This document shows, piece by piece, positions 1 through 64,000 of a stretch of DNA of 64,000 nt (within the stretch, counting starts at the first letter, position 1; each line of letters opens with the position of its first letter). A program made the position numbers and the translations under genes. The DNA is from Butyrivibrio sp. (GTDB lineage Bacteria; Bacillota; Clostridia; Lachnospirales; Lachnospiraceae), in the NCBI GenBank assembly GCA_017615275.1, contig JAGAAO010000024.1, forward strand, positions 4,172 to 68,171. Reading direction: 5' to 3'. The notes under the pieces were generated by a model that ran no database searches, had not been told where the DNA came from, and saw only the letters and a list, made by a program, of their open reading frames with translations.

Positions 1-457
1 TTACATTGACAATTCTGTCCGAAAGATAAACAGGAAGCGAAACTATCATGTGATAGCTTCTGTAGCCGCTGTCCTTCGGATTCATAATGTAGTCTTTGAT
101 AGTCAGCACCTGAATATCCTTCTGGCTGCTGATCATCTCTGCAATTCTGTATATATCGGATGTAAAAGAGCATATGATACGAATTCCGGCAATATCATTG
201 ACATAGCGTACCATATTCTCGATTGTGGACTCATATCCGTTCCTCTTGAGCTTTTTAACAATGCTCTCAGGCGACTTCACTCTCGCCTTAACATGCTCAA
301 TAGGATTATATCTGTGAACTTCCTGAAATTCCTCATTGAGGATCTCAATCTTGGTCTGTATCTGCTTCAAAGCAGCATTATAAAGAAGGTTGACTTCCTC
401 CCATGTGTGTATGTCATCAGATATTTTGATATTATTTCCGGAAAGATCTAATTCCAT
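1..457 (-). CDS. Small alarmone synthetase (RelA/SpoT synthetase domain, RelP/RelQ-like GTP pyrophosphokinase); 3' end cut by the window edge
   Basis: Absent from the ORF track. My translation from ATG at 457: MELDLSGNNIKISDDIHTWEEVNLLYNAALKQIQTKIEILNEEFQEVHRYNPIEHVKARVKSPESIVKKLKR...NDIAGIRIIC...KDYIMNPKDSGYRSYHMIV. RVKS, DIAGIR and SGYRSYH are hallmark SAS motifs. Confidence 0.92.
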   Translation of the reverse strand, partial: MELDLSGNNIKISDDIHTWEEVNLLYNAALKQIQTKIEILNEEFQEVHRYNPIEHVKARVKSPESIVKKLKRNGYESTIENMVRYVNDIAGIRIICSFTSDIYRIAEMISSQKDIQVLTIKDYIMNPKDSGYRSYHMIVSLPVYLSDRIVNV

Positions 458-460
458 TAT

Positions 461-1390
461 TTACTCCCAGTATTCCTTGTTCATCGAAAAGGCTTTTACC
501 AAAAATTTCGGCAATTTCCTATAATTTCTGCCAAGTTTATATCCAAGCCATCTGAAACCGCACATAACAATATAATGGGGGATAAGATGTCCTTTTCCGA
601 TATGTTTAAAGTGATCGACAGTCTGTCTGACCATCTTCTTTCCTTCGGATTCGGAACTTATCATTCCGAATATCTCGGGATGATCCGACTGTGACACACC
701 AAGGTCAAAGTTCCTGTGGAACTGCTGCATACAGGTATAGTTATGTGAATGAATAACTCCCGCGTTCGGGACATAACATATCGCATATCCCTGCTGGCAC
801 GCGTTTCCTGCATATACCATATCCTCATTAAAAATTGTCTTATGGGTAAATCCGCCTATCTTATCGAAAATATCGCGCCTGTACATGGCACATACATTTG
901 AACAAAAATAAGTCTTTATTCCCAATTTATCAACATCCGCCTGAGTCTTCTTAATAAACTCATTTGGATAATTAAATTTCCTTGAATATCTCTCCGCAAG
1001 ATTACAATCAGACTTGGGATACTGCCTCGCATATGCCGCTGCAACATCCTCTTCAAACACCTTCACAAGAGATGCTATCAACACTTTGTCTCTGGGAAAT
1101 GCATCCTGAGTCATCATAAGAAAATAATCTGCGGTAGATAGTTTAACACCACGGTTTCTCGTTTCGCCGTGATCAAATTCTTTTTTACTTACATGTTCAA
1201 GGATAATATTGTCATACTCTTCAACCGGATCTTTATCAGCTTTGCCGATAAAGTCATCCCAATATTTCTTCTCAGTATTCATGATGATGATATGCTCAGG
1301 TCTTACCGACTGCTTCTCAAGATCATCAATAAGCGTAAGAAGAGATATGTCCGGCTTATACGTAGGTATTATTACATCAACTTTATACAT
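461..1390 (-). CDS. GT2 glycosyltransferase, rhamnosyltransferase-like
   Basis: VIIPTY, FDHGETRN, MTQDA, FCSNVCAMY, IFNED and VIHSH motifs. ATG at 1390 follows GAGGT; the ORF track extends it to 1408. Confidence 0.88.
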   Translation of the reverse strand: MYKVDVIIPTYKPDISLLTLIDDLEKQSVRPEHIIIMNTEKKYWDDFIGKADKDPVEEYDNIILEHVSKKEFDHGETRNRGVKLSTADYFLMMTQDAFPRDKVLIASLVKVFEEDVAAAYARQYPKSDCNLAERYSRKFNYPNEFIKKTQADVDKLGIKTYFCSNVCAMYRRDIFDKIGGFTHKTIFNEDMVYAGNACQQGYAICYVPNAGVIHSHNYTCMQQFHRNFDLGVSQSDHPEIFGMISSESEGKKMVRQTVDHFKHIGKGHLIPHYIVMCGFRWLGYKLGRNYRKLPKFLVKAFSMNKEYWE

Positions 1391-1404
1391 TATTACCTCA
1401 AACA

Positions 1405-1442
1405 ACAAAGGGCAGAGCTCATACAGAACCCGGCCCTTTTGT
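1405..1442 (-). terminator. Intrinsic terminator-like hairpin after the LCP gene
   Basis: Minus strand reads AAAGGGCCGGGTTC-TGTAT-GAGCTCTGCCCTTT then GTTGTTT. The G-U pairs work only on the minus strand. Confidence 0.7.
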
Positions 1443-1460
1443 TTTAATTTTCATCTAGTC

Positions 1461-2795
1461 TTAATCAGTAGCTCCGGCAGTATCCGCGGCAACTTTCTCG
1501 CTGTACTTCTTAACATTCTCGGATACCTGATACTCTTTGTCATCAAACAAGAATTCATGTAACCACTTTACGTTACTTTCAAGATCCTTAGGGATTACGC
1601 AGCTTCCCTTATTTCCGACTCTACCTGTACCACGCATGCTTTCCTCCGGGAAACCATTGTCGCCTACAACCTGGTATTTAGTAACGTTCTTAACCATCTT
1701 AAGTATCTCGGGAAGGTCAAGTGTCGTAGCCGTTTCGTCGAAAGCTTTATTTGCAATTTTCTCAAGCTCAGCAGGGCTCTTAGTCTTGGCTAATTCAATA
1801 CATTTCATCAATACTTCTCTCTGCCTAGCGGCACGTGCGAAGTCGTTACCAGCCGTATATCTGATACGGCAATATGCTGTTGCCTGGAGTCCTGTAAGTT
1901 TCTGCACACCGGGCGTAGTAACTGCTTTATACTCCCTATGCATATCATCTGCCATCTTCTTCTGATAACTGTTCAAATGCGGAAGCTCTGCTTCATCAAC
2001 ATCAATTTCTACTCCGCCGAGCTCATCAACAACGTTTGCAAGTCCGCCGAAACCGATAGTTACAGAATCCGTTATATCCATATCAAGATTCGAATTGAGC
2101 ATGGCAATGGCTCTGTCAGGGCCGCCCTTGGCATATGTGGCGTTACACTTATTATACTCTTCTTTGCCCTCTTTATTCTTGCCCAGATTGAGATATGTGT
2201 CACGGTAAACAGAGCAAAGTTTAATTTCTCCTGTATCGTTGTTGATCGACGCAATAATAATTGAATCCGATCTTCCTGTCTCTGTGACTTTTCCGCTAAT
2301 ATTATCCAAACCAAAAAGTGCAATATTGGTATAGTCAGCCATCTTCTCATTTTTGGCTACTTCTTCGTGGATACTCTCGTCGATCTTTTCTTCATCCAGA
2401 TCGATCTTACCTACCTTGGTGACATTCGCCTTGTAAAATACATTGTATGCTACAAACAACAATACCAATGCCACAGCAATTTCACTTGCAAGCAAAATAA
2501 TTGCTTTGTTCTTTTTCTTACTCGAATTTCTTGCGGGTGCTCCCGATCTAGGAGACGATCCGTTTCTTCTAGGTGCATCATAATCTCTTGCAGATCTTGA
2601 GTTTCTTCCTGATGTTTCTGACTCCCTCCTTCTTATCGGGCGCTCATCATAATAATCATCATCATATCTTTCTCGTCTTGATCTCGAGTCTCTGTTGCTT
2701 CTTCCAGAAGTTCTTACATCATCTCTATATCGTCCATCCCTAGAGGAGGGTCTGCGTCCACCTCTATCGTAGTATTCATCATCGCGATTAGACAT
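1461..2795 (-). CDS. LCP (LytR-CpsA-Psr) glycopolymer-peptidoglycan ligase with an Arg/Asp/Tyr/Ser-rich N-terminal tail
   Basis: NIALFGLD, GRSDSIII, SVYRDTY, YCRIRY and NDFARAARQREVL motifs; one TM helix. ATG at 2795 follows AAGGAG (ORF track starts at 2861). Confidence 0.92.
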   Translation of the reverse strand: MSNRDDEYYDRGGRRPSSRDGRYRDDVRTSGRSNRDSRSRRERYDDDYYDERPIRRRESETSGRNSRSARDYDAPRRNGSSPRSGAPARNSSKKKNKAIILLASEIAVALVLLFVAYNVFYKANVTKVGKIDLDEEKIDESIHEEVAKNEKMADYTNIALFGLDNISGKVTETGRSDSIIIASINNDTGEIKLCSVYRDTYLNLGKNKEGKEEYNKCNATYAKGGPDRAIAMLNSNLDMDITDSVTIGFGGLANVVDELGGVEIDVDEAELPHLNSYQKKMADDMHREYKAVTTPGVQKLTGLQATAYCRIRYTAGNDFARAARQREVLMKCIELAKTKSPAELEKIANKAFDETATTLDLPEILKMVKNVTKYQVVGDNGFPEESMRGTGRVGNKGSCVIPKDLESNVKWLHEFLFDDKEYQVSENVKKYSEKVAADTAGATD

Positions 2796-2901
2796 AATAC
2801 TTCTCCTTGTCCCAAAACTATATATCGTTTTTTTGCGCAAAAAATTTAGCGCATACCTCATTTATTTTGCCATAAATGACAAAAATATACAAGTCTATAC
2901 G

Positions 2902-4362
2902 CTAATACGCATTTTTATTAACGAAACCATGTCTAAAAGTACCAACGATTATCCTAATATCGAAAGCAATAGACCAGTTTTCAATATAATAAATATCGTA
3001 ATCTATTCTCTTCCTTATGGAAGTATCGCCTCTGTATCCGTTTATCTGAGCCCATCCCGTAAGTCCCGGTCTTACCTGATGCTTAACCATATATCTGGGA
3101 ATCTGCTCCTTAAACTTCTCGACAAACTGCGGTCTCTCAGGCCTTGGTCCAACCAGACTCATCTGACCCACAAATATATTAAAGAGCTGAGGTATCTCAT
3201 CAAGACTTGTTCTTCGCAGGAACTTTCCTATTCCCGTAACTCTCGGATCGTTCTTGGTCGTCCATCCTTTCTTCTCATCGGATTCCGACTGAAGCTCCAT
3301 CGTCCTGAACTTATACATCATAAACGGCTTGCCACCGAGCCCTATTCTCTCCTGCTTGAAAATAACAGGTCCTTTGCTTGACTTCTTTACGAGAATCGCG
3401 ATCACTATCATTGGAATCGCAAATATAATGATTCCAAAGAAAGATCCGACTATATCCATCATTCTCTTTGCAAGCCTGTTAACAGAATTGGTAAGAGGCA
3501 CATACCTGATATTGATAACAGGAAGTCCCTGTACATCCTCCGTAAAAGGATTGCTTGGGAAAAGAGATGAATAATCGGGAATGAACTTGGTATGCACACC
3601 CGAATTCTCACACTTTGCAACAAGCTTCTCAAGAAGATCGTAATCATCCAAAGGAAGTGTGATCGTTATCTCATCATAATTACTGTTCTGAAGATAATCA
3701 TCGAGCTGATCTATTTTTCCCACAACTTCCACACCGTGATAGCTCGTACCTATCGGAACAAGATTATCCAAAACTCCGACTATCTGATAGCCCCACTGAG
3801 GGTTGTCCAATATTCTGCTGATATAGCCTTCCGCAGCTCTTGAATATCCCACTAGTAAAATGTGCTTGATGTTATATCCTTTTTGTCTTATAAACCTAAG
3901 GAAATTACGCAACAGCCCGTGAGCAAGCGTAGTCAAAAATGTGTTGAGGAATACGAAAATGGCTATCATTCCTCGAGACAAGTCATTCTGATGAGACGCA
4001 TACAGTACTACGAAGAAGCCGACTACGCCCATGACATTTGCCTGGAAAATATCAACAAACTCTTCCCATAACTTAAGCGTACGTCTCGAAGTATAGAGAT
4101 GAGCCATATAATACAGGAAAAGATATGCGGGAACCAAGAAGGAAAGCGCCATTGCATATTCTGTAAACGGAAGCTTACCGACATTCTTGCCATCCAAAAG
4201 ATAATTCTCAAGAGTGGTTATTCCCCTTTTTTCCGCGTTCAAACGGAAATTATACACATAATAAAACCATATAAAATATGATGCTATATATGAACCGGCA
4301 ACTATAAGTCCGTCCAATATCACATGTGCTCTGTTAAGATGTACTTGATTATCCTTGATCAT
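2902..4362 (-). CDS. Undecaprenyl-phosphate hexose-1-phosphate (priming) transferase, WcaJ/CpsE-like
   Basis: N-terminal TM helices, then KRMMDI, KFRTM, DPRVT, SLDEIPQ, MSLVGPRPE, RPGLTGWAQING and YIENWS. ATG at 4362 overlaps the upstream TGA. Confidence 0.93.
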   Translation of the reverse strand: MIKDNQVHLNRAHVILDGLIVAGSYIASYFIWFYYVYNFRLNAEKRGITTLENYLLDGKNVGKLPFTEYAMALSFLVPAYLFLYYMAHLYTSRRTLKLWEEFVDIFQANVMGVVGFFVVLYASHQNDLSRGMIAIFVFLNTFLTTLAHGLLRNFLRFIRQKGYNIKHILLVGYSRAAEGYISRILDNPQWGYQIVGVLDNLVPIGTSYHGVEVVGKIDQLDDYLQNSNYDEITITLPLDDYDLLEKLVAKCENSGVHTKFIPDYSSLFPSNPFTEDVQGLPVINIRYVPLTNSVNRLAKRMMDIVGSFFGIIIFAIPMIVIAILVKKSSKGPVIFKQERIGLGGKPFMMYKFRTMELQSESDEKKGWTTKNDPRVTGIGKFLRRTSLDEIPQLFNIFVGQMSLVGPRPERPQFVEKFKEQIPRYMVKHQVRPGLTGWAQINGYRGDTSIRKRIDYDIYYIENWSIAFDIRIIVGTFRHGFVNKNAY

Positions 4363-5339
4363 ACACCGGGTGCTCCAAACCTTCTTGCTACGTTTATCCA
4401 CAGCTCAAGCTGAAGTTTAACGCACTCAAGAAGTTCTTTCTTACCAAATTTTTGTCTTCTGTCTTTGTTATTTACAATCTTGGAAAATCCCGACATAATT
4501 CCTTTTATGTGATTTTTTCCAAGTCCCTTACGGACATAGAAGACATGCTTTATTATTATTCCCGCCAGAATCAATGGCAGATTTATAATAATCTGCAAAG
4601 CAGGCATATTTTTGTATATAAAGTATACGTTATTACCCGCTGTAAGTTCAACCTTAAATGAGTTATATCTCGATCCGGAAGTTCCGCTTCCCGCGTGATA
4701 CACCAAAGCCCTCGGATCACAGGCATTTATATACCCCTTTATCCTAGCTCTGTATCCAATATCCACGTCTTCAAGATAGCAAAAATGTTTCTCGTCAAAT
4801 AAGCCGACTTCATCAAACAGTTCTCTTCTGTACATAGCCGCCCCCGCGCATGCGGAAGTAACAGCCTTTGTCTTTGTAAGAAAACTGCTGTCCTTGTCTC
4901 TTCCAGGAGAAAAAGCCCATCCGAGAGCACAGTAATAATCTCCGCTGTCATCGATAAGATCGGGATTCGTAAGCTGAAGAAGTTTAGCCTGAACACTGAA
5001 AAGTCTTTTACCCTTTTCAATTGTATCCACCAACACCTCAATAGCTCTCTCATCGCATACGGTATCATCATTGAGTAAAAAGACATACTTTGATTCCGCT
5101 GCCTTTATTCCCACATTGACTGCATTCGCAAATCCCGTATTTTTCGAAAGCGCAATAACTTTAACATCGGGATGATTGTCCCTGATATATGTTACGCTCC
5201 CGTCTGTTGAACCATTGTCAACAATAATAACACAAAAATCCCTGTACGTCTGCTTTTTTAAGCTATTTAAGCATTCATCAAGGTATTTTCTTCCGTTGTA
5301 ATTTGGTATTACCACTGCAACAGTTTCCATAGGGATCAT
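4359..5339 (-). CDS. GT2 glycosyltransferase (WbbL-like rhamnosyltransferase)
   Basis: VVIPNYNG, VDNGSTDGS, NTGFANAVN, LLNDD, SACAGAAMY and YLEDVD motifs. Confidence 0.9.
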   Translation of the reverse strand: MIPMETVAVVIPNYNGRKYLDECLNSLKKQTYRDFCVIIVDNGSTDGSVTYIRDNHPDVKVIALSKNTGFANAVNVGIKAAESKYVFLLNDDTVCDERAIEVLVDTIEKGKRLFSVQAKLLQLTNPDLIDDSGDYYCALGWAFSPGRDKDSSFLTKTKAVTSACAGAAMYRRELFDEVGLFDEKHFCYLEDVDIGYRARIKGYINACDPRALVYHAGSGTSGSRYNSFKVELTAGNNVYFIYKNMPALQIIINLPLILAGIIIKHVFYVRKGLGKNHIKGIMSGFSKIVNNKDRRQKFGKKELLECVKLQLELWINVARRFGAPGV

Positions 5340-6742
5340 ATCCTCTTAATCACCTGCGGATCCCACACAATGCGAAGCCCGCGCTTTCTCACTTCATTAC
5401 ATACAGCGAAACTAAGCTCTATGATCTTTTCCTCAGAGAGCCCTTGGAATCTGTCATCTGCGCTCTTCTCCGCATTAAATGTATCTATGTACTTTAAACC
5501 CGTAACCTCTTCATAGACCGAGGTGAACTCAGGTCTTACAGCCATGCATCTTATGTCGACCGCATAGCAATCCTGCTGAACAACCGCTCTGTGCTGCAAT
5601 CCGCCGCTGTATCCAAGCGGTATTCCTTTATAAAGAGCCGTCTTGTCCTTTTGATATATTCCGCCCGCAACTTTGTTTTTCTTATTTACAAGCTTACCGC
5701 CGACACATCCCACATCTATCCTGCATGTAAGCATGTCGGGCAGATAGTTTACTCTGTAAAAACCAAGATGCGGAAGATCTGTAACTTCTGCGTCTATACC
5801 TGCTGCCTTAAGCGCAGAATCCACCGCACTTCGTCCCGCCTCGTAAGCATACGACTTACTTGCCGGATTGGCTGCTGTAGATCCGCTGTGGCATCGCCAG
5901 TGATAGAGCACTTTATCTATGTGCGCGATCTGTCCCGAAGCCATATCCATAGATAGAGCCGCTTCGCAACAAGTCCTCAGAAACAGATCAAAGTCCTGTG
6001 CTCCGTCAAATTTAGGTCTGAACTTCATTCTCTTTATTATATCCGCTCTTATGATCGTAAAGTGACAGATATAGTTATTTGAGAGAAGATAGTCCATATT
6101 GAAATCGGGCTTGGCATGAAGCTCGTAATATCTCTTTGTACCCTTGTCCTCTTCAAACTTATCCTCATTTGAATATATAAGCCTTATAGGACAGTTTTTA
6201 TATCCCGACAGATGATTTCGGCTCATGCTCTTTTTAATCACTCTGAAAGCCTCATAAAGAGCATCGGGAGTAAGAATGTCATCATGATCCAAAAGGCCGA
6301 TATAATCGCCCTTTGCATATTCCAAAGCCCTGTTCGTATTCTCTGAAATACCGCCGTTTTTTTCGATATGGTGGTATTTTATCCTGGGATCCTTATCTGC
6401 ATATTCCTTGGCAACACCCAAAGGAGAAGGGGAAGCATCCGCAAGAACAAGCTCCCAGTTGGAATAGCTTTGCTGCGTTACGGATTCTATCATCTCTCTT
6501 AAATATTTTTCCTCGGTATTGTACAAAGGAACAACAATGCTGAAGTTCACGGTTTCGCCTTCATCGGCGAAACGCTTGTACTCCAGATTCTGTTCCTTTA
6601 AAACATCAGAAGAGAGAGGGTGATACTCATACTTCTCGGAAGCATTTAAAGACGCCCTTTCAATTGCTGCATAAAATGCGGCCCCAACACCATTGCGCTT
6701 GGCATATGCTATTGTTTTAGTGACCGTATTCTTTATATTCAT
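5336..6742 (-). CDS. GT2 glycosyltransferase with an intact first domain and a remnant second domain
   Basis: FSIVVPLYN, GISENTN, LLDHDD, NNYICH, GAQDFD and LYHWR; the C-terminal part keeps only a DVGCVGGKL remnant. Confidence 0.88.
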   Translation of the reverse strand: MNIKNTVTKTIAYAKRNGVGAAFYAAIERASLNASEKYEYHPLSSDVLKEQNLEYKRFADEGETVNFSIVVPLYNTEEKYLREMIESVTQQSYSNWELVLADASPSPLGVAKEYADKDPRIKYHHIEKNGGISENTNRALEYAKGDYIGLLDHDDILTPDALYEAFRVIKKSMSRNHLSGYKNCPIRLIYSNEDKFEEDKGTKRYYELHAKPDFNMDYLLSNNYICHFTIIRADIIKRMKFRPKFDGAQDFDLFLRTCCEAALSMDMASGQIAHIDKVLYHWRCHSGSTAANPASKSYAYEAGRSAVDSALKAAGIDAEVTDLPHLGFYRVNYLPDMLTCRIDVGCVGGKLVNKKNKVAGGIYQKDKTALYKGIPLGYSGGLQHRAVVQQDCYAVDIRCMAVRPEFTSVYEEVTGLKYIDTFNAEKSADDRFQGLSEEKIIELSFAVCNEVRKRGLRIVWDPQVIKRI

Positions 6743-6748
6743 GTTCGC

Positions 6749-8488
6749 TTAGCCTACTACTTCTTTCACTGCTGCAGTGAGCTCATCCTGAAGCTTTGCA
6801 GCGTCTTCCAGATTCTTGCCCTTAACACCCATGTAGAATTTGATCTTGGGCTCTGTTCCCGAAGGTCTTGCGCAGCACCATGAATCATCATTAAGTGCAA
6901 AGTAAAGAACATTTGAAGTGGGAAGACCTGTCTTGGACTCTTCGCCTGTCTCCATGTTGATGACCTTACCTGTCTTGTAATCTCTGAATTCTTCAACCTT
7001 CCAGTTGCCGAACTGCTTGGGAGGATTGCTTCTAAGCTTATCCATGATAGCTGCGATCTGCTCAGCACCTTCCTTACCCTTCATTGTGATGGAATACTGA
7101 CCTTCCTTGTAGTAGCCGTACTCCTCGTACATATCTATCATAGCGTCCCAAACGCTCTTGCCCTGCTTCTTGTAAAAAGCAGCAAGCTCGCACAGACACA
7201 TAACCGCAACTATAGCGTCCTTATCTCTTGCATGTGTTCCCGCAAGACATCCGTAGGACTCCTCGAGACCAAATACATAATTGTGTGACTGACCGTTCTG
7301 CTCATAGAGCTTGATCTGCTCACCGATATACTTAAATCCTGTAAGAACTTCCGTATAGTACAGTCCGTATTTCTCAGCAACATGTTTTGCCATGTTTGTT
7401 GTAACTATTGTTGTTACGAAAGCGGGATCAGCAGGCATTGTTCCAACTTTGGTGCGCTCTCTTAAGATATACTCACCGATGAGCATACCTGACATATTTC
7501 CTGTAAATCCAACATACTCGCCTGTCTTAAGATCTTTTGCATAGATTCCGAGACGGTCCGCATCGGGATCGGTTGCAAGAACGATGTCGGCATCTTTCTC
7601 TTTGGCAAGTTCAAGCGCAAGCTTAAATGCCTTGGGATCCTCGGGATTGGGATAATCAAGAGTTGTGAAATCCGGATCCGGAGCTTCCTGCTCAGGAACC
7701 ACATACACATTCTTAAATCCAAGTTCTTTAAGAACTCTTCTCACGGGAAGGTTACCTGTTCCGTGGAAAGGCGTATATACAATGCTGAACTTATCAGCCA
7801 TCTCGTCGATGACATCCTTGTGAATAATCTGCTTCTTAAGTTCAACCATGTACTTGTCGTCTATCTCTGTTCCGAATGAAACATAGAGTCCCTGCGCGAT
7901 GGCGTCCTCTTTGGACATAGTCTTAACTTCATGGTAATCCGTGATCGCAACAACTTCCGCAATAATTCCGTTGTCGTGAGGAGGTGTTACCTGTGCGCCA
8001 TCCTCCCAGTATACTTTGTATCCGTTGTACTCAGGCGGATTGTGAGAAGCAGTTACCATTACTCCTGCGATACATCCAAACTCTCTGAGTGCAAAAGAAA
8101 GCTCGGGTGTGGGACGTAAAATATCGCTCACATATGCCTTGATACCGTTTGCAGCAAGGCAAAGTGCCGTCTCATCGGCAAACTCGGGTGAAAACCTTCT
8201 GCAGTCGTAAGAAATTGCTACGCCCTTCTTAGCCGCATCGGCTCCGCCGTTTTTCTTTATATAATTTGCAAGTCCCTGTGTTGCCTTTCTTACAGTGTAC
8301 TTGTTCATTCTGTTTGTTCCGGCACCGATAACTCCTCTGAGTCCGCCCGTACCAAACTCAAGCTCCCTGTAAAATCTATCTTCAACCTCTGCCTCATCAT
8401 TTCTGATAGCCATCAGTTCCTGCTTTGTCTCGTCATCAAAATAAGAATCGTTAAGCCAATACTCAAACTGTTTTGACGCTTCACTCAT
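6749..8488 (-). CDS. pgm: Phosphoglucomutase/phosphomannomutase
   Basis: FGTGGLRG, TASHNP phosphoserine loop, DPDADR metal loop, EESYG and RPSGTEPKIK. Probable ATG at 8488. Confidence 0.93.
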   Translation of the reverse strand: MSEASKQFEYWLNDSYFDDETKQELMAIRNDEAEVEDRFYRELEFGTGGLRGVIGAGTNRMNKYTVRKATQGLANYIKKNGGADAAKKGVAISYDCRRFSPEFADETALCLAANGIKAYVSDILRPTPELSFALREFGCIAGVMVTASHNPPEYNGYKVYWEDGAQVTPPHDNGIIAEVVAITDYHEVKTMSKEDAIAQGLYVSFGTEIDDKYMVELKKQIIHKDVIDEMADKFSIVYTPFHGTGNLPVRRVLKELGFKNVYVVPEQEAPDPDFTTLDYPNPEDPKAFKLALELAKEKDADIVLATDPDADRLGIYAKDLKTGEYVGFTGNMSGMLIGEYILRERTKVGTMPADPAFVTTIVTTNMAKHVAEKYGLYYTEVLTGFKYIGEQIKLYEQNGQSHNYVFGLEESYGCLAGTHARDKDAIVAVMCLCELAAFYKKQGKSVWDAMIDMYEEYGYYKEGQYSITMKGKEGAEQIAAIMDKLRSNPPKQFGNWKVEEFRDYKTGKVINMETGEESKTGLPTSNVLYFALNDDSWCCARPSGTEPKIKFYMGVKGKNLEDAAKLQDELTAAVKEVVG

Positions 8489-8554
8489 CTTCGTTCCCTC
8501 CTTAAAGTTCAACTAAAAAATATTATAATAGCATGTTTTAAAATGCGCCATGCC

Positions 8555-10627
8555 TCACATGTTCCTTAAACTCGAATACCCCTCAACATTCAGACTGTAG
8601 TCACTTCTGTCCAGAGAAAAATTCGGATTGTAGTAAGGATCTCCTTTATCAAGAACTTCCTTCCACTTTGTCCTGAAGTGTTCCGACTCCTGTTCATAGC
8701 GTTCTGCATTCTCTCCCTCAAGGTCAAGACCTCTTGAAAGAGACTCATAATGAAACATCTCAGCAAAAGGTGTAAATACGTTAAGATACCCTTTTTCTCT
8801 GAGTTTAAGGCAAAAATCAACATCGTTGAGACTGACCTCAAACGACTCATCAAGTCCTCCGACCTCATCGTACTTCTTACGTGAGATCATAAGACATGCT
8901 CCCGTTACCGCACTTACATCCTGTGCGTAACAAAGCCTTCCCATATATCCGAGATTCATTCCCGCCTGTCCGTAGTGAGAATGACCTGCCGTTCTGTGGG
9001 CTCCAAGCTTAAGAACAACACCTGCGTGCTGGATCTTCCTGTCGGGGAAATAAAGCTTTGCTCCGACCGCTCCCACATCATCTCTCTGGGCATACATCAA
9101 AAGTTCTTCTATCCAGTTGACGGTTATAACTTTGGTGTCGTTGTTAAGAAGTATGATGTACTCACCTTCCGAAGCTCTAACACCGTAATTTACAACCTTC
9201 GAATAATTAAATTTAGGTCTGCTTCCGTCGGGATTCAAGTTGTTCTTATCCTCATAGAAATCAACAACTTTCACAACATCCTTAAGCGGTCCGGACTTTA
9301 GCTCTTCGTAATATCCTTTTATCTCGGAGCCCTTACTTCCGTTCTCAACAACAATTATCTCATAGTTGTCGTAAACAGACTTCTCATATATCGAATCAAT
9401 GCACCTCTTAAGGTCTTCCGCATGTTCGCAGTTGGGAATTATTATGCTCACCTTGGGCGTTCCCACAACCTCATAGCTTATCTTGAATATAGTTTCAAAA
9501 GCTCTGGTGCTTGTTATCTTAAAGTGATCGTAGCCGTGACGTCTTAAATGATCAGCCACCGCTCCCTTTGCAGCCTCTATCGCATAAGGCTTCGCGCTTA
9601 TATCCGATGCAACGCTTCCCGCGTGCGATCTCCAATAGTAAAGAAGCTTGGGAATATGCACAATGTGCTCTGCCTTATCGGTAAGTCTCAGTATCATGTC
9701 GTGATCCTGGCTTCCGTCAAACTTGGTTCTGAAGAGCTCCGTTCCCTCAAGAAGTGATCTTTTAAATACACTGAAGTGGCAGATATAATTGTTTGCCCTC
9801 AGATTATCGATAGCGTAATCGGGCTTAAAATGCATTGTTATCATCTTGTTGATGTCATCGCCCTTGAAGGTCGTCTCATCACAGTAGATGTAATCTGCAT
9901 TCTCTTCGTTTATTGCCTTCACATACCAGTACAGAACTTCGGGGTGAAGAATATCATCGTGATCAAAAAGACCTATATACTCACCTTTTGCAAGTTCCAG
10001 ACAGTGGTTTGTATTTCCCGAGATACCCTCGTTCTTTTCAAGCTTCTCGTATGAAATCTTGCAGTTTCCGTCGTTATCAAGAGCACGCTCTGCCTTCATA
10101 TATTCGTTTACGATACCCGACACAAGACCTATATGTTCTTCATCCGAACCGTCTGCAAGGCAAAGCTGCCAGTTTGAATAAGTCTGCGCAAGAACAGACT
10201 CTATCATATCTCTCAAAAATTTCTCGGGTGTGTTGTAAAGAGGCACCAGGATTGAGATCAGAGGCTCTTTATCAAAAACAGTACTCTCCTGCTCTTTTCT
10301 TACTTCCTCCGAAGGGAAGCTCTCCGTTCCGTAGTGAGTCATTGCCTTTTTCTCAACCTGCTTGTACTTGATCTTGGCGATGACACCGCGGATAGATCCC
10401 TGGTTTCTTACTCTGTCAATCTGCCTTATAACAAAGTGCATGGCATTTCTGAAAGGCGTACTTGCCTTCCAGATAGGATTGTTCTTAATCCTTGCAAGCT
10501 TAAATTCAAGCTCACTGTTTTTATCCTCAAGTTCAGCGATCCTCGATGCGAGATCCGCGCTCTTGAGTTTCTCTTTTTCATATGCTGCTTTAAAATCAAA
10601 ATCTTTTTCTGACATAAAATCTTCCAA
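8555..10627 (-). CDS. Tandem GT2-GT2 polymerising glycosyltransferase with an N-terminal coiled coil
   Basis: Heptad-like N-terminus followed by NPIWKASTPFR. Domain 1 has ISILVPLYN...FDHDD...GSQDHD; domain 2 has VSIIIPN...LLNND...VGAVGAKL...NDVDFC. Confidence 0.9.
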   Translation of the reverse strand: MEDFMSEKDFDFKAAYEKEKLKSADLASRIAELEDKNSELEFKLARIKNNPIWKASTPFRNAMHFVIRQIDRVRNQGSIRGVIAKIKYKQVEKKAMTHYGTESFPSEEVRKEQESTVFDKEPLISILVPLYNTPEKFLRDMIESVLAQTYSNWQLCLADGSDEEHIGLVSGIVNEYMKAERALDNDGNCKISYEKLEKNEGISGNTNHCLELAKGEYIGLFDHDDILHPEVLYWYVKAINEENADYIYCDETTFKGDDINKMITMHFKPDYAIDNLRANNYICHFSVFKRSLLEGTELFRTKFDGSQDHDMILRLTDKAEHIVHIPKLLYYWRSHAGSVASDISAKPYAIEAAKGAVADHLRRHGYDHFKITSTRAFETIFKISYEVVGTPKVSIIIPNCEHAEDLKRCIDSIYEKSVYDNYEIIVVENGSKGSEIKGYYEELKSGPLKDVVKVVDFYEDKNNLNPDGSRPKFNYSKVVNYGVRASEGEYIILLNNDTKVITVNWIEELLMYAQRDDVGAVGAKLYFPDRKIQHAGVVLKLGAHRTAGHSHYGQAGMNLGYMGRLCYAQDVSAVTGACLMISRKKYDEVGGLDESFEVSLNDVDFCLKLREKGYLNVFTPFAEMFHYESLSRGLDLEGENAERYEQESEHFRTKWKEVLDKGDPYYNPNFSLDRSDYSLNVEGYSSLRNM

Positions 10628-12739
10628 TCAATTCTTTACATGTAAGATATTAGGTACCCAGTTAATGAGCTTAAGTCTGCTTGTTCTGTCGATCGCTAGC
10701 ATTCCGATCTGATAGAAACCGGGAGCAAGTTCGCCCTTTTTGATCCTGAGTTTGTATCCCGTAAGATCGACATTTGCCTGATCCTGAAGACGCACTCTGA
10801 TGTCGGGTCTGTACCAGACATACGGAGCAAAACTGTACACCTTGGGTCCCACAGGTCCCGCACCGTCCTCGTATCTTTCGACAAGTCTCAAAAGGAGCCT
10901 CTTGTCATACAGTGCATTATCGGAGCCGATAACGAAGCTGTATCCCTTGAGGAAATATCCCTCTTCATTTCCCTCGGTATCCACACCGTAAAGCCAGTTA
11001 TCCATAGATGCATTGTACTCGCATCCAACTCTCAGACACTGATCTTCTCTGGCTCCCCTTATACCCTTCTCGTGAATGGTAGGAGTCGCATAAGGAATAT
11101 CCTCTACAGGCGTGTAATCTTCCTTGGGGATGATCGCCGATATAGTCTCATCCTCCGTAAGATGCGGACTGTAGAACGGATCTACATTGTACAGATGAGA
11201 GTGTCTCCTCATGAGAGTCTCGCCCTCAGCCGCAAGTCTGTCCATCTTCTTGGGATCCAGATTATCGAGTCCCCTCGTAAGTGATTCATGATGATACAGA
11301 TAAGTGTGATTGCAACAAACGTTGTAGTAGCCCTTTTCAAACACGCTGTAGCAGAAATCCACATCGTTAAAGGCAACCTTCAGTTCCTCAGGGAACCCTC
11401 CCACATCGTTGTACTTGCGTCTGCTTATAAGAAGGCATGCCGCAGTTACACCTATCATGTTATGTATTCCTCTGTTATAGCCAAAGTAATGGCTCTTGTT
11501 GTCGTGCATTTTCTGAAGCTTGTGCACGGGTCCTCTTCTCACATTGGCAATTCCCGCATGCTGAATAAGATCTGTCTTGGGATAAATAAGCTTAGCTCCG
11601 ACAGCGCCCACATGCTTAAGCTGCGCCTGCGAAATAAGCTCCGTAAGCCAGCCTTCCTTAACCGCCTCAATATCGTCGTTAAGGAAAAGAAGATATTCTC
11701 CGTTTGAATTTCTCGCGCCCTGATTGCACATTGCCGAGAAATTGAATTCCTGAAGCTTATAAATATAGCTTATCTTTGTAAGTCCGTTTTTTCTGGGTGC
11801 TCTCGAAGCATAAACTCCGTACTTAACCCTGTTTGCAGCGGAACTTCCGTTGTCTATAACCACAATGTCATAGGTTATTCCGGCGTCCTTGGTAGTCTCG
11901 ATTATCGAATTGAGACACTGCTGGAATATTTCCGGATGATCCTTTGACGGAATGATAATGCTCACAGTCACAGGTTTTAACAGCATATGCCTTGAGTTGT
12001 GGTAACTTCTTCCGTAGAAGACATCCTGTCCCGCATTTCTGTGGAACAGCACTTCTCTTATGTGACCGATAGGTAGCTCAACTCCCGTTCTCTTTGCAAA
12101 TGCTCTCTCATGTATAGCCAACATACAAAAAAGAACATCCGCCGAAAGAAGAGATGCTTCAAGTCCCACCTGCTCGGGTGAGTTCTTTTTATTTGCCGTA
12201 CCGCCGAGCATCTTCACTGCATTGTCATATTCAGGTATCGCCGCATGCACAGTTTTTGATCTGCATGCAAAAAAACTGCCTATGTAAAATGCGTTCAAAT
12301 ACGAATCAGGTGACCAGTCGGGCTTAAAGAAAGGATGAATATACTTTCCGCCGTTTCCGATCTCATCTTCGTCTCCGTACACTATATTGTGCTCGGGATG
12401 AGCTATAAAATACTGTTTTATTACTTCTGTGGCTCTCTTTGTAAGTTTTCCTTTCGGACTTACAAAAATATAAACCACATTTTCGTCGTTCTTGGTATCT
12501 GTTATTTCCCACACCTTTGCATAGGGAACAACCTTTATCTTGGGTTCAGGAAGCTTATTCGGGATAAGTTCACCGTTCGCTCCCGTCTCATATTGAATAG
12601 GGGCCTCTGCCTTTATTACAGGGCTTTTTTCGACATTCTTCTGCCATTTATCGTAAGCTGAAGCCTTCGCGCTTACCGCCTTGTTATATTTAGTTGTTCT
12701 CTTTTTGGCAAGAGTTGATTTAACTAAATCCTTAAGCAT
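10628..12739 (-). CDS. GT2 glycosyltransferase with a degenerate first domain, intact second domain and extra C-terminal domain
   Basis: VYGDED/FKPDWSPD remnant, then VSIIIPS, DNGS, FNFS, FLNDD, IQHAG and FNDVDFC. Confidence 0.87.
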   Translation of the reverse strand: MLKDLVKSTLAKKRTTKYNKAVSAKASAYDKWQKNVEKSPVIKAEAPIQYETGANGELIPNKLPEPKIKVVPYAKVWEITDTKNDENVVYIFVSPKGKLTKRATEVIKQYFIAHPEHNIVYGDEDEIGNGGKYIHPFFKPDWSPDSYLNAFYIGSFFACRSKTVHAAIPEYDNAVKMLGGTANKKNSPEQVGLEASLLSADVLFCMLAIHERAFAKRTGVELPIGHIREVLFHRNAGQDVFYGRSYHNSRHMLLKPVTVSIIIPSKDHPEIFQQCLNSIIETTKDAGITYDIVVIDNGSSAANRVKYGVYASRAPRKNGLTKISYIYKLQEFNFSAMCNQGARNSNGEYLLFLNDDIEAVKEGWLTELISQAQLKHVGAVGAKLIYPKTDLIQHAGIANVRRGPVHKLQKMHDNKSHYFGYNRGIHNMIGVTAACLLISRRKYNDVGGFPEELKVAFNDVDFCYSVFEKGYYNVCCNHTYLYHHESLTRGLDNLDPKKMDRLAAEGETLMRRHSHLYNVDPFYSPHLTEDETISAIIPKEDYTPVEDIPYATPTIHEKGIRGAREDQCLRVGCEYNASMDNWLYGVDTEGNEEGYFLKGYSFVIGSDNALYDKRLLLRLVERYEDGAGPVGPKVYSFAPYVWYRPDIRVRLQDQANVDLTGYKLRIKKGELAPGFYQIGMLAIDRTSRLKLINWVPNILHVKN

Positions 12740-12748
12740 TCCCCGTTT

Positions 12749-14908
12749 TTACTCCTCGTCTTTGTAATAGCGCTCCTCACGCTTCTGACTGATCTTTCTG
12801 CCGATCTTTTTTATTATCCCCAACTTTTCCTCAGGTTCGGCAGTCTGCCGGGTATCAATGGAATTAAGAATGGCATCCGCTGCATTCTTAGGAACTAACG
12901 TAGTGAGTATCCTAAGCTTAAGACTATTTCTCTCCTTTATGCTGAGTCCGCTTCCCGTCAGATCAAACTCAATATTCGGGTCATCCGTGTTGAACACAAA
13001 GGAATCATCAGATATCCACTCACCGTTTACAGGCCTGAGTGTTATGTCTGTAGCGCTGTCATCCATAGATACGCCGTTCCACTCCGCATCAAGAATGGTA
13101 ACTATGCACGGTGCAAATGCAGGATCAAATCTGAGCACCTTGCAATGTGCATCGACAAGAATATCAACTTCAATAATGTTGTTGTCATCGTACTGCTCTT
13201 CGGGGAAGATCGAATCATCCTCCGAATAGCCCGTTCCCTCATCAAAATAAACCTGTACACAGTCTGCGGGTCTTGCTGCATCCGCAGTCTTTGCAAGTTC
13301 CTTGGGAACGATCACTTTTCTTCCTATATCCTTCCAGATCTCCACGAGAGATTTGCGATTTCCCGTAACATACTTCTGGAACGCATATTCTTCATCAAGA
13401 AGAACCTGAATATCCTTTTCGGTAAGCCCCAGTCTCTCATAAACAGGTTTGGGATCGAATTTCTCCCTCTTCCTGTCTTCAAGTCTGTAGCAGTAAAGCG
13501 ATCTCCACACCTGTTCTTTCGGAGGGATACACTTTCCGTAAGTCCACTCATAATCTATTATAGTCCAGATTGGACCGTTTACCATTATGTTAGAAAAAAT
13601 CAGATCATAGTCCGATACCGGATAATCTTCCTTGTAGTGAAGTCTCTTTTCATACTCGCTGATAAGAGCATTGAAAGCTTCCATGTCGTCTCTGTCAATG
13701 CACTGATCGAGAAGCGATGCCAGAGGTACTCCGTTTACAAAAGAAAAGATCGCACAACCTTCCTGCTCATTTATCTGGCAGTCATTTATCTCAAAATCTC
13801 CGCCTCTGAACTTCTCCTGAAGTCCGAGGTAAGCGTCACGAAGTCCGAATACATGCTCTTTTGCAGCCTCTGTAAGAGGGAACTTCTTGATGATCTTCCT
13901 GCCCGCTCTGTCTATGGCGATATCCGTTCTTATCTTGAACTCATCAACTCTGTCATTGCTGTATTTACTGTAGATCGTATCAAAGCCGGGTCCCAATATT
14001 ACTTCAAAAGAATTGGCAAAATCAGGGTACATTCCGTCTTTTACAAGATCTTCATATGCGTGTTTCTCGTTAAAGAGAACAAGTCTGTCTCTGTCAAAGT
14101 TTCTAACATTGTCCTGAAGCTCTCCGAACTTAGGGAAATAAGAATCGGAGTGGATCATTGTCATAAGCTTGTAGTCAGGATACGGATAGTAGAAATGATA
14201 ATCGTTCATTCCGCACTTTTTGAATATATTGATAAGTCCGTTTCTGGTAAAAGTCTTCGCTACGCTGTCTGACGTATATCCCTCGATTCCCTTGAAATAA
14301 GTGCCGAGGTGATCCTCTGAGCATCCCGCAAAATATTTAAGTCCGAGGCGATTCTCGATAGCTATAACTATTCTTCCGCCCTTCTTAAGGTGCCTGTTAA
14401 GCATTCTAAGGAACTTCTCGTACGGATTGTCCGTTCCGATATATCCCTGACCGTACTCAAATACACCTATAAGGAAAATATAATCAAAATCTCTGTCAAG
14501 ATCGGGCTCCACGTCTCTGAAGTTTCCGACATGAATAGTAACGTTTCCGCACTCTTTGTTTCTGTTTGCATTAATCTCAGATCTTCTTCTTGAAAGATCA
14601 CACGCAACAACAGAGCCTGCCTTCTTTGAAAGCATGCCTGTTATGGCTCCGCATCCGGATCCCACTTCGAGAACCTTGGCGTTTGGATCCATAGGAATCC
14701 ACTCAACTATATTGGCTCTCTGATCGGAAAGGTGATAAAGAATAGGCCAGCTCGCCTTTTCCTCTATAATGCGCGGATACTCTTCCTTGCCGTATTTTTT
14801 TACAATCTCAAGAAGATCGTTCTCTACAGAACCGTCACTGTACAGATCAACCCCGGAATAATGTTTGAAATTAAGTGTGACATTGCCAATCTTAATCTGT
14901 TCCTGCAT
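12749..14908 (-). CDS. Class I SAM methyltransferase fused to a kinase-like domain (WbdD-like chain terminator)
   Basis: VLEVGSGCG SAM motif, IGVFEY, LKKGG and IENRLGLKYF. The middle region has KIIKK, YDLIFSNIM and IIDYEW, resembling kinase Lys, catalytic-loop and DFG motifs. Confidence 0.8.
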   Translation of the reverse strand: MQEQIKIGNVTLNFKHYSGVDLYSDGSVENDLLEIVKKYGKEEYPRIIEEKASWPILYHLSDQRANIVEWIPMDPNAKVLEVGSGCGAITGMLSKKAGSVVACDLSRRRSEINANRNKECGNVTIHVGNFRDVEPDLDRDFDYIFLIGVFEYGQGYIGTDNPYEKFLRMLNRHLKKGGRIVIAIENRLGLKYFAGCSEDHLGTYFKGIEGYTSDSVAKTFTRNGLINIFKKCGMNDYHFYYPYPDYKLMTMIHSDSYFPKFGELQDNVRNFDRDRLVLFNEKHAYEDLVKDGMYPDFANSFEVILGPGFDTIYSKYSNDRVDEFKIRTDIAIDRAGRKIIKKFPLTEAAKEHVFGLRDAYLGLQEKFRGGDFEINDCQINEQEGCAIFSFVNGVPLASLLDQCIDRDDMEAFNALISEYEKRLHYKEDYPVSDYDLIFSNIMVNGPIWTIIDYEWTYGKCIPPKEQVWRSLYCYRLEDRKREKFDPKPVYERLGLTEKDIQVLLDEEYAFQKYVTGNRKSLVEIWKDIGRKVIVPKELAKTADAARPADCVQVYFDEGTGYSEDDSIFPEEQYDDNNIIEVDILVDAHCKVLRFDPAFAPCIVTILDAEWNGVSMDDSATDITLRPVNGEWISDDSFVFNTDDPNIEFDLTGSGLSIKERNSLKLRILTTLVPKNAADAILNSIDTRQTAEPEEKLGIIKKIGRKISQKREERYYKDEE

Positions 14909-16232
14909 CTATATCTCTCACTTTACATGTTGTGTCCATGTCATAATATCCAACCGTGTTCTTGTCCGAAACAACTGTGATATTAAGAACATCGTACAAT
15001 CTGTGGTAAACTGTAAAATCGTTCTGTTCAAAACCTGTAACACCGAAGCTGAGAAGATACTCTCCTCCCTGAAGGGACATCTTCTGAGTAAAGGTTATTT
15101 CCTTCTTATCGCCCTTCTTTACAGGTTCCAAAAAAGCTTTCTCGACCATGGAGTTGGTACCCGTGATCTCAATACCCAAAATATTCTTAAAGGTAAATGC
15201 GAATATTGGCGCCGCAATATCCTCGTTGAACTCAACTTCCATGTGGATGGTAAATTCTGTTCCCTTTATGATCGAAGCAGATCTTACTCCCTTTGAATCG
15301 GTAACATAATAATTTGTTATGTTTGCCGCTCCGTCGCCGTACTCAAGGGCATCGGGATTGAGCGAAGCATCCTTTGGCTTCTCCTCCTCTTTACCCGATA
15401 TCTTGGCTTCCGCCTTCTTATCGGCTTCTTCCGCTGCCTTTCTGATATCCTCATCATCAAGAAGATTTCCGATATCGCTGCTAGGAAGAGGATACTGACC
15501 CACAAGAACCTGCTTGTAGATATCTATCATCTTCTTTGGCGTTCCCTCTCCGAGAAGAACACCCTTGTTAAGAAGAACCGCTCTGTCACAATATTTACTG
15601 ATACTTGAGAGATCATGAGAAACAAAAAGAATTGTCTTTCCCTGTTCCTTGAACTCTTCAAATTTGTGATAGCACTTAGCCTGGAAGAATACGTCTCCTA
15701 CAGAAAGTGCCTCGTCAACTATAAGGATCTCCGGATCGATGTTTATGGCAACCGCAAACGCAAGTCGCACAAACATACCGCTTGAATAAGTCTTTACAGG
15801 CTGATAAACATAATCACCTATATCCGCAAATTCAAGGATCGCATCCATTTTTTTATCTATTTCTTCTTCGGAAAAGCCTATCATCATACCGTTTAAGTAA
15901 ATGTTGTCAATTCCGTTATATTCCATGTTAAAACCGGCGCCAAGCTCTAAAAGAGCCGATATATGGCCGTCTACATTAACTTCGCCCGCTGTAGGTGTAA
16001 GTACACCTGTGATAATCTTAAGGATTGTTGATTTACCCGATCCGTTGGTTCCGATTATTCCGACCGTCTCACCTTTTTTGACCGTGAGATTTACGTTGTT
16101 AAGAGCAATGTGCTTCTTAAACACTTTGTTTCCGGCAAGACCAAACGAATCCTTAACCCTATCCATGGGCTTTTCGTACAATTTATATACTTTACTGAGG
16201 TTCTTAACCTCAATAGCTACGTCTTTCTTCAT
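14892..16232 (-). CDS. wzt: Polysaccharide ABC exporter ATPase with a C-terminal carbohydrate-binding (Wzt_C-like) domain
   Basis: GTNGSGKST Walker A, YSSGM signature, ILIVDEALSVGD and VSH, plus a beta-rich C-terminal extension starting at YGDG. Confidence 0.93.
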   Translation of the reverse strand: MKKDVAIEVKNLSKVYKLYEKPMDRVKDSFGLAGNKVFKKHIALNNVNLTVKKGETVGIIGTNGSGKSTILKIITGVLTPTAGEVNVDGHISALLELGAGFNMEYNGIDNIYLNGMMIGFSEEEIDKKMDAILEFADIGDYVYQPVKTYSSGMFVRLAFAVAINIDPEILIVDEALSVGDVFFQAKCYHKFEEFKEQGKTILFVSHDLSSISKYCDRAVLLNKGVLLGEGTPKKMIDIYKQVLVGQYPLPSSDIGNLLDDEDIRKAAEEADKKAEAKISGKEEEKPKDASLNPDALEYGDGAANITNYYVTDSKGVRSASIIKGTEFTIHMEVEFNEDIAAPIFAFTFKNILGIEITGTNSMVEKAFLEPVKKGDKKEITFTQKMSLQGGEYLLSFGVTGFEQNDFTVYHRLYDVLNITVVSDKNTVGYYDMDTTCKVRDIDAGTD

Positions 16233-16252
16233 GCATTTCTCCGTGTCATTCT

Positions 16253-17275
16253 TTACAATACGTCCGCAAAATGAGGTTTAAGTCTCTTGAAAGTAACCGC
16301 TCCGAAACAGAACAATCCAAGTACAACAAGCCAGAAATATGTGGATGAATAGAAATCTTCATAAAACCACGTTTCTCCGTAAATGGAATTTCTGAATCCT
16401 TCAACAATGATAGTCATCGGATTAAGCTTAAAAAACCACTGCAAATTGTTATCAACAATGAATTTCTGATCTTCCATATTCCAAAGAATAGGCGTCACCC
16501 ACATAAAGACCTGCAAACCAATGTTTATTATCTGCAAAAGGTCTCTGAAAAAAACTACAATCGCACTTGTAAAATAACTTAATGAAAGAACAAGAATAAA
16601 CTCACATGCCATATAGTACAGAATCTGAATCCAGTAAATACTTGGATAAAAGCCAAAACTACATGCCATAATGAGTAATATACATATAAAGAAAACATGC
16701 ATAAACATAGCTGCAATTATCTTGATAATAGGAAGAATACTGATCTTAAAAAGTACCTTTTTTACAAGATAATTATACTCAAGAAGAGCGGTCGTACCAT
16801 TTGTGAGTGCCTCACTGAAAAAGAACCATGGAACAAGTCCCGCTGTCAAAAAAAGAGCCAAATCCACCTTTACCGATTGTGCCATACCTGCTCTGGGGGA
16901 TGAGACCATACCTCCTCCCATCATCTTTCCAAACACAAACCAATAAAGCGTAACAGTAACTACCGGCTGAGCAAACGCCCAGACGATTCCCATTGCGGAA
17001 CCTGCATATCTCTTTTTAAAATCATTGACCGACAGTCTCTTTATAAGCTTTCTGTTCTGGAACAGCTCAATTGGAAGAACCGTCAATTTGTCATACCACA
17101 AAGTGACCAAGATACAGAGAGCGCCCAGTAGAATACAACCGGATATCTTTTTCCTGATCTCTGAAAGTTGGTCCGCAAACGGGTTTTGATGTAACACAAG
17201 TATAAGCGCCAAAGCAAACGCCAATACATAGAAAACGCCCAAGAAGATATTCTTGGGGGGTTTTCTGATTTTCAT
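16253..17275 (-). CDS. wzm: Polysaccharide ABC exporter permease with an N-terminal extension
   Basis: DFKKRYAGSAMGIVW, GLVPWFFF, LVKKV, FFRD, TPILW, LNPM and terminal FADVL. Probable ATG at 17275. Confidence 0.92.
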   Translation of the reverse strand: MKIRKPPKNIFLGVFYVLAFALALILVLHQNPFADQLSEIRKKISGCILLGALCILVTLWYDKLTVLPIELFQNRKLIKRLSVNDFKKRYAGSAMGIVWAFAQPVVTVTLYWFVFGKMMGGGMVSSPRAGMAQSVKVDLALFLTAGLVPWFFFSEALTNGTTALLEYNYLVKKVLFKISILPIIKIIAAMFMHVFFICILLIMACSFGFYPSIYWIQILYYMACEFILVLSLSYFTSAIVVFFRDLLQIINIGLQVFMWVTPILWNMEDQKFIVDNNLQWFFKLNPMTIIVEGFRNSIYGETWFYEDFYSSTYFWLVVLGLFCFGAVTFKRLKPHFADVL

Positions 17276-17283
17276 TCTTTTGT

Positions 17284-17829
17284 TCAAAACTCTTTTATTC
17301 CTCCCCACTTAGTGTCTTTTTCGGAAAGGTTAAGTTCTACGCCATCTATAAGAGGCCATTCTACGCCGATATCGGGGTCATTCCAAATAAGCCCTCCCTC
17401 ATCGTTAGGATGATAAAAATCGGAGCACTTGTAAGCAAATTCCGCATACTCAGAAAGGACATAGAATCCGTGAGCAAATCCCTTGGGAATGAAGAACTGT
17501 TTCTTGTTCTCGGCGGACAAAACCACGCCAAACCACTTACCAAAGGTCTTTGAATCTCTTCTGAGATCAACCGCAACATCGAAAACTTCGCCATTTATGC
17601 AACGAACAAGCTTGTCCTGAGGAAATTCCTTCTGAAAATGAAGTCCCCTTAAAACACCCTGCTTACTTGCAGACTGATTGTCCTGAACAAACTCAACATC
17701 GATACCTGCTTCAACAAAATCATTTTTATTGTAAGTCTCTACAAAATATCCTCTTGCATCTCCGAACACAGTTGGAGTTATAACCTTAAGTCCCTCAATC
17801 TCACATGTTTCAACGCTAATCTTTCCCAT
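17284..17829 (-). CDS. rmlC: dTDP-4-dehydrorhamnose 3,5-epimerase
   Basis: FGDARGYF, FVQDNQS, GVLRGLHFQ, DVAVDLR and GFAHGF. ATG at 17829 follows GGAG. Confidence 0.95.
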   Translation of the reverse strand: MGKISVETCEIEGLKVITPTVFGDARGYFVETYNKNDFVEAGIDVEFVQDNQSASKQGVLRGLHFQKEFPQDKLVRCINGEVFDVAVDLRRDSKTFGKWFGVVLSAENKKQFFIPKGFAHGFYVLSEYAEFAYKCSDFYHPNDEGGLIWNDPDIGVEWPLIDGVELNLSEKDTKWGGIKEF

Positions 17830-17848
17830 TTTTTTCACATCTCCAAAT

Positions 17849-18217
17849 CTAGTTTGTTCCCACAACAGATGCGGGAGCTATATAATCTTCATATTCGATA
17901 TCCGATGAAGATCCGAGTGCGGCGCTTGCCTGCTCCGTACTCTCATTCTTTTCGATAACGACAGACGGAATCTCCTCGTAATCATCAAAGAAATTCACAT
18001 CATTCAGAAAGCCCTGTGTATTATCCCCGATCTGCTCTCCGTATGCACTGCCGTTAGCGCTTGAATAGGTTGCGGCAGAGGCGCCGGCATTCGAAGCCTC
18101 TCCCTTGCCGAAAAGTTCATTTATTTTGTCAGCATTTGTGGCATAGACTATGACCAGCACCAAAATAAGCGCACTGACAATAGCAAGCATCGCCGTCCTG
18201 AATACTTTATAGTCCAT
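17849..18217 (-). CDS. Small single-pass membrane protein of unknown function with an Ala/Ser- and acid-rich tail
   Basis: N-terminal hydrophobic helix; fills the gap between rmlA and rmlC; ATG at 18217 follows GAGG. Confidence 0.7.
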   Translation of the reverse strand: MDYKVFRTAMLAIVSALILVLVIVYATNADKINELFGKGEASNAGASAATYSSANGSAYGEQIGDNTQGFLNDVNFFDDYEEIPSVVIEKNESTEQASAALGSSSDIEYEDYIAPASVVGTN

Positions 18218-18237
18218 CTGCAACCTCTGTTCCTTTA

Positions 18238-19107
18238 TTAAAGGCCGTTTGCTACCTCGACCAAATATTTGCCGTAATCGGTCTTCATAAGAGGCTCAGC
18301 AAGTTTAAGAAGCTGCTCCTTATCTATGAATCCACGCTTATAAGCAATTTCTTCTATGCATGAGACATAAAGTCCCTGTCTCTTCTGGAATGCGCAGACG
18401 AAATCAGCCGCATCAAGAAGTGAATCGTGATTGCCTGTATCAAGCCATGCAAATCCTCTTCCCATTGTCTCAACGCGAAGCTCTCCGCGACTAAGATACT
18501 CGTTGTTGATGCTGGTGATCTCAATCTCGCCTCTTGCAGAAGGCTTAACGTTCTTAGCGATCTCAACAACGTTGTTGTCATAGAAGTAAAGTCCCGGAAC
18601 CGCATAGTTGCTCTTGGGATGCTCAGGCTTCTCCTCAATGCTGATAGCCTTACCGTTCTCATCGAACTCAACCACGCCGTAAGCTCTGGGATCTCTTACA
18701 TAATAACCGAATATAGTGGCGCCCTTCTCTCTTGCTGCCACATCACGAAGGAGCTTGGAAAAGCTCTGCCCGTAGAAAATATTGTCTCCGAGAACAAGTG
18801 CAACAGAATCGTCACCGATAAAATCCGCACCGATGATAAACGCATCGGCAAGACCTCTGGGCTGATCCTGAACAGCATAGCTAAAGCTCATGCCAAGCTG
18901 CTCTCCTGTTCCGAAAAGATCTTCAAATATCGGAAGGTCTCTGGGAGTTGATATTATAAGTACCTCTCTTATACCTGCAAGCATAAGAGTTGAAAGCGGA
19001 TAGTAGATCATCGGCTTATCATATACAGGCATTATCTGCTTTGAAATAGCTCTTGTAAGCGGATAAAGTCTTGTTCCTGAGCCACCCGCTAAAATTATAC
19101 CCTTCAT
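18238..19107 (-). CDS. rmlA: Glucose-1-phosphate thymidylyltransferase
   Basis: [40 protein letters not shown] and RGFAWLDTG. Confidence 0.97.
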
Positions 19108-19122
19108 TGTCGTTCTCCTCTT

Positions 19123-20208
19123 TTATCTTCCGGAATACATTTTTGTATAGTATTTCTCGTAATCGCCGCTTGTTACATGCTCCATCCAGTCGCTGTTGTC
19201 AAAATACCACTTGATGGTCTTTCTGATGCCCTCTTTGAACATAGTCTCGGGCTCCCAACCGATCTCTTTCTTGATCTTATCGGGTGCAATGGCATATCTT
19301 CTGTCATGTCCCTTTCTGTCTGTTACATACTTGATAAGATCATAGCTGAGATGAGCCTTTCTGGGATCCGAATCATCTAGTTCTTCCTTCAATATGTCAA
19401 TGATAGTCTTAACTATCTCGATATTCTGCTTCTCGTTGTGTCCGCCTACGTTGTAGGTCTCGAAAAGTTTGCCCTTCTCCTGAACCATGTCGATAGCCTT
19501 GGCATGATCCTCAACATAGAGCCAGTCACGAACATTCTTACCGTCTCCGTAAACAGGGAGATCCTTACCTGCAAGCGCATTGTTAATGATAAGAGGAATG
19601 AGCTTCTCAGGGAACTGATAAGGTCCGTAGTTATTTGAACAGTTTGTGATATTTGCAGGGAACTTATATGTATCCATATAAGCCTTTACGAGCATATCCG
19701 AACTAGCCTTACTTGCTGAGTAAGGGCTGTGAGGTGAATAAGGAGTTGTCTCATAGAAATATGCATTCGGATCGTCATCGAGTGATCCGTATACTTCATC
19801 GGTTGAAACATGAAGGAACTTCTTACCCTCCTTGAAGCTTCCGTCGGGAAGTTCCCACGCCTTCTTGGCAGCGTTGAGCATTGTAGCTGTTCCGAGTACA
19901 TTGGTCTCAACGAATATCTCGGGATTGACGATAGATCTGTCCACGTGGCTCTCTGCCGCAAAATGAACAACTCTGTCAATATCGTTCTCCTCAAAGATCT
20001 TGTTGATCGCGTCTCTGTCACATATGTTTGCTTTTACAAATGTGTAATTCTCGCGTCCCTCAACTTCTTTGAGATTCTCAAGATTGCCTGCATATGTAAG
20101 TGCATCAACATTGATGATGCGGATTTCATTGTCGTATTTTTTAAACATGTAATGAATGTAGTTGGAACCGATAAATCCGGCACCTCCCGTTACAAGATAT
20201 GTTCTCAT
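19123..20208 (-). CDS. rmlB: dTDP-glucose 4,6-dehydratase
   Basis: TGGAGFIG, HFAAESHVDRSI, STDEVYG, YSASK, NNYGP and GHDRRY. Confidence 0.97.
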   Translation of the reverse strand: MRTYLVTGGAGFIGSNYIHYMFKKYDNEIRIINVDALTYAGNLENLKEVEGRENYTFVKANICDRDAINKIFEENDIDRVVHFAAESHVDRSIVNPEIFVETNVLGTATMLNAAKKAWELPDGSFKEGKKFLHVSTDEVYGSLDDDPNAYFYETTPYSPHSPYSASKASSDMLVKAYMDTYKFPANITNCSNNYGPYQFPEKLIPLIINNALAGKDLPVYGDGKNVRDWLYVEDHAKAIDMVQEKGKLFETYNVGGHNEKQNIEIVKTIIDILKEELDDSDPRKAHLSYDLIKYVTDRKGHDRRYAIAPDKIKKEIGWEPETMFKEGIRKTIKWYFDNSDWMEHVTSGDYEKYYTKMYSGR

Positions 20209-20227
20209 TTAAATATACCTTTCCTTT

Positions 20228-21736
20228 TCATTTTTTCGTGGCTATTATATCACAAGTCAGTGTTAAGTAGAAGAGTCCCATGCCGTAGCACATATACCTG
20301 GGCTGTGGAAATATCATGGAGCCCGTAACCACAGAGTTTATAGCGATACCCGAAAGCGTCAGAAATGCAAGTATCATAAATTCGCTCTTCATACTTTTTG
20401 ACTGACCGCCGCTTCCGAATACGTTGCTCATATACAAAAAACCAAACGCCGTCAGATACAGAACATAAATAAACATGGAAATCTGTATAAGTATCTTCGG
20501 ACTTATATTTGCGACCGAGATCACAAATGCCTTCAGAACATTTGCGGTAAACACATAAATTACCGTGCCGCCTTCGCCCTTCGTTATCCTGTCAAAATCT
20601 TTTTTCAAAAGAGTCTTCAATAAGATTCCTTCTATCTCATCCTCTTTGAGCTGTGCATCATACAGCTCAAGATCCGGGAAATGTTCTTTGACATACTCAT
20701 CGCACTTTACAGCCACAACATCGAAGCCTATGACATCATAGCTATCTGCATAGTGGGAAGCCATTGCCACCCAGTCCGAAGTAAATACGTTCGGCTTACT
20801 CTCGGGATCGTATCCCGGCGCAAATTCTATCGTAAGCTGCTGCTCTTTACATGTCTCATAAATATCAGTATACAACTTATCGAGGTCCGGGTATCCGTTA
20901 TAATCCGCAAAAAGCTCTGCGTCCTCACTTTTTGCAGTGTAAAGAACCGTATCAAGTCCTCCTTTACTGTTTCCTATGTGCTCAACAAACCTGCCTCTGA
21001 CAGCAGAGTTGTAGAATCTGTCGATACCGCTTATGCATACGATTGCCGCAAATATCATCAGCACCGTTATAAAAAGCTTATGAAGCCCTTCTCTGTTGTG
21101 TTCAAGTAAATAGATTACAAAAGCCGAAAATCCCCAGATGATGAGACAGATGAGCATCTGCTTTCTGATACTTGCGATAAGTACCCCCAAAAGGAATACA
21201 CTCACAATATTTCTCTGAATATAAGATCTGTATAATTTCCACAGTTCTATGTTGAAAAGAATAAAAAGAGGCATCGCGAGTGCTTCTGTCATGATACACT
21301 CGGAATACATAGATCCCCTGTTTGCGGCAAATCTGTTGAGGGATGCCACCGCCATCTGTGACAGCACTCCGCAATATCCAAGAAATACCGCTTTTTTCTC
21401 GGGAAGATTTCGAATAGCCGTATTGAATATCTCCATTCCCAGTCTCCAGGATGCAAACACCCACAAAAGACTCTGAATGATCACTGCACAAAAAAGATAT
21501 GAGTCCTGTCCGTACATCTGTCCGGAAAAATCAAAGGTCTCATATATCCTTCTTATCAGCATCAAAAAAAGCGGGTAAACAGGTTCCCTGGAAAAGTCCA
21601 TGCTCACATAGCTCTGCGAATCCACGCACCATACAGGCCCGTCCCATACTGCTATTCCGATATAAAAAATTAAAGGCAAAACAAAGGATAGAATCTTAAA
21701 AGATTCCGATCCTTTGTTTCTAATGTTGTAACTCAT
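20228..21736 (-). CDS. Polytopic membrane protein, putative GT-C glycosyltransferase
   Basis: About 10 TM helices; first-loop DSQSY...REPVYPLFL, MTEAL, a large outer loop and C-terminal PRY. Confidence 0.6.
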   Translation of the reverse strand: MSYNIRNKGSESFKILSFVLPLIFYIGIAVWDGPVWCVDSQSYVSMDFSREPVYPLFLMLIRRIYETFDFSGQMYGQDSYLFCAVIIQSLLWVFASWRLGMEIFNTAIRNLPEKKAVFLGYCGVLSQMAVASLNRFAANRGSMYSECIMTEALAMPLFILFNIELWKLYRSYIQRNIVSVFLLGVLIASIRKQMLICLIIWGFSAFVIYLLEHNREGLHKLFITVLMIFAAIVCISGIDRFYNSAVRGRFVEHIGNSKGGLDTVLYTAKSEDAELFADYNGYPDLDKLYTDIYETCKEQQLTIEFAPGYDPESKPNVFTSDWVAMASHYADSYDVIGFDVVAVKCDEYVKEHFPDLELYDAQLKEDEIEGILLKTLLKKDFDRITKGEGGTVIYVFTANVLKAFVISVANISPKILIQISMFIYVLYLTAFGFLYMSNVFGSGGQSKSMKSEFMILAFLTLSGIAINSVVTGSMIFPQPRYMCYGMGLFYLTLTCDIIATKK

Positions 21737-21761
21737 ATAATGTACCTATTTTGCACAGTCA

Positions 21762-24700
21762 TCATCTGTATGAAATATTAAGGTCAACGTTTCCGCTGAT
21801 ACCTGCTACCTTACCCTTAGATGTGTACTGCCACATGTCATACCTTGAAGCTGTGTAGCTCGGACTTGCTGCATACTGAGCAAGCCAGATCTTGTAGCTT
21901 GTAAGCTGACTTGTGTTAATCTTACTTGTAAACCAGGTCTTGTTTGCATAAACACCGGGTCTGTATCCCGCATTCTGAATTGTTCCGCAGAATGCTCTGA
22001 TGTTTGCTGTTCTCTGCGCTGCGCTTATATTATCTCCGCGTCCGTTACTTCCCTCAACATCAAGGTATACGGGATATGTGATTCCGTAACCCTTGCAAAG
22101 TCCGATAACCATTGACGCTTCTTCTACAGCCTCGGCTTCGTTTACCGCCTGTGTAAAGAAGTAAACTCCGACCTTAAGTCCTGCTGCCTGTGCCCCCTTG
22201 ATATTGGTCTTGAAGTTAGGATCTTCGATAAGAGCACCTGCAGATGAACCTCTGTATCCGCATCTGATAATTACAAATTCTATTCCTTCGTTCTTAACAG
22301 CCTTCCAGTCAATATTTCCGTTCCACTTACTTACGTCGATTCCTCTTCCGCCCGATGAGCTTGAAAGAACTCCGTCACTTCCGAATACGTACTTGGCGCC
22401 CTGAATAACCTGTTCACCTGTTACGTATTCTCCGTCCTTGGTGTAGTAGTAAGTCTTGCCGTTTATTGTCTGCCAGCCTTTGTACTTAAACTTTCCTTCA
22501 CCTTTTTCCTGAAGGTAGAACTTCTCTTTGTTGTAGTAATCGGAATATGTTGCTTCTCTGAACTTACCGTCGGAGCCCTTGATATAAACCTGAGTACCGT
22601 CTTGAAGTTTGAGAAGATCTTTTCTGCCCATTACCTTAACTTCAACAGTTGCTGTATTGTATCCCTTTGCAGTGAACTCAATTGTTGTGGTTCCTGCTTT
22701 CTTGGCAGTGATCTTATTTCCTGAAACAGCTGCTATATCACTGTTCTTGGACTTTCCGCTGAGTCCTTCGACATCTGCCTTAACCTCTAATGACTCAGAC
22801 TCAACAAGAGTGATCTTACTGATCTTGAGCTTAGCCTTAAGATCGCTTGCCGCAGTAGGATTGATCTTCTTGATCGTAAATGTAAATGTCTTATATCCTG
22901 TTGCGGAAATCTTTATATCTATAGTTCTGTTGCACTCTTTAAGTGCCTTGATCGTATTTCCTGAAAGCTCAACAAGTCCGTTGTCAGCAGAATTAGCAAG
23001 AGCAATGCTGTATCCCGGAAGCTTGGGATCTACACCTGCAACAGTACATGTGTCGCCGACTTTAAGCTCGACATTATTATTTGATACAGAGAATATCTTA
23101 TCATCAGGCTTTGTAACATTGACTGTTATCTCCGCACTCTCATATCCCTTTGCGGAAACAGTGATCTTTGCAGTTCCTTCTTTCTCTGCCTTGATTGTAT
23201 TTCCGCTTACGGACACACAATCATTGTTTGAAGAAAATGTTACTGTTTCACTTCCTGCTTTTGCCTCAATTGTCTTTGTTGTTCCCGCTTTGATCGATAT
23301 GCTTATCTCGTTTACGGCAACCTTCTTGGGAGCTTCTTCCTTAGGCTTTTCATCCTTGGGCTTTTCATTGCCTGTATTACCGGTTCCGTTTCCGCCGTTC
23401 TGACCCTGTCCGCTATTCTGACCGCCCTGTGAAGGATTGTCATTGTTACCGGTATTGCCGGATCCGTTTCCGCCGCTCTGACCCTGTCCGTTATTCTGAC
23501 CGCCCTGTGAAGGATTGTCATTGTTATTGCCATTGTTGTTTCCGTTATCATTGCCGGAACCACTCTGGCCGTTATCATTGTTCTCTTCTTTTTTGGGTGC
23601 TTCGGTTGAAGCATTATTTCCGGCATCCGTTTTCTCACTGCTACCTGTGCCGGCAGGATCAGCTGTTGTAAGAAGAGCAACAGTTCTGAAGCTTGCAAAA
23701 TCAATCTTTGATGTCTGTGTGGGATTCGGGATCTTATCCTTACCGATTTCTTTGTAAGTACCTGATCCGTCCGTATCACTTCCGTCGAGAGGAATCTTCT
23801 CGCTCTCAACATATTCAACAGTATCCTTAAGTGTGGACTCTACAACAGTCTTAACCGCTGTATCCTCTTTGGCTGCGTTGACCTGTGACTCCTTCTTAAC
23901 CTCGTTACTTACATCAACAGGCTTCATCTCCACCTTATCTTTAACTTCCACAGATTTGGGAGTTGTATCAAGCTTATAATTTGAATAGTCACCGGGAAGT
24001 TCACTCGGTGTAACTTTATATTTTCCGGGCTTAAGATCCTTCTTATAGATGATACCGTCACGGTCGTCATCCTCATAAGAGACTGTCGATCCGTCAGGTG
24101 TAACAACAGATACCTTGAAGGGTACATTTGAAACCAGCTTCTTGGTGTTTCCGTTGATGAACTTCATCTTAAGGTCGCCCTTTATGGAAGTAAGGTTAAG
24201 GCTTACGGAAGCTTCCTGATTCTCGGGTTCTTCTTCCTCTTCCTCTTCTTCCTCATCAACTATCTCAGCGGTCATTGCCTTAGCCTTCTCGGCATCCGCA
24301 ACTGCAATAAGTCCGCTATGTCCGACAATCTCCACATCTTCAACGGTAGCTCCGACATCGGCAAAAGAACTGATCTGGCTGCTCTTACCCATTGCTGATG
24401 AATAGAATATACCGGTTGCAATTGCACCCGCAAAAATAAATACAGCAACAACAGCTGCCACTCTCTCGACCGGAGTTGTATTCTTTATAAACTCTCCGGC
24501 TTTACCCATGAAAGCAACAATCTTATTGCCTTCTCTGTCTTCGGCTCTTCTGTTGGGATGTCTCCTGTCGGTATATCCGCCCTTTAACGAAGCCTTATGT
24601 CCGCGTCCGAACTCTTCGTCATCATACCTATCATCGAATCCGCCGTCATATTCATAATCGTCGTATTCATCATCTTCATAATCGCGGTCACTGTCATCGT

Positions 24701-25301
24701 AGTCGCGATCATACTCGTCTTCTTCGTAATCGCGGTCGCTGTCATCATAATCGTCTTCGTACTCATCTTCGTACTCGTCATCTACGTCTTCAAATTCCTT
24801 GTCAGCTCGCGCAAATTCTTTATCAAAATCGTACTCAACATAACCGTCATCAGCACGATCATCCTTGCGAGCATACTCGCGGTCATCATCGGCATAATCA
24901 CGGTCATCATAGTCACGATCATAATCATCATCTTCATAATCACGATCGTCATCATATTCGCGGTCGTATTCGTCTTCTTCGAAGTCGCGATCGCTGTCAT
25001 CGTAGTCGCGATCGTATTCGTCTTCATAATCACGATCGTCGTAGTCACGGTCGTAATCATCTTCTTCATAATCACGATCGTCGTCGTAGTCACGATCATA
25101 ATCATCGTCATAATCGTCTACGTAATCGCGGTCATCGTCATAATCGCGATCATAATCATCATCATAGTCATCGTAACGTCGGTCATCACGATCGTCATAC
25201 TCTCTGTCGTAATCTTCCTCGTAGTCCCTTCGGTCTCTCCTAAGCTTTCTGTCAGAAGGTTTGCGGCTGAGAAATAATCCGCTCTTAATAATCTTTTTCA
25301 T
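21762..25301 (-). CDS. Membrane-anchored GH25 muramidase with an acidic Asp/Tyr repeat N-terminus, Ig-like repeats and a Gly/Asn/Gln linker
   Basis: C-terminal GIDVSKWNG, IIRCGYRG, VGVYFFTQA, YLDVE (DxE), WLAQY, WQYTS and VDLN; GWQTINGKTYYY wall-binding-like repeat; three SGNxIxA Ig-like units. ATG at 25301 follows AGGGAG. Confidence 0.9.
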   Translation of the reverse strand: MKKIIKSGLFLSRKPSDRKLRRDRRDYEEDYDREYDDRDDRRYDDYDDDYDRDYDDDRDYVDDYDDDYDRDYDDDRDYEEDDYDRDYDDRDYEDEYDRDYDDSDRDFEEDEYDREYDDDRDYEDDDYDRDYDDRDYADDDREYARKDDRADDGYVEYDFDKEFARADKEFEDVDDEYEDEYEDDYDDSDRDYEEDEYDRDYDDSDRDYEDDEYDDYEYDGGFDDRYDDEEFGRGHKASLKGGYTDRRHPNRRAEDREGNKIVAFMGKAGEFIKNTTPVERVAAVVAVFIFAGAIATGIFYSSAMGKSSQISSFADVGATVEDVEIVGHSGLIAVADAEKAKAMTAEIVDEEEEEEEEEPENQEASVSLNLTSIKGDLKMKFINGNTKKLVSNVPFKVSVVTPDGSTVSYEDDDRDGIIYKKDLKPGKYKVTPSELPGDYSNYKLDTTPKSVEVKDKVEMKPVDVSNEVKKESQVNAAKEDTAVKTVVESTLKDTVEYVESEKIPLDGSDTDGSGTYKEIGKDKIPNPTQTSKIDFASFRTVALLTTADPAGTGSSEKTDAGNNASTEAPKKEENNDNGQSGSGNDNGNNNGNNNDNPSQGGQNNGQGQSGGNGSGNTGNNDNPSQGGQNSGQGQNGGNGTGNTGNEKPKDEKPKEEAPKKVAVNEISISIKAGTTKTIEAKAGSETVTFSSNNDCVSVSGNTIKAEKEGTAKITVSAKGYESAEITVNVTKPDDKIFSVSNNNVELKVGDTCTVAGVDPKLPGYSIALANSADNGLVELSGNTIKALKECNRTIDIKISATGYKTFTFTIKKINPTAASDLKAKLKISKITLVESESLEVKADVEGLSGKSKNSDIAAVSGNKITAKKAGTTTIEFTAKGYNTATVEVKVMGRKDLLKLQDGTQVYIKGSDGKFREATYSDYYNKEKFYLQEKGEGKFKYKGWQTINGKTYYYTKDGEYVTGEQVIQGAKYVFGSDGVLSSSSGGRGIDVSKWNGNIDWKAVKNEGIEFVIIRCGYRGSSAGALIEDPNFKTNIKGAQAAGLKVGVYFFTQAVNEAEAVEEASMVIGLCKGYGITYPVYLDVEGSNGRGDNISAAQRTANIRAFCGTIQNAGYRPGVYANKTWFTSKINTSQLTSYKIWLAQYAASPSYTASRYDMWQYTSKGKVAGISGNVDLNISYR
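23374..23526. repeat. Two-copy 78-bp in-frame tandem repeat in the GH25 linker
   Basis: Copies start at 23374 and 23452; each encodes NNDNPSQGGQNxGQGQxGGNGxGNTG. Confidence 0.9.
24600..25235. repeat. Degenerate coding repeat (DDYDRDYDD/RDYEDDEY) in the GH25 N-terminus
   Basis: Recurring tcatcgtagtcacgatc/atcataatc-type units; the protein is almost only D, E, Y and R for about 200 aa. Confidence 0.9.
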
Positions 25302-25403
25302 ACAATCTCCCTGCACGATTAATAAAATCAAATTTTAATATCGTAACTAAATATGTATTCCCCCGACACCCCTCGATACTAGATATAGAATTTTATCATC
25401 TAA

Positions 25404-25432
25404 ATTATGCAATAAAAATAGAAAAATATCAA
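25404..25432 (-). promoter_or_regulatory. Putative sigma-A promoter for the GH25 gene and downstream genes
   Basis: TTGATA-N17-CATAAT on the minus strand, with a second TGnTAAAAT at 25390-25398. Confidence 0.5.
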
Positions 25433-25478
25433 GAAACACTGATTAATTCAGCGTTATCTGCAAACAATCCCCAAAAGA

Positions 25479-27044
25479 TCAGTCAATCCACACAGTGTAG
25501 TCCTTATCAAGAACATATATCGTGTATCCCTCCACATTGCCGATCTCTTCTACAGTCGGATTCTCCCTTGCAAGGAACTTATCAAATTCCTCCGCAAGTG
25601 CATCAGACAAGATATAACACGTAGGGCTTCCAGCATCCTTGATCGGCGGATACCAGGTCTTGTCTGTAAGCCACTTGGCACCCTGAAGCTCCTCCATGGA
25701 ATTAACAGCTCTGATCTTAACTTTATCATTGCTCATAACAGTTATCGTATTTGCATGATCAAAGGTCGAATAGCCGTATTCATAACCTCTTTCCTCCATC
25801 CACTTTGCAACCAGCATCGGAGGTTTGGTATCCGAATTGTCATTTACTATAAGGTCGCGACAGAAGCCCCCCGACTTCACCGCTCCGTATATGATCACAA
25901 GAACTGCAACAATTGCCGTAGCTTCTTTTCCAAACTTTCTCATAAAAAGAGCTGTTCCCGCGCCCACAACAAATATGATCATTATGTAATATCTTGGAGC
26001 CGCCTCAGCCGTGGTAAATGTCGACGACATAATGCACACGACAACTCCTGCTATCAAAGCAAATGTACTCCAGTCTCCCGAAGTAAGAGTCTCCTCTTTC
26101 GGCCCCAGAAGAAGTCTTTTCCCTGTAAAGAAGTATCCGACAGCCGCCAGGATACAGAATATCGCAACAAGCACCGGCATCTTCGCAAAGCTTATAACAT
26201 CAAGGAAGAACGGCCATACGATCTCCGTGAACTTCTCGCCCGCATGCCTTATGTTCCTGCTCGCTCCAAGATTGTAGGAGCCCGTGAAATTCGTCGCAAA
26301 GAAGGCAAGAAAAGATGTGGCAAAAAGCCATAGAAGAATCATGATATTGCCTTGCTTTTCCTTCTTAAAAAACGTCACGATCCTTCTTACAATCTCTATT
26401 CCGAGGATCGGCATATAGCAGAAAATGCACGCATGCATTCCCTGTAATCCGTTGAGAAAAGAAAGAAGCAGAGTAAGTGCAAATATCCACATCGAAATCT
26501 TATTCTTCTTAATTGATCTGTTGTAGATCATCAAGATCAGGAAAAGCGTGATAAAGTGGCTCACATAATAAGCCGCATAAAGAAAGATCATGCTCTGTAT
26601 CTCATCGCTTTCATCCGCGGTCATAAGCGTAAAAGCAATGATTATCGCAGACAATATCTGGATCGCAGAAAAGCCCAGCTGCTTAAAATACAGCACCATG
26701 AGTGCCGTCATTATTATCATCATAACAGTGCATGCAAGTCCCATAGATAAGTTCATGTCATGCCCCGTGACGGGATATAAGAACGCCGCAAGATTCGGAG
26801 CTGATATAACGCACTTCTCCGTTGATCCCACCCAAGTTTCGGGCTGTGAAAAACCATTGTTATAAATAACGGGACCAAGCAAAGTATCCGCCGCAACATC
26901 CGAATCCATCATCAGCGTGTAGTGATTCACATTCGCATCCGAATACACCCACAGCAAAAAGATCAAAACTGCTCCAAGCAAAGCTGTAAGCGTGTATTCG
27001 ACTATTTTTTTATTTCTGTCACTAATCTGAAATATAGTTTTCAT
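25479..27044 (-). CDS. Polytopic membrane protein, putative GT-C glycosyltransferase
   Basis: Acidic MDSD motif after TM1, about 11-12 TM helices, PRYY and a soluble C-terminal domain. Confidence 0.62.
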   Translation of the reverse strand: MKTIFQISDRNKKIVEYTLTALLGAVLIFLLWVYSDANVNHYTLMMDSDVAADTLLGPVIYNNGFSQPETWVGSTEKCVISAPNLAAFLYPVTGHDMNLSMGLACTVMMIIMTALMVLYFKQLGFSAIQILSAIIIAFTLMTADESDEIQSMIFLYAAYYVSHFITLFLILMIYNRSIKKNKISMWIFALTLLLSFLNGLQGMHACIFCYMPILGIEIVRRIVTFFKKEKQGNIMILLWLFATSFLAFFATNFTGSYNLGASRNIRHAGEKFTEIVWPFFLDVISFAKMPVLVAIFCILAAVGYFFTGKRLLLGPKEETLTSGDWSTFALIAGVVVCIMSSTFTTAEAAPRYYIMIIFVVGAGTALFMRKFGKEATAIVAVLVIIYGAVKSGGFCRDLIVNDNSDTKPPMLVAKWMEERGYEYGYSTFDHANTITVMSNDKVKIRAVNSMEELQGAKWLTDKTWYPPIKDAGSPTCYILSDALAEEFDKFLARENPTVEEIGNVEGYTIYVLDKDYTVWID

Positions 27045-27048
27045 ATAA

Positions 27049-27408
27049 TCATCCGTTCAATGGCCCTCCGAGCGCATAGAATACAGCTATTCCTCCAAGT
27101 ATAAATATCATTCCCACAATTTTACGGGGTGTCACTTTCTCTTTGAATACAATCCTGGACATTATCATGACAATGATATATCCCACGGGCTCCATTACAA
27201 CAACTCCCATGTATCCGAGTCCACCGTAACAGCAGATTGAAATACCCATGGACAATACAAGAAGTCCGTATCCGAAGATAACAAGTGCATTCAGATACTC
27301 CCTTATTACCGAAGGATACTTTTTTTCAGCGCTCTTCTTAAGAAGAACCTGTGATGTCGATGCTATAAGTTCAGCAAGAAGCATTAGGAAAAAGTACTTA
27401 TTTATCAT
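27049..27408 (-). CDS. SMR/EamA (DMT) small transporter subunit
   Basis: 119 aa, 4 TM; SQVLLKKSA and VFKEKVT...G. Confidence 0.8.
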   Translation of the reverse strand: MINKYFFLMLLAELIASTSQVLLKKSAEKKYPSVIREYLNALVIFGYGLLVLSMGISICCYGGLGYMGVVVMEPVGYIIVMIMSRIVFKEKVTPRKIVGMIFILGGIAVFYALGGPLNG

Positions 27409-27766
27409 CTGCTTTTTCCTCCGAAGTACTGAAGTTCATAATAATAACGCCTATAAAGACAAGTAAAACTCCGACCACTTTCCAAAAATTGATACCCTGA
27501 CTGAATATTACAAAATTCCAAAGCATTGACCACATCAAAGTCAGCGCCTTGTTTGCATATGCCACAGACAGCTGAAATTTCTTTATCATCTGCTGCCAGA
27601 TGATGGCATAAACACCCAATATGCCAAATTCAAGTGCAAAAAAACATAAATATCCAAAGGAAAGCAACTCATACTTGGACGCAAGGTTTCCCGCCACAGT
27701 CGAAAGCGAATATACGATCACCGCGCCCTGAAGCTGCAAAATATCAACTATTCCTATCTTCTTCAT
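27398..27766 (-). CDS. SMR/EamA (DMT) small transporter subunit
   Basis: 122 aa, 4 TM; YAIIWQQMIKKFQLSVAYAN resembles ArnE/ArnF-type LSxAY; overlaps its partner gene. Confidence 0.8.
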   Translation of the reverse strand: MKKIGIVDILQLQGAVIVYSLSTVAGNLASKYELLSFGYLCFFALEFGILGVYAIIWQQMIKKFQLSVAYANKALTLMWSMLWNFVIFSQGINFWKVVGVLLVFIGVIIMNFSTSEEKADDK

Positions 27767-27781
27767 TTCATCCCACCAAAT

Positions 27782-29155
27782 TTATTTTTCTTTTTCTTCT
27801 TCCGCATCCTCTTTATCACTCGGATATATAGCCTTCACAAAATGTTTTGCTATATGTTCGTTACAAGCGGCATTTGTATGGATATTATCAACGAGCATAT
27901 CCTTACTGTTCTCATCGTCGACGGTACCGTAGTAGTTATCTATAAAGCTCACAGCCGTAGCTCCACTGGTATCCAACATAAACTGATAGTAAGTTGTAAG
28001 CTCACCGTTTCCCAGATCCACCTTATCTCCGTTTACGATCTGTCCCGATGAATCATAGGCATAACACATTGTAAGTGACATACATATGATCCTGATATAA
28101 GGATACTTTTCCTGAAATTTGGTGATTCCCGATTTAAGAGCTCCGCTGTACGCAACCTCATTAAGATCATTTTCAGGATCAAGTCCCGCTCTGAGGTTTA
28201 TGTAATCCTGCGCATCATAAAATATTACAAGCGTATCTATCTTGTCGAAATCCACATTTTCAAGAACAGACAGATTGTCGGAATATTTCGGATCTTCCAG
28301 TGACTGCGCCGCCTCATGAAGCTGTGAATAATCACCGCTTGTCATGGCATCGACCACACTTGGGAAACAAAATGCATCAAGCGGATAATCGCTGCTGTAT
28401 GAAGGATTCTTACGTGCTATGGTCGTTGAAGGAAATCCTGCGTTTATGCATGCTGCACCCGAGAGCTGACTGATCTGATCGACAACTCCGGTTTCCGAAT
28501 CATCATATGTAATGGCATCATTTCCGACAAAAAGGATTGTCTCCAATCCGTCATCTTCATGCCCTTCCTTCATATCATCAGACAGAACAAAAACCTCATC
28601 CTGAATCTCTACATCATAGTTTTCATCATCCGATATTTTAACTTTCTGTCCGCTTGCATTCCATATCACAAGCTTTATTACAGAAAATAAGATAACAGCA
28701 GCAATTACTCCGATTACCGCAAAGTGAGCCCAACGGGGAATTCCACCCTTTCCGTCATCTTCGTCATCATAACGATCGTCGTCATCATATCTGTCATCAT
28801 AACGGTCGTCATATCTGTCATCATCGTAGCGATCTTCGTCATCATAACGCTCATCACGATCATCGTCTTCTTCATCGTCATAGCGGTCATCGTCGTAGCG
28901 ATCTTCGTCATCATATCTGTCGTCGTACTGTTCTTCATCCTCGTAGCGTTCGTCGTCAAAATCCTCCGGATCATCATAATCACCGTCGTAATCAATATCA
29001 TCCTCAGGATCATCATAATCTTCATCGGAATCGTCTACGTCTTCACCGTAATCGTCGAAATCATCGTATTCATCATCTTCATATTCACGATCATAGTCAT
29101 CTACCATACGATCGTCATCATATTCATAATCATCATAATCTCTTCTGTTTCTCAT
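27782..29155 (-). CDS. Membrane-anchored SGNH-fold protein, probably catalytically altered, with an Asp/Tyr repeat N-terminus
   Basis: About 135 aa of DDRYDD repeats, one TM, then ILFVGND (block I), INAGF, FYDAQD (block III) and DNIH (block V). Confidence 0.72.
   Translation of the reverse strand: MRNRRDYDDYEYDDDRMVDDYDREYEDDEYDDFDDYGEDVDDSDEDYDDPEDDIDYDGDYDDPEDFDDERYEDEEQYDDRYDDEDRYDDDRYDDEEDDDRDERYDDEDRYDDDRYDDRYDDRYDDDDRYDDEDDGKGGIPRWAHFAVIGVIAAVILFSVIKLVIWNASGQKVKISDDENYDVEIQDEVFVLSDDMKEGHEDDGLETILFVGNDAITYDDSETGVVDQISQLSGAACINAGFPSTTIARKNPSYSSDYPLDAFCFPSVVDAMTSGDYSQLHEAAQSLEDPKYSDNLSVLENVDFDKIDTLVIFYDAQDYINLRAGLDPENDLNEVAYSGALKSGITKFQEKYPYIRIICMSLTMCYAYDSSGQIVNGDKVDLGNGELTTYYQFMLDTSGATAVSFIDNYYGTVDDENSKDMLVDNIHTNAACNEHIAKHFVKAIYPSDKEDAEEEKEK
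28750..29150. repeat. Degenerate coding repeat (DDRYDD/DDYD) in the SGNH-like protein N-terminus
   Basis: Many tandem RYDD and DYDD units in the translation. Confidence 0.9.
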
Positions 29156-29162
29156 GACAAAC

Positions 29163-30629
29163 TTATTCCTCTCTTGTGTTTGTTATCGAATTCAGCCCAT
29201 AAGCTTTTGCTACGTCACTGTTTATCGAGCTATCGGGATCATCAAGCAAAAAGAACGAATAAAAATTTCTTATGGATTCAGGATCTGTCGGAACATCGAC
29301 TTCGACATCCTGCCCCTTCTTATCGGCAAAGCTGTCAAAAAGTTCTTTGGTCTCAACATAATTCTTCTGAAATTCCCCGTCAAAAAGTTGCTTATTTAAC
29401 TTCGCAACACAGTATTCTCTCACTGTAAAAGGTGTTGCTATAAAACTTACAAATATAATCGCTGTAAGCACCGCGAGCACGGACATTTTCTTATGACCTT
29501 TAAGTACACTTCCCAAAAGCCATCCTATATAAATGGCACAATTATCAAAAGCTGCGGTCATACTTATCACCATGATAAAAAAGCATCTGTTCGGCATCCA
29601 CTCGAGACCGTATCCCAAGACAACCGGAAAAACCGTAACAAAAGGAGCAACAAACAACATAATACTTAATACTGTCCACGCCACCTTATGAAGCTTTATC
29701 TTATCATAAATAAGGAAACCTACGACCACAAGACTTGCAAACAGAACAAAAAAGTTCTTGTCGGCAAACAGCCAGCCTACTCCGTATCTGAAATATCCGA
29801 CAGTATTGGAGATGCCCGCCATGATATCCACAGAGCCGCTGTTCTCCGTTCCCTGTCTTGCGAAATTACCGGGAGCAAGCGCATTTACAAAGGCTCCCAC
29901 AAGACATATTCCAAATACTATCATATTATCCAATTCTAGTTTTTTTCTCTTAACTGCGAAATACACAAGTATGCAGAGAAGAAGATACATAAATGTTCCA
30001 GTTATCGCAAGAGACGCACCTGCCGCAAACACTCCCAGTATCGTCGCATAAACCGCAGGAGTTCTTCCCGTAAGCGCAACTTCTTTGTTGAAGTTGTAAA
30101 TGATAAAAAGCGTCAGCGCGATAATTCCAAATGCCATCGGGAATCCATATACCGAAGCTCCTACATACCAGTAGAAGACTTCTCTGAAAGAGTCGTACAT
30201 GGTGAGCGGAAATACAGCGACCGCCATAACAAAAAGCATGACATGTCTGTCCACTTCTGCGGCATTTTTCAGATATACATATGTCAAAACCAAAACCGAA
30301 CCCAGGATAAGAGCAGCGTTGATCATCATTATAACTCTCATCGCAGCAAAGCCGCCGCTTATCACAGGATTAAAAAACGATCCGAAAAATGAAGTAAAAT
30401 ATGTGCCCTGATGCTCCACATATATCTCATACGAAAACTTACAAGCGACCAACATGCGCTTCCAGATTCCTTTAACGCCTATGCCCGTTCTTGCATACCA
30501 AAAATCATCAGATATGGGAACAACATACATTGCCACTCTTATAACAGTTCCTATCATAAGAACAAGCGACAAAAACGAAACTATTCCCAAGCCAAATCTT
30601 AATATTTTTTTTGCCTTTTCTTTTTTCAT
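29163..30629 (-). CDS. Polytopic membrane protein, DUF6056-like putative GT-C transferase
   Basis: PISDDFWY, YWYVGASVY and LAPGN; paralogous motifs occur in 57458..59035. Confidence 0.65.
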   Translation of the reverse strand: MKKEKAKKILRFGLGIVSFLSLVLMIGTVIRVAMYVVPISDDFWYARTGIGVKGIWKRMLVACKFSYEIYVEHQGTYFTSFFGSFFNPVISGGFAAMRVIMMINAALILGSVLVLTYVYLKNAAEVDRHVMLFVMAVAVFPLTMYDSFREVFYWYVGASVYGFPMAFGIIALTLFIIYNFNKEVALTGRTPAVYATILGVFAAGASLAITGTFMYLLLCILVYFAVKRKKLELDNMIVFGICLVGAFVNALAPGNFARQGTENSGSVDIMAGISNTVGYFRYGVGWLFADKNFFVLFASLVVVGFLIYDKIKLHKVAWTVLSIMLFVAPFVTVFPVVLGYGLEWMPNRCFFIMVISMTAAFDNCAIYIGWLLGSVLKGHKKMSVLAVLTAIIFVSFIATPFTVREYCVAKLNKQLFDGEFQKNYVETKELFDSFADKKGQDVEVDVPTDPESIRNFYSFFLLDDPDSSINSDVAKAYGLNSITNTREE

Positions 30630-30645
30630 ATACTACTGATCTTTC

Positions 30646-31728
30646 TTACCACTTCTCCGAAAAAAGCCCTTCAAAATCGTAGGCTCCCACCATTTTTCTT
30701 ACTTTGGTCAATTCAGCTTCCATTTCTTCTGCGGAATTAATTTCATAATTTCCGTCTTTAAAGCATTCTACCATAAATTTGTTAATTGCGGGTTTATAAT
30801 GAGAATAATCTGCATAATTGTTGAGATCGATCACCTCATCCATAGTCTGAAAATCAAACAACCTGACGTTGTCATACTGCATAAGCCTGTCCGCAACATA
30901 TCTGTACTGCTCCATTGTCGCTTCAAAAGTATTCTCTTTTTTTACATTGTTCCAATAAAGAATACTGTAAGGAGGGAAAAAGATATAAAAATCCGTCTCG
31001 GGATGCTCCTCGATAAAGGGAATTATATTCCTGGACAGATTCACCTCTGTTCCCTCAATGAGCCCGTCCTTTGTCATCTCTTCGGGATTTTCTTCGGGCT
31101 GCTCATAATTGTGCATTACCCACTGAATGTTGTAATACTCGGGAGTCCACCAGCTGAAATAAATCTCGGACATATCCGAGCCCTCTCTCTGAACAGCAGG
31201 TCTGAAAATATACTGAAACAGAACATCCTTATTGATCAGATACTTCACATCATTTATAGGATTCCTGTCGTACAGATACTCAGGAAGCGGATACTTGGTC
31301 GTTTCCGGGTCTGCCGTAAGAGTAGGTATATCAAGTGCCAGATAAACATTCTTTACCGGAGAATGTTTTCTTGCATAAGTATTTTCATCAAACACGATCG
31401 AAAGAATATTGTAATGGTCTCTTGGATAAGCGCCGCTGTAACTTAGTTTAACGGTGTTTGCTCCAAGAAGCTCAGCAAAATCATCCGTATCAAAATTAAC
31501 CGTCATTGAAGAACCTATAATGCAACTGTCATACAGCATATTCTTCGCCATTCCGGGATTCTGACTGAGCTGATTGTCGACTATATAAGGAAATCCCGTA
31601 AGTGCCTCATGATAATGAAAAAAAGGATCCACATATACCACAAGCGCCCCGCATGCTATAAATGCAGCAAGCATCATACTCATTAAGACAACAAAATACT
31701 TTTTATACCTGTTCATAATACCCATCAT
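30646..31728 (-). CDS. MBOAT-associated SGNH-like acyltransferase (AlgJ/DltD/PatB-like)
   Basis: N-terminal TM, VDPFFHY, IIGSS, FFPPY and DYSH (DxxH); directly downstream of the MBOAT gene. Confidence 0.7.
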   Translation of the reverse strand: MMGIMNRYKKYFVVLMSMMLAAFIACGALVVYVDPFFHYHEALTGFPYIVDNQLSQNPGMAKNMLYDSCIIGSSMTVNFDTDDFAELLGANTVKLSYSGAYPRDHYNILSIVFDENTYARKHSPVKNVYLALDIPTLTADPETTKYPLPEYLYDRNPINDVKYLINKDVLFQYIFRPAVQREGSDMSEIYFSWWTPEYYNIQWVMHNYEQPEENPEEMTKDGLIEGTEVNLSRNIIPFIEEHPETDFYIFFPPYSILYWNNVKKENTFEATMEQYRYVADRLMQYDNVRLFDFQTMDEVIDLNNYADYSHYKPAINKFMVECFKDGNYEINSAEEMEAELTKVRKMVGAYDFEGLFSEKW

Positions 31729-31732
31729 CCCA

Positions 31733-33205
31733 TCAGAAATTCATATAAAGATATGTACTTACGCCCGAAAAGCTTATAATGCTCCAGAGCAAAAGGAACG
31801 CCGTAAGAAGCGTTGTCCCCATATTTATCTTGCATTCACGGCAAAAGCGGATCGCGTTTTTGCCAAAAAATATTATGATCACCGCTGCCGCCAAAAACAA
31901 CCACAAGCATAAATCCCATGCAAAATTATAATTCATTATCGGAGTAACCTTAATAATATACCATATCTCATCAAGCCTGAATCCGTCGGCGAAAGTACTG
32001 TAAAACGGCTTGGGTCCTCCAACCGCCATCCTGACAAACAGTCCTATTGCATCCGAAACGGTCTCCGCTCTGAAGAACACCCATGTAGCCATGATAAAGA
32101 TATAATTTCCCAGCACTGCTGCCGCCTTCCTGACCGCAGCAAATATTTTGACGGCTTTATTGTCTTTAGCCTCTTTCTTTTCCTTACGCGCGTTCTTTAC
32201 CATCTTGGTAAGTACGCTCATCACTCCGTGAGCGGCTCCCCAGATAATAAACGTAAGTCCGCTTCCATGCCAGATTCCGCTTATCAGAAATACTATGAGC
32301 ACGTTAATATAAGTTCTTACCCTTCCTTTTCTGTTTCCTCCAAGCGGGATATATACATACTTTGTAAAAAATCCGGTCAAGGTCATGTGCCATCTGTTCC
32401 AGAAATCATCAATATCCGTTGCCTTATACGGTGAATTGAAATTGGTCGCAAGATCAAATCCCATCATCATACATATTGCTGTTGCAACGTCACAATAACC
32501 GCTGAAATCAAAATACAGCTGAAACGAATAGAACACAGCCGTGAGTATAGCTTCCATTCTTCCAAGATTAGGAATTGCGGAAAAGCCGTATTCCACTGCC
32601 TTGGCAAAAGTATCCGCAAGAATGACTTTCTTAAAAAGTCCCATGGACAAAAGAAGAAGTCCTCTCATCATCTTTTCCCAGTCAAGTTCTTCTTCGTATG
32701 CCTTTTTTATTCCCGCATCAAAAGAGCCAAAGCCCTCAAGAGGTCCCTGCAAAAGCTTTGGAAAAAACAATATGTATACGAGATAATCCGGAATATCAAA
32801 TTCTTTTATCTCGCCGCGATATAAATCTATAACATAGGAAATCTGATTGAACGTGTAGAAACTGATCGCAACAGGAAAAAACAAACCACTGAACTTAAAG
32901 AAAGACAACAGCACGACATTAAATGCAATGCCGGCGATAAGCCATGCCTTCTTTTTCTTACTTTTCCCGATGCGATATATGATTATTATGTTGATAATTA
33001 AGCTGATGCACAAGACCGCTGTATTTCTAACGCCAAAGAAGCTGTAGAAAACAAACGACGCCAATATGATCAATATGTTCAGCGCAGCCTCTTTTTTAAT
33101 CTGATCTTGTACAAAAGCTCTTATGATAAAAAATGCCACAAGAAAGACCGGCAAAAACAAAAGCATGAATCCGTAGGTATTAAAAAGCATTGTCACTTCA
33201 ACCAT
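31733..33205 (-). CDS. MBOAT family O-acyltransferase (AlgI/DltB/PatA-like)
   Basis: PVAISFYTF, FFPKLLQGP, LYFDFSGY, FWNRWH, YIPLGGN and SGIWHG with the catalytic His. Confidence 0.92.
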   Translation of the reverse strand: MVEVTMLFNTYGFMLLFLPVFLVAFFIIRAFVQDQIKKEAALNILIILASFVFYSFFGVRNTAVLCISLIINIIIIYRIGKSKKKKAWLIAGIAFNVVLLSFFKFSGLFFPVAISFYTFNQISYVIDLYRGEIKEFDIPDYLVYILFFPKLLQGPLEGFGSFDAGIKKAYEEELDWEKMMRGLLLLSMGLFKKVILADTFAKAVEYGFSAIPNLGRMEAILTAVFYSFQLYFDFSGYCDVATAICMMMGFDLATNFNSPYKATDIDDFWNRWHMTLTGFFTKYVYIPLGGNRKGRVRTYINVLIVFLISGIWHGSGLTFIIWGAAHGVMSVLTKMVKNARKEKKEAKDNKAVKIFAAVRKAAAVLGNYIFIMATWVFFRAETVSDAIGLFVRMAVGGPKPFYSTFADGFRLDEIWYIIKVTPIMNYNFAWDLCLWLFLAAAVIIIFFGKNAIRFCRECKINMGTTLLTAFLLLWSIISFSGVSTYLYMNF

Positions 33206-33906
33206 TCACTTCTTTTACTGATAAGAAGCGCCTTAAAGATATCGATGTCATCAACAGTCGTGAGTTTGATGTTCTTCTCCGACCCCTGTGAAAAATATAC
33301 TTTTCTTCCCAGTTCCGTCATAAGTGTGCATGACGCAACCGAATTCGTTATTCCCTTTGAAAGAGCCTCTCTGTGAAGCTCACAGATCTCTCCGAGTCTG
33401 AATCCCTGAGGAGTCTGAGTTCTCTTGAGGTTATCTCTGGGATATGTCTTTTCGGACATCTCACCGTCATCCGTGGTGAGCATGGCTTCTGCGCAGGGGA
33501 TTGCCGTGATGGCATTTCCGTACTGCTTGGTCTTCATAATGCAGTCCGATATTATCTCCGCCGACACCATCGGTCTGATCGCATCATGAATAAGAACGAT
33601 AGTATCTTCATCAAAATTCTTTTCAAGCTCGTAAACACCGTTTCTGATTGATCCCTGACCGTTATCTCCGCCGGGAACCACATGCTCAAGCTTGGTTATA
33701 TTAAACTGGCGGGCATATGCCATAAGCATCTGCTCCCATCCTTCAACGCACACTACTGCGATCGAATCTATCTCAGGATGATTCTGAAATGCTTCAAGCG
33801 TATATACAATAACAGGCTTCTCATTTACCGTAAGAAACTGCTTCGGAATATCCTGTTTCATTCTGGCGCCGGTTCCGCCTGCAATTATAAGTGCTACCGT
33901 TTTCAT
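33193..33906 (-). CDS. IspD/TarI-family polyol-phosphate cytidylyltransferase
   Basis: IAGGTGARM, PKQFL, LIHDAIRP, QTPQ and NIKLTT. Confidence 0.9.
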   Translation of the reverse strand: MKTVALIIAGGTGARMKQDIPKQFLTVNEKPVIVYTLEAFQNHPEIDSIAVVCVEGWEQMLMAYARQFNITKLEHVVPGGDNGQGSIRNGVYELEKNFDEDTIVLIHDAIRPMVSAEIISDCIMKTKQYGNAITAIPCAEAMLTTDDGEMSEKTYPRDNLKRTQTPQGFRLGEICELHREALSKGITNSVASCTLMTELGRKVYFSQGSEKNIKLTTVDDIDIFKALLISKRSEWLK

Positions 33907-33909
33907 AAA

Positions 33910-34776
33910 TTATTCCTCGTTCTTCTTTATGACATTGACATGCATAGGCACTCTCTTATCCTCGGGAGGAAGGCTCATGTAATCCTTATATGTCTTCTTA
34001 AGCCACTTGTCATGCTCCTTCGGGATCGGGAACTCTTTTTCCCTGATATAAGCAGTATCGGGTCCGTAAACAAGATGTTCCGCGTCAAAATCAAGCCCCC
34101 AGTATCTGGGATCGGGCTGCTCGTTGGAAATAAAGAGAGTCTTAAGATCACTGTCATTTCCCTGAGCCTTGCATGCAATGCCGCCCTCTGTCTGTATTTT
34201 CATGTACTTACGTGCTATCACTCCGAAAGGAATACACTTTCCTATCTTGGTAAGCACAAAAGCAACTACCTTCATAGCGGGGCCGAACTTACTATAGTCT
34301 ACATAAGGTCTGTGTCCCATTGCAAGTGAATATAAGAGTTTCAATCTAAGCAGCTGCATTTTGTGATTGTCCGACTCTATATCAAATACAAAGAGATCTA
34401 GTGTCGGATGCGAATATCTGTTATCATAAAAATCTTCCGCACCAAAGCTCGTGCTCTCATAGGTCAGATCATTATCGGCAATCTTTGTTATAAAATCAAA
34501 GAACTGCGGATATTTCTCAAATCTGAGAAGCTTAAATCTCTCTTCAGCCTCTGTTTCAAATACTTCAAGAAATCTCTCATAGTCTTTTCTCAAAAAGAGA
34601 ATGTCCACATCGTCATCCCACGGAATAAAATCTCCGTGCCTCACAGCGCCCAGAAATGTTCCCCCGTGTAGATAATACTGTATATCATATTTTCGGCAGA
34701 TTCTGTCAACTTCACACAGCATGGCAAAATCCGACTCATGTACTTTATCTAAATATTCCTGTATCTCTTTATTCAT
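33910..34776 (-). CDS. licD: LicD-family phosphotransferase (CDP-alcohol donor)
   Basis: GGTFLGAVRHGDFIPWDDDVDI, LDLF and YKDYMSLPP. Start uncertain (34776-34812). Confidence 0.9.
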   Translation of the reverse strand: MNKEIQEYLDKVHESDFAMLCEVDRICRKYDIQYYLHGGTFLGAVRHGDFIPWDDDVDILFLRKDYERFLEVFETEAEERFKLLRFEKYPQFFDFITKIADNDLTYESTSFGAEDFYDNRYSHPTLDLFVFDIESDNHKMQLLRLKLLYSLAMGHRPYVDYSKFGPAMKVVAFVLTKIGKCIPFGVIARKYMKIQTEGGIACKAQGNDSDLKTLFISNEQPDPRYWGLDFDAEHLVYGPDTAYIREKEFPIPKEHDKWLKKTYKDYMSLPPEDKRVPMHVNVIKKNEE

Positions 34777-35620
34777 TTTCAATTCCATATATCTTTTCTT
34801 TTTCGGCAACAAAGGCGTCTCTTTCCAATTCCCTGTTATCGCCGATCAAAATATCCTCGTAGATATTGTATTTGTCTACTGTATCAACAAGTCTTACATT
34901 AAATTGAGTGATGTCTTTATCCATCTCTTTGTCAGTCGGAATGATTATATACCTGTCCAGATCCATCCTTGTATAATACAAGAGCTCGTCTGTTTTCATC
35001 ATTCCCTCTGCGCTCATCACTGCCTTGACTCCTGTGTAATAACCGTTATCCACATAGTCTCTTCCGTAAGCAAGAAGTATGTCGGTGTTATACTGTCTTA
35101 CAAAATAAGTAAGCTCAGGCGGAAATGCGGCTCTTACTCTTTCTTCACCGTCAAGAGGCGAGATCCTGTCGCATATATCTATTACATGCTGCGGAATATG
35201 ATAAGGATTCTCCGCCTTAAATACGTATTCATTTGAATATACACACGAACCTGTAACCGCGATCACAACAGCAACAACGCCAACCGCAACACGCTTTTTT
35301 ACCGCGCTTTTTATCCCTGAGATAAACTTGGTAAATGCGTACGCAATAGTGACATACATCGGGATCAGCCACAAAATTCTGTAATACGTTGCTGCTTCCT
35401 CGATTCCGAGCAATTTTTCGCTGACATACAATTTCTTTGTTATGGGAAAAAGAAATCCCGCAACGATCACAAACGGCATAATGCCGAACAATAATTTTTT
35501 CTTGATATCGCTCTCTTTTACAATAAGGTAGATCGAAGAAATCAAAAGAAGTACCAGGATGCTTCCGTTTCCTCCGAAATCTTTAAGATCGACCAGACAT
35601 TCCATAAATATTCCGTACAT
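34769..35620 (-). CDS. Membrane protein (4 TM plus soluble C-terminal domain), partner of the DUF6077-like gene
   Basis: TYYRILWLIP, ENPYHIP and VRQY; ATG at 35620 follows GGAGG. Confidence 0.65.
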   Translation of the reverse strand: MYGIFMECLVDLKDFGGNGSILVLLLISSIYLIVKESDIKKKLLFGIMPFVIVAGFLFPITKKLYVSEKLLGIEEAATYYRILWLIPMYVTIAYAFTKFISGIKSAVKKRVAVGVVAVVIAVTGSCVYSNEYVFKAENPYHIPQHVIDICDRISPLDGEERVRAAFPPELTYFVRQYNTDILLAYGRDYVDNGYYTGVKAVMSAEGMMKTDELLYYTRMDLDRYIIIPTDKEMDKDITQFNVRLVDTVDKYNIYEDILIGDNRELERDAFVAEKEKIYGIENE

Positions 35621-35621
35621 A

Positions 35622-36710
35622 TCAGTGTCCTCCGTTCCCAAAGAAAAGAATCAGGTAAACGAGGTTTGGAATTATCGAACAAAACGCTCCCAAAACAACT
35701 GTCCACCTCTTCGAAGAAATAAGAAGTATCAGTGATAACAGCATCACAAGTCCCGCTCCGAATACAACGCCCATTTCCGTACACATTCCTGAAAACATAT
35801 TCACAAGGAACAAGAACGCCCACAGAGAAGCTCGCTCAGAGACAGGCTTTTTTTCTCCGTCACAGTCTTTGTATATCCATAAGAAGATCAATACGATCAT
35901 GGGAAAAGCGATGCTTGTGAGCATTGACTTTCCCTGCCAGGTTCTCATCAAAAAGAACGTTGCCGGAGTGAAGATCGATACATTTCCAAAGATCATAAGA
36001 ATATTTACAATGATCATGAATATTGGTCTCATCTCAACGTTATCGGCAAAAAGCACCTTGGATATCTCGTGATAAATAATATACACGAGCGGAATTATCA
36101 AAAGCGGCATAGCAGTATATGCCACAATAGTTGCATGAACGCCGCAAGCTTTACCTATAAACGCAATCCACATCGGCACAACCGCGAGCGCATGCCTTAC
36201 ATCAAGCGGCTGCAATCCGCCCTTATACGGATCAACGGTATACATGGCACCGATTTTCTGCGCGATCACTGATTGAGTAACGTAATACGTATTGTCTCCG
36301 TCAAATATTCTTGAAACAACCGCCTTTATCATCTGGAATAATACCAGCGCAATAAATATTCCGTAAAAGACCTTGGTATCAATACTAAGCCCTTTTATAT
36401 CAGGCTTTTTTATCATCGTCCTGTCAAATCTGAAAAACATGAATATACCTGTCACGGTTAATAAAAGCACTGCAACAAGGCACGCTTTAAAACAGGTCTC
36501 AAAAGCACCCGGCTGACCTGCAATAGTCAAAACACAAAAGATAGATATTATCTGGACAACGCCAAAATATGCAAAGAATCCGATCAGATAGGTAATTACC
36601 GGTCTTCTCATCTCTTTTTTCAAGATATATTTAAAAAGCTGCCCTATACACATGGGCACGATAAACATAAAAAATATAAGTCTTATTATCGACCATACAG
36701 TCATTAACAT
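35622..36710 (-). CDS. Polytopic membrane protein, DUF6077-like putative GT-C transferase
   Basis: DGDNTYYV acidic motif, DPYKG and FFLMRTWQGKS; about 10 TM helices. Confidence 0.62.
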   Translation of the reverse strand: MLMTVWSIIRLIFFMFIVPMCIGQLFKYILKKEMRRPVITYLIGFFAYFGVVQIISIFCVLTIAGQPGAFETCFKACLVAVLLLTVTGIFMFFRFDRTMIKKPDIKGLSIDTKVFYGIFIALVLFQMIKAVVSRIFDGDNTYYVTQSVIAQKIGAMYTVDPYKGGLQPLDVRHALAVVPMWIAFIGKACGVHATIVAYTAMPLLIIPLVYIIYHEISKVLFADNVEMRPIFMIIVNILMIFGNVSIFTPATFFLMRTWQGKSMLTSIAFPMIVLIFLWIYKDCDGEKKPVSERASLWAFLFLVNMFSGMCTEMGVVFGAGLVMLLSLILLISSKRWTVVLGAFCSIIPNLVYLILFFGNGGH

Positions 36711-36725
36711 TTTTGCAATCCTTTA

Positions 36726-37343
36726 TCAGTCCATCATCAGTTTCAAGTGTTCCTGCAAAATACTGATTCCCGTAAGATTCTCGCCGCCTCTGGGAATAAT
36801 GATATCGGCGTACTTCTTATTCGGTTCTATAAACTGCTCATGCATGGGTTTAACGGTATCTCTGTACTGATTGAGGATAGACTCGATGCTTCTTGCTCTC
36901 TCAGCCATATCTCTTATGATCCTTCTCATAAGTCTCTCATCGGCATCAGTATCAACATAAACCTTTATATCCATGAGATCACGCAATTCTCTGTTCTCAA
37001 GAACCAGAATTCCCTCTACGATTATAACCTTCTTGGGAATAATATGCACAGTTGCATCCGCTCTGTTATGAATCGAGAAATCATATACAGGGATATCAAC
37101 TTCTTTATTCTCTTTGAGCATTTTGATATGCTCTATCATCATATCCGTATCAAATGCATCGGGATGATCGTAGTTAAGCTTAGACCTGTCCTCGTATGAA
37201 AGGTCGTCATGTGCCTTATAATATGAATCGTGGTTGATAACAACAATGTCATCACCGAATTTCTCTTTTATCCTGCGTACGATAGTAGTCTTTCCGGACG
37301 CTGTTCCTCCGGCTATACCCACTACACAAACTTTATCACTCAT
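36726..37343 (-). CDS. udk: Uridine/cytidine kinase
   Basis: GIAGGTASGKTT, HDSYYK, NYDHPDAFD, IIVEGIL, RRIIRD, VKPMHEQFIEP and ADIIIPRGG. ATG at 37343 overlaps the upstream stop. Confidence 0.95.
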   Translation of the reverse strand: MSDKVCVVGIAGGTASGKTTIVRRIKEKFGDDIVVINHDSYYKAHDDLSYEDRSKLNYDHPDAFDTDMMIEHIKMLKENKEVDIPVYDFSIHNRADATVHIIPKKVIIVEGILVLENRELRDLMDIKVYVDTDADERLMRRIIRDMAERARSIESILNQYRDTVKPMHEQFIEPNKKYADIIIPRGGENLTGISILQEHLKLMMD

Positions 37344-38298
37344 TCTTTTTTCCTTCCTGTTCAAAATTGATACGCTTCTCTTCAACAACTATAGGTCTTC
37401 CGATAACTCTGGTATTGATGTTGAGAATATACTCTCCGGTGAGCCCTATAAAGAAAAGCTGTATTGCCCCGATCAGGAACATTCCGATGATCATTGGTGC
37501 ATAACCTGCGTGGAAACTGTACCAATGAGTAAGCTTAAGTACAAGATACACAAACGCTACCACCATATCAAGCATCGCACATACAAACCCGGCTATGGTA
37601 CAAAGTCTCAAACCGACCTTGGTATATGATGTTATGCTGAGCATAGCTGCATCGTACAGTGTATAGAAATTGTTATGAGTCTTGCCGGCTCTTCTCTTTG
37701 GCTGCTCGTAAGTCACGGTAGTCATATTAAAGCCCTCACCGTACTCGGCAACGATACCTCTTATAAAAGGAACCGGATCGTTAAGCTGTCTTAAAAGTGA
37801 AATAAAAGTCTTATCGTAAAGTCCAAAACCCGTGAAATGCTCGATCATTCGAACGCTGGACATATTCTTTATCGTCTTGTAATACATGGTTCTAAGGAAG
37901 TAGACAAATCCGTTTTCCTTGCTTGATGCCTTAACTCCGCTGACGATCTTGTGACCTTCTTCCCACTTCTGTACAAAAACAGGAATGAGTTCGACAGGAT
38001 CCTGAAAGTCCGCGCACACTGGAATGACGCAATCTCCGTCAAGAGAGCACATTCCATGGAAAGGAGAATTGAACTGTCCGAAATTTGTAACGTTAAATAT
38101 CGCCTTTATCTTATTGTTTCCGGCACAGATCTTTTCAATCTTGTCTCTTGTTCCGTCTGTAGACGCATTATCTATAAATACGATCTCATAATCATAATTC
38201 GAAAGGTCTTTTTTCATGACCTCTTCAACCGCGGAAGAAATGCCTTCCACGTTCTCCACCTCATTAAAACAGGGGATAAGTACACTAATCTTTTTCAT
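37336..38298 (-). CDS. GtrB/ArnC-like polyprenyl-phosphate glycosyltransferase (GT2 with two C-terminal TM helices)
   Basis: ISVLIPCFNE, DNASTD, NFGQ, ADFQDP, RRAGKT, two TM helices and GEYI. ATG at 38298. Confidence 0.9.
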   Translation of the reverse strand: MKKISVLIPCFNEVENVEGISSAVEEVMKKDLSNYDYEIVFIDNASTDGTRDKIEKICAGNNKIKAIFNVTNFGQFNSPFHGMCSLDGDCVIPVCADFQDPVELIPVFVQKWEEGHKIVSGVKASSKENGFVYFLRTMYYKTIKNMSSVRMIEHFTGFGLYDKTFISLLRQLNDPVPFIRGIVAEYGEGFNMTTVTYEQPKRRAGKTHNNFYTLYDAAMLSITSYTKVGLRLCTIAGFVCAMLDMVVAFVYLVLKLTHWYSFHAGYAPMIIGMFLIGAIQLFFIGLTGEYILNINTRVIGRPIVVEEKRINFEQEGKKNE

Positions 38299-38370
38299 AA
38301 TATAATCCTCAAAAAAACTCCTCAAAACAATTAAACAGGAATTGCAAAAAATTCTCTATTTAAACAATTA

Positions 38371-38395
38371 TGCGGTGCCAATAAACAGCACCGCA
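38371..38395 (-). terminator. Hairpin downstream of the flavoprotein gene (weak terminator)
   Basis: TGCGGTGCT-GTTTATT-GGCACCGCA followed by TAATTGTTT. Confidence 0.5.
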
Positions 38396-38420
38396 CTTAT
38401 TATAAAATATGTTGATTGTA

Positions 38421-40013
38421 TCAGTCTACCTCGACCTCTTCAGCCTCGTCAGCACCTGTTTCAGCGGCATCTGACTCGTGATATTCCTTCTCAGTGTTGA
38501 CATTCCAGATATTGCTGCGGTCTGTCTCTCCGTTTATGATGTTCTTAACAACCTCAAAGGATGTGCACATCGAATGATCGATATTATTGTATCTGTGCTG
38601 TCCGTTACGTCCAACGCAGTAGAGATTATCTATTGTGTTGAGGTACTCGACAAGCTTATCCATCTCGTCATATGTATCAAAGTACGCAGGATACGCTTTC
38701 TTTACGCGTTCCATATGGTAGTCTATAACTTCTTTTTCATCACTGATAAGATTGAGTGTGACCATCTCACCGATTGCCATCTTGGCAAACTCATCCTCAG
38801 TCATGTTCCACATTGAATCACCTTCAAAGCAGAAGTACTCAAGTCCTACCCAGACTGTATTCTCAAGATCTTTAACAAGGTACGGTGACCAGTTGTTGTA
38901 GATCTGGAAACGTCCCATTTTTACAGTTCTGTCCTGTACGTATACCCAGTTATCGGGAACTATGTTGCCCATAGTCTTAATATTTGTCTTGTTTACAAGA
39001 TTAAGCTTCGGAACAAGAACTCCCAATGTCATGTAATCACGATAAGGAAGGCCTGCTGCGATTCTTGCGGGATCTTCGGGAACATCGTTCATTCCTGCAA
39101 CAAGATCCTTAACAGGCATGGAGCTTATGACAACATCGCCGTCTATCTCCATTTCTTTTCCATCCATAATATATGTAACGCCCTTGATATGGTTGTCGCT
39201 CTTTCTGATCTTGGTAACCTTGGCATTCATGATGATAGTTCCGCCAAGCTTCTTAACCTCCTCAGCCGTTACATCCCAGAGTTGACCGGGACCGAGCTTA
39301 GGATAGCTAAACTCCTCAATAAGTGAAGTCTCAACCTTGCCGCCTGTCTTACCTGACTTCTTGCGGAATGCGTTCTTAAGAACCGCAAGGATAGACACTC
39401 CCTTAACTCTCTGAGCGCCCCATGAAGGATCGATCTCAGAAGGATGTCTGCCCCAAAGGTTTTCTGTATAGTACTCAAAGAACATCGAGTAAAGTTTTTT
39501 ACCAAAACGATTTACATAGAAATCTTCAAGTGACTTCTCTTCTCTCTTAAAGATCATAGCGCCGAGATATGAAAATCCGCACTCAATTGTCTTGATAAGT
39601 CCCATGTTCTTAAATGTCTCTGCTTTAAGCGAGATTGGGTAATCATAGAACTTACGATCAAAGAAGATTCGAGACACTCTGTTTCTTCTGAGCATAACTC
39701 TGTCGGTCTTCTCAGGATCGGGACCACCCTCTTTCATTTTCATGGGTCTGTCAAGCACGATATCATCGTATGTAGGTGCGCCCTGCTGTGGAAGCATCTT
39801 CTCCCACCACTCGTTTACTTCGGGAACCTTAGAGAAGAATCGATGTCCTCCCATGTCCATACGATTTCCCTTATAGTTAACAGTTCTGGAGATTCCTCCG
39901 AACTTGTCTGTCTCTTCAAATATAACCACCTGATAGTCCTTGGACTTAGTAAGCAGCTCGTATGCCGCAGTAAGACCGGCAGGACCGGCACCTATAATTA
40001 AGGCCTTTTTCAT
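38421..40013 (-). CDS. FAD-dependent oxidoreductase, UDP-galactopyranose mutase/HemY-like fold
   Basis: IIGAGPAGL dinucleotide motif, [26 protein letters not shown] and [15 protein letters not shown]. Confidence 0.8.
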
Positions 40014-40076
40014 TCTCTTTTCCTCTATAATTTTTTTGGTCGTCCGTTATCATTCATACGTACAGACAACAATAGT

Positions 40077-40105
40077 AGTATACCCTACACATTAATTTTC
40101 TTCAA
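40077..40105 (-). promoter_or_regulatory. Putative sigma-A promoter for the flavoprotein/GT2/udk genes
   Basis: TTGAAG-N17-TATACT on the minus strand, followed by a 5' hairpin (GTTGTCTGT...ACGGACGAC) and an AGAGG RBS. Confidence 0.6.
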
Positions 40106-40109
40106 GAAC

Positions 40110-40425
40110 TTGCGTAAGTGCATCGTTACCGCGCCGCACTTGTTCTATAGACGGATGCGCGGTTTACGTGAGATCTTGCCAAAAGCCAAAGCAACTCCCG
40201 TAAATTCTGCTAGGAATTGGAAAGTCCTCCGTTACCTATTTTACCATACCAGATAAAAATCATCTCTTTCACACTTTTTATCTGGAATCGCCCTGAGCTC
40301 GTAGCCCAGAGTCTCAAGTCCTGCCCTCCAACACCTGCAAAGCCGCATCACAGCCGTAGAGTCTCATCACACCTCCCTGCATAACCACGGCATTAGAGTG
40401 CCCCCTAACACGCAAACCGGTAAAC
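40110..40425 (-). other. Hairpin-rich intergenic element (candidate structured RNA, unassigned)
   Basis: Inverted repeats at about 40128-40163, 40163-40204, 40249-40285, 40291-40311 and 40389-40402; visibly more GC-rich than the other spacers. Confidence 0.35.
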
Positions 40426-40426
40426 T

Positions 40427-40456
40427 AGAAAAGAGCCCTCGCGAAGGCTCTTTTCT
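40427..40456 (-). terminator. Intrinsic terminator after the SGNH lipoprotein gene (could work on both strands)
   Basis: AGAAAAGAGCCTT-CGCG-AGGGCTCTTTTCT with T-rich runs on both strands. Confidence 0.8.
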
Positions 40457-40537
40457 CTATATAAACCATACAGTGACTTGTCTTTAAAAACGCCCGATTT
40501 TCTCTAAAAGCGCTGTTCAAAACATTCCCGATCTTCT

Positions 40538-41728
40538 TTAGTCGTCATCTTCGCCGGCGCCGTGTTCTCTTGCGAGAGGATAGCCACCGTCCTTAAGTTC
40601 ATTGTATGCGTCAGGATATTCACTTTCCAATCTGTCATCAGAAATCATGAAATAATCTTCATAATCAAAATCTTTTATATGTATGTAATCATTCTCGAGA
40701 TATGCATATGGCTCGTTCTTCTCGTAGAAGTTCGGAATATGAGCAAGAAGTCTTGCAAAAATATATCTTCCGGTCTCGGTAAGGTGAGTACCGTCCATAA
40801 GGTACTCCTCTGCAGTATCAAGGTAAAGATCACATCTCTTGTCATCATTCATTGCATCGAAATCGATAAGGCCGAGATCTTCAGCAACATTGAGTGTCTT
40901 TCTTGAATAATTTGCAAGAGTGTCAATTCCGTTACTTACTACATAAGAATCGCCAAGGAATTTGCCCTGACTGTCCATATAGATTCCGTAAAAAGGAGTC
41001 ATAAGAACAATCTTTGCATTGGGGCTTATCTTCTTAAGTGTTCTCACACCGTTCTCAAGCGCATCATAATATGTATGAAGCGGGTTACCCTCGTGCTGAG
41101 TTGAATCAAGCGGGATCTTTGTAAAGAAATCATTTGCTCCGTATTCGATAAAGTAATAGTCAACTTCCTCTGGATCGATCTTGTTCATGTTATCAAGAAC
41201 TACAGGATAGTTGCCGAAAACTTTCTCTCTGTCAACTTTATCCGCAAGAGCATAAGCTACTCCGTTAAAAGAAATAGAATCCCATTTATCTAAAGACGTG
41301 TCTGTAGTTGAATGCTCAAGAGCCGCAGTTGTTCCGCCGATTCCGAGATTATAAGCAACAGAATTGGGAACTCTTCTTGAAACCTGTGTTGCAAGGTCCG
41401 TTCCGTCGTCTCTTCCGTTCTCGATCTGGCTGTCTCCGATGAATACCATAACAACTTTGTCAGGGTCTTCAATCTCCGTGTCTGCTGCATTCGCTACAGA
41501 AGTCGAAAGCGCTGCACTTGTCTCTTCAAGAATAGGCTGAAGGATATCCTCAGCTACAACTATAGAACCTGCACTCGCAGCCTGATCGCTTGAATCGGCT
41601 GACATCGCAAGCTCATCATTTATATACTCTTCCGCAACTTCCGTACTGTGATCAAAAGCCGCACATCCGCAAGTGGTCATTACAACAACTGTAATACCAG
41701 CTACTAATCCAAGATAATTTCTATTCAT
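40538..41728 (-). CDS. SGNH/GDSL esterase or acyltransferase, probable lipoprotein
   Basis: Signal peptide ending TTCGC; FIGDS, NLGIGG, YGAND and DGTH give a complete SGNH catalytic set. Confidence 0.87.
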   Translation of the reverse strand: MNRNYLGLVAGITVVVMTTCGCAAFDHSTEVAEEYINDELAMSADSSDQAASAGSIVVAEDILQPILEETSAALSTSVANAADTEIEDPDKVVMVFIGDSQIENGRDDGTDLATQVSRRVPNSVAYNLGIGGTTAALEHSTTDTSLDKWDSISFNGVAYALADKVDREKVFGNYPVVLDNMNKIDPEEVDYYFIEYGANDFFTKIPLDSTQHEGNPLHTYYDALENGVRTLKKISPNAKIVLMTPFYGIYMDSQGKFLGDSYVVSNGIDTLANYSRKTLNVAEDLGLIDFDAMNDDKRCDLYLDTAEEYLMDGTHLTETGRYIFARLLAHIPNFYEKNEPYAYLENDYIHIKDFDYEDYFMISDDRLESEYPDAYNELKDGGYPLAREHGAGEDDD

Positions 41729-41862
41729 ATTTTCTCCTCACTAATTCCTATCATCACAATCTAATTCTAACATCTATTCTGTGAAAAAAAATGCAAAATG
41801 ACCAAAATTAATGAAATCTGCCGTCAATATTAAGAAAGTCTTAAGAAGTTCGCTTATTTGCG

Positions 41863-43098
41863 TTATTTGATGTTTTTTATTCCGATCAATATAACAATTA
41901 TAAATCTAACCGCGTTCACAACAACAAGACCGTACGCATATCCGCCAAGTCCCCACAAGTATGTGACAGGAACCAGCACTACAGCAAAAATGATACCGTA
42001 TATCAGGTTTATAACAAACTGAAGCTTCTCTTTGGTAAAAGCAAGAAGCACGACCATCAGCGATCCCGATATGAAATAAAGCATCTGTCCGAGATTTGCA
42101 ACAAAGAAGTACTTAGAAGCCTCGTCATAAACAAGCGGATAAAACAATCTGACAAATATCATCGAAGCAACGCAGCATGCTACGGCACCTATTACCGTTG
42201 CTCCCAGAAATGCCACACCGATTATGCCGAATCTCTTTTTATCCATCTTCACCTTATAATTGATAAGATAGCTTATAACTATTCCGTTTAACGGTGTCGT
42301 TATCATAGCAACCACTTTGCCCATAAGGCTCGCCGTGTAATAAACCGTAGTCTTAACCGGGCCCGCAAACGGCGTCAAAAGAAGCCTGTCCGAATTAAGT
42401 ATAAGCGCGCCCACAAGGTTACTGCCCGATATATACCATGCCGACTTGATATTTTCTTTGAAGAACTTTGACTTCTCAAAAAACGGGGCTCTGAAGATAT
42501 TACCCGAAGCAACCGTAAATCCGATACCGAACAATTCTCCGAGCAAGAACACCAATATCCAGCTCTTTGTCACAGGATACAACAGAAGTCCCAAAACATA
42601 TCCAAGAGAAGTAAAAGAAAAAAAGATGAAATAATCTTTGAACCTTATTGTCATTCTGTACTGAACATCCGCGTAATATCTAAACACAGTTGCAATCGTC
42701 AGTACAAAAAAAGCTACAAAAAAGCCCGCCGACTTAACATCGGAAACACCATCCGCAACCTTTGCGGTGCTGATTGAGATGAGAGTTACGGGAACAGCTA
42801 TCGCACAGATCATAAGAAGAAAAATATTGTAATCTCCGTTCTTCTCCTCTCTGTCCTTCTTTGCCATCATTCTGGAATAGCTTGCTGCCGTTCCGAATCC
42901 CATACTCATTGTTGACACTACTGATGTAAAAAAAAGAACGATGCCCATAGCCGCTTTTCCCATCTGAGCATTAAGCCTGGGATTTACGAGAAGCGACAAT
43001 ACACCGTTGTAGATTACAAGCGCCAATATACTGAATACAAAATCTTTCGAGGCTTTTTTTAAAAGCCCCGAATCTTTTTTTACTGCATTATCTTCCAT
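41863..43098 (-). CDS. Wzx-like (MOP) polysaccharide flippase
   Basis: 411 aa, about 12 TM helices in two halves; NSDRLLL...YYTASLMGK pattern; context. Confidence 0.68.
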   Translation of the reverse strand: MEDNAVKKDSGLLKKASKDFVFSILALVIYNGVLSLLVNPRLNAQMGKAAMGIVLFFTSVVSTMSMGFGTAASYSRMMAKKDREEKNGDYNIFLLMICAIAVPVTLISISTAKVADGVSDVKSAGFFVAFFVLTIATVFRYYADVQYRMTIRFKDYFIFFSFTSLGYVLGLLLYPVTKSWILVFLLGELFGIGFTVASGNIFRAPFFEKSKFFKENIKSAWYISGSNLVGALILNSDRLLLTPFAGPVKTTVYYTASLMGKVVAMITTPLNGIVISYLINYKVKMDKKRFGIIGVAFLGATVIGAVACCVASMIFVRLFYPLVYDEASKYFFVANLGQMLYFISGSLMVVLLAFTKEKLQFVINLIYGIIFAVVLVPVTYLWGLGGYAYGLVVVNAVRFIIVILIGIKNIK

Positions 43099-43113
43099 TT
43101 GTTCAAAAATTCC

Positions 43114-44157
43114 TTAATACGTCTTTCCGGTCGCATACTCACTGGGTTTACCCTCAACTATATTTAGAGTCTTGTTCGTATCGACTTCGTCGTTTTCTTC
43201 TTTATCCTTATCTTTCTTGTCTTTATCTTTTTTGTCCTTGTCTTCCTTATCCTTGTCCTTTTTATCTGTCTCTTTCTTATCCTCATCATCGGACACGGCT
43301 TCGGCAGCCTCATCGACTTCGTCTTCAAACTTAAGTATCTTTACGGCTGTGACCTGAACCCTGAAATCAGTGTCGTCTTTTGCGGTGCATACATAATTTG
43401 TATCTTCTGTCTCAAACGTTTCTACTTTACCGTATACAGAATCACCTTTTTTCTTTGACTCAACCTGAACTTTGTAATAAGAAGCATCCTCGACTTTATC
43501 CCACTCGAAGTAAACTTCTTTTTCCTTTTCGGTTTCCTTTTTATCTTTTTTCTTCTTGTCTTCCTTCTTGCCGTCTTCTTTCTTCTTGCTGTCTTCGTCC
43601 TTACTATCGTCTTTTAAGACTCCGGCTTTTACAACAGGAGTTCCGGGAAGTCCGTCATATGAACTGCCTGTTACATATGGACTCCACGCACTTCTGTAGC
43701 GATCCAAACCGTCTTTCTTTTTATATGCTCTGACTTTCAGTCTGTAATCGACATTGCCTTCGGACTGTGCAATATAGAAAGTACTCTTTGTTTCGAATAC
43801 TTCCGATTTCTGTCCGAATTCATCAATTCTCTGATATACTTCGGAATCAATAGGCTTTACTTCCGCAAATACCTCATATCCGTCAGCTTCCTCTACACGA
43901 TCCCACTCGAAACGAACTTCAACTCCGTTAACCGTCGAATGCAACTCTCCATCCTTAACGTTCGGAACCTTTAGCTCTACCTTTTCTTCTTCACTTGCTT
44001 CAGAAGATGCCTCATCCGACGCATCAAAAGAACCGGGTGCAGCGTGCTGTGATATTGACTGATCAGCTTCGATAAAAGATTCAATATCCAAACCGCAACC
44101 GGCCGTTACAACCACTGTAAGGCTCAATGCTAACATGATCACTATTCTATTTTTCAT
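43114..44157 (-). CDS. Lipoprotein with two fibronectin-III-like repeats and Lys/Asp-rich inserts
   Basis: Lipobox VTAGC; FEWDxVExAxxYxV...RxxVxA...S.Y.TG twice; paralogue of 45222..46205. Confidence 0.72.
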   Translation of the reverse strand: MKNRIVIMLALSLTVVVTAGCGLDIESFIEADQSISQHAAPGSFDASDEASSEASEEEKVELKVPNVKDGELHSTVNGVEVRFEWDRVEEADGYEVFAEVKPIDSEVYQRIDEFGQKSEVFETKSTFYIAQSEGNVDYRLKVRAYKKKDGLDRYRSAWSPYVTGSSYDGLPGTPVVKAGVLKDDSKDEDSKKKEDGKKEDKKKKDKKETEKEKEVYFEWDKVEDASYYKVQVESKKKGDSVYGKVETFETEDTNYVCTAKDDTDFRVQVTAVKILKFEDEVDEAAEAVSDDEDKKETDKKDKDKEDKDKKDKDKKDKDKEENDEVDTNKTLNIVEGKPSEYATGKTY

Positions 44158-44260
44158 TTAAATCTCCTTGCCTAACAACTATTCCAAATACCAACTAAAC
44201 TCTACTTGCAGGCAACCCCCGGATTACTCCTTACAGAAGCACTTAAAAATGTGATATGAA

Positions 44261-45202
44261 TTATTTCGTCATATCATTTTCTTTATGGCGCTGAAGCATA
44301 TTGAGCTGCATCTCAAATTCGCGCCTGTTATTTATTGAAAGTGTCGACAGAATAACTCCCGCAAAAAAGCTCTGAACCGCTGCGAGCATGATAAAGCAGC
44401 AAACGATCAGTGTAGGGAATCTGGGCACAAGATGTGTCTGCCAGTACTCTGTCAAAATAGGTACAAAAAAGATCATTGATATTATCGCAAGTATAGCTGC
44501 GATAATAAGGAAAAATCCAAAAGGCTTGTAGTTTCTGTAAAGCCTTGCAATTGTCTTAAGTACCTTTATTCCGTCCGCATATGTATTGAGCTTACTCTCA
44601 GATCCTTCCGGTCTGTCTCTGTACTCAATTATGACATTATCAATCTGCATATTGTTGTACACAGCGTGAATAGTCATCTCTGTCTCTATCTCAAATCCTT
44701 TTGAAAGAACCGGGAAGGTCTTTACAAACGCATAGCTGAAAGCCCTGTATCCCGTCATTATATCCCTAATGTTACATCCAAAGAGTCTGTTGATGCTTCC
44801 TCTTACAAGATTGTTTCCGAAATTGTGGAAAGGTCTCTTGTTCTCCTGATAATATGTCGATGAAAGTCTGTCACCTACTACCATATCGGCATTGTGATTA
44901 AGCACAAGATCAACCATATCAGGTGCAGAATCCATAGGATATGTATCGTCTCCGTCAACCATTACATATACGAGAGCATCAATCTCACGGAACATACGTC
45001 TTATAACATTTCCCTTGCCCTGCATATACTCGTTGCGAACAATCGCACCCTCAGCCTCTGCTATCTCTGCAGTTCTGTCCTTTGAATTATTGTTGTACAC
45101 ATATATTACAGCCTCAGGAAGTGCCGCTTTGGCATCCCTTATAACTTTGGCTATAGTTTTTTCTTCATTGTAACACGGAATCAAAACCGCAATCTTATCC
45201 AT
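44261..45202 (-). CDS. Polyprenyl-phosphate glycosyltransferase (DPM1/GtrB-like GT2 with two C-terminal TM helices)
   Basis: AVLIPCYNEE, QGKG, VDGDDTY, DIMTGYR, GFEIETE, YRDRPEGSESKL and two TM helices. Confidence 0.9.
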   Translation of the reverse strand: MDKIAVLIPCYNEEKTIAKVIRDAKAALPEAVIYVYNNNSKDRTAEIAEAEGAIVRNEYMQGKGNVIRRMFREIDALVYVMVDGDDTYPMDSAPDMVDLVLNHNADMVVGDRLSSTYYQENKRPFHNFGNNLVRGSINRLFGCNIRDIMTGYRAFSYAFVKTFPVLSKGFEIETEMTIHAVYNNMQIDNVIIEYRDRPEGSESKLNTYADGIKVLKTIARLYRNYKPFGFFLIIAAILAIISMIFFVPILTEYWQTHLVPRFPTLIVCCFIMLAAVQSFFAGVILSTLSINNRREFEMQLNMLQRHKENDMTK

Positions 45203-45221
45203 AATAACCCCTTAAGTAATA

Positions 45222-46205
45222 TTATTTTGTGTATGTCTTTCCATTGGCATAAGAACTCGGCTGACTGCTTAGCACTTTCTTCTTTCCATTGGTCCAAACG
45301 TTCTTAACTGCTTTTACTGTAATTCTGATATCATTTCCTTCCGGTCCGGAATAAGTGTATCTCGTACTGTTAGAAAATGTACGCTCCAATATTGTGTATT
45401 CCGATTTATCCTTGGGCTTTTCCTCAACCACTATCTCATAATTATCGGCGCCGTCCACAGAATCCCACTCAAACAACAATACCCAGTTTCCACCGCCGGA
45501 AGAAGTTACTACTGCGTCTTTTACAACCGGAGTTGCAAGGGCTTCATCGTTAGTATTGCCGGCTGCATACTCACTCCACTCTCCGCAAACGCCTTCCTTG
45601 ATAGTTCCGCTGTATGCTCTTACTTTGATTCTTATATCATAGTTAAGCTTACCGCTGTAAGAATAATTTGTTTCTGTTGTAAAATTATTCTCTAAAACAT
45701 TATAACCGGTAGTTCCTTCGGGTCTTCCCTCAACTGTCACTTCATATCGGTTTGCGCCCTCAACAGGATCCCACTCAAAATAAGCCTCAATACCATTGTC
45801 ACCGACCCTCGTAGTTCCGGCCTTAACACTTGGCACTCCGGGAACATCGCTCTTTTCTTTCTTGTCCGAGTCCTTCTTATCGGATTTTTTCTTATCAGAA
45901 TCTTTTTTATCTGAATCCTTTTTATCAGAATCCTTCTTAGATGTTTCCTTGTCCTTGCTTTCTACCGAAGCCTCCGACGATGCTGCATCCGAACTTGCTT
46001 CAGATATAGCCTCGGCAGACATATCTGTTGATGCTTCCGATATTGCTTCCAACGGAACCTCACCCGGTTCTTCTGAGATTTCCTCTGATGCTGAATCAGA
46101 AGCGTCTTCCTTACTATTAAGAGAACCATTGCTGTTGGAGCTGCAACCTGTCATCACGCCCACAAGAAGGCATAATGCTACCATAATTGACGATCTTTTT
46201 ATCAT
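45222..46205 (-). CDS. Lipoprotein with an Ala/Ser/Glu stalk, KKDSD repeats and two fibronectin-III-like repeats
   Basis: Lipobox MTGC; repeated EAISEAS; FEWDPVEGANRYEV and FEWDSVDGADNYEI. Confidence 0.72.
   Translation of the reverse strand: MIKRSSIMVALCLLVGVMTGCSSNSNGSLNSKEDASDSASEEISEEPGEVPLEAISEASTDMSAEAISEASSDAASSEASVESKDKETSKKDSDKKDSDKKDSDKKKSDKKDSDKKEKSDVPGVPSVKAGTTRVGDNGIEAYFEWDPVEGANRYEVTVEGRPEGTTGYNVLENNFTTETNYSYSGKLNYDIRIKVRAYSGTIKEGVCGEWSEYAAGNTNDEALATPVVKDAVVTSSGGGNWVLLFEWDSVDGADNYEIVVEEKPKDKSEYTILERTFSNSTRYTYSGPEGNDIRITVKAVKNVWTNGKKKVLSSQPSSYANGKTYTK
45858..45938. repeat. 15-bp-period coding repeat, (KKDSD)x5
   Basis: Translation KKDSDKKDSDKKDSDKKKSDKKDSDKK, with synonymous variation between units. 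Confidence 0.85.
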
Positions 46206-46236
46206 GGTAAATTCTCCTTATTAAAAAATATTACTT

Positions 46237-46279
46237 TATGGAATGCTGATTATATCAGCATTTCCATAGAATTATACCA
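46237..46279 (-). promoter_or_regulatory. Extended -10 promoter (TGGTATAAT) with an inverted repeat over the predicted start site
   Basis: TGnTATAAT at 46271-46279; TATGGAATGCTGAT-TAT-ATCAGCATTTCCATA at 46237-46268. Confidence 0.6.
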
Positions 46280-46317
46280 TAATTAACAAATCACTGCAGA
46301 TAAACTTGCATAAAAAT

Positions 46318-48135
46318 TTATCTGAAGCTGTAAACGAATATTTTGTACGGAGACTCAAAACCCTCATATTCATTGCACAGAGCAAGTCCCGCGTCGTCAA
46401 TATTTTCAATCTCAATTCGGGAAAAAATAAATTTGCATCCCATCTTCTTAAGTTCTTCGGAATCTATATAAATATTATTATCCGTAACTCCATACATGCT
46501 CTTCGTCGCCATGACTATCGAATCATCGGTTCCCGAGTACAGATAACACCTTGCTCCCCACTCATCAAAATATATCTTGGAACTCTCTTTTCTTTCAAGC
46601 GCAGGTGCAATAACTTTCCTAAACTCCTCCTTATAGCTTTGAGGATAAAAACCAAGATATCCGTCAAGCGTCGCTATACCGTCATATTCAAGAATTGCCG
46701 GATGCATGCCGTACGCAGCGCACCACTCACCTTCCTTGTAATCTATATCTTTTTTTATTGCATCAAACAATTCTTTGGAATAAAACTCTCTAAAGTTGAG
46801 ATCATCGTTTTCGTTCCCGTAAATCTTGTATCTTGCTGTGTGATAGAGCGTATTGTAAAGATCGTTATATCTTGTCGGAACAGCAATCGCCACAAAGACA
46901 GCTGCAGCAATGATCACGTAAGATGCAAATCCCTTAAGTGCCCTTACCTTGTATAACCTGTAAGCTATGATAAGGAGCATCGAACACCATATAAAAGGGC
47001 TGAAAAAGATCGTTCTGTTAAACTGAAATCCTTTGAGCTGCGGCACGATCGCAGCAACAACATCATTGACTTCCTTTATGAAATACAAGCCGTAGACAAC
47101 AGTGTTAAATACTAGCACCATCGCGCATAGGTTATATACATCGGTAAATATACCTCTGAAATTTTTTTTACAAATATATCCGATATTCAAAAAAGCCAGG
47201 TACAACAGACACACGGGCATAACAAAATACTTGTGGCAATCATCCGCGTGCATCATGCCGTTTACAAAAACGTCTCCCATAAGCCCCGGAAGCTCAGATC
47301 CCGATACATAGCTCTGTATCATGGTGTCCCTTATCGTAACGACATCTGAAAAAAGCATCATTCCAAACAGCCTGTATTCAAAGACAACATAGCCAGCGCC
47401 CAACGCCAAAAGTCCAAGAATAAGCCCTGCGCTTGGCTTTTTATCTTTTATCCACATTGCAATGACGCCTATAAAAACATATCCGAGAATAAAGAATCCG
47501 AAATATGAAAAATACGAGACAAAAGGATAACAAAAGATCAGAAGCAGATACTTTGCCATCGCAGTTTTCTTATTGCCGAAGCTCTTTTCCGCAAGGTAGG
47601 TTCTCCTAAACAGGTAGACGATAAGAGGAATCGAAGAAAAAGAAATCCCAAATGCAGGAAAGAGATTCAGAACTCCGTATAAGAATCCCGTTCCGATTGC
47701 AAGGTTCAGCTCTCCCGCATATTCTTCTTTCAGACAGAATCTCACCCTGTCCGAGAATTTCCCGTCACCGCTGTATTCCTTCATTATCGTGCAATCAGCA
47801 AAAAGCATCACAAAAGAAAGAACCGCAATAACAATCTTAAAAATGTATCCAACTATATAAGCTGTAAAAGGTGGAAAAATCATATACAGAACTGTATATA
47901 ACGAAGCCTCGCTCGGAAGCACGTCCCTTGACACTCCGCCAAGGAACGGTGCACTTACTCCGTGCGAAAAAAATGTGCCGGTGTTTTTGAGCATCGCGAA
48001 CTGAGCAATGAAAAGATCCATATTGTCATGAATCGCAATATAGCTGTTTTCACCGATAACACAATAGATTATTGAAATTAGAAGTATAAAACACAAAACA
48101 GCGAGTAATCCAAAACGTTTCTTTAAAAGCTTCAT
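46318..48135 (-). CDS. Polytopic membrane protein, DUF6044-like putative GT-C transferase
   Basis: IHDNMD after TM1, many TM helices, GFQFNR and a C-terminal domain with TLDGYLGFYP. Confidence 0.65.
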   Translation of the reverse strand: MKLLKKRFGLLAVLCFILLISIIYCVIGENSYIAIHDNMDLFIAQFAMLKNTGTFFSHGVSAPFLGGVSRDVLPSEASLYTVLYMIFPPFTAYIVGYIFKIVIAVLSFVMLFADCTIMKEYSGDGKFSDRVRFCLKEEYAGELNLAIGTGFLYGVLNLFPAFGISFSSIPLIVYLFRRTYLAEKSFGNKKTAMAKYLLLIFCYPFVSYFSYFGFFILGYVFIGVIAMWIKDKKPSAGLILGLLALGAGYVVFEYRLFGMMLFSDVVTIRDTMIQSYVSGSELPGLMGDVFVNGMMHADDCHKYFVMPVCLLYLAFLNIGYICKKNFRGIFTDVYNLCAMVLVFNTVVYGLYFIKEVNDVVAAIVPQLKGFQFNRTIFFSPFIWCSMLLIIAYRLYKVRALKGFASYVIIAAAVFVAIAVPTRYNDLYNTLYHTARYKIYGNENDDLNFREFYSKELFDAIKKDIDYKEGEWCAAYGMHPAILEYDGIATLDGYLGFYPQSYKEEFRKVIAPALERKESSKIYFDEWGARCYLYSGTDDSIVMATKSMYGVTDNNIYIDSEELKKMGCKFIFSRIEIENIDDAGLALCNEYEGFESPYKIFVYSFR

Positions 48136-48153
48136 TCGAATAAACTTCCTGTC

Positions 48154-49173
48154 TTACTTAATGTTGTCGTCCGCGTTGTTCTTATTTCCTATTTTCATTC
48201 TCTCGTGACCGCCAAGCTTGTTTGCTGCTTCCTGATCACCTCTTAGTATTGCGTTTACGATCTGCATACGGAAACCTGCATCAATAAAGTCGCAATGCTT
48301 ACAGAACGGATAATTCTGTCTTCCTTCTGCAATCTTCTTTCTTACAGCCTGGAACTGAGGATTGCCCCACGCTTCCTTGAGACTCATCTTGGTAAGATCA
48401 CCGAAATCGGTTGTCTCAAAGTTATCACAGCAGCAAAGTCCCATCTTGCCGTTTGGCATAATCCACATATCGGTAAACGGAAGAAGACATGTCTCTGTAA
48501 TAATCTTCTCCGTAGCTTTCTTATTGGGAGCACTTCCCGCCCTGTTCGTAAGAACCTCCTGAAGATATCTCATCTGAATCTGAATATCAAGATCCTTGAA
48601 CTCATCGGGATGAGCCTTAACATAATCATACAGCTCCTGCACATTATCATGAAGTTTCATCTCCATTGAATAGTTGTTGATAATGAGCTGATTAATATAG
48701 GGTGCAACCTCTTTTACCTTATCTATCGTGAGAATAAGTCCGTTGGTAGACATAAAGATAAAGCTGTCAGGAAGCTTCTCCCTTGCATACTTATGTCTCT
48801 CAACAATCTTGGTATCAAGAAGAGGCTCATTATTTCCATAAAGAGTAAGATGTCCCTTGTAGCCCCAATCAGCAAGCTGATCGATTATGCTCTTGTAAAG
48901 ATCGTCGTCAATCTTGGCAAGAGGTCTGCACTCCGCATGAACATTGGCTGTACAGAACGCACAAGTAGAATTACATCTGTTGATTGTCTCAATATTTACT
49001 ACATTGGGCATAGGAACTTCCTCAGAATTAAGGAAGTAATCACAATATGCCTTCTGTGATTTTCTTCTTGTAAAAAACTGCAGCTTAAGGTAAGCATTAC
49101 TTGCAAGCATAGGGAAATGCTTTCTTGCAAACCATCCAAACTTTCCCATAAAACTGTTTACTCGTATAGGCAT
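48154..49173 (-). CDS. Radical SAM enzyme with a SPASM/twitch auxiliary cluster domain
   Basis: CNSTCAFC (CxxxCxxC), NNEPLL, STNG, CLLPF...GLCCCD and CKHC. Confidence 0.9.
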   Translation of the reverse strand: MPIRVNSFMGKFGWFARKHFPMLASNAYLKLQFFTRRKSQKAYCDYFLNSEEVPMPNVVNIETINRCNSTCAFCTANVHAECRPLAKIDDDLYKSIIDQLADWGYKGHLTLYGNNEPLLDTKIVERHKYAREKLPDSFIFMSTNGLILTIDKVKEVAPYINQLIINNYSMEMKLHDNVQELYDYVKAHPDEFKDLDIQIQMRYLQEVLTNRAGSAPNKKATEKIITETCLLPFTDMWIMPNGKMGLCCCDNFETTDFGDLTKMSLKEAWGNPQFQAVRKKIAEGRQNYPFCKHCDFIDAGFRMQIVNAILRGDQEAANKLGGHERMKIGNKNNADDNIK

Positions 49174-49200
49174 CGATAATCTCCTCTGCTAATTCACTGA

Positions 49201-50820
49201 TCATTCAGCTTTTTTCTCATAAAGATAATAGGTAAGCTCTATGTCAGGAGCGACATATTCCTCCTCCATGACAAGATCGTAATCCGATACACCCTCTGCC
49301 TCCGATCCGACAGAAATTACGAAATCCGCAATTTTGTCATGAGTGTATTTCTTCTGCTCTTCCAAAACCTCTTCCATATTTAAGGTCTGAGTCTGGTAAT
49401 AGTAGCAGATAGGTACGGTATCGGTCACAGTATAAAGCCCCGCATCAAAACCGTTGACGTTTATGATCTTGGGATTCTCAATTCCACTCTGCAAAATGTA
49501 ATCGCGGAAATGAAAAAGCCAAAGCTTATCTGCCGTAAGTTTCATAGCCTGAACATTTGGTGATATAAAATACTCACCTATTCCCGTAAGAACAAGTGCC
49601 AGAATCACCAGCACACGAAGTGATTTTGTAAGTTCTTCTTTGAAATCACCACGCGTTATAAGACGATACACTCCCTCACACATATAACCTACAGGAACAG
49701 CTCCAAATACCACAAATCCATTTATCGGAAACGGATAATATGTTATGCTGACTCCTCCGATAAAGATCACAAGGATGAGGAAAGCCAAAAGCATTGCTAT
49801 ATTGACATATTCCATAACACTGAGCGGAATTACAACTATATCTCTTTTAATCAGCTTGTATTTATCTTCCGGAATAAAAGAAAACACAAGTGCCACAGTA
49901 AAGTATAACGCACCTAAAAAAATAGTCAAATAAACGATTTTATTGTCGTACATGTGGTCCGTCATGATGTCGTATATCTTGTAGAATCTCTCGGAAAGCC
50001 CAAGACTCTTTGAGTACTCAAATACATTTTTATATACGTAAACATAGAACCAATAATATATCGAATTATTTATTCCAAAATAGATAAGCCCCGGAATAAA
50101 TGTCGCCGCCATTCCCGAAAGAAACACCAAGCAGCTTACAAAAGCTTTTTTAACCGCTTTGGCTCCTATGATATCTCCAAAGAATACCATCGCCATCCAT
50201 GCAAAGAAAAATCCAAGCGAGTTAAACTTAATATGAAATACACATCCCGCAAACAAACCTCCTAAAAGCACGTACTTATATCTCATTGCTTCCGGATATG
50301 TGTACCTAAAATGTCTAAGCGAAATGAACATTCCCCACATAATAAACGGGAAAAGAAATTCCTCCGCGCTTCCGCCCCACCAAAAGCACTTAGAAGTATA
50401 AATTATCATTCCCACAACAGGAGTAAGCACATACGGTCCCGTGATTGAACGAAGATACATCTGAAGTATCCTGAACACGGCGCAAAGCGCAATCGTACAT
50501 GCGATAATCTCCATAACGTATACGCCTATAAACGTTGTCCTTGATATCAGGGATGCAATCGCATATATGCTGTACAAAAAGATTCCTTTCTGATCAAAAA
50601 GATCTCTGTACGGCACATATCCCATGAACATGCACTTTCCCATTGTAAAATAACTGTTTGCGTCATCCCATAAATTAAAAGCATACAAGAAAGATGACTT
50701 TGAGCAGATCGTCATTATTACGATCGATGTGAGCAGACACCAGGAAAACACCATGAATCTGCCTATTTTTTCTTCAGGAGCATTATATTTTTTTGAGTTT
50801 ATGTATGTTAGTAAGTCCAA
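49201..50820 (-). CDS. ArnT/PMT-like GT-C glycosyltransferase
   Basis: WDDANSYFTMG...PYRDLFDQKG and SAEEF; about 13 TM helices; start codon uncertain. Confidence 0.7.
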   Translation of the reverse strand: MDLLTYINSKKYNAPEEKIGRFMVFSWCLLTSIVIMTICSKSSFLYAFNLWDDANSYFTMGKCMFMGYVPYRDLFDQKGIFLYSIYAIASLISRTTFIGVYVMEIIACTIALCAVFRILQMYLRSITGPYVLTPVVGMIIYTSKCFWWGGSAEEFLFPFIMWGMFISLRHFRYTYPEAMRYKYVLLGGLFAGCVFHIKFNSLGFFFAWMAMVFFGDIIGAKAVKKAFVSCLVFLSGMAATFIPGLIYFGINNSIYYWFYVYVYKNVFEYSKSLGLSERFYKIYDIMTDHMYDNKIVYLTIFLGALYFTVALVFSFIPEDKYKLIKRDIVVIPLSVMEYVNIAMLLAFLILVIFIGGVSITYYPFPINGFVVFGAVPVGYMCEGVYRLITRGDFKEELTKSLRVLVILALVLTGIGEYFISPNVQAMKLTADKLWLFHFRDYILQSGIENPKIINVNGFDAGLYTVTDTVPICYYYQTQTLNMEEVLEEQKKYTHDKIADFVISVGSEAEGVSDYDLVMEEEYVAPDIELTYYLYEKKAE

Positions 50821-52336
50821 GCAGCACCTTTAATCCACACGCAGCAAACGGAAGCTGATAAATATAGTATCTCATTGCATAGCGCGAGGACCCTTCCCAA
50901 AATTCGTGGAAAACCATTCCTCCGAATATCAACAGTAACATTAGCATCTCGGCATCAGAAACCTGCCTGTTTCTAAGAACTTTGATCAAATATGTAGCTA
51001 CACCCAGATAACACAGAGTCATAAAAACATTCATGACCCACTTTATAACAATACTTCCTGTTCCGAACACAAGGGAATTCCCCAAAGCAGACATTTCATG
51101 GTGCCTGCTGACAAGATCCAGATTACGGGTAGATATACACTCCGAATCAGCCCATTGTGTAAGGAACTTTCTCACAAAAAACTTTCCGCAATGAAGAGGT
51201 CTGTCTTTAAATTCCTGAAGCCTCTCCTTTATATTTTCCATAGCCGCCTTCTTGGTACGTTCCGTATCGTTATCATTAGCATGAAAGACGTCGTAATTAT
51301 ACTCGTTATACCAACCGTCTTCGCCTCCGTCATTGTCACGTTCCTGAAGCCCCATGGCTATATGCGATACGGAAGGACTTCCCTTTGGAATTTCCTCAAG
51401 TCCCGTAACGCTCTTATAATGATTGTTTACCGCAGTCTTTATACCAAAGACAAAAATGAGCATACACACTGCGATAAGTATCCGCTTTGACGGTTTTATA
51501 TTTTGCTCTTCATCTTTCGCTTTCAACCCATTTATCATTAAAAGCGTCATAAGAAGCGCTATAACCGCAATCTCACAGTTCGTCTTTATCATTACCGCAA
51601 CTGCTATCGAAAGTCCGGATCCAAGCCCATATCTCTGCTCACCGGTTTTCATAAACCTTATCATCAGATAAAGCGCAAGTGTCTGCGGAGCCATGCTGAG
51701 AATATCGCCGTAAATATAGGTCACATAGTTATAAAAAAACAGTACTCCCATAGATAAAAGCGACATTATCGCGCATATTTCTTCGTCATCAAAACATTCC
51801 TTGCATATCTTATCAAGAAGCCACATGGTAACAAATATTGATAACAGCTGGACAAGATCCCATGCAATATAGTTCTTGGTTCCAAATATCGCACTCATGC
51901 CCTCGCCAAACAATACATACCCAAGTTGAAAGGGCCATATGTACAGATACCCATCCTTATTCGTAAGCTCCGAATAATCACCGCCCACGAAACTGTTTAT
52001 GATATCATCCAACGTACCTGAATCATTAACAGGTAACGGTCTTATGGAAAATATCAGCATAAGACAATAAGCAAGGCAAAAGAAAAGTCCCAAGATCAAA
52101 AGCTTCTTTCTGTTCTTGGAAAAAACTTCTCTTTTTTTAAGCAGATATAACACAAATATCACCGCTGCCAAAAGCAAGATAAGAAGCGGAATATTCTCTT
52201 TTCTGTAATGCGGCCAGTCATTCTCCACACCCATATCATAAGAGATAGTCGTGAGTATGCTGCATCCAAGAACAAGCAAAGCTCCAATCAAAAGGCAAAC
52301 ACATATTGCCATATTAAAAACTTTTTTAAACTTCAC
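50783..52336 (-). CDS. Polytopic membrane protein, putative GT-C (GT39-like) transferase
   Basis: PVND, YLYIWPFQLG, YIYGD, IAMGLQE, GWYN and FWEGSSRY. Confidence 0.65.
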   Translation of the reverse strand: MKFKKVFNMAICVCLLIGALLVLGCSILTTISYDMGVENDWPHYRKENIPLLILLLAAVIFVLYLLKKREVFSKNRKKLLILGLFFCLAYCLMLIFSIRPLPVNDSGTLDDIINSFVGGDYSELTNKDGYLYIWPFQLGYVLFGEGMSAIFGTKNYIAWDLVQLLSIFVTMWLLDKICKECFDDEEICAIMSLLSMGVLFFYNYVTYIYGDILSMAPQTLALYLMIRFMKTGEQRYGLGSGLSIAVAVMIKTNCEIAVIALLMTLLMINGLKAKDEEQNIKPSKRILIAVCMLIFVFGIKTAVNNHYKSVTGLEEIPKGSPSVSHIAMGLQERDNDGGEDGWYNEYNYDVFHANDNDTERTKKAAMENIKERLQEFKDRPLHCGKFFVRKFLTQWADSECISTRNLDLVSRHHEMSALGNSLVFGTGSIVIKWVMNVFMTLCYLGVATYLIKVLRNRQVSDAEMLMLLLIFGGMVFHEFWEGSSRYAMRYYIYQLPFAACGLKVLLGLTNIHKLKKI

Positions 52337-53570
52337 TTATGTTGCTACCCCCTTTTAAAAAACTTACTATATCGGCGGTAACAAAAAGATATGAAGCCAC
52401 ATAAAACACTGAAATATGAGCTATATCAAATACATCTGAATGAAACAACGTCATGCCATACACTATCAGCGAACAGATATTTGCAACTGCTGCAAATGGC
52501 ACAATCTTTTTTCTCATCATGACTGAAAACGGTGTAAGTAGTAACAGCATCGCATAATCATATCTCTCGTGCATGCCCGGAAGAAGTATCAGACACGTCC
52601 ACGCTGTCCATATCGCAATGTAGATAACCGCACTTCTGTCTATATTCTCCCTGTATCTGTAACAGAAAACTGTAATAGTTGCCAATACCGCAAACAAGAT
52701 AACAACCGCAGCCGTCGAAAGAAGCTTGTCGTAATCGTCAAATCCCCAGTTGTATATGTTCGGGAAAAAAGAAACCATTCCGTAGCCCTCAGACTCAAGT
52801 TCCGCAGTCTGTTCAAGATACGCAAAATATGTCGCTCTAAGGCCATGCCCCGCAAGTACTTCGGGAAGTCCCGCGGTCAGATACACAGCAGGTATCCAAA
52901 AGAACTGAAGAACACTGAAACCTTTATTACTGTCAGTTTGAGGTTCTCCTGCATTGCTGCCCTTATAGCCGCCCAATATGTAGATAATAAGGTAAATCGG
53001 AAGAAATAGGATTGCCTGGAGCTTGAATGCAAAGGCAACCGAATACCAGATCAGGGAAGTCCTGTATTCCTGCTTAAGCAGCTTGTACACAGCTATTACC
53101 AAAAAGCAGGTATATACAGCATCAACCTGTTTCCAAAGTGCCCCGTTTAGAATTACGAAGGGCAGAAAGAGCGTCATAACTCCAGCAAAAACAGATTGTT
53201 TTTTTCTTCCTGTCAGATAATAGAAAATCTTATAGATAAAAAATGCTGAAATAAATTCACATATCACAGGGATAATGCTAAGCGGCACCCATGGCTCGCA
53301 TGGAAGAAGCGCACACAGAGCATATATCACATTGAAGGGTACATAGTAGTCACCGGGGGCATTGGACAATCCGTTTACAAAACCGTTCTCTCTGTAAAAA
53401 TCAACCCATTCTTTGTAGTAATCATTATAATCAGGAGAGAGCTCCGTATTCGGAGCAAGTTTATATCTGACAAATAAGGAGACTATGACAAGCACTCCGA
53501 GAACAATCCCGTATATATGCTTATCTATCAGTCTTCTAAAAAATTTATCCAATGCAATTTCCTTTTTCAT
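52326..53570 (-). CDS. GT-C glycosyltransferase (GT87/PIG-V-like mannosyltransferase type)
   Basis: DYNDY..W, GDYYVP, NGALWKQVDAVY, FKLQA and PGMHERY. Confidence 0.72.
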   Translation of the reverse strand: MKKEIALDKFFRRLIDKHIYGIVLGVLVIVSLFVRYKLAPNTELSPDYNDYYKEWVDFYRENGFVNGLSNAPGDYYVPFNVIYALCALLPCEPWVPLSIIPVICEFISAFFIYKIFYYLTGRKKQSVFAGVMTLFLPFVILNGALWKQVDAVYTCFLVIAVYKLLKQEYRTSLIWYSVAFAFKLQAILFLPIYLIIYILGGYKGSNAGEPQTDSNKGFSVLQFFWIPAVYLTAGLPEVLAGHGLRATYFAYLEQTAELESEGYGMVSFFPNIYNWGFDDYDKLLSTAAVVILFAVLATITVFCYRYRENIDRSAVIYIAIWTAWTCLILLPGMHERYDYAMLLLLTPFSVMMRKKIVPFAAVANICSLIVYGMTLFHSDVFDIAHISVFYVASYLFVTADIVSFLKGGSNISEV

Positions 53571-53593
53571 ATGCCTTTACCCCCGCAGGCAGA

Positions 53594-54922
53594 TCACTCA
53601 GGAAAATCGTACTTGATCTTATCCTCTACGTTTATGTCTTTTCCTACCTGCACCTCATTTATTACAAGCTTAGTCCTTGCGATAACAGTGTGCTTTTGTC
53701 CCGCTTTCATCGAAACCACATCGCCGGGACGCACTTCTATTTTTTCCCCATCAAGAATTACTGTTCCTTCTCCGCTCATCACAGTCCAGACCTCATCTCT
53801 GTATTCGTGGCTGTGATAATGAAGCCTGTGCTCCGGAAGAAGTTCTACCCTTATAACAAGGGAATCTTTCTGAACATCGGTAACCGTAAAGCTGCCCCAT
53901 GACTTCTCGGCGTATCTGATATGCTGAGTAAGTTTATCAACATACGGTTTGATGTAGCTTGACTGTGTCTTATCGGCAACAAGTATTCCGTCATTTGATG
54001 CCGCAACGATCATGTCTTTTAATCCCATTGCAATAATGGGAATATTTAGCTCATTAACAATATTGCTGTTCTCGCAAACATCGTCCATGTCGCCCTTGCC
54101 GATTATGCACTCGTGCATTTCCTCAGCAAAAGTATTCCAGGAGCCGATATCCTTCCACTCTCCCGAAAATCTTACGACACCTATGGACTTCTCATGCTCG
54201 CCCACAGCGTAGTCAAAACTTATCTTCTTACATTTATCGTAATTCTCGTACAGATCCTCATAGTCCTTAAAATCAATAAGCTCATGAGCTCTGTCGAGGA
54301 TATATCCAAGTTTAAAAGCAAATACTCCGCAGTTCCAGAGAGCTCCGTCCGCAATGTATTTCTCTGCGGTAGCGGCGTCAGGCTTTTCCTTAAACTCCGT
54401 TACTCTGCTGATCTTATCTTTATTCTCAGGCTGTATATAGCCGTATTTCTCACTGGGATATGTGGGAACAACACCCATAAGATTGAGATTGTAATCGCCC
54501 GAAGCGACCATCTTGTCGAGGTCTTTGAAACACTCAAAGTACCCGTCGTCAACGTACGGATCGACAGGGCAGATTATTACCGCCTCGTCTCTTTTTACAT
54601 TAAGCTTATCCGAAAGGTAAGAAGCCGCAAGAGCTATAGCGGGAAATGTATCCCTTCTTGTGGGCTCAACGCAGACACTGACCTTGTCGCCAAGCTGATT
54701 GTGGATAGCGGAAACCTGTGTCTTACTGGTCGCTATCGTTATATTTGCATTTTTATCTGTCTTTTTTATCTGGCGATAAACCCTTTGAACCATGGATTCA
54801 AGCTCGCCGTCTTCCTTCATGTCTTCCGGATGGAAAATCTTGATAAACTGCTTGGACCTTACATCATTTGAAAGAGGCCAAAGACGTTTTCCGCTTCCTC
54901 CCGACAACAAAACTATATTCAT
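53594..54922 (-). CDS. manC: Mannose-1-phosphate guanylyltransferase with a C-terminal cupin (isomerase-type) domain
   Basis: LLSGGSGKRLWPLS, VEP.RRDT, YGYI, FKEKP, WNCG, SFDY and WKDIGSW; cupin HSHEYRDEVW...H. Confidence 0.88.
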   Translation of the reverse strand: MNIVLLSGGSGKRLWPLSNDVRSKQFIKIFHPEDMKEDGELESMVQRVYRQIKKTDKNANITIATSKTQVSAIHNQLGDKVSVCVEPTRRDTFPAIALAASYLSDKLNVKRDEAVIICPVDPYVDDGYFECFKDLDKMVASGDYNLNLMGVVPTYPSEKYGYIQPENKDKISRVTEFKEKPDAATAEKYIADGALWNCGVFAFKLGYILDRAHELIDFKDYEDLYENYDKCKKISFDYAVGEHEKSIGVVRFSGEWKDIGSWNTFAEEMHECIIGKGDMDDVCENSNIVNELNIPIIAMGLKDMIVAASNDGILVADKTQSSYIKPYVDKLTQHIRYAEKSWGSFTVTDVQKDSLVIRVELLPEHRLHYHSHEYRDEVWTVMSGEGTVILDGEKIEVRPGDVVSMKAGQKHTVIARTKLVINEVQVGKDINVEDKIKYDFPE

Positions 54923-54941
54923 TTCATACCTCTGTAATTAA

Positions 54942-56078
54942 TCATTTAAAAGAATTCACGCAGGAAATTACTCTGTCCTGCTCCTGTCTTGTCATTCCCG
55001 TATAGATAGGGAGTGATATAACTTCCGATGCATAACGCTCTGTGATAGGCAAACTTCCCTTAGGCACCTTGAGATATTCATAAGCCTGCGCCATGTGAGG
55101 CGGTATGGGATAGTGAATAAGAGTCATGATACCGTTATCTTCAAGGAACTGCTTGAATCTGTCTCTTTCATCGAAAGCGTTCTTTCCGTTTTCACCCGCG
55201 CCTTCCGTGGGAACACGCAGTACAAACTGATGCCACACACAAGTAGCATTCTCTATACCTGTAGGCTTGATAACCTTAGGATTGTCTATTCCTGCTGCAT
55301 AGTAATTTGCAAGTTCTTCTCTCTCTTTTGTTATCTCATCCATGTGAGTGAGCTTAACTCTGAGAAGTCCTGCCTGAAGCTCGTCCAGTCTTGAGTTCGC
55401 ACCGACTACCATGTTGTAGTAACGCTTCTCACTTCCGTAGTTTCTGTATATCTTAACAAGTTTGGCAAGTTCGGGATCGTCTGTTGTAATAGCGCCGCCG
55501 TCTCCGTATGCGCCCATGTTCTTGGACGGGTAGAAAGAAAAGCATCCGATATCACCGAAAGATCCCGTCATCTTTCCGTCATAACATGCGCCGTGTGACT
55601 GAGCACAGTCCTCAACAAGCTTTAAGTTGTGCTTCTTGCAGATTGCGCAGATCTTCTCCATATTCGCAGCCTGACCGTAGAGATGAACAACCAGTATAGC
55701 CTTGGTCTTATCTGTTATCTTCTCTTCGATCTTGTCCGCATCTATCTGATAATGCTCATCAGGCTCAACAAATACGGGTGTAGCATCGTTAATGGTTATT
55801 CCCATTACGCTTGCAATATAAGTGTTGCCCTGAACGATAACTTCATCGCCCTTACCAATTCCGAGTACCCTAAAAGCAAGCCAGAGTGCATCCAGTCCGT
55901 TTGCCACGCCTACGGAATACTTTGTTCCGACATATGAAGCAAACTCCTCTTCGAATTTCTCGACTTCTTTTCCGAGAATATACCAACCCGAACGAAGCAC
56001 TTCAAGAGCCTTATCCTCGTATTCTTTCTGATATCTGAAAAAACCGCGGTCCATACGACCTTGCATTATCTTTTCCAT
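54942..56078 (-). CDS. fdtB: DegT/DnrJ PLP aminotransferase, FdtB/QdtB-like sugar 3-aminotransferase
   Basis: [34 protein letters not shown] (PLP Lys), NSRLDELQA and IHYPIPPH; near fdtA. Confidence 0.85.
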
Positions 56079-56095
56079 GTTTTCACCTATTTGTC

Positions 56096-57028
56096 TTATT
56101 CTTTATCTTTCTTTTTTATTTCATCAATTATAAACGGAGGACGTTTTCTTGATTCCTCAAGAGCTCTCCAAATGTACTCTCCAAGAATGGAAAGCATTAT
56201 AAACATAAGTCCGAATCCAAAGAGCATTACGCACATGATAGAAGCGTATCCAAGCATAGGTGTTCCTACAGTAAGCTTCTCAGCAACAACCATAATGATA
56301 CCAACAAGTGATGCAAGTGCAAAAATAAATCCCATAGTAGCCATAGCTCTTATAGGGAAATATGAAAAGCTCATCATAGAATCAACAACAAGCTTAAACT
56401 TCTTAGCAAATGTCCAACGAGACTCTCCTACCTCTCTGTCTTTTCTATGGAAGTAGATTTTCTCTGTTTTAAATCCTACCCACATAACCTGGAGGGTAAG
56501 TGAAGAATTCTTTTCATCCATCATCTCAAGAACCTTAATGACCTGTCTGTCCACAAGATAGCAGTCACATCCGCCCTGAGGCATATCCTTGTTGATGGTC
56601 TTTCTTACAAGCCAGTAATAGCAACCCGCAAAAAACTTTTTGACAGGATTCTCATCTCTTGATCCTCTGATGGCAAGAACGACTTTATTGCCCTTCTTCC
56701 AGCTCTCATACATATCAAGGATAAGTGTGGAATCCTCCTGAAGATCCGCCTGCTTTGTAACGGCGCAGTCACCTGTACATACAGAAAGTCCCGCGAGGAG
56801 AGCCGCATGCTCACCGAAGTTTCTGGACAGCTTCGTGCATACTACATTGTCATCCTTGGCTGCGATCTTCTGAATAATCTCCCAGGAATTGTCTCCCGAT
56901 CCGTCATCCACGAAAACTATCTCGTAGTCTCCGATCTTGCCGAGGATCTTCTCCTTCATATCTTCATACAAAAGTTCAAGTGTGTCCGAGTTGTAATAAA
57001 CAGGGATCACGATGGAAATTTTACTCAT
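56096..57028 (-). CDS. GtrB/ArnC-like polyprenyl-phosphate glycosyltransferase
   Basis: SIVIPVY, VDDGSGD, LSRNFG, ADLQE, R.VGESRW, two TM helices and GEYIWR. Confidence 0.9.
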
Positions 57029-57039
57029 ATTCTTTTTCC

Positions 57040-57471
57040 TTATTCAACGTTTTCTCTAATTTCTTTGATGAATTCGTCATAATCTCTTATGTACTCATTC
57101 TCTATGTAATGCTCACTCGCAAGGCACAGAAGAACCGAGTCCGGAGAAAAATCATACATTTCCTTCCAGACCATAGGTCCAAGATAAAGTCCCATTCTCG
57201 GCTTGTCAAGAACGACGATCTCTCTTTTCTTGCCGTCATCAATAAGCACCTTGCTGCTGCCGCTGACATTGATCAGCACAAACTTGGTGTATCTGTTGGC
57301 ATGATTGCCTCTCTTGATATCTCTGTCTGAACCGTATATGTAAAAAACTCTTCTGATATCGAAAGGAATATCAAATCCCGAGCCCTCCGCAACGACAAGG
57401 TTACCCTTCTCATCACCGAACTCTTTAAATTCAAGAACCTTGTAGTTCTCGTCGAAATCACTCTTCATCAT
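57040..57471 (-). CDS. fdtA: FdtA/QdtA-like dTDP-4-keto-6-deoxyglucose 3,4-ketoisomerase (cupin)
   Basis: DEKGNL, PFDIRRVFYIY, RGNHA, WKEMYDFS, LLCLASEHY and EYIRDY. Confidence 0.87.
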   Translation of the reverse strand: MMKSDFDENYKVLEFKEFGDEKGNLVVAEGSGFDIPFDIRRVFYIYGSDRDIKRGNHANRYTKFVLINVSGSSKVLIDDGKKREIVVLDKPRMGLYLGPMVWKEMYDFSPDSVLLCLASEHYIENEYIRDYDEFIKEIRENVE

Positions 57472-59035
57472 TTTCCCTTTCTATTTTATTCATCACAATT
57501 TCATCTTTGTTGTAATAATCACATGTAAAATGATATGCCCAATCATCTGCCGATATATCCGAATGAAACAGTATCTGCGGCTTATATGCATGTTCCTGCA
57601 AAACCGCTGTCTTAACGGACGGATCATGTAATATCTTAAGCCTCTCATCATTCTCAGCCTTATATCCCGCAGCGGTTCCCGTCGCAAGATCATACAGGCA
57701 CGAAGTAGTCGAATAATAGTGATAATCGGGTTTAACGCATAAAATTGAACCATATGCAAATAATAACAGTAATGTCATTATAAACGCAGATGAAGCATTT
57801 GAAAATCTTTCTTCTGCATCATCTGATTTAAGTCCCTTGTTTTCTTCAAGGTACTGCCTTATCCAAACGGTAACATAAAAAATATTGAGAGCCGCAAGGA
57901 TCACAAATTCCATCCACGCAAGTGCGCGTACCCTGCCCGACTCAAAATCTCCGGTTCCAAAATATAACGGAGTAAAATTGGATGAGATCATCGCATACGC
58001 AAACACCGTAAATACAAAAGGATGTCTGAATCTGTATTTGATATTCTTCCCCATCTTCCAAAATATCGGAACAAAAAGAAGAAAGAATAGCAAAGACTCC
58101 CATCTCATCATCTTATTTATAATAACATCAAATGTAGAATATAGCGATCTGAGCACCGAAGCAACAGGTCCCAGATGGGCTGTAGTCTGATCCGATCTCA
58201 CCCAGTTTCCGGGAGCGATCAAAAGAATGCCAAAGCCGATGAGATCAAGTACCGCAGGATAAATAAGAAGATTAAAGCTCTTTTTCATCCTGTCATCCGC
58301 ACCATACAAAGTTATAATGCCCTTCTTCGAAAGTATAATAATAACAATAAGAAGAATCGAACATATCGCAATTTCAAGAGCGGTCATAAAATTGGCTCCG
58401 CCCATGCATACGCCCCAGATGCAAGCCCATATGAACATGCGTCTTCTCTTTTTCTCATCCTCATCGTATACACATCTTATCAGAAGTCCCAGCCAGAAAA
58501 ACGCCATTCCAAAAGTAAACGTATAGTTTATGGCGCCGCTGTACCAGTATATTGCTTCGACTCTTACATCGGAATCTTTTATAAACTGCGTGAGCATGAT
58601 AAGCGTTATCATCGCCGTCGTATTGGTAAGATGCTTATCTGCCTTAAATACTTTTACAAAAAGCGCATTATAAAAATAACACACTCCGAATGTCAGCATT
58701 CCCAGAACAAAAACAGGTCCCAGAAAATAAAACTGTTCCCCATATGCCGCCGGAGAAAGCGTTGTCAATAAAGCCGAGAAAAAATATCCTTCATCTACCT
58801 GATAGATATAACCGACCTTAGCAAAAGCCTGTACTACAGTCAAAAAAACATTGCCGGTTTCCGCAAAGCACCTGTGCGGCCAATTCGGCATTGAAAAATC
58901 ATCCGCGCTCGGAAAGTCGTAAAACGCCATGATCAGCATGGGAATCACGCACAGAATATATGCAACCGTAAAAAAGATACTGAGTCTTTTTGCGGTTATT
59001 TCTTTTTTCAAAATAGGAAGTTTGTATTCAAACAT
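57458..59035 (-). CDS. Polytopic membrane protein, DUF6056-like putative GT-C transferase
   Basis: PSADDFS, YWYSGAINY and IAPGN; paralogue of 29163..30629. Probable ATG at 59035. Confidence 0.65.
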   Translation of the reverse strand: MFEYKLPILKKEITAKRLSIFFTVAYILCVIPMLIMAFYDFPSADDFSMPNWPHRCFAETGNVFLTVVQAFAKVGYIYQVDEGYFFSALLTTLSPAAYGEQFYFLGPVFVLGMLTFGVCYFYNALFVKVFKADKHLTNTTAMITLIMLTQFIKDSDVRVEAIYWYSGAINYTFTFGMAFFWLGLLIRCVYDEDEKKRRRMFIWACIWGVCMGGANFMTALEIAICSILLIVIIILSKKGIITLYGADDRMKKSFNLLIYPAVLDLIGFGILLIAPGNWVRSDQTTAHLGPVASVLRSLYSTFDVIINKMMRWESLLFFLLFVPIFWKMGKNIKYRFRHPFVFTVFAYAMISSNFTPLYFGTGDFESGRVRALAWMEFVILAALNIFYVTVWIRQYLEENKGLKSDDAEERFSNASSAFIMTLLLLFAYGSILCVKPDYHYYSTTSCLYDLATGTAAGYKAENDERLKILHDPSVKTAVLQEHAYKPQILFHSDISADDWAYHFTCDYYNKDEIVMNKIERENDEE

Positions 59036-59049
59036 CTCCTGTATACTCC

Positions 59050-60144
59050 TTAGCCGTAGTACTCCTTGTACCACTTAGCAAAATTCCTAAGTCCGTCTCG
59101 CAAGGGAGTCTTGGGACAGAATCCGAAATCTTCTTTCAGCGCCGTAACATCGGCATAAGTAATCTCTACGTCACCGGGCTGCATGGGAACAAGTTCCGTA
59201 TGAGCCTCAAAATCATAATCTTTGGGAAGAACGCTCGCATCCGTAAGTTCCTGCCTAAGTATATCTACAAAGTCGAGAAGATTTACGGGATCGTTGTTTC
59301 CGATATTGTACACTCTATACTTAACGCCCATCTCGTTCTCATCGGGAGACTTGCCGCAAACAGCGATGATTCCCTTTACAATATCATCTATGTATGTGAA
59401 ATCTCTTTTGCAATTTCCATAGTTAAATATCTTGATGGTCTCGCCCTTTACAAGCTTATTTGTAAAGCCAAAGTACGCCATATCCGGTCTTCCCGCAGGT
59501 CCGTATACCGTAAAAAACCTAAGTCCGGTGGAAGGAATACCGTAAAGCTTGGAATACGCATGTGCAAGAAGCTCATTGGACTTCTTGGTTGCAGCATAAA
59601 GAGATACGGGATTGTCAACCTGATCCTCCACGCTGTAAGGAATCTTCTTGTTACTTCCGTATACGCTTGAACTTGAAGCATATACAAGATGAAGAACTCC
59701 GCTGTAAGAAGCATCTTCCTTGTCATCATACGAATGTCTGCAAGCTTCCAAAATGTTATAAAAACCGATAATATTGGAATCAATGTACGCATCGGGATTG
59801 TCGATCGAATATCTGACACCCGCCTGAGCCGCCAGATTCACAACCACTTCAGGCTTGAATTCTTTAAATGCCTTATCTATAATATCTCTGTCGGAAATGC
59901 TTCCTCTTATGAGTGTAAAGAGCTTCTTATCTCCTCCCGTCAAAGCATCTATATTCTTGAGCCTGTCTTCTTTGATTCCAACATCGTAGTAATCGTTCAT
60001 GTTGTCTATTCCAAGGATAGAGATACCCGTATCCTTGAATCTCTTTATAAGTTCGATCACGAGATTAGAGCCGATAAAACCTGCCGCTCCCGTTACCAAA
60101 ACTCTTTTTCCGCTAAGATCTATGTTACTTTCTAACATCATCAA
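59050..60144 (-). CDS. NAD-dependent epimerase, UDP-glucuronate 4-epimerase-like
   Basis: TGAAGFIG, NLAAQAGVRYS, SSSSVYG, YAATK, RFFTVYGP.GRPDMA and MQPGDV. Confidence 0.88.
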   Translation of the reverse strand: MMMLESNIDLSGKRVLVTGAAGFIGSNLVIELIKRFKDTGISILGIDNMNDYYDVGIKEDRLKNIDALTGGDKKLFTLIRGSISDRDIIDKAFKEFKPEVVVNLAAQAGVRYSIDNPDAYIDSNIIGFYNILEACRHSYDDKEDASYSGVLHLVYASSSSVYGSNKKIPYSVEDQVDNPVSLYAATKKSNELLAHAYSKLYGIPSTGLRFFTVYGPAGRPDMAYFGFTNKLVKGETIKIFNYGNCKRDFTYIDDIVKGIIAVCGKSPDENEMGVKYRVYNIGNNDPVNLLDFVDILRQELTDASVLPKDYDFEAHTELVPMQPGDVEITYADVTALKEDFGFCPKTPLRDGLRNFAKWYKEYYG

Positions 60145-60154
60145 CCTCTTTGTA

Positions 60155-61642
60155 TTATTCCGCGCCTCTTCCGAAGAGTACGACGTAAAATGTCTTAATA
60201 ATTATAGTGAAGTCTTCTGTTAGACTCCAATTATCAATATATTCAAGATCAAGCTTTACCACTTCGTCGAAGTCGCTTATATCACTTCTTCCGCTTATCT
60301 GCCAAAGACCTGTAAGTCCGGGCGTCATGGAAAGCCTTCTTCTGTAATGTTCGTTGTAATTCTTAAATTCCTCTTCCGTCGGAGGTCTTGTTCCAACAAG
60401 ACTCATATCGCCCTTAAGAATATTGAGAAACTGAGGACACTCATCAAGACTTGTCTTTCTGATAAATGCGCCCACTTTTGTAATTCTGGGGTCATCCTTC
60501 ATCTTGAACATAAGTCCGTTCATCTCATTTTGAGCAGCAAGTTCCTTCTTGCGCTCCTCCGCATCAATGTACATAGATCTGAACTTATAGATCTTAAATC
60601 TTCGTCCGTTCTTACCGATTCTTGTCTGTGAGAAAAAAACAGGTCCCGGAGAATCAAGCTTTATCGCTGGCGCAAGGAAAAGAGTAATTATTCCGGTAAT
60701 TATAAGTCCCACAATTCCGCCGACGATATCTATCATTCTCTTTATATAGAGACGCTTGTAGCTGGTTCTGTTCATGGAATAAGTAATAACCGAATAATCA
60801 AGGAAATCGTCAAACTGAGTGTTTGCAAGCCCTATTCCCGGAAGCTCAAGAGTGTAATGAGTAGTAATACCCATCTCTTCAAACCCCTCTATTATATCCT
60901 GCATATCCTTCTGCGGAATATTGGGCGTATTTATGAATACCTCGTCAAAAGGATCTGTTATGAGACGAGCAGTAAGATTATCAATTCCTTCGTGGATATG
61001 TATTCCATCAATGTATTCCGCCTGCTGCAAACTGCTTTCAGATTCCTGCTTTGTGGCATCCTGCTCGGCTTTTGCTTTTTTATTTGTACTACCGACAGCG
61101 TCTGCCGTATACGCTCTTATTATCTTGTATCCAAGATTCCCCGCGCTGCCGTTAAGTTTTTTTATCGTCTGTTCCATCAAGTTTTGCTCAGCAACAACCA
61201 CAACTCTTACAGCGTTACTGTCGCTTGAGATATACTTTCTGAAACCCTTCTTGAAAATGATCCTTGCTATATAAGTAAGCAAAATATCCAAAACTATGAA
61301 AATTCCGATAGCCAATCTCGACTGTCTCTCATTGAGTTTCAAGAAGAAAATCACAACAAAAGACGCCGCGATCATAACCGCCATAAACCTTGCAACCGAC
61401 AGAAATTCCTTAATGTAACCTCTTATAACAAAATCCCTGTTCCAATCGGCAAGAAAAGAATAAATAACACAAAAAAGCAGGAAAACCAAGCATACCAAGT
61501 AAATTTTCATCTTTATCTCGCTATACGTTTCCCTATTATTGTGATACTCGATCCAAATAGCAATCGTGTATGAAATTATGATACATACCATGTCTATTAA
61601 CCACAGCATGTATGTTTGCAATGTTTTGTTTTTATTACTCAT
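60155..61642 (-). CDS. Second priming sugar-1-phosphate transferase (CpsE/EpsE-like)
   Basis: Four N-terminal TM helices; KRMIDI, KFRSM, DDPRIT, SLDE, MSLVGTRPP, PGLTGLWQISGRS and YIDNWS. Confidence 0.92.
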   Translation of the reverse strand: MSNKNKTLQTYMLWLIDMVCIIISYTIAIWIEYHNNRETYSEIKMKIYLVCLVFLLFCVIYSFLADWNRDFVIRGYIKEFLSVARFMAVMIAASFVVIFFLKLNERQSRLAIGIFIVLDILLTYIARIIFKKGFRKYISSDSNAVRVVVVAEQNLMEQTIKKLNGSAGNLGYKIIRAYTADAVGSTNKKAKAEQDATKQESESSLQQAEYIDGIHIHEGIDNLTARLITDPFDEVFINTPNIPQKDMQDIIEGFEEMGITTHYTLELPGIGLANTQFDDFLDYSVITYSMNRTSYKRLYIKRMIDIVGGIVGLIITGIITLFLAPAIKLDSPGPVFFSQTRIGKNGRRFKIYKFRSMYIDAEERKKELAAQNEMNGLMFKMKDDPRITKVGAFIRKTSLDECPQFLNILKGDMSLVGTRPPTEEEFKNYNEHYRRRLSMTPGLTGLWQISGRSDISDFDEVVKLDLEYIDNWSLTEDFTIIIKTFYVVLFGRGAE

Positions 61643-63249
61643 ACTGAACCATTATAGCATGATTTCTTTCGCTTTGCGCCTATGATTTGGCACGCTGAAA
61701 AAGCCATGATTCCGGTCCATGCCCCCACACTCAATATTTTCTTGTGATACTCCATAACCGCTATGGACTCATCGTATCTGTACATCGGATGATCTTCTCC
61801 GCTGTAGTCTATAACAATATCGCCGTTTTTCTTAAAATCCGCGATCTGCTCCTTAGTATAATACCCGGGGTCCATGCCAAAGCTTTCTCCGCTCTCGCTC
61901 TCTTCCCTTGCTCCGTACAACGCCGTCGGCTCTTTGGTCACCGCAACAAAAATGACAGCTGCAACAATTCCAAATGCTACTCCCGCAACAATATGCTTTA
62001 AAATAAGCATTACATAGGCTTTATCTGTAGTAAAATCACGCACTTTTTCAGGCTCTTTTTCCTGCTCATATTTCTCCATAAAGGAATATAATGCAGCTCC
62101 CATGAATACGAAAGTAAAGTTTTTCGCAGAAATGTTATAAAGAAGCGGTTCCCATATTCCCACGAATAACATAGCAAGCATAACCGCCAGCTCTGCCCTC
62201 TTATCTTTTACGATACATCTGTTTATAAAAAATATCGTGAGTACAGACACCACAATAAATGTGATTACTCCAAGTTGTAAAAAGAGATACAGCTGCGCCA
62301 TATCAAGTCCGTAAGTCTTGTACTTTTCAACCGGATTGTTTAACTGCCTTCCAAAAAGAGATATTCCGTTGTTGCTCCAATAATACTTCGCAATCTCAAA
62401 TCTGCTGTTGAACAGAGTTCTGTTTAATAAAAGGAAAAGATTCTCGGGAAGAATAAGTGGAAGCACAATAGCTGTAAATGCCGTCAGTGGAAGCGCAGCA
62501 TAGCTTACTATCTTTTCAAACAATCCAAGGCTTTTCCTAATATAAAGATAGTAATTTACGATAAGATATGCAAAGCAAGCCAGAACTCCCGTCCTGCTGC
62601 CCGAATACTGAAAAATATACAGATTAAATAAAAACGCTGCTAAAGACGCGATCAAAAGAAGGATTTTTCCATTCTCTCTGTCCTTTAAAAAAACAGTTAT
62701 AAGATAAATTGCCATCATGGTAAGCATTATCACGTTCATATGAAGGGTGTTTGGATGTGCATATCCAAGCGCGTGCCTGAACATCACTCCGACACCTTCT
62801 CTATACTGTGGATAGTAGATTTCCGATGTGAATCCGAAAATTCCGATGAATATCTTGATCAATATAAGCGAGCCCGCAATAAGCGCTCCGTATCCTATGA
62901 CCTTCTTGGAACTGACTTTTTTCATCCCAAGCATCATCATAAAATCTAAGATAAGACCTTTTTCGGATCCCGTGTTTATATAAACGAGTCCCGCAAGCAG
63001 CATAAATGCTGCAATAATCACATATTCTTTTACGGTATGCTTTGTCACGAAAAGTTTGCACAAAAATAAGAATGCACATCCTGCAAGCACCGCCATGAAC
63101 AAAGGTATCCGTCCAAATATAAGTACCGTTTCGTCCACTCCGACAGCCCTCGTGCCAACCGCCAGAACAAAGAAAATCAAATATAAAACTTCTCCGATTT
63201 TTTCTCTGTCCGCAAACATTTCCTGCATTCTTATCTTCGAATCTGTCAT
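61639..63249 (-). CDS. Wzy-like polysaccharide polymerase
   Basis: About 12 TM helices; R.ALGYAHPN, SGSRTG, FNSR, LD and QLG pattern of Wzy/ligase-type proteins. Confidence 0.68.
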   Translation of the reverse strand: MTDSKIRMQEMFADREKIGEVLYLIFFVLAVGTRAVGVDETVLIFGRIPLFMAVLAGCAFLFLCKLFVTKHTVKEYVIIAAFMLLAGLVYINTGSEKGLILDFMMMLGMKKVSSKKVIGYGALIAGSLILIKIFIGIFGFTSEIYYPQYREGVGVMFRHALGYAHPNTLHMNVIMLTMMAIYLITVFLKDRENGKILLLIASLAAFLFNLYIFQYSGSRTGVLACFAYLIVNYYLYIRKSLGLFEKIVSYAALPLTAFTAIVLPLILPENLFLLLNRTLFNSRFEIAKYYWSNNGISLFGRQLNNPVEKYKTYGLDMAQLYLFLQLGVITFIVVSVLTIFFINRCIVKDKRAELAVMLAMLFVGIWEPLLYNISAKNFTFVFMGAALYSFMEKYEQEKEPEKVRDFTTDKAYVMLILKHIVAGVAFGIVAAVIFVAVTKEPTALYGAREESESGESFGMDPGYYTKEQIADFKKNGDIVIDYSGEDHPMYRYDESIAVMEYHKKILSVGAWTGIMAFSACQIIGAKRKKSCYNGSV

Positions 63250-63270
63250 GATCTCATCCTTATTATGTCA

Positions 63271-63999
63271 TTATTTTTTCTTGCTCAAATTGTCTTTAAA
63301 TAAATAGCAGATAAATTTGGTGTTCGTCACAAAATAGCGCTTAAACAATCTTCCCGGATCCTGGAAAAGGCGATAAAGCCACTCAAGTCCGACTTTCTGA
63401 ATCCACACGGGTGCTCTCTTTATTGTTCCTCCATGGAAATCAAAGCCTGCTCCTACGCCCATCATGACGCCTTTGACTCTGTCTTTGTGAGCAAGCATCC
63501 ATTTTTCCTGCTTGGGCGCGCCAAGTCCTATCCAGACTATATCCGCTTTTGATGAATTGATCATCTCAACATCCGCCTTGTCTTCTTCCTCGGTGAGAGG
63601 TCTGAACGGCGGAGAATACATTCCCACAATGTTTATTCCGGGATATTTCTTAAGAAGATTTTCCTTGAGCGCATCAAGTGTCTTCTGTGAAGATCCGTAA
63701 AAATAGTGTGCTACACTTCCGTCAGCCGTATCTTTGAACATGTGCTCCATGAAATCAGGTCCCGCAACTCTCTCGGCACCTATGTACCCGCCTTTTTGCT
63801 GGAGCTTGGCTATAGGTGTTCCGTCTGGAAAAGTGAATGCGGAGCTGTTAAGTACTTCCCTGTACTCGGGATTCTCTCTTCCCATCACAGAAGTGTGTAC
63901 ATTTGAAAAACAGATATATTTACCCGATAGTTCTTTTAAATGTGTAAGGACGTGGAATACAGCTTCTTCCGTCCTTGCAACGGCATATTTTATCCCAAA
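63271..63999 (-). CDS. WecB/TagA/CpsF (GT26) glycosyltransferase; 5' end cut by the window edge
   Basis: Frame stays open to the edge (FGIKYAV...YICFSNVH); PDG.P, ERVAGPD, WIGLGAPKQE, GVGAGFDF and RAP.W.Q..GLEWLYRL..DP.R. Confidence 0.93.
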   Translation of the reverse strand, partial: FGIKYAVARTEEAVFHVLTHLKELSGKYICFSNVHTSVMGRENPEYREVLNSSAFTFPDGTPIAKLQQKGGYIGAERVAGPDFMEHMFKDTADGSVAHYFYGSSQKTLDALKENLLKKYPGINIVGMYSPPFRPLTEEEDKADVEMINSSKADIVWIGLGAPKQEKWMLAHKDRVKGVMMGVGAGFDFHGGTIKRAPVWIQKVGLEWLYRLFQDPGRLFKRYFVTNTKFICYLFKDNLSKKK

Positions 64000-64000
64000 C

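What the first reader, a model, noticed from the sequence alone, without database searches (positions are those of the whole stretch)
2500..29155. Three unrelated single-pass wall enzymes share long Asp/Tyr/Arg repeat N-terminal tails: candidate disordered-tail assembly or phospho-switch system
Seen: the GH25 muramidase (about 200 aa, 24600-25235), the SGNH-like protein (about 135 aa, 28750-29155) and the LCP ligase (about 95 aa, 2510-2795) each carry a low-complexity tail before one TM helix, built from the same words (RDYD, RYDD, DYYD). Two tails are strongly acidic with regularly spaced Tyr; the LCP tail is Arg-rich (RGGRR, RSRR). Synonymous codons vary among units, which argues for selection on the peptide rather than recent slippage. 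With catalytic domains outside, the tails are predicted cytoplasmic. Established: Tyr-Arg and opposite-charge contacts drive condensation of disordered proteins, and BY-kinases regulate polysaccharide synthesis via Tyr phosphorylation. Inference: the tails may co-cluster wall opening, polymer attachment and acyl editing at one site, or act as multi-Tyr phospho or cation sensors. I know of no described system like this.
Basis: partly seen in the sequence, partly recalled or inferred. Interest (0 to 1): 0.8.

Follow-up and report, generated by a model that had tools for sequence, protein, structure and literature searches.

The report
Acidic tyrosine tails on wall enzymes
Three cell-wall protein genes here start with long charged repeats predicted to be floppy and to sit inside the cell, but only the muramidase's acidic, tyrosine-dotted tail is kept across its wider family, where it likely works as a loose docking tether that positions the enzyme rather than as part of a three-enzyme switch.

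Summary
The three tails are real, in frame, and under purifying selection in close relatives (dN/dS 0.12-0.20). They are not a conserved trio. The GH25 tail is old: 140 of 146 family representatives have one of at least 80 aa, 107 of 140 are strongly acidic, and the repeat unit differs between lineages. The SGNH tail is a recent expansion (3 of 31 relatives in the genus), and that protein has Asp in place of the catalytic Ser. The long LCP tail is largely genus-limited (2 of 18 other genera). The conserved feature is acid plus Tyr, not Tyr-Arg. Tyr is 12.9% of the inside acidic tracts and 2.4% of the outside ones in the same proteins, and unlinked membrane proteins (PknB, an SH3b protein) show the same contrast. 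Four of seven other genera with Tyr-rich GH25 tails gave no BY-kinase match. Slippage is ongoing. Best reading: a fuzzy cytoplasmic docking tether, like HubP/FimV, PodJ or MltG/MpgA, in a lineage where DivIVA/GpsB was not found. Partner unknown; function inferred.

The parts
21762..25301 (-). Membrane-anchored GH25 muramidase, 1179 aa from the likely start: N-terminal tail, one TM helix, SpaA-like beta domain, Asn/Gly linker, beta-rich stalk, choline-binding-like repeat, GH25 domain
   Evidence: Pfam PF01183 E 1e-37, PF17802, PF19127; AlphaFold2 model
25269..25301 (-). Basic and hydrophobic N-terminal cap of the GH25 tail (family consensus MKKxF); possible membrane-binding helix (inferred)
   Evidence: motif in 30 of 140 family tails against 1.2 in shuffles; first 15 residues net positive in 49 of 61
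24600..25235 (-). Asp/Glu/Tyr/Arg low-complexity core of the GH25 tail, an aromatic residue about every 5; predicted disordered and cytoplasmic
   Evidence: acidic core in 22 of 24 relatives scored in the genus
25000..25038 (-). 13 codons missing in frame in a contig from another study, with 8 letters of microhomology: strain-level repeat slippage
   Evidence: run X5, record 18; length checked
24405..24521 (-). Juxtamembrane helix (24483-24521) and TM helix (24405-24461) of the GH25 protein
24192..24302 (-). Glu-rich tract on the outside of the GH25 protein with no Tyr: internal control for the inside tail
21777..22343 (-). GH25 catalytic domain; the acidic motifs recalled as catalytic (GIDVS, DVE, C-terminal VD) are present
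   Evidence: the catalytic role of these residues is recalled
27782..29155 (-). Single-pass SGNH-fold protein, 457 aa, likely a pseudo-esterase
   Evidence: fold match to GDSL/SGNH hydrolases, best E 1e-9; no Pfam hit for this sequence itself
28721..29155 (-). 145-aa Asp/Tyr/Arg tail of the SGNH protein; lineage-limited expansion
   Evidence: long acidic tail in 3 of 31 relatives in the genus, in two places on the tree
28508..28531 (-). SGNH block I reads G-N-D where active enzymes have G-D-S: Asp at the nucleophile position
   Evidence: no Ser there in 19 of 19; register from the HMM alignment to a PDB chain; two distant relatives keep G-N-S
1461..2795 (-). LCP glycopolymer-peptidoglycan ligase, one TM helix at 2448-2504
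   Evidence: PF03816 E 3e-30; TIGR00350 over its cut-off
2505..2795 (-). 97-aa Arg/Ser/Asp/Tyr tail of the LCP protein, net +11, beginning with a conserved RDDEYY-type motif (2763-2795)
   Evidence: motif in 20 of 30 relatives in the genus; tail of 70 aa or more in 27 of 36
30646..33205 (-). MBOAT acyltransferase (DltB-like, under the equivalog cut-off) and an adjacent 360-aa single-pass protein: the more likely acylation pair of the locus (inferred)
   Evidence: kept beside the SGNH gene in relatives

Best explanation
The GH25 tail is an acidic, tyrosine-dotted region, predicted disordered and cytoplasmic, that likely acts as a low-affinity multivalent docking tether positioning a membrane-anchored muramidase, while the LCP and SGNH tails are younger, lineage-limited cases of a style found on many of this genome's membrane proteins. 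Shown: the composition, the family-wide retention, the turnover of repeat units, purifying selection in close pairs, and the inside-versus-outside Tyr contrast. Inferred: the acidic residues keep the chain extended and the tyrosines exposed as sticky points; the basic cap and the juxtamembrane helix hold the chain near the membrane; basic surfaces of cytoplasmic or membrane-bound partners bind it loosely and so place the enzyme where wall is opened. Slippage keeps making such repeats and selection filters them by composition, not by sequence. The SGNH tail may be a tolerated by-product on a protein that is probably not an esterase.
For: Family retention: 140 of 146 representatives at 50% identity have a tail of 80 aa or more (median 198); 107 of 140 have net charge per residue of -0.15 or lower; 72 of 140 have Tyr of 8% or more. 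Unit turnover: 35 different most-repeated 5-mers among the 38 of 61 tails with a unit seen three times or more. Tyr 12.9% in inside acidic tracts against 2.4% outside, higher inside in 31 of 35 proteins that have both. Same contrast in PknB (13.2% against 1.2%) and the SH3b protein (8.6% against 0), with few outside residues (84 and 92). In this genome, segments with Tyr of 8% or more: 6 of 7 on the inside of single-anchor proteins, 7 of 12 in multi-pass proteins, 1 of 19 exported, 3 of 25 in proteins without a detected helix. Tyr 801 against Asn 67 and Lys 27 in acidic windows, so not simply the commonest point mutants of Asp and Glu codons. dN/dS 0.12, 0.16 and 0.20 in gap-free GH25, SGNH and LCP tails of pair G018/G035. 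In PknB the same segment lies between the kinase and the TM helix, so it is cytoplasmic. Precedents: acidic repeats of HubP/FimV vary in length and are not freely swappable; the PodJ disordered region recruits clients; the cytosolic part of MltG binds EloR. DivIVA/GpsB over the Pfam cut-off in 0 of 29 genomes of this genus or of genera with this GH25, and 6 of 20 others.
Against: No partner identified and no binding, localisation or expression data. 20 of 140 family tails are neutral or basic with little Tyr, and 37 of the 107 acidic ones have under 8% Tyr, so neither charge nor Tyr is obligatory. Two relatives in the genus have no acidic core, and a clade of 8 genomes lacks the gene at the locus. 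dN/dS below 1 shows constraint, not docking, and rests on small counts. Topology classes come from a hydropathy rule and some are wrong. The DivIVA contrast is confounded by kinship, and 14 of the 20 comparison genomes also lack it.
Confidence: 0.45

Rival explanations
1. Physical positioning without a partner: the bulky, self-repelling chain acts as an entropic and electrostatic bristle that sorts the enzyme to convex or uncrowded membrane, such as the septal edge or nucleoid-free zones, or spaces copies apart.
For: Length is kept better than sequence or even charge (140 of 146 long; 20 of 140 neutral or basic). Crowded disordered domains exert steric pressure on membranes (PMC6363457, search listing and start of abstract only).
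Against: Does not explain why Tyr is enriched inside and not outside, nor the conserved short motifs at the N-termini.
Confidence: 0.17
2. Tolerated repeat expansion: slippage of Asp/Tyr/Glu codon runs lengthens cytoplasmic ends, and selection only removes stops and aggregation-prone residues. Likely true for the SGNH tail, less so for GH25.
For: Excess nucleotide self-repeats; in-frame strain indels of 39 and 6 nt; SGNH tail in 3 of 31 relatives, in two places on the tree; CGY Arg codons 21 of 27 in the GH25 core against about a fifth genome-wide.
Against: Retention in 140 of 146 diverse GH25 representatives; different repeat units converge on acid plus Tyr; Tyr far exceeds Asn and Lys; outside acidic tracts of the same genes lack Tyr.
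Confidence: 0.16
3. One reading: the acidic GH25 and SGNH tails and the Arg-rich LCP tail co-condense at the membrane and cluster wall opening, polymer attachment and acyl editing.
For: Opposite net charges and evenly spaced aromatics. In the one clade that lost the GH25 gene the LCP tail shrank to 20-38 aa with almost no Tyr, while the PknB and SH3b acidic linkers stayed. PodJ, a single-pass protein with a charged disordered region, phase-separates.
Against: That co-loss is one event on the tree. In other genera with this GH25 (16 of 19 long-tailed) the LCP tail is long in 2 of 18 and the SGNH tail in 1 of 16, with no length correlation (rho -0.15 and 0.32, not significant). All three are long in only 4 genomes of the genus. 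Charges do not balance (-80 and -65 against +11). The SGNH protein lacks the nucleophile Ser.
Confidence: 0.12
4. Multi-tyrosine phospho-switch written by a BY-kinase.
For: A CpsD-type BY-kinase with its Wzz-type activator is in the genome, on another contig, and in 17 of 17 genomes of the genus searched. Tyr flanked by acidic residues is a plausible kinase site (recalled).
Against: No BY-kinase match in 4 of the 7 other genera whose GH25 tail has Tyr of 8% or more (G063, G097, G101, G149; 93-99% complete). No such kinase was seen among the window's genes scanned. Phosphate would add little to a chain already at -80.
Confidence: 0.06

Closest known systems
HubP / FimV polar landmark proteins (Vibrio, Shewanella, Pseudomonas)
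   Same: One TM helix, a peptidoglycan-binding part outside, and a large unstructured acidic cytoplasmic region whose repeats vary in number and sequence between close species (PMC12918733, passages).
   Different: Opposite orientation (LysM at the N-terminus), a C-terminal TPR/FimV domain, no enzyme domain. No homology was found; regular Tyr was not mentioned in the passages read.
Streptococcal MltG / MpgA membrane-anchored muramidase
   Same: Cytosolic N-terminal part, one TM helix, catalytic domain outside; the cytosolic part binds EloR, and DivIVA affects its localisation (10.1101/2020.12.18.423453, PMC10269899, PMC8563077; passages).
   Different: YceG/MltG catalytic family and a DUF1346 region, not GH25 with a polyacid tail. 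DivIVA was not found in this genus.
PodJ of Caulobacter
   Same: Cytoplasmic charged disordered region and tandem repeats before a TM helix, peptidoglycan-binding domain outside; the region recruits clients and can phase-separate in vitro (PMC9684454, passages).
   Different: PodJ has coiled coils that carry most of the in vivo condensation; none is predicted in the GH25 tail.
LCP glycopolymer transferases
   Same: Member by domain; N-terminal cytoplasmic tails of very different length are known (6 to 103 aa in Enterococcus hirae; PMC7831098, passage).
   Different: The RDDEYY-type start motif and Arg/Ser/Asp/Tyr block are mostly limited to this genus among those examined; no function for such tails appeared in the passages read.
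SGNH/GDSL hydrolases and O-acetyltransferases (PatB type)
   Same: Same fold, DxxH-like block V retained, beside an MBOAT gene.
   Different: Nucleophile Ser replaced by Asp; block III reads YDAQD in place of GxND. Likely non-catalytic.

Membership tests
GH25 muramidase | GH25 domain over the Pfam cut-off | tested here: met
   PF01183, 130.7 bits against 27, full profile
GH25 muramidase | Catalytic acidic residues (N-terminal Asp, DxE, C-terminal Asp; positions recalled) | tested here: met
   GIDVS, DVE and VD motifs present and invariant in 61 of 61 aligned
GH25 muramidase | Muramidase activity on peptidoglycan | not testable with these tools
   needs an assay
LCP ligase | LCP domain after one TM helix | tested here: met
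   PF03816 and TIGR00350 over cut-off; named equivalogs all under cut-off
SGNH hydrolase | SGNH fold | tested here: met
   Foldseek E 1e-9 to 7bxd, 161 matches at E 0.001 or better; 8 of 19 relatives hit PF13472
SGNH hydrolase | Catalytic Ser in block I (G-D-S) | tested here: not met
   Asp at that position in 19 of 19
SGNH hydrolase | Block III GxND and block V DxxH | tested here: inconclusive
   DxxH present, His in 18 of 19; block III reads Y[DN]xxD
HubP/FimV landmark | LysM outside plus C-terminal FimV TPR domain | tested here: not met
   neither domain hit in any of the three proteins; a working likeness only
MltG/MpgA | YceG catalytic domain | tested here: not met
   no YceG hit; the catalytic domain is GH25
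BY-kinase substrate system | BY-kinase present wherever the Tyr-rich tail is | tested here: not met
   no match in 4 of 7 other genera with Tyr-rich GH25 tails; present in this genome on another contig
BY-kinase substrate system | Phosphotyrosine on the tails | not testable with these tools
   needs phosphoproteomics
Membrane-tethered condensate scaffold (PodJ-like) | Long disordered region with evenly spaced aromatic residues | tested here: met
   spacing z under -2 in 15 of 23 tails in the genus and 16 of 46 in the wider set
Membrane-tethered condensate scaffold (PodJ-like) | Phase separation in vitro or in cells | not testable with these tools
   needs purified tails and imaging

The most novel reading that the evidence does not exclude
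In this branch of the Lachnospiraceae, where DivIVA/GpsB was not found, Tyr-dotted polyacid tails form a shared compositional address on the cytoplasmic face of envelope proteins (GH25 muramidase, PknB, SH3b proteins, LCP and others). One common basic reader, or a membrane-hugging condensate, gathers them at sites of wall remodelling, and any gene can join by repeat expansion, as the SGNH gene did twice.
Probability: 0.15. Interest if true: 0.8.

Novelty: new variant of a known kind. Interest (0 to 1): 0.45.

Why it matters
How wall hydrolases are placed in gut and rumen Lachnospiraceae is little studied, and the usual Firmicute adaptor DivIVA/GpsB was not found in the genomes carrying this protein. 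The GH25 family (738 clusters at 50% identity match its juxtamembrane domain) is a clean case of a bacterial disordered region conserved by composition while its repeats are rebuilt, with a built-in control: Tyr inside, not outside. That makes a sequence-grammar question testable with simple swaps.

Tried and rejected
Common DNA origin or copying between the tails: shared 12- and 15-mers and longest shared run against synonymous shuffles gave P 0.04-0.09 for GH25/SGNH and 0.07-1.0 for the pairs with LCP; borderline, not taken as evidence. Assembly artefact: rejected, since contigs of run X3 cover both tails with no differing letters, contigs of other studies cover parts of the GH25 tail, and relatives carry such tails. 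Start downstream of the repeats: no ATG/GTG/TTG-started alternative fits between tail and TM helix for SGNH beyond codon 17, and the start motifs are conserved. The long antisense and shifted ORFs over the tails are taken as by-products of the repeats. Covariation of tail length between genes within the genus: none significant; some composition correlations at P 0.001-0.04 had mixed signs, and kin are not independent. Complex prediction of the GH25 juxtamembrane domain with the SGNH protein: no answer. ESM Atlas on the tail: no usable hit. PDB search with the single SGNH sequence: none. Sequencing runs: no RNA holder listed. Literature searches found no description of these tails; the library lacks most subscription journals and no supplements were read. 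Earlier scan notes: two unrelated hits, none used. The tree is the quick version; the careful search did not finish. Rows dropped before counts: G019 (contig ends in the gene) and the short paralogue hits; 4 of 150 representatives without the TM region; 6 of 25 family genomes with only short paralogue-type matches; 60 of 150 representatives were picked by eye for near-full length. Start codons in relatives were chosen by rule or by eye. The middle rows were cut from view; its totals were seen.


Full report
Setting. The window is G000:C89:4172-68171 of a 3.18-Mb assembly, 84.8% complete. The closest named locus is titled Butyrivibrio proteoclasticus and has the same gene order (L089); I infer from this that the genus is Butyrivibrio, family Lachnospiraceae. 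The region is a minus-strand surface-polysaccharide cluster with GT2 glycosyltransferases, a methyltransferase, an MBOAT protein, an EamA-like protein and an LCP ligase. The labels rmlA/B/C, wzm/wzt, WcaJ-like and phosphoglucomutase are recalled from the translations, not from a library call. They suggest a rhamnose cell-wall polysaccharide exported by an ABC transporter (inference).

Observation. From the likely starts they are 97 aa (LCP, net +11), 280 aa (GH25, net -80) and 145 aa (SGNH-like, net -65), each followed by one hydrophobic helix. All lie on the disordered side of the charge-hydropathy boundary. AlphaFold2 gives GH25 residues 1-260 low confidence and no secondary structure, then a short helix, the TM helix, beta domains and the GH25 domain. 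Cytoplasmic location is inferred from the outside-acting C-terminal domains and from PknB, where the same kind of segment lies between the kinase and the TM helix.

Translated and selected? In the near pair G018/G035, gap-free alignments give tail dN/dS of 0.12 (GH25), 0.16 (SGNH) and 0.20 (LCP), against 0.06-0.08 for the bodies; two other gap-free LCP pairs give 0.07 and 0.17 (small counts, relatives' genes). So the tails are constrained as peptide. Slippage is also active. Nucleotide 12- and 15-mers recur within the GH25 and SGNH tails beyond synonymous shuffles (P 0.002-0.006; none in LCP). Contigs from other studies show an in-frame 39-nt deletion at 25000-25038 with 8 letters of microhomology and a 6-nt insertion at 29142. 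Copying between the three genes is not shown.

Is it a trio? In the genus, the SGNH protein was found in 31 of 36 relatives but has a long acidic tail in only 3 of 31 (G018, G035, G010). On a quick tree these sit in two places: with G000, and separately G010. The GH25 juxtamembrane domain matched 25 of 36, and 22 of 24 scored have an acidic core in a 172-355 aa tail. The LCP tail is 70 aa or longer in 27 of 36, with an RDDEYY-type start in 20 of 30. One clade of 8 genomes lacks the GH25 gene at the locus and has LCP tails of 20-38 aa, yet keeps acidic PknB and SH3b linkers. This favours a GH25-LCP link but is a single event. Outside the genus, 25 of 160 genomes matched the domain. Of the 19 with strong, long matches, 16 have a GH25 tail of 80 aa or more, but the LCP tail reaches 60 aa in 2 of 18 and the SGNH tail in 1 of 16, with no length correlation. 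The SGNH gene itself accompanies this GH25 (16 of 19 against 0 of 20), which may be kinship alone.

What is conserved. A profile of the juxtamembrane domain finds 738 clusters at 50% identity. Of the best 150, 146 include the TM region; 140 have a tail of 80 aa or more (median 198), 107 of those are strongly acidic and 72 have Tyr of 8% or more, while 20 are neutral or basic. Pooled composition is D 13.7, E 19.7, Y 7.9, R 5.8%. RDY (12 tails against 17.6 shuffled) and RYD/RYE (28 against 33.8) are not enriched, so the shared words are a local dialect. An MKKxF-type cap (30 against 1.2) and an IIDLD-type motif (13 against 0.8) are enriched. In 61 near-full-length proteins (the window's and 60 picked by length), 35 different most-repeated units occur among 38 repetitive tails, most of them acid plus Tyr. 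Tyr is 12.9% of inside acidic tracts and 2.4% of outside ones, higher inside in 31 of 35 proteins, and it outnumbers Asn 801 to 67.

A genome-wide style. Eighteen ORFs of G000 pass a looser acid-plus-Tyr scan, among them PknB, two SH3b proteins, Lgt, a DUF1385 protein and an FHA protein on other contigs. By a hydropathy rule, acidic segments with Tyr of 8% or more are 6 of 7 on the inside of single-anchor proteins, 7 of 12 in multi-pass proteins, 3 of 25 in proteins without a detected helix, and 1 of 19 exported (some classes are wrong). Across the genus PknB and the SH3b protein repeat the contrast (13.2 against 1.2% and 8.6 against 0%; under 100 outside residues each).

The enzymes. GH25 and LCP are clear members of their families. 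The third protein has the SGNH fold, but Asp stands at the nucleophile position in 19 of 19. Two distant relatives keep G-N-S, which supports the register. It is likely a pseudo-esterase, so acyl editing by it is doubtful.

Kinases and adaptors. A BY-kinase with its own Tyr cluster and activator lies on contig C49 and in 17 of 17 genomes of the genus searched, but no match was found in 4 of 7 other genera with Tyr-rich GH25 tails. DivIVA/GpsB (PF05103) was not found in G000 and passed the cut-off in 0 of 10 genomes of the genus, 0 of 19 genera with this GH25 and 6 of 20 others; kin are not independent.

Mechanism. I commit to a fuzzy docking tether (0.45). Acidic residues keep the chain open and the tyrosines exposed, as in the acidic-exposure picture of activation domains (recalled, no call). 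The cap and the juxtamembrane helix hold it at the membrane, and loose binding to basic partner surfaces places the muramidase. Every step after composition and conservation is inferred. Rivals: partner-free steric or electrostatic sorting (0.17), tolerated expansion (0.16; likely right for SGNH), a tail condensate with LCP (0.12), a pTyr switch (0.06).

Known systems. HubP/FimV have unstructured acidic cytoplasmic repeats that vary between species (PMC12918733, passages). PodJ's charged disordered region recruits clients and phase-separates in vitro (PMC9684454, passages). Streptococcal MltG/MpgA is a single-pass muramidase whose cytosolic part binds EloR and whose position depends on DivIVA (10.1101/2020.12.18.423453, PMC10269899, PMC8563077; passages). 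LCP tails of variable length are known (PMC7831098, passage). The window's proteins are members of none of the first three; they work like them at most. Six searches found no account of this GH25 family's tail or of an inside-only Tyr rule; subscription journals and supplements were not covered.

Verdict. Observation confirmed; interpretation partly supported. New variant of a known kind, interest 0.45. The most novel reading not excluded, a shared Tyr-acid address code standing in for DivIVA/GpsB, gets 0.15.

Noticed in passing
L113:2284-3612 (G000:C35:7283-8611, minus): Single-pass protein with a 310-aa Arg/Asp/Tyr cytoplasmic tail and a weak SH3b hit outside; two short motifs (KITNFEDY-type at the start, IEIEDP-type further on) are kept across the genus while the rest varies from about 95 to 350 aa. 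Resembles a MapZ-like landmark in layout only.
   Followed up: partly
window 17849-18223 (-): 124-aa single-pass ORF after rmlA, short in this genus, where other genera have a 410-510 aa protein at about that place that matches part of the GH25 juxtamembrane domain; possibly a truncated paralogue.
   Followed up: no
family GH25 tails and SGNH tails (L028, L090, L091, L268): An IIDLD-type motif recurs near the start of tails of both unrelated families (13 of 140 GH25 tails against 0.8 shuffled): candidate short linear motif for a shared partner; absent from the window's three tails.
   Followed up: partly
SGNH family, L257-L272: The nucleophile position varies (Asp, Ala, Glu, Gly, Asn; Ser in two), and the gene often lies beside the GH25 gene, divergently in several genera: an apparently undescribed pseudo-esterase family.
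   Followed up: partly
L122:1591-2511 (G000:C3:11590-12510, minus): Soluble protein with no Pfam hit, ending in about 118 aa of EEYDD-type repeats: one of the few proteins without a membrane helix that carries the Tyr-acid pattern.
   Followed up: no
L121:1054-3498 (G000:C90:75553-77997, minus): Metallo-beta-lactamase-fold domain joined to a CinA domain through a long Asp/Arg and Pro/Lys/Arg low-complexity linker.
   Followed up: no
L117:1270-3720 (G000:C4:11769-14219): Lgt of 816 aa: about 530 aa beyond the Lgt domain, with acidic repeats.
   Followed up: no
window about 23334-23708 (-): About 125 aa of Asn/Gly/Gln/Ser low-complexity linker on the outside of the GH25 protein, containing a duplicated unit; low confidence in the model, residues 532-656.
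   Followed up: no
G006, G012, G015, G022, G025, G028, G029, G031: One well-supported clade has no GH25 gene at the locus and has a different glycosyltransferase-like gene between rmlB and rmlA in the seven where that stretch was held: a natural comparison group for cell shape and chaining.
   Followed up: partly
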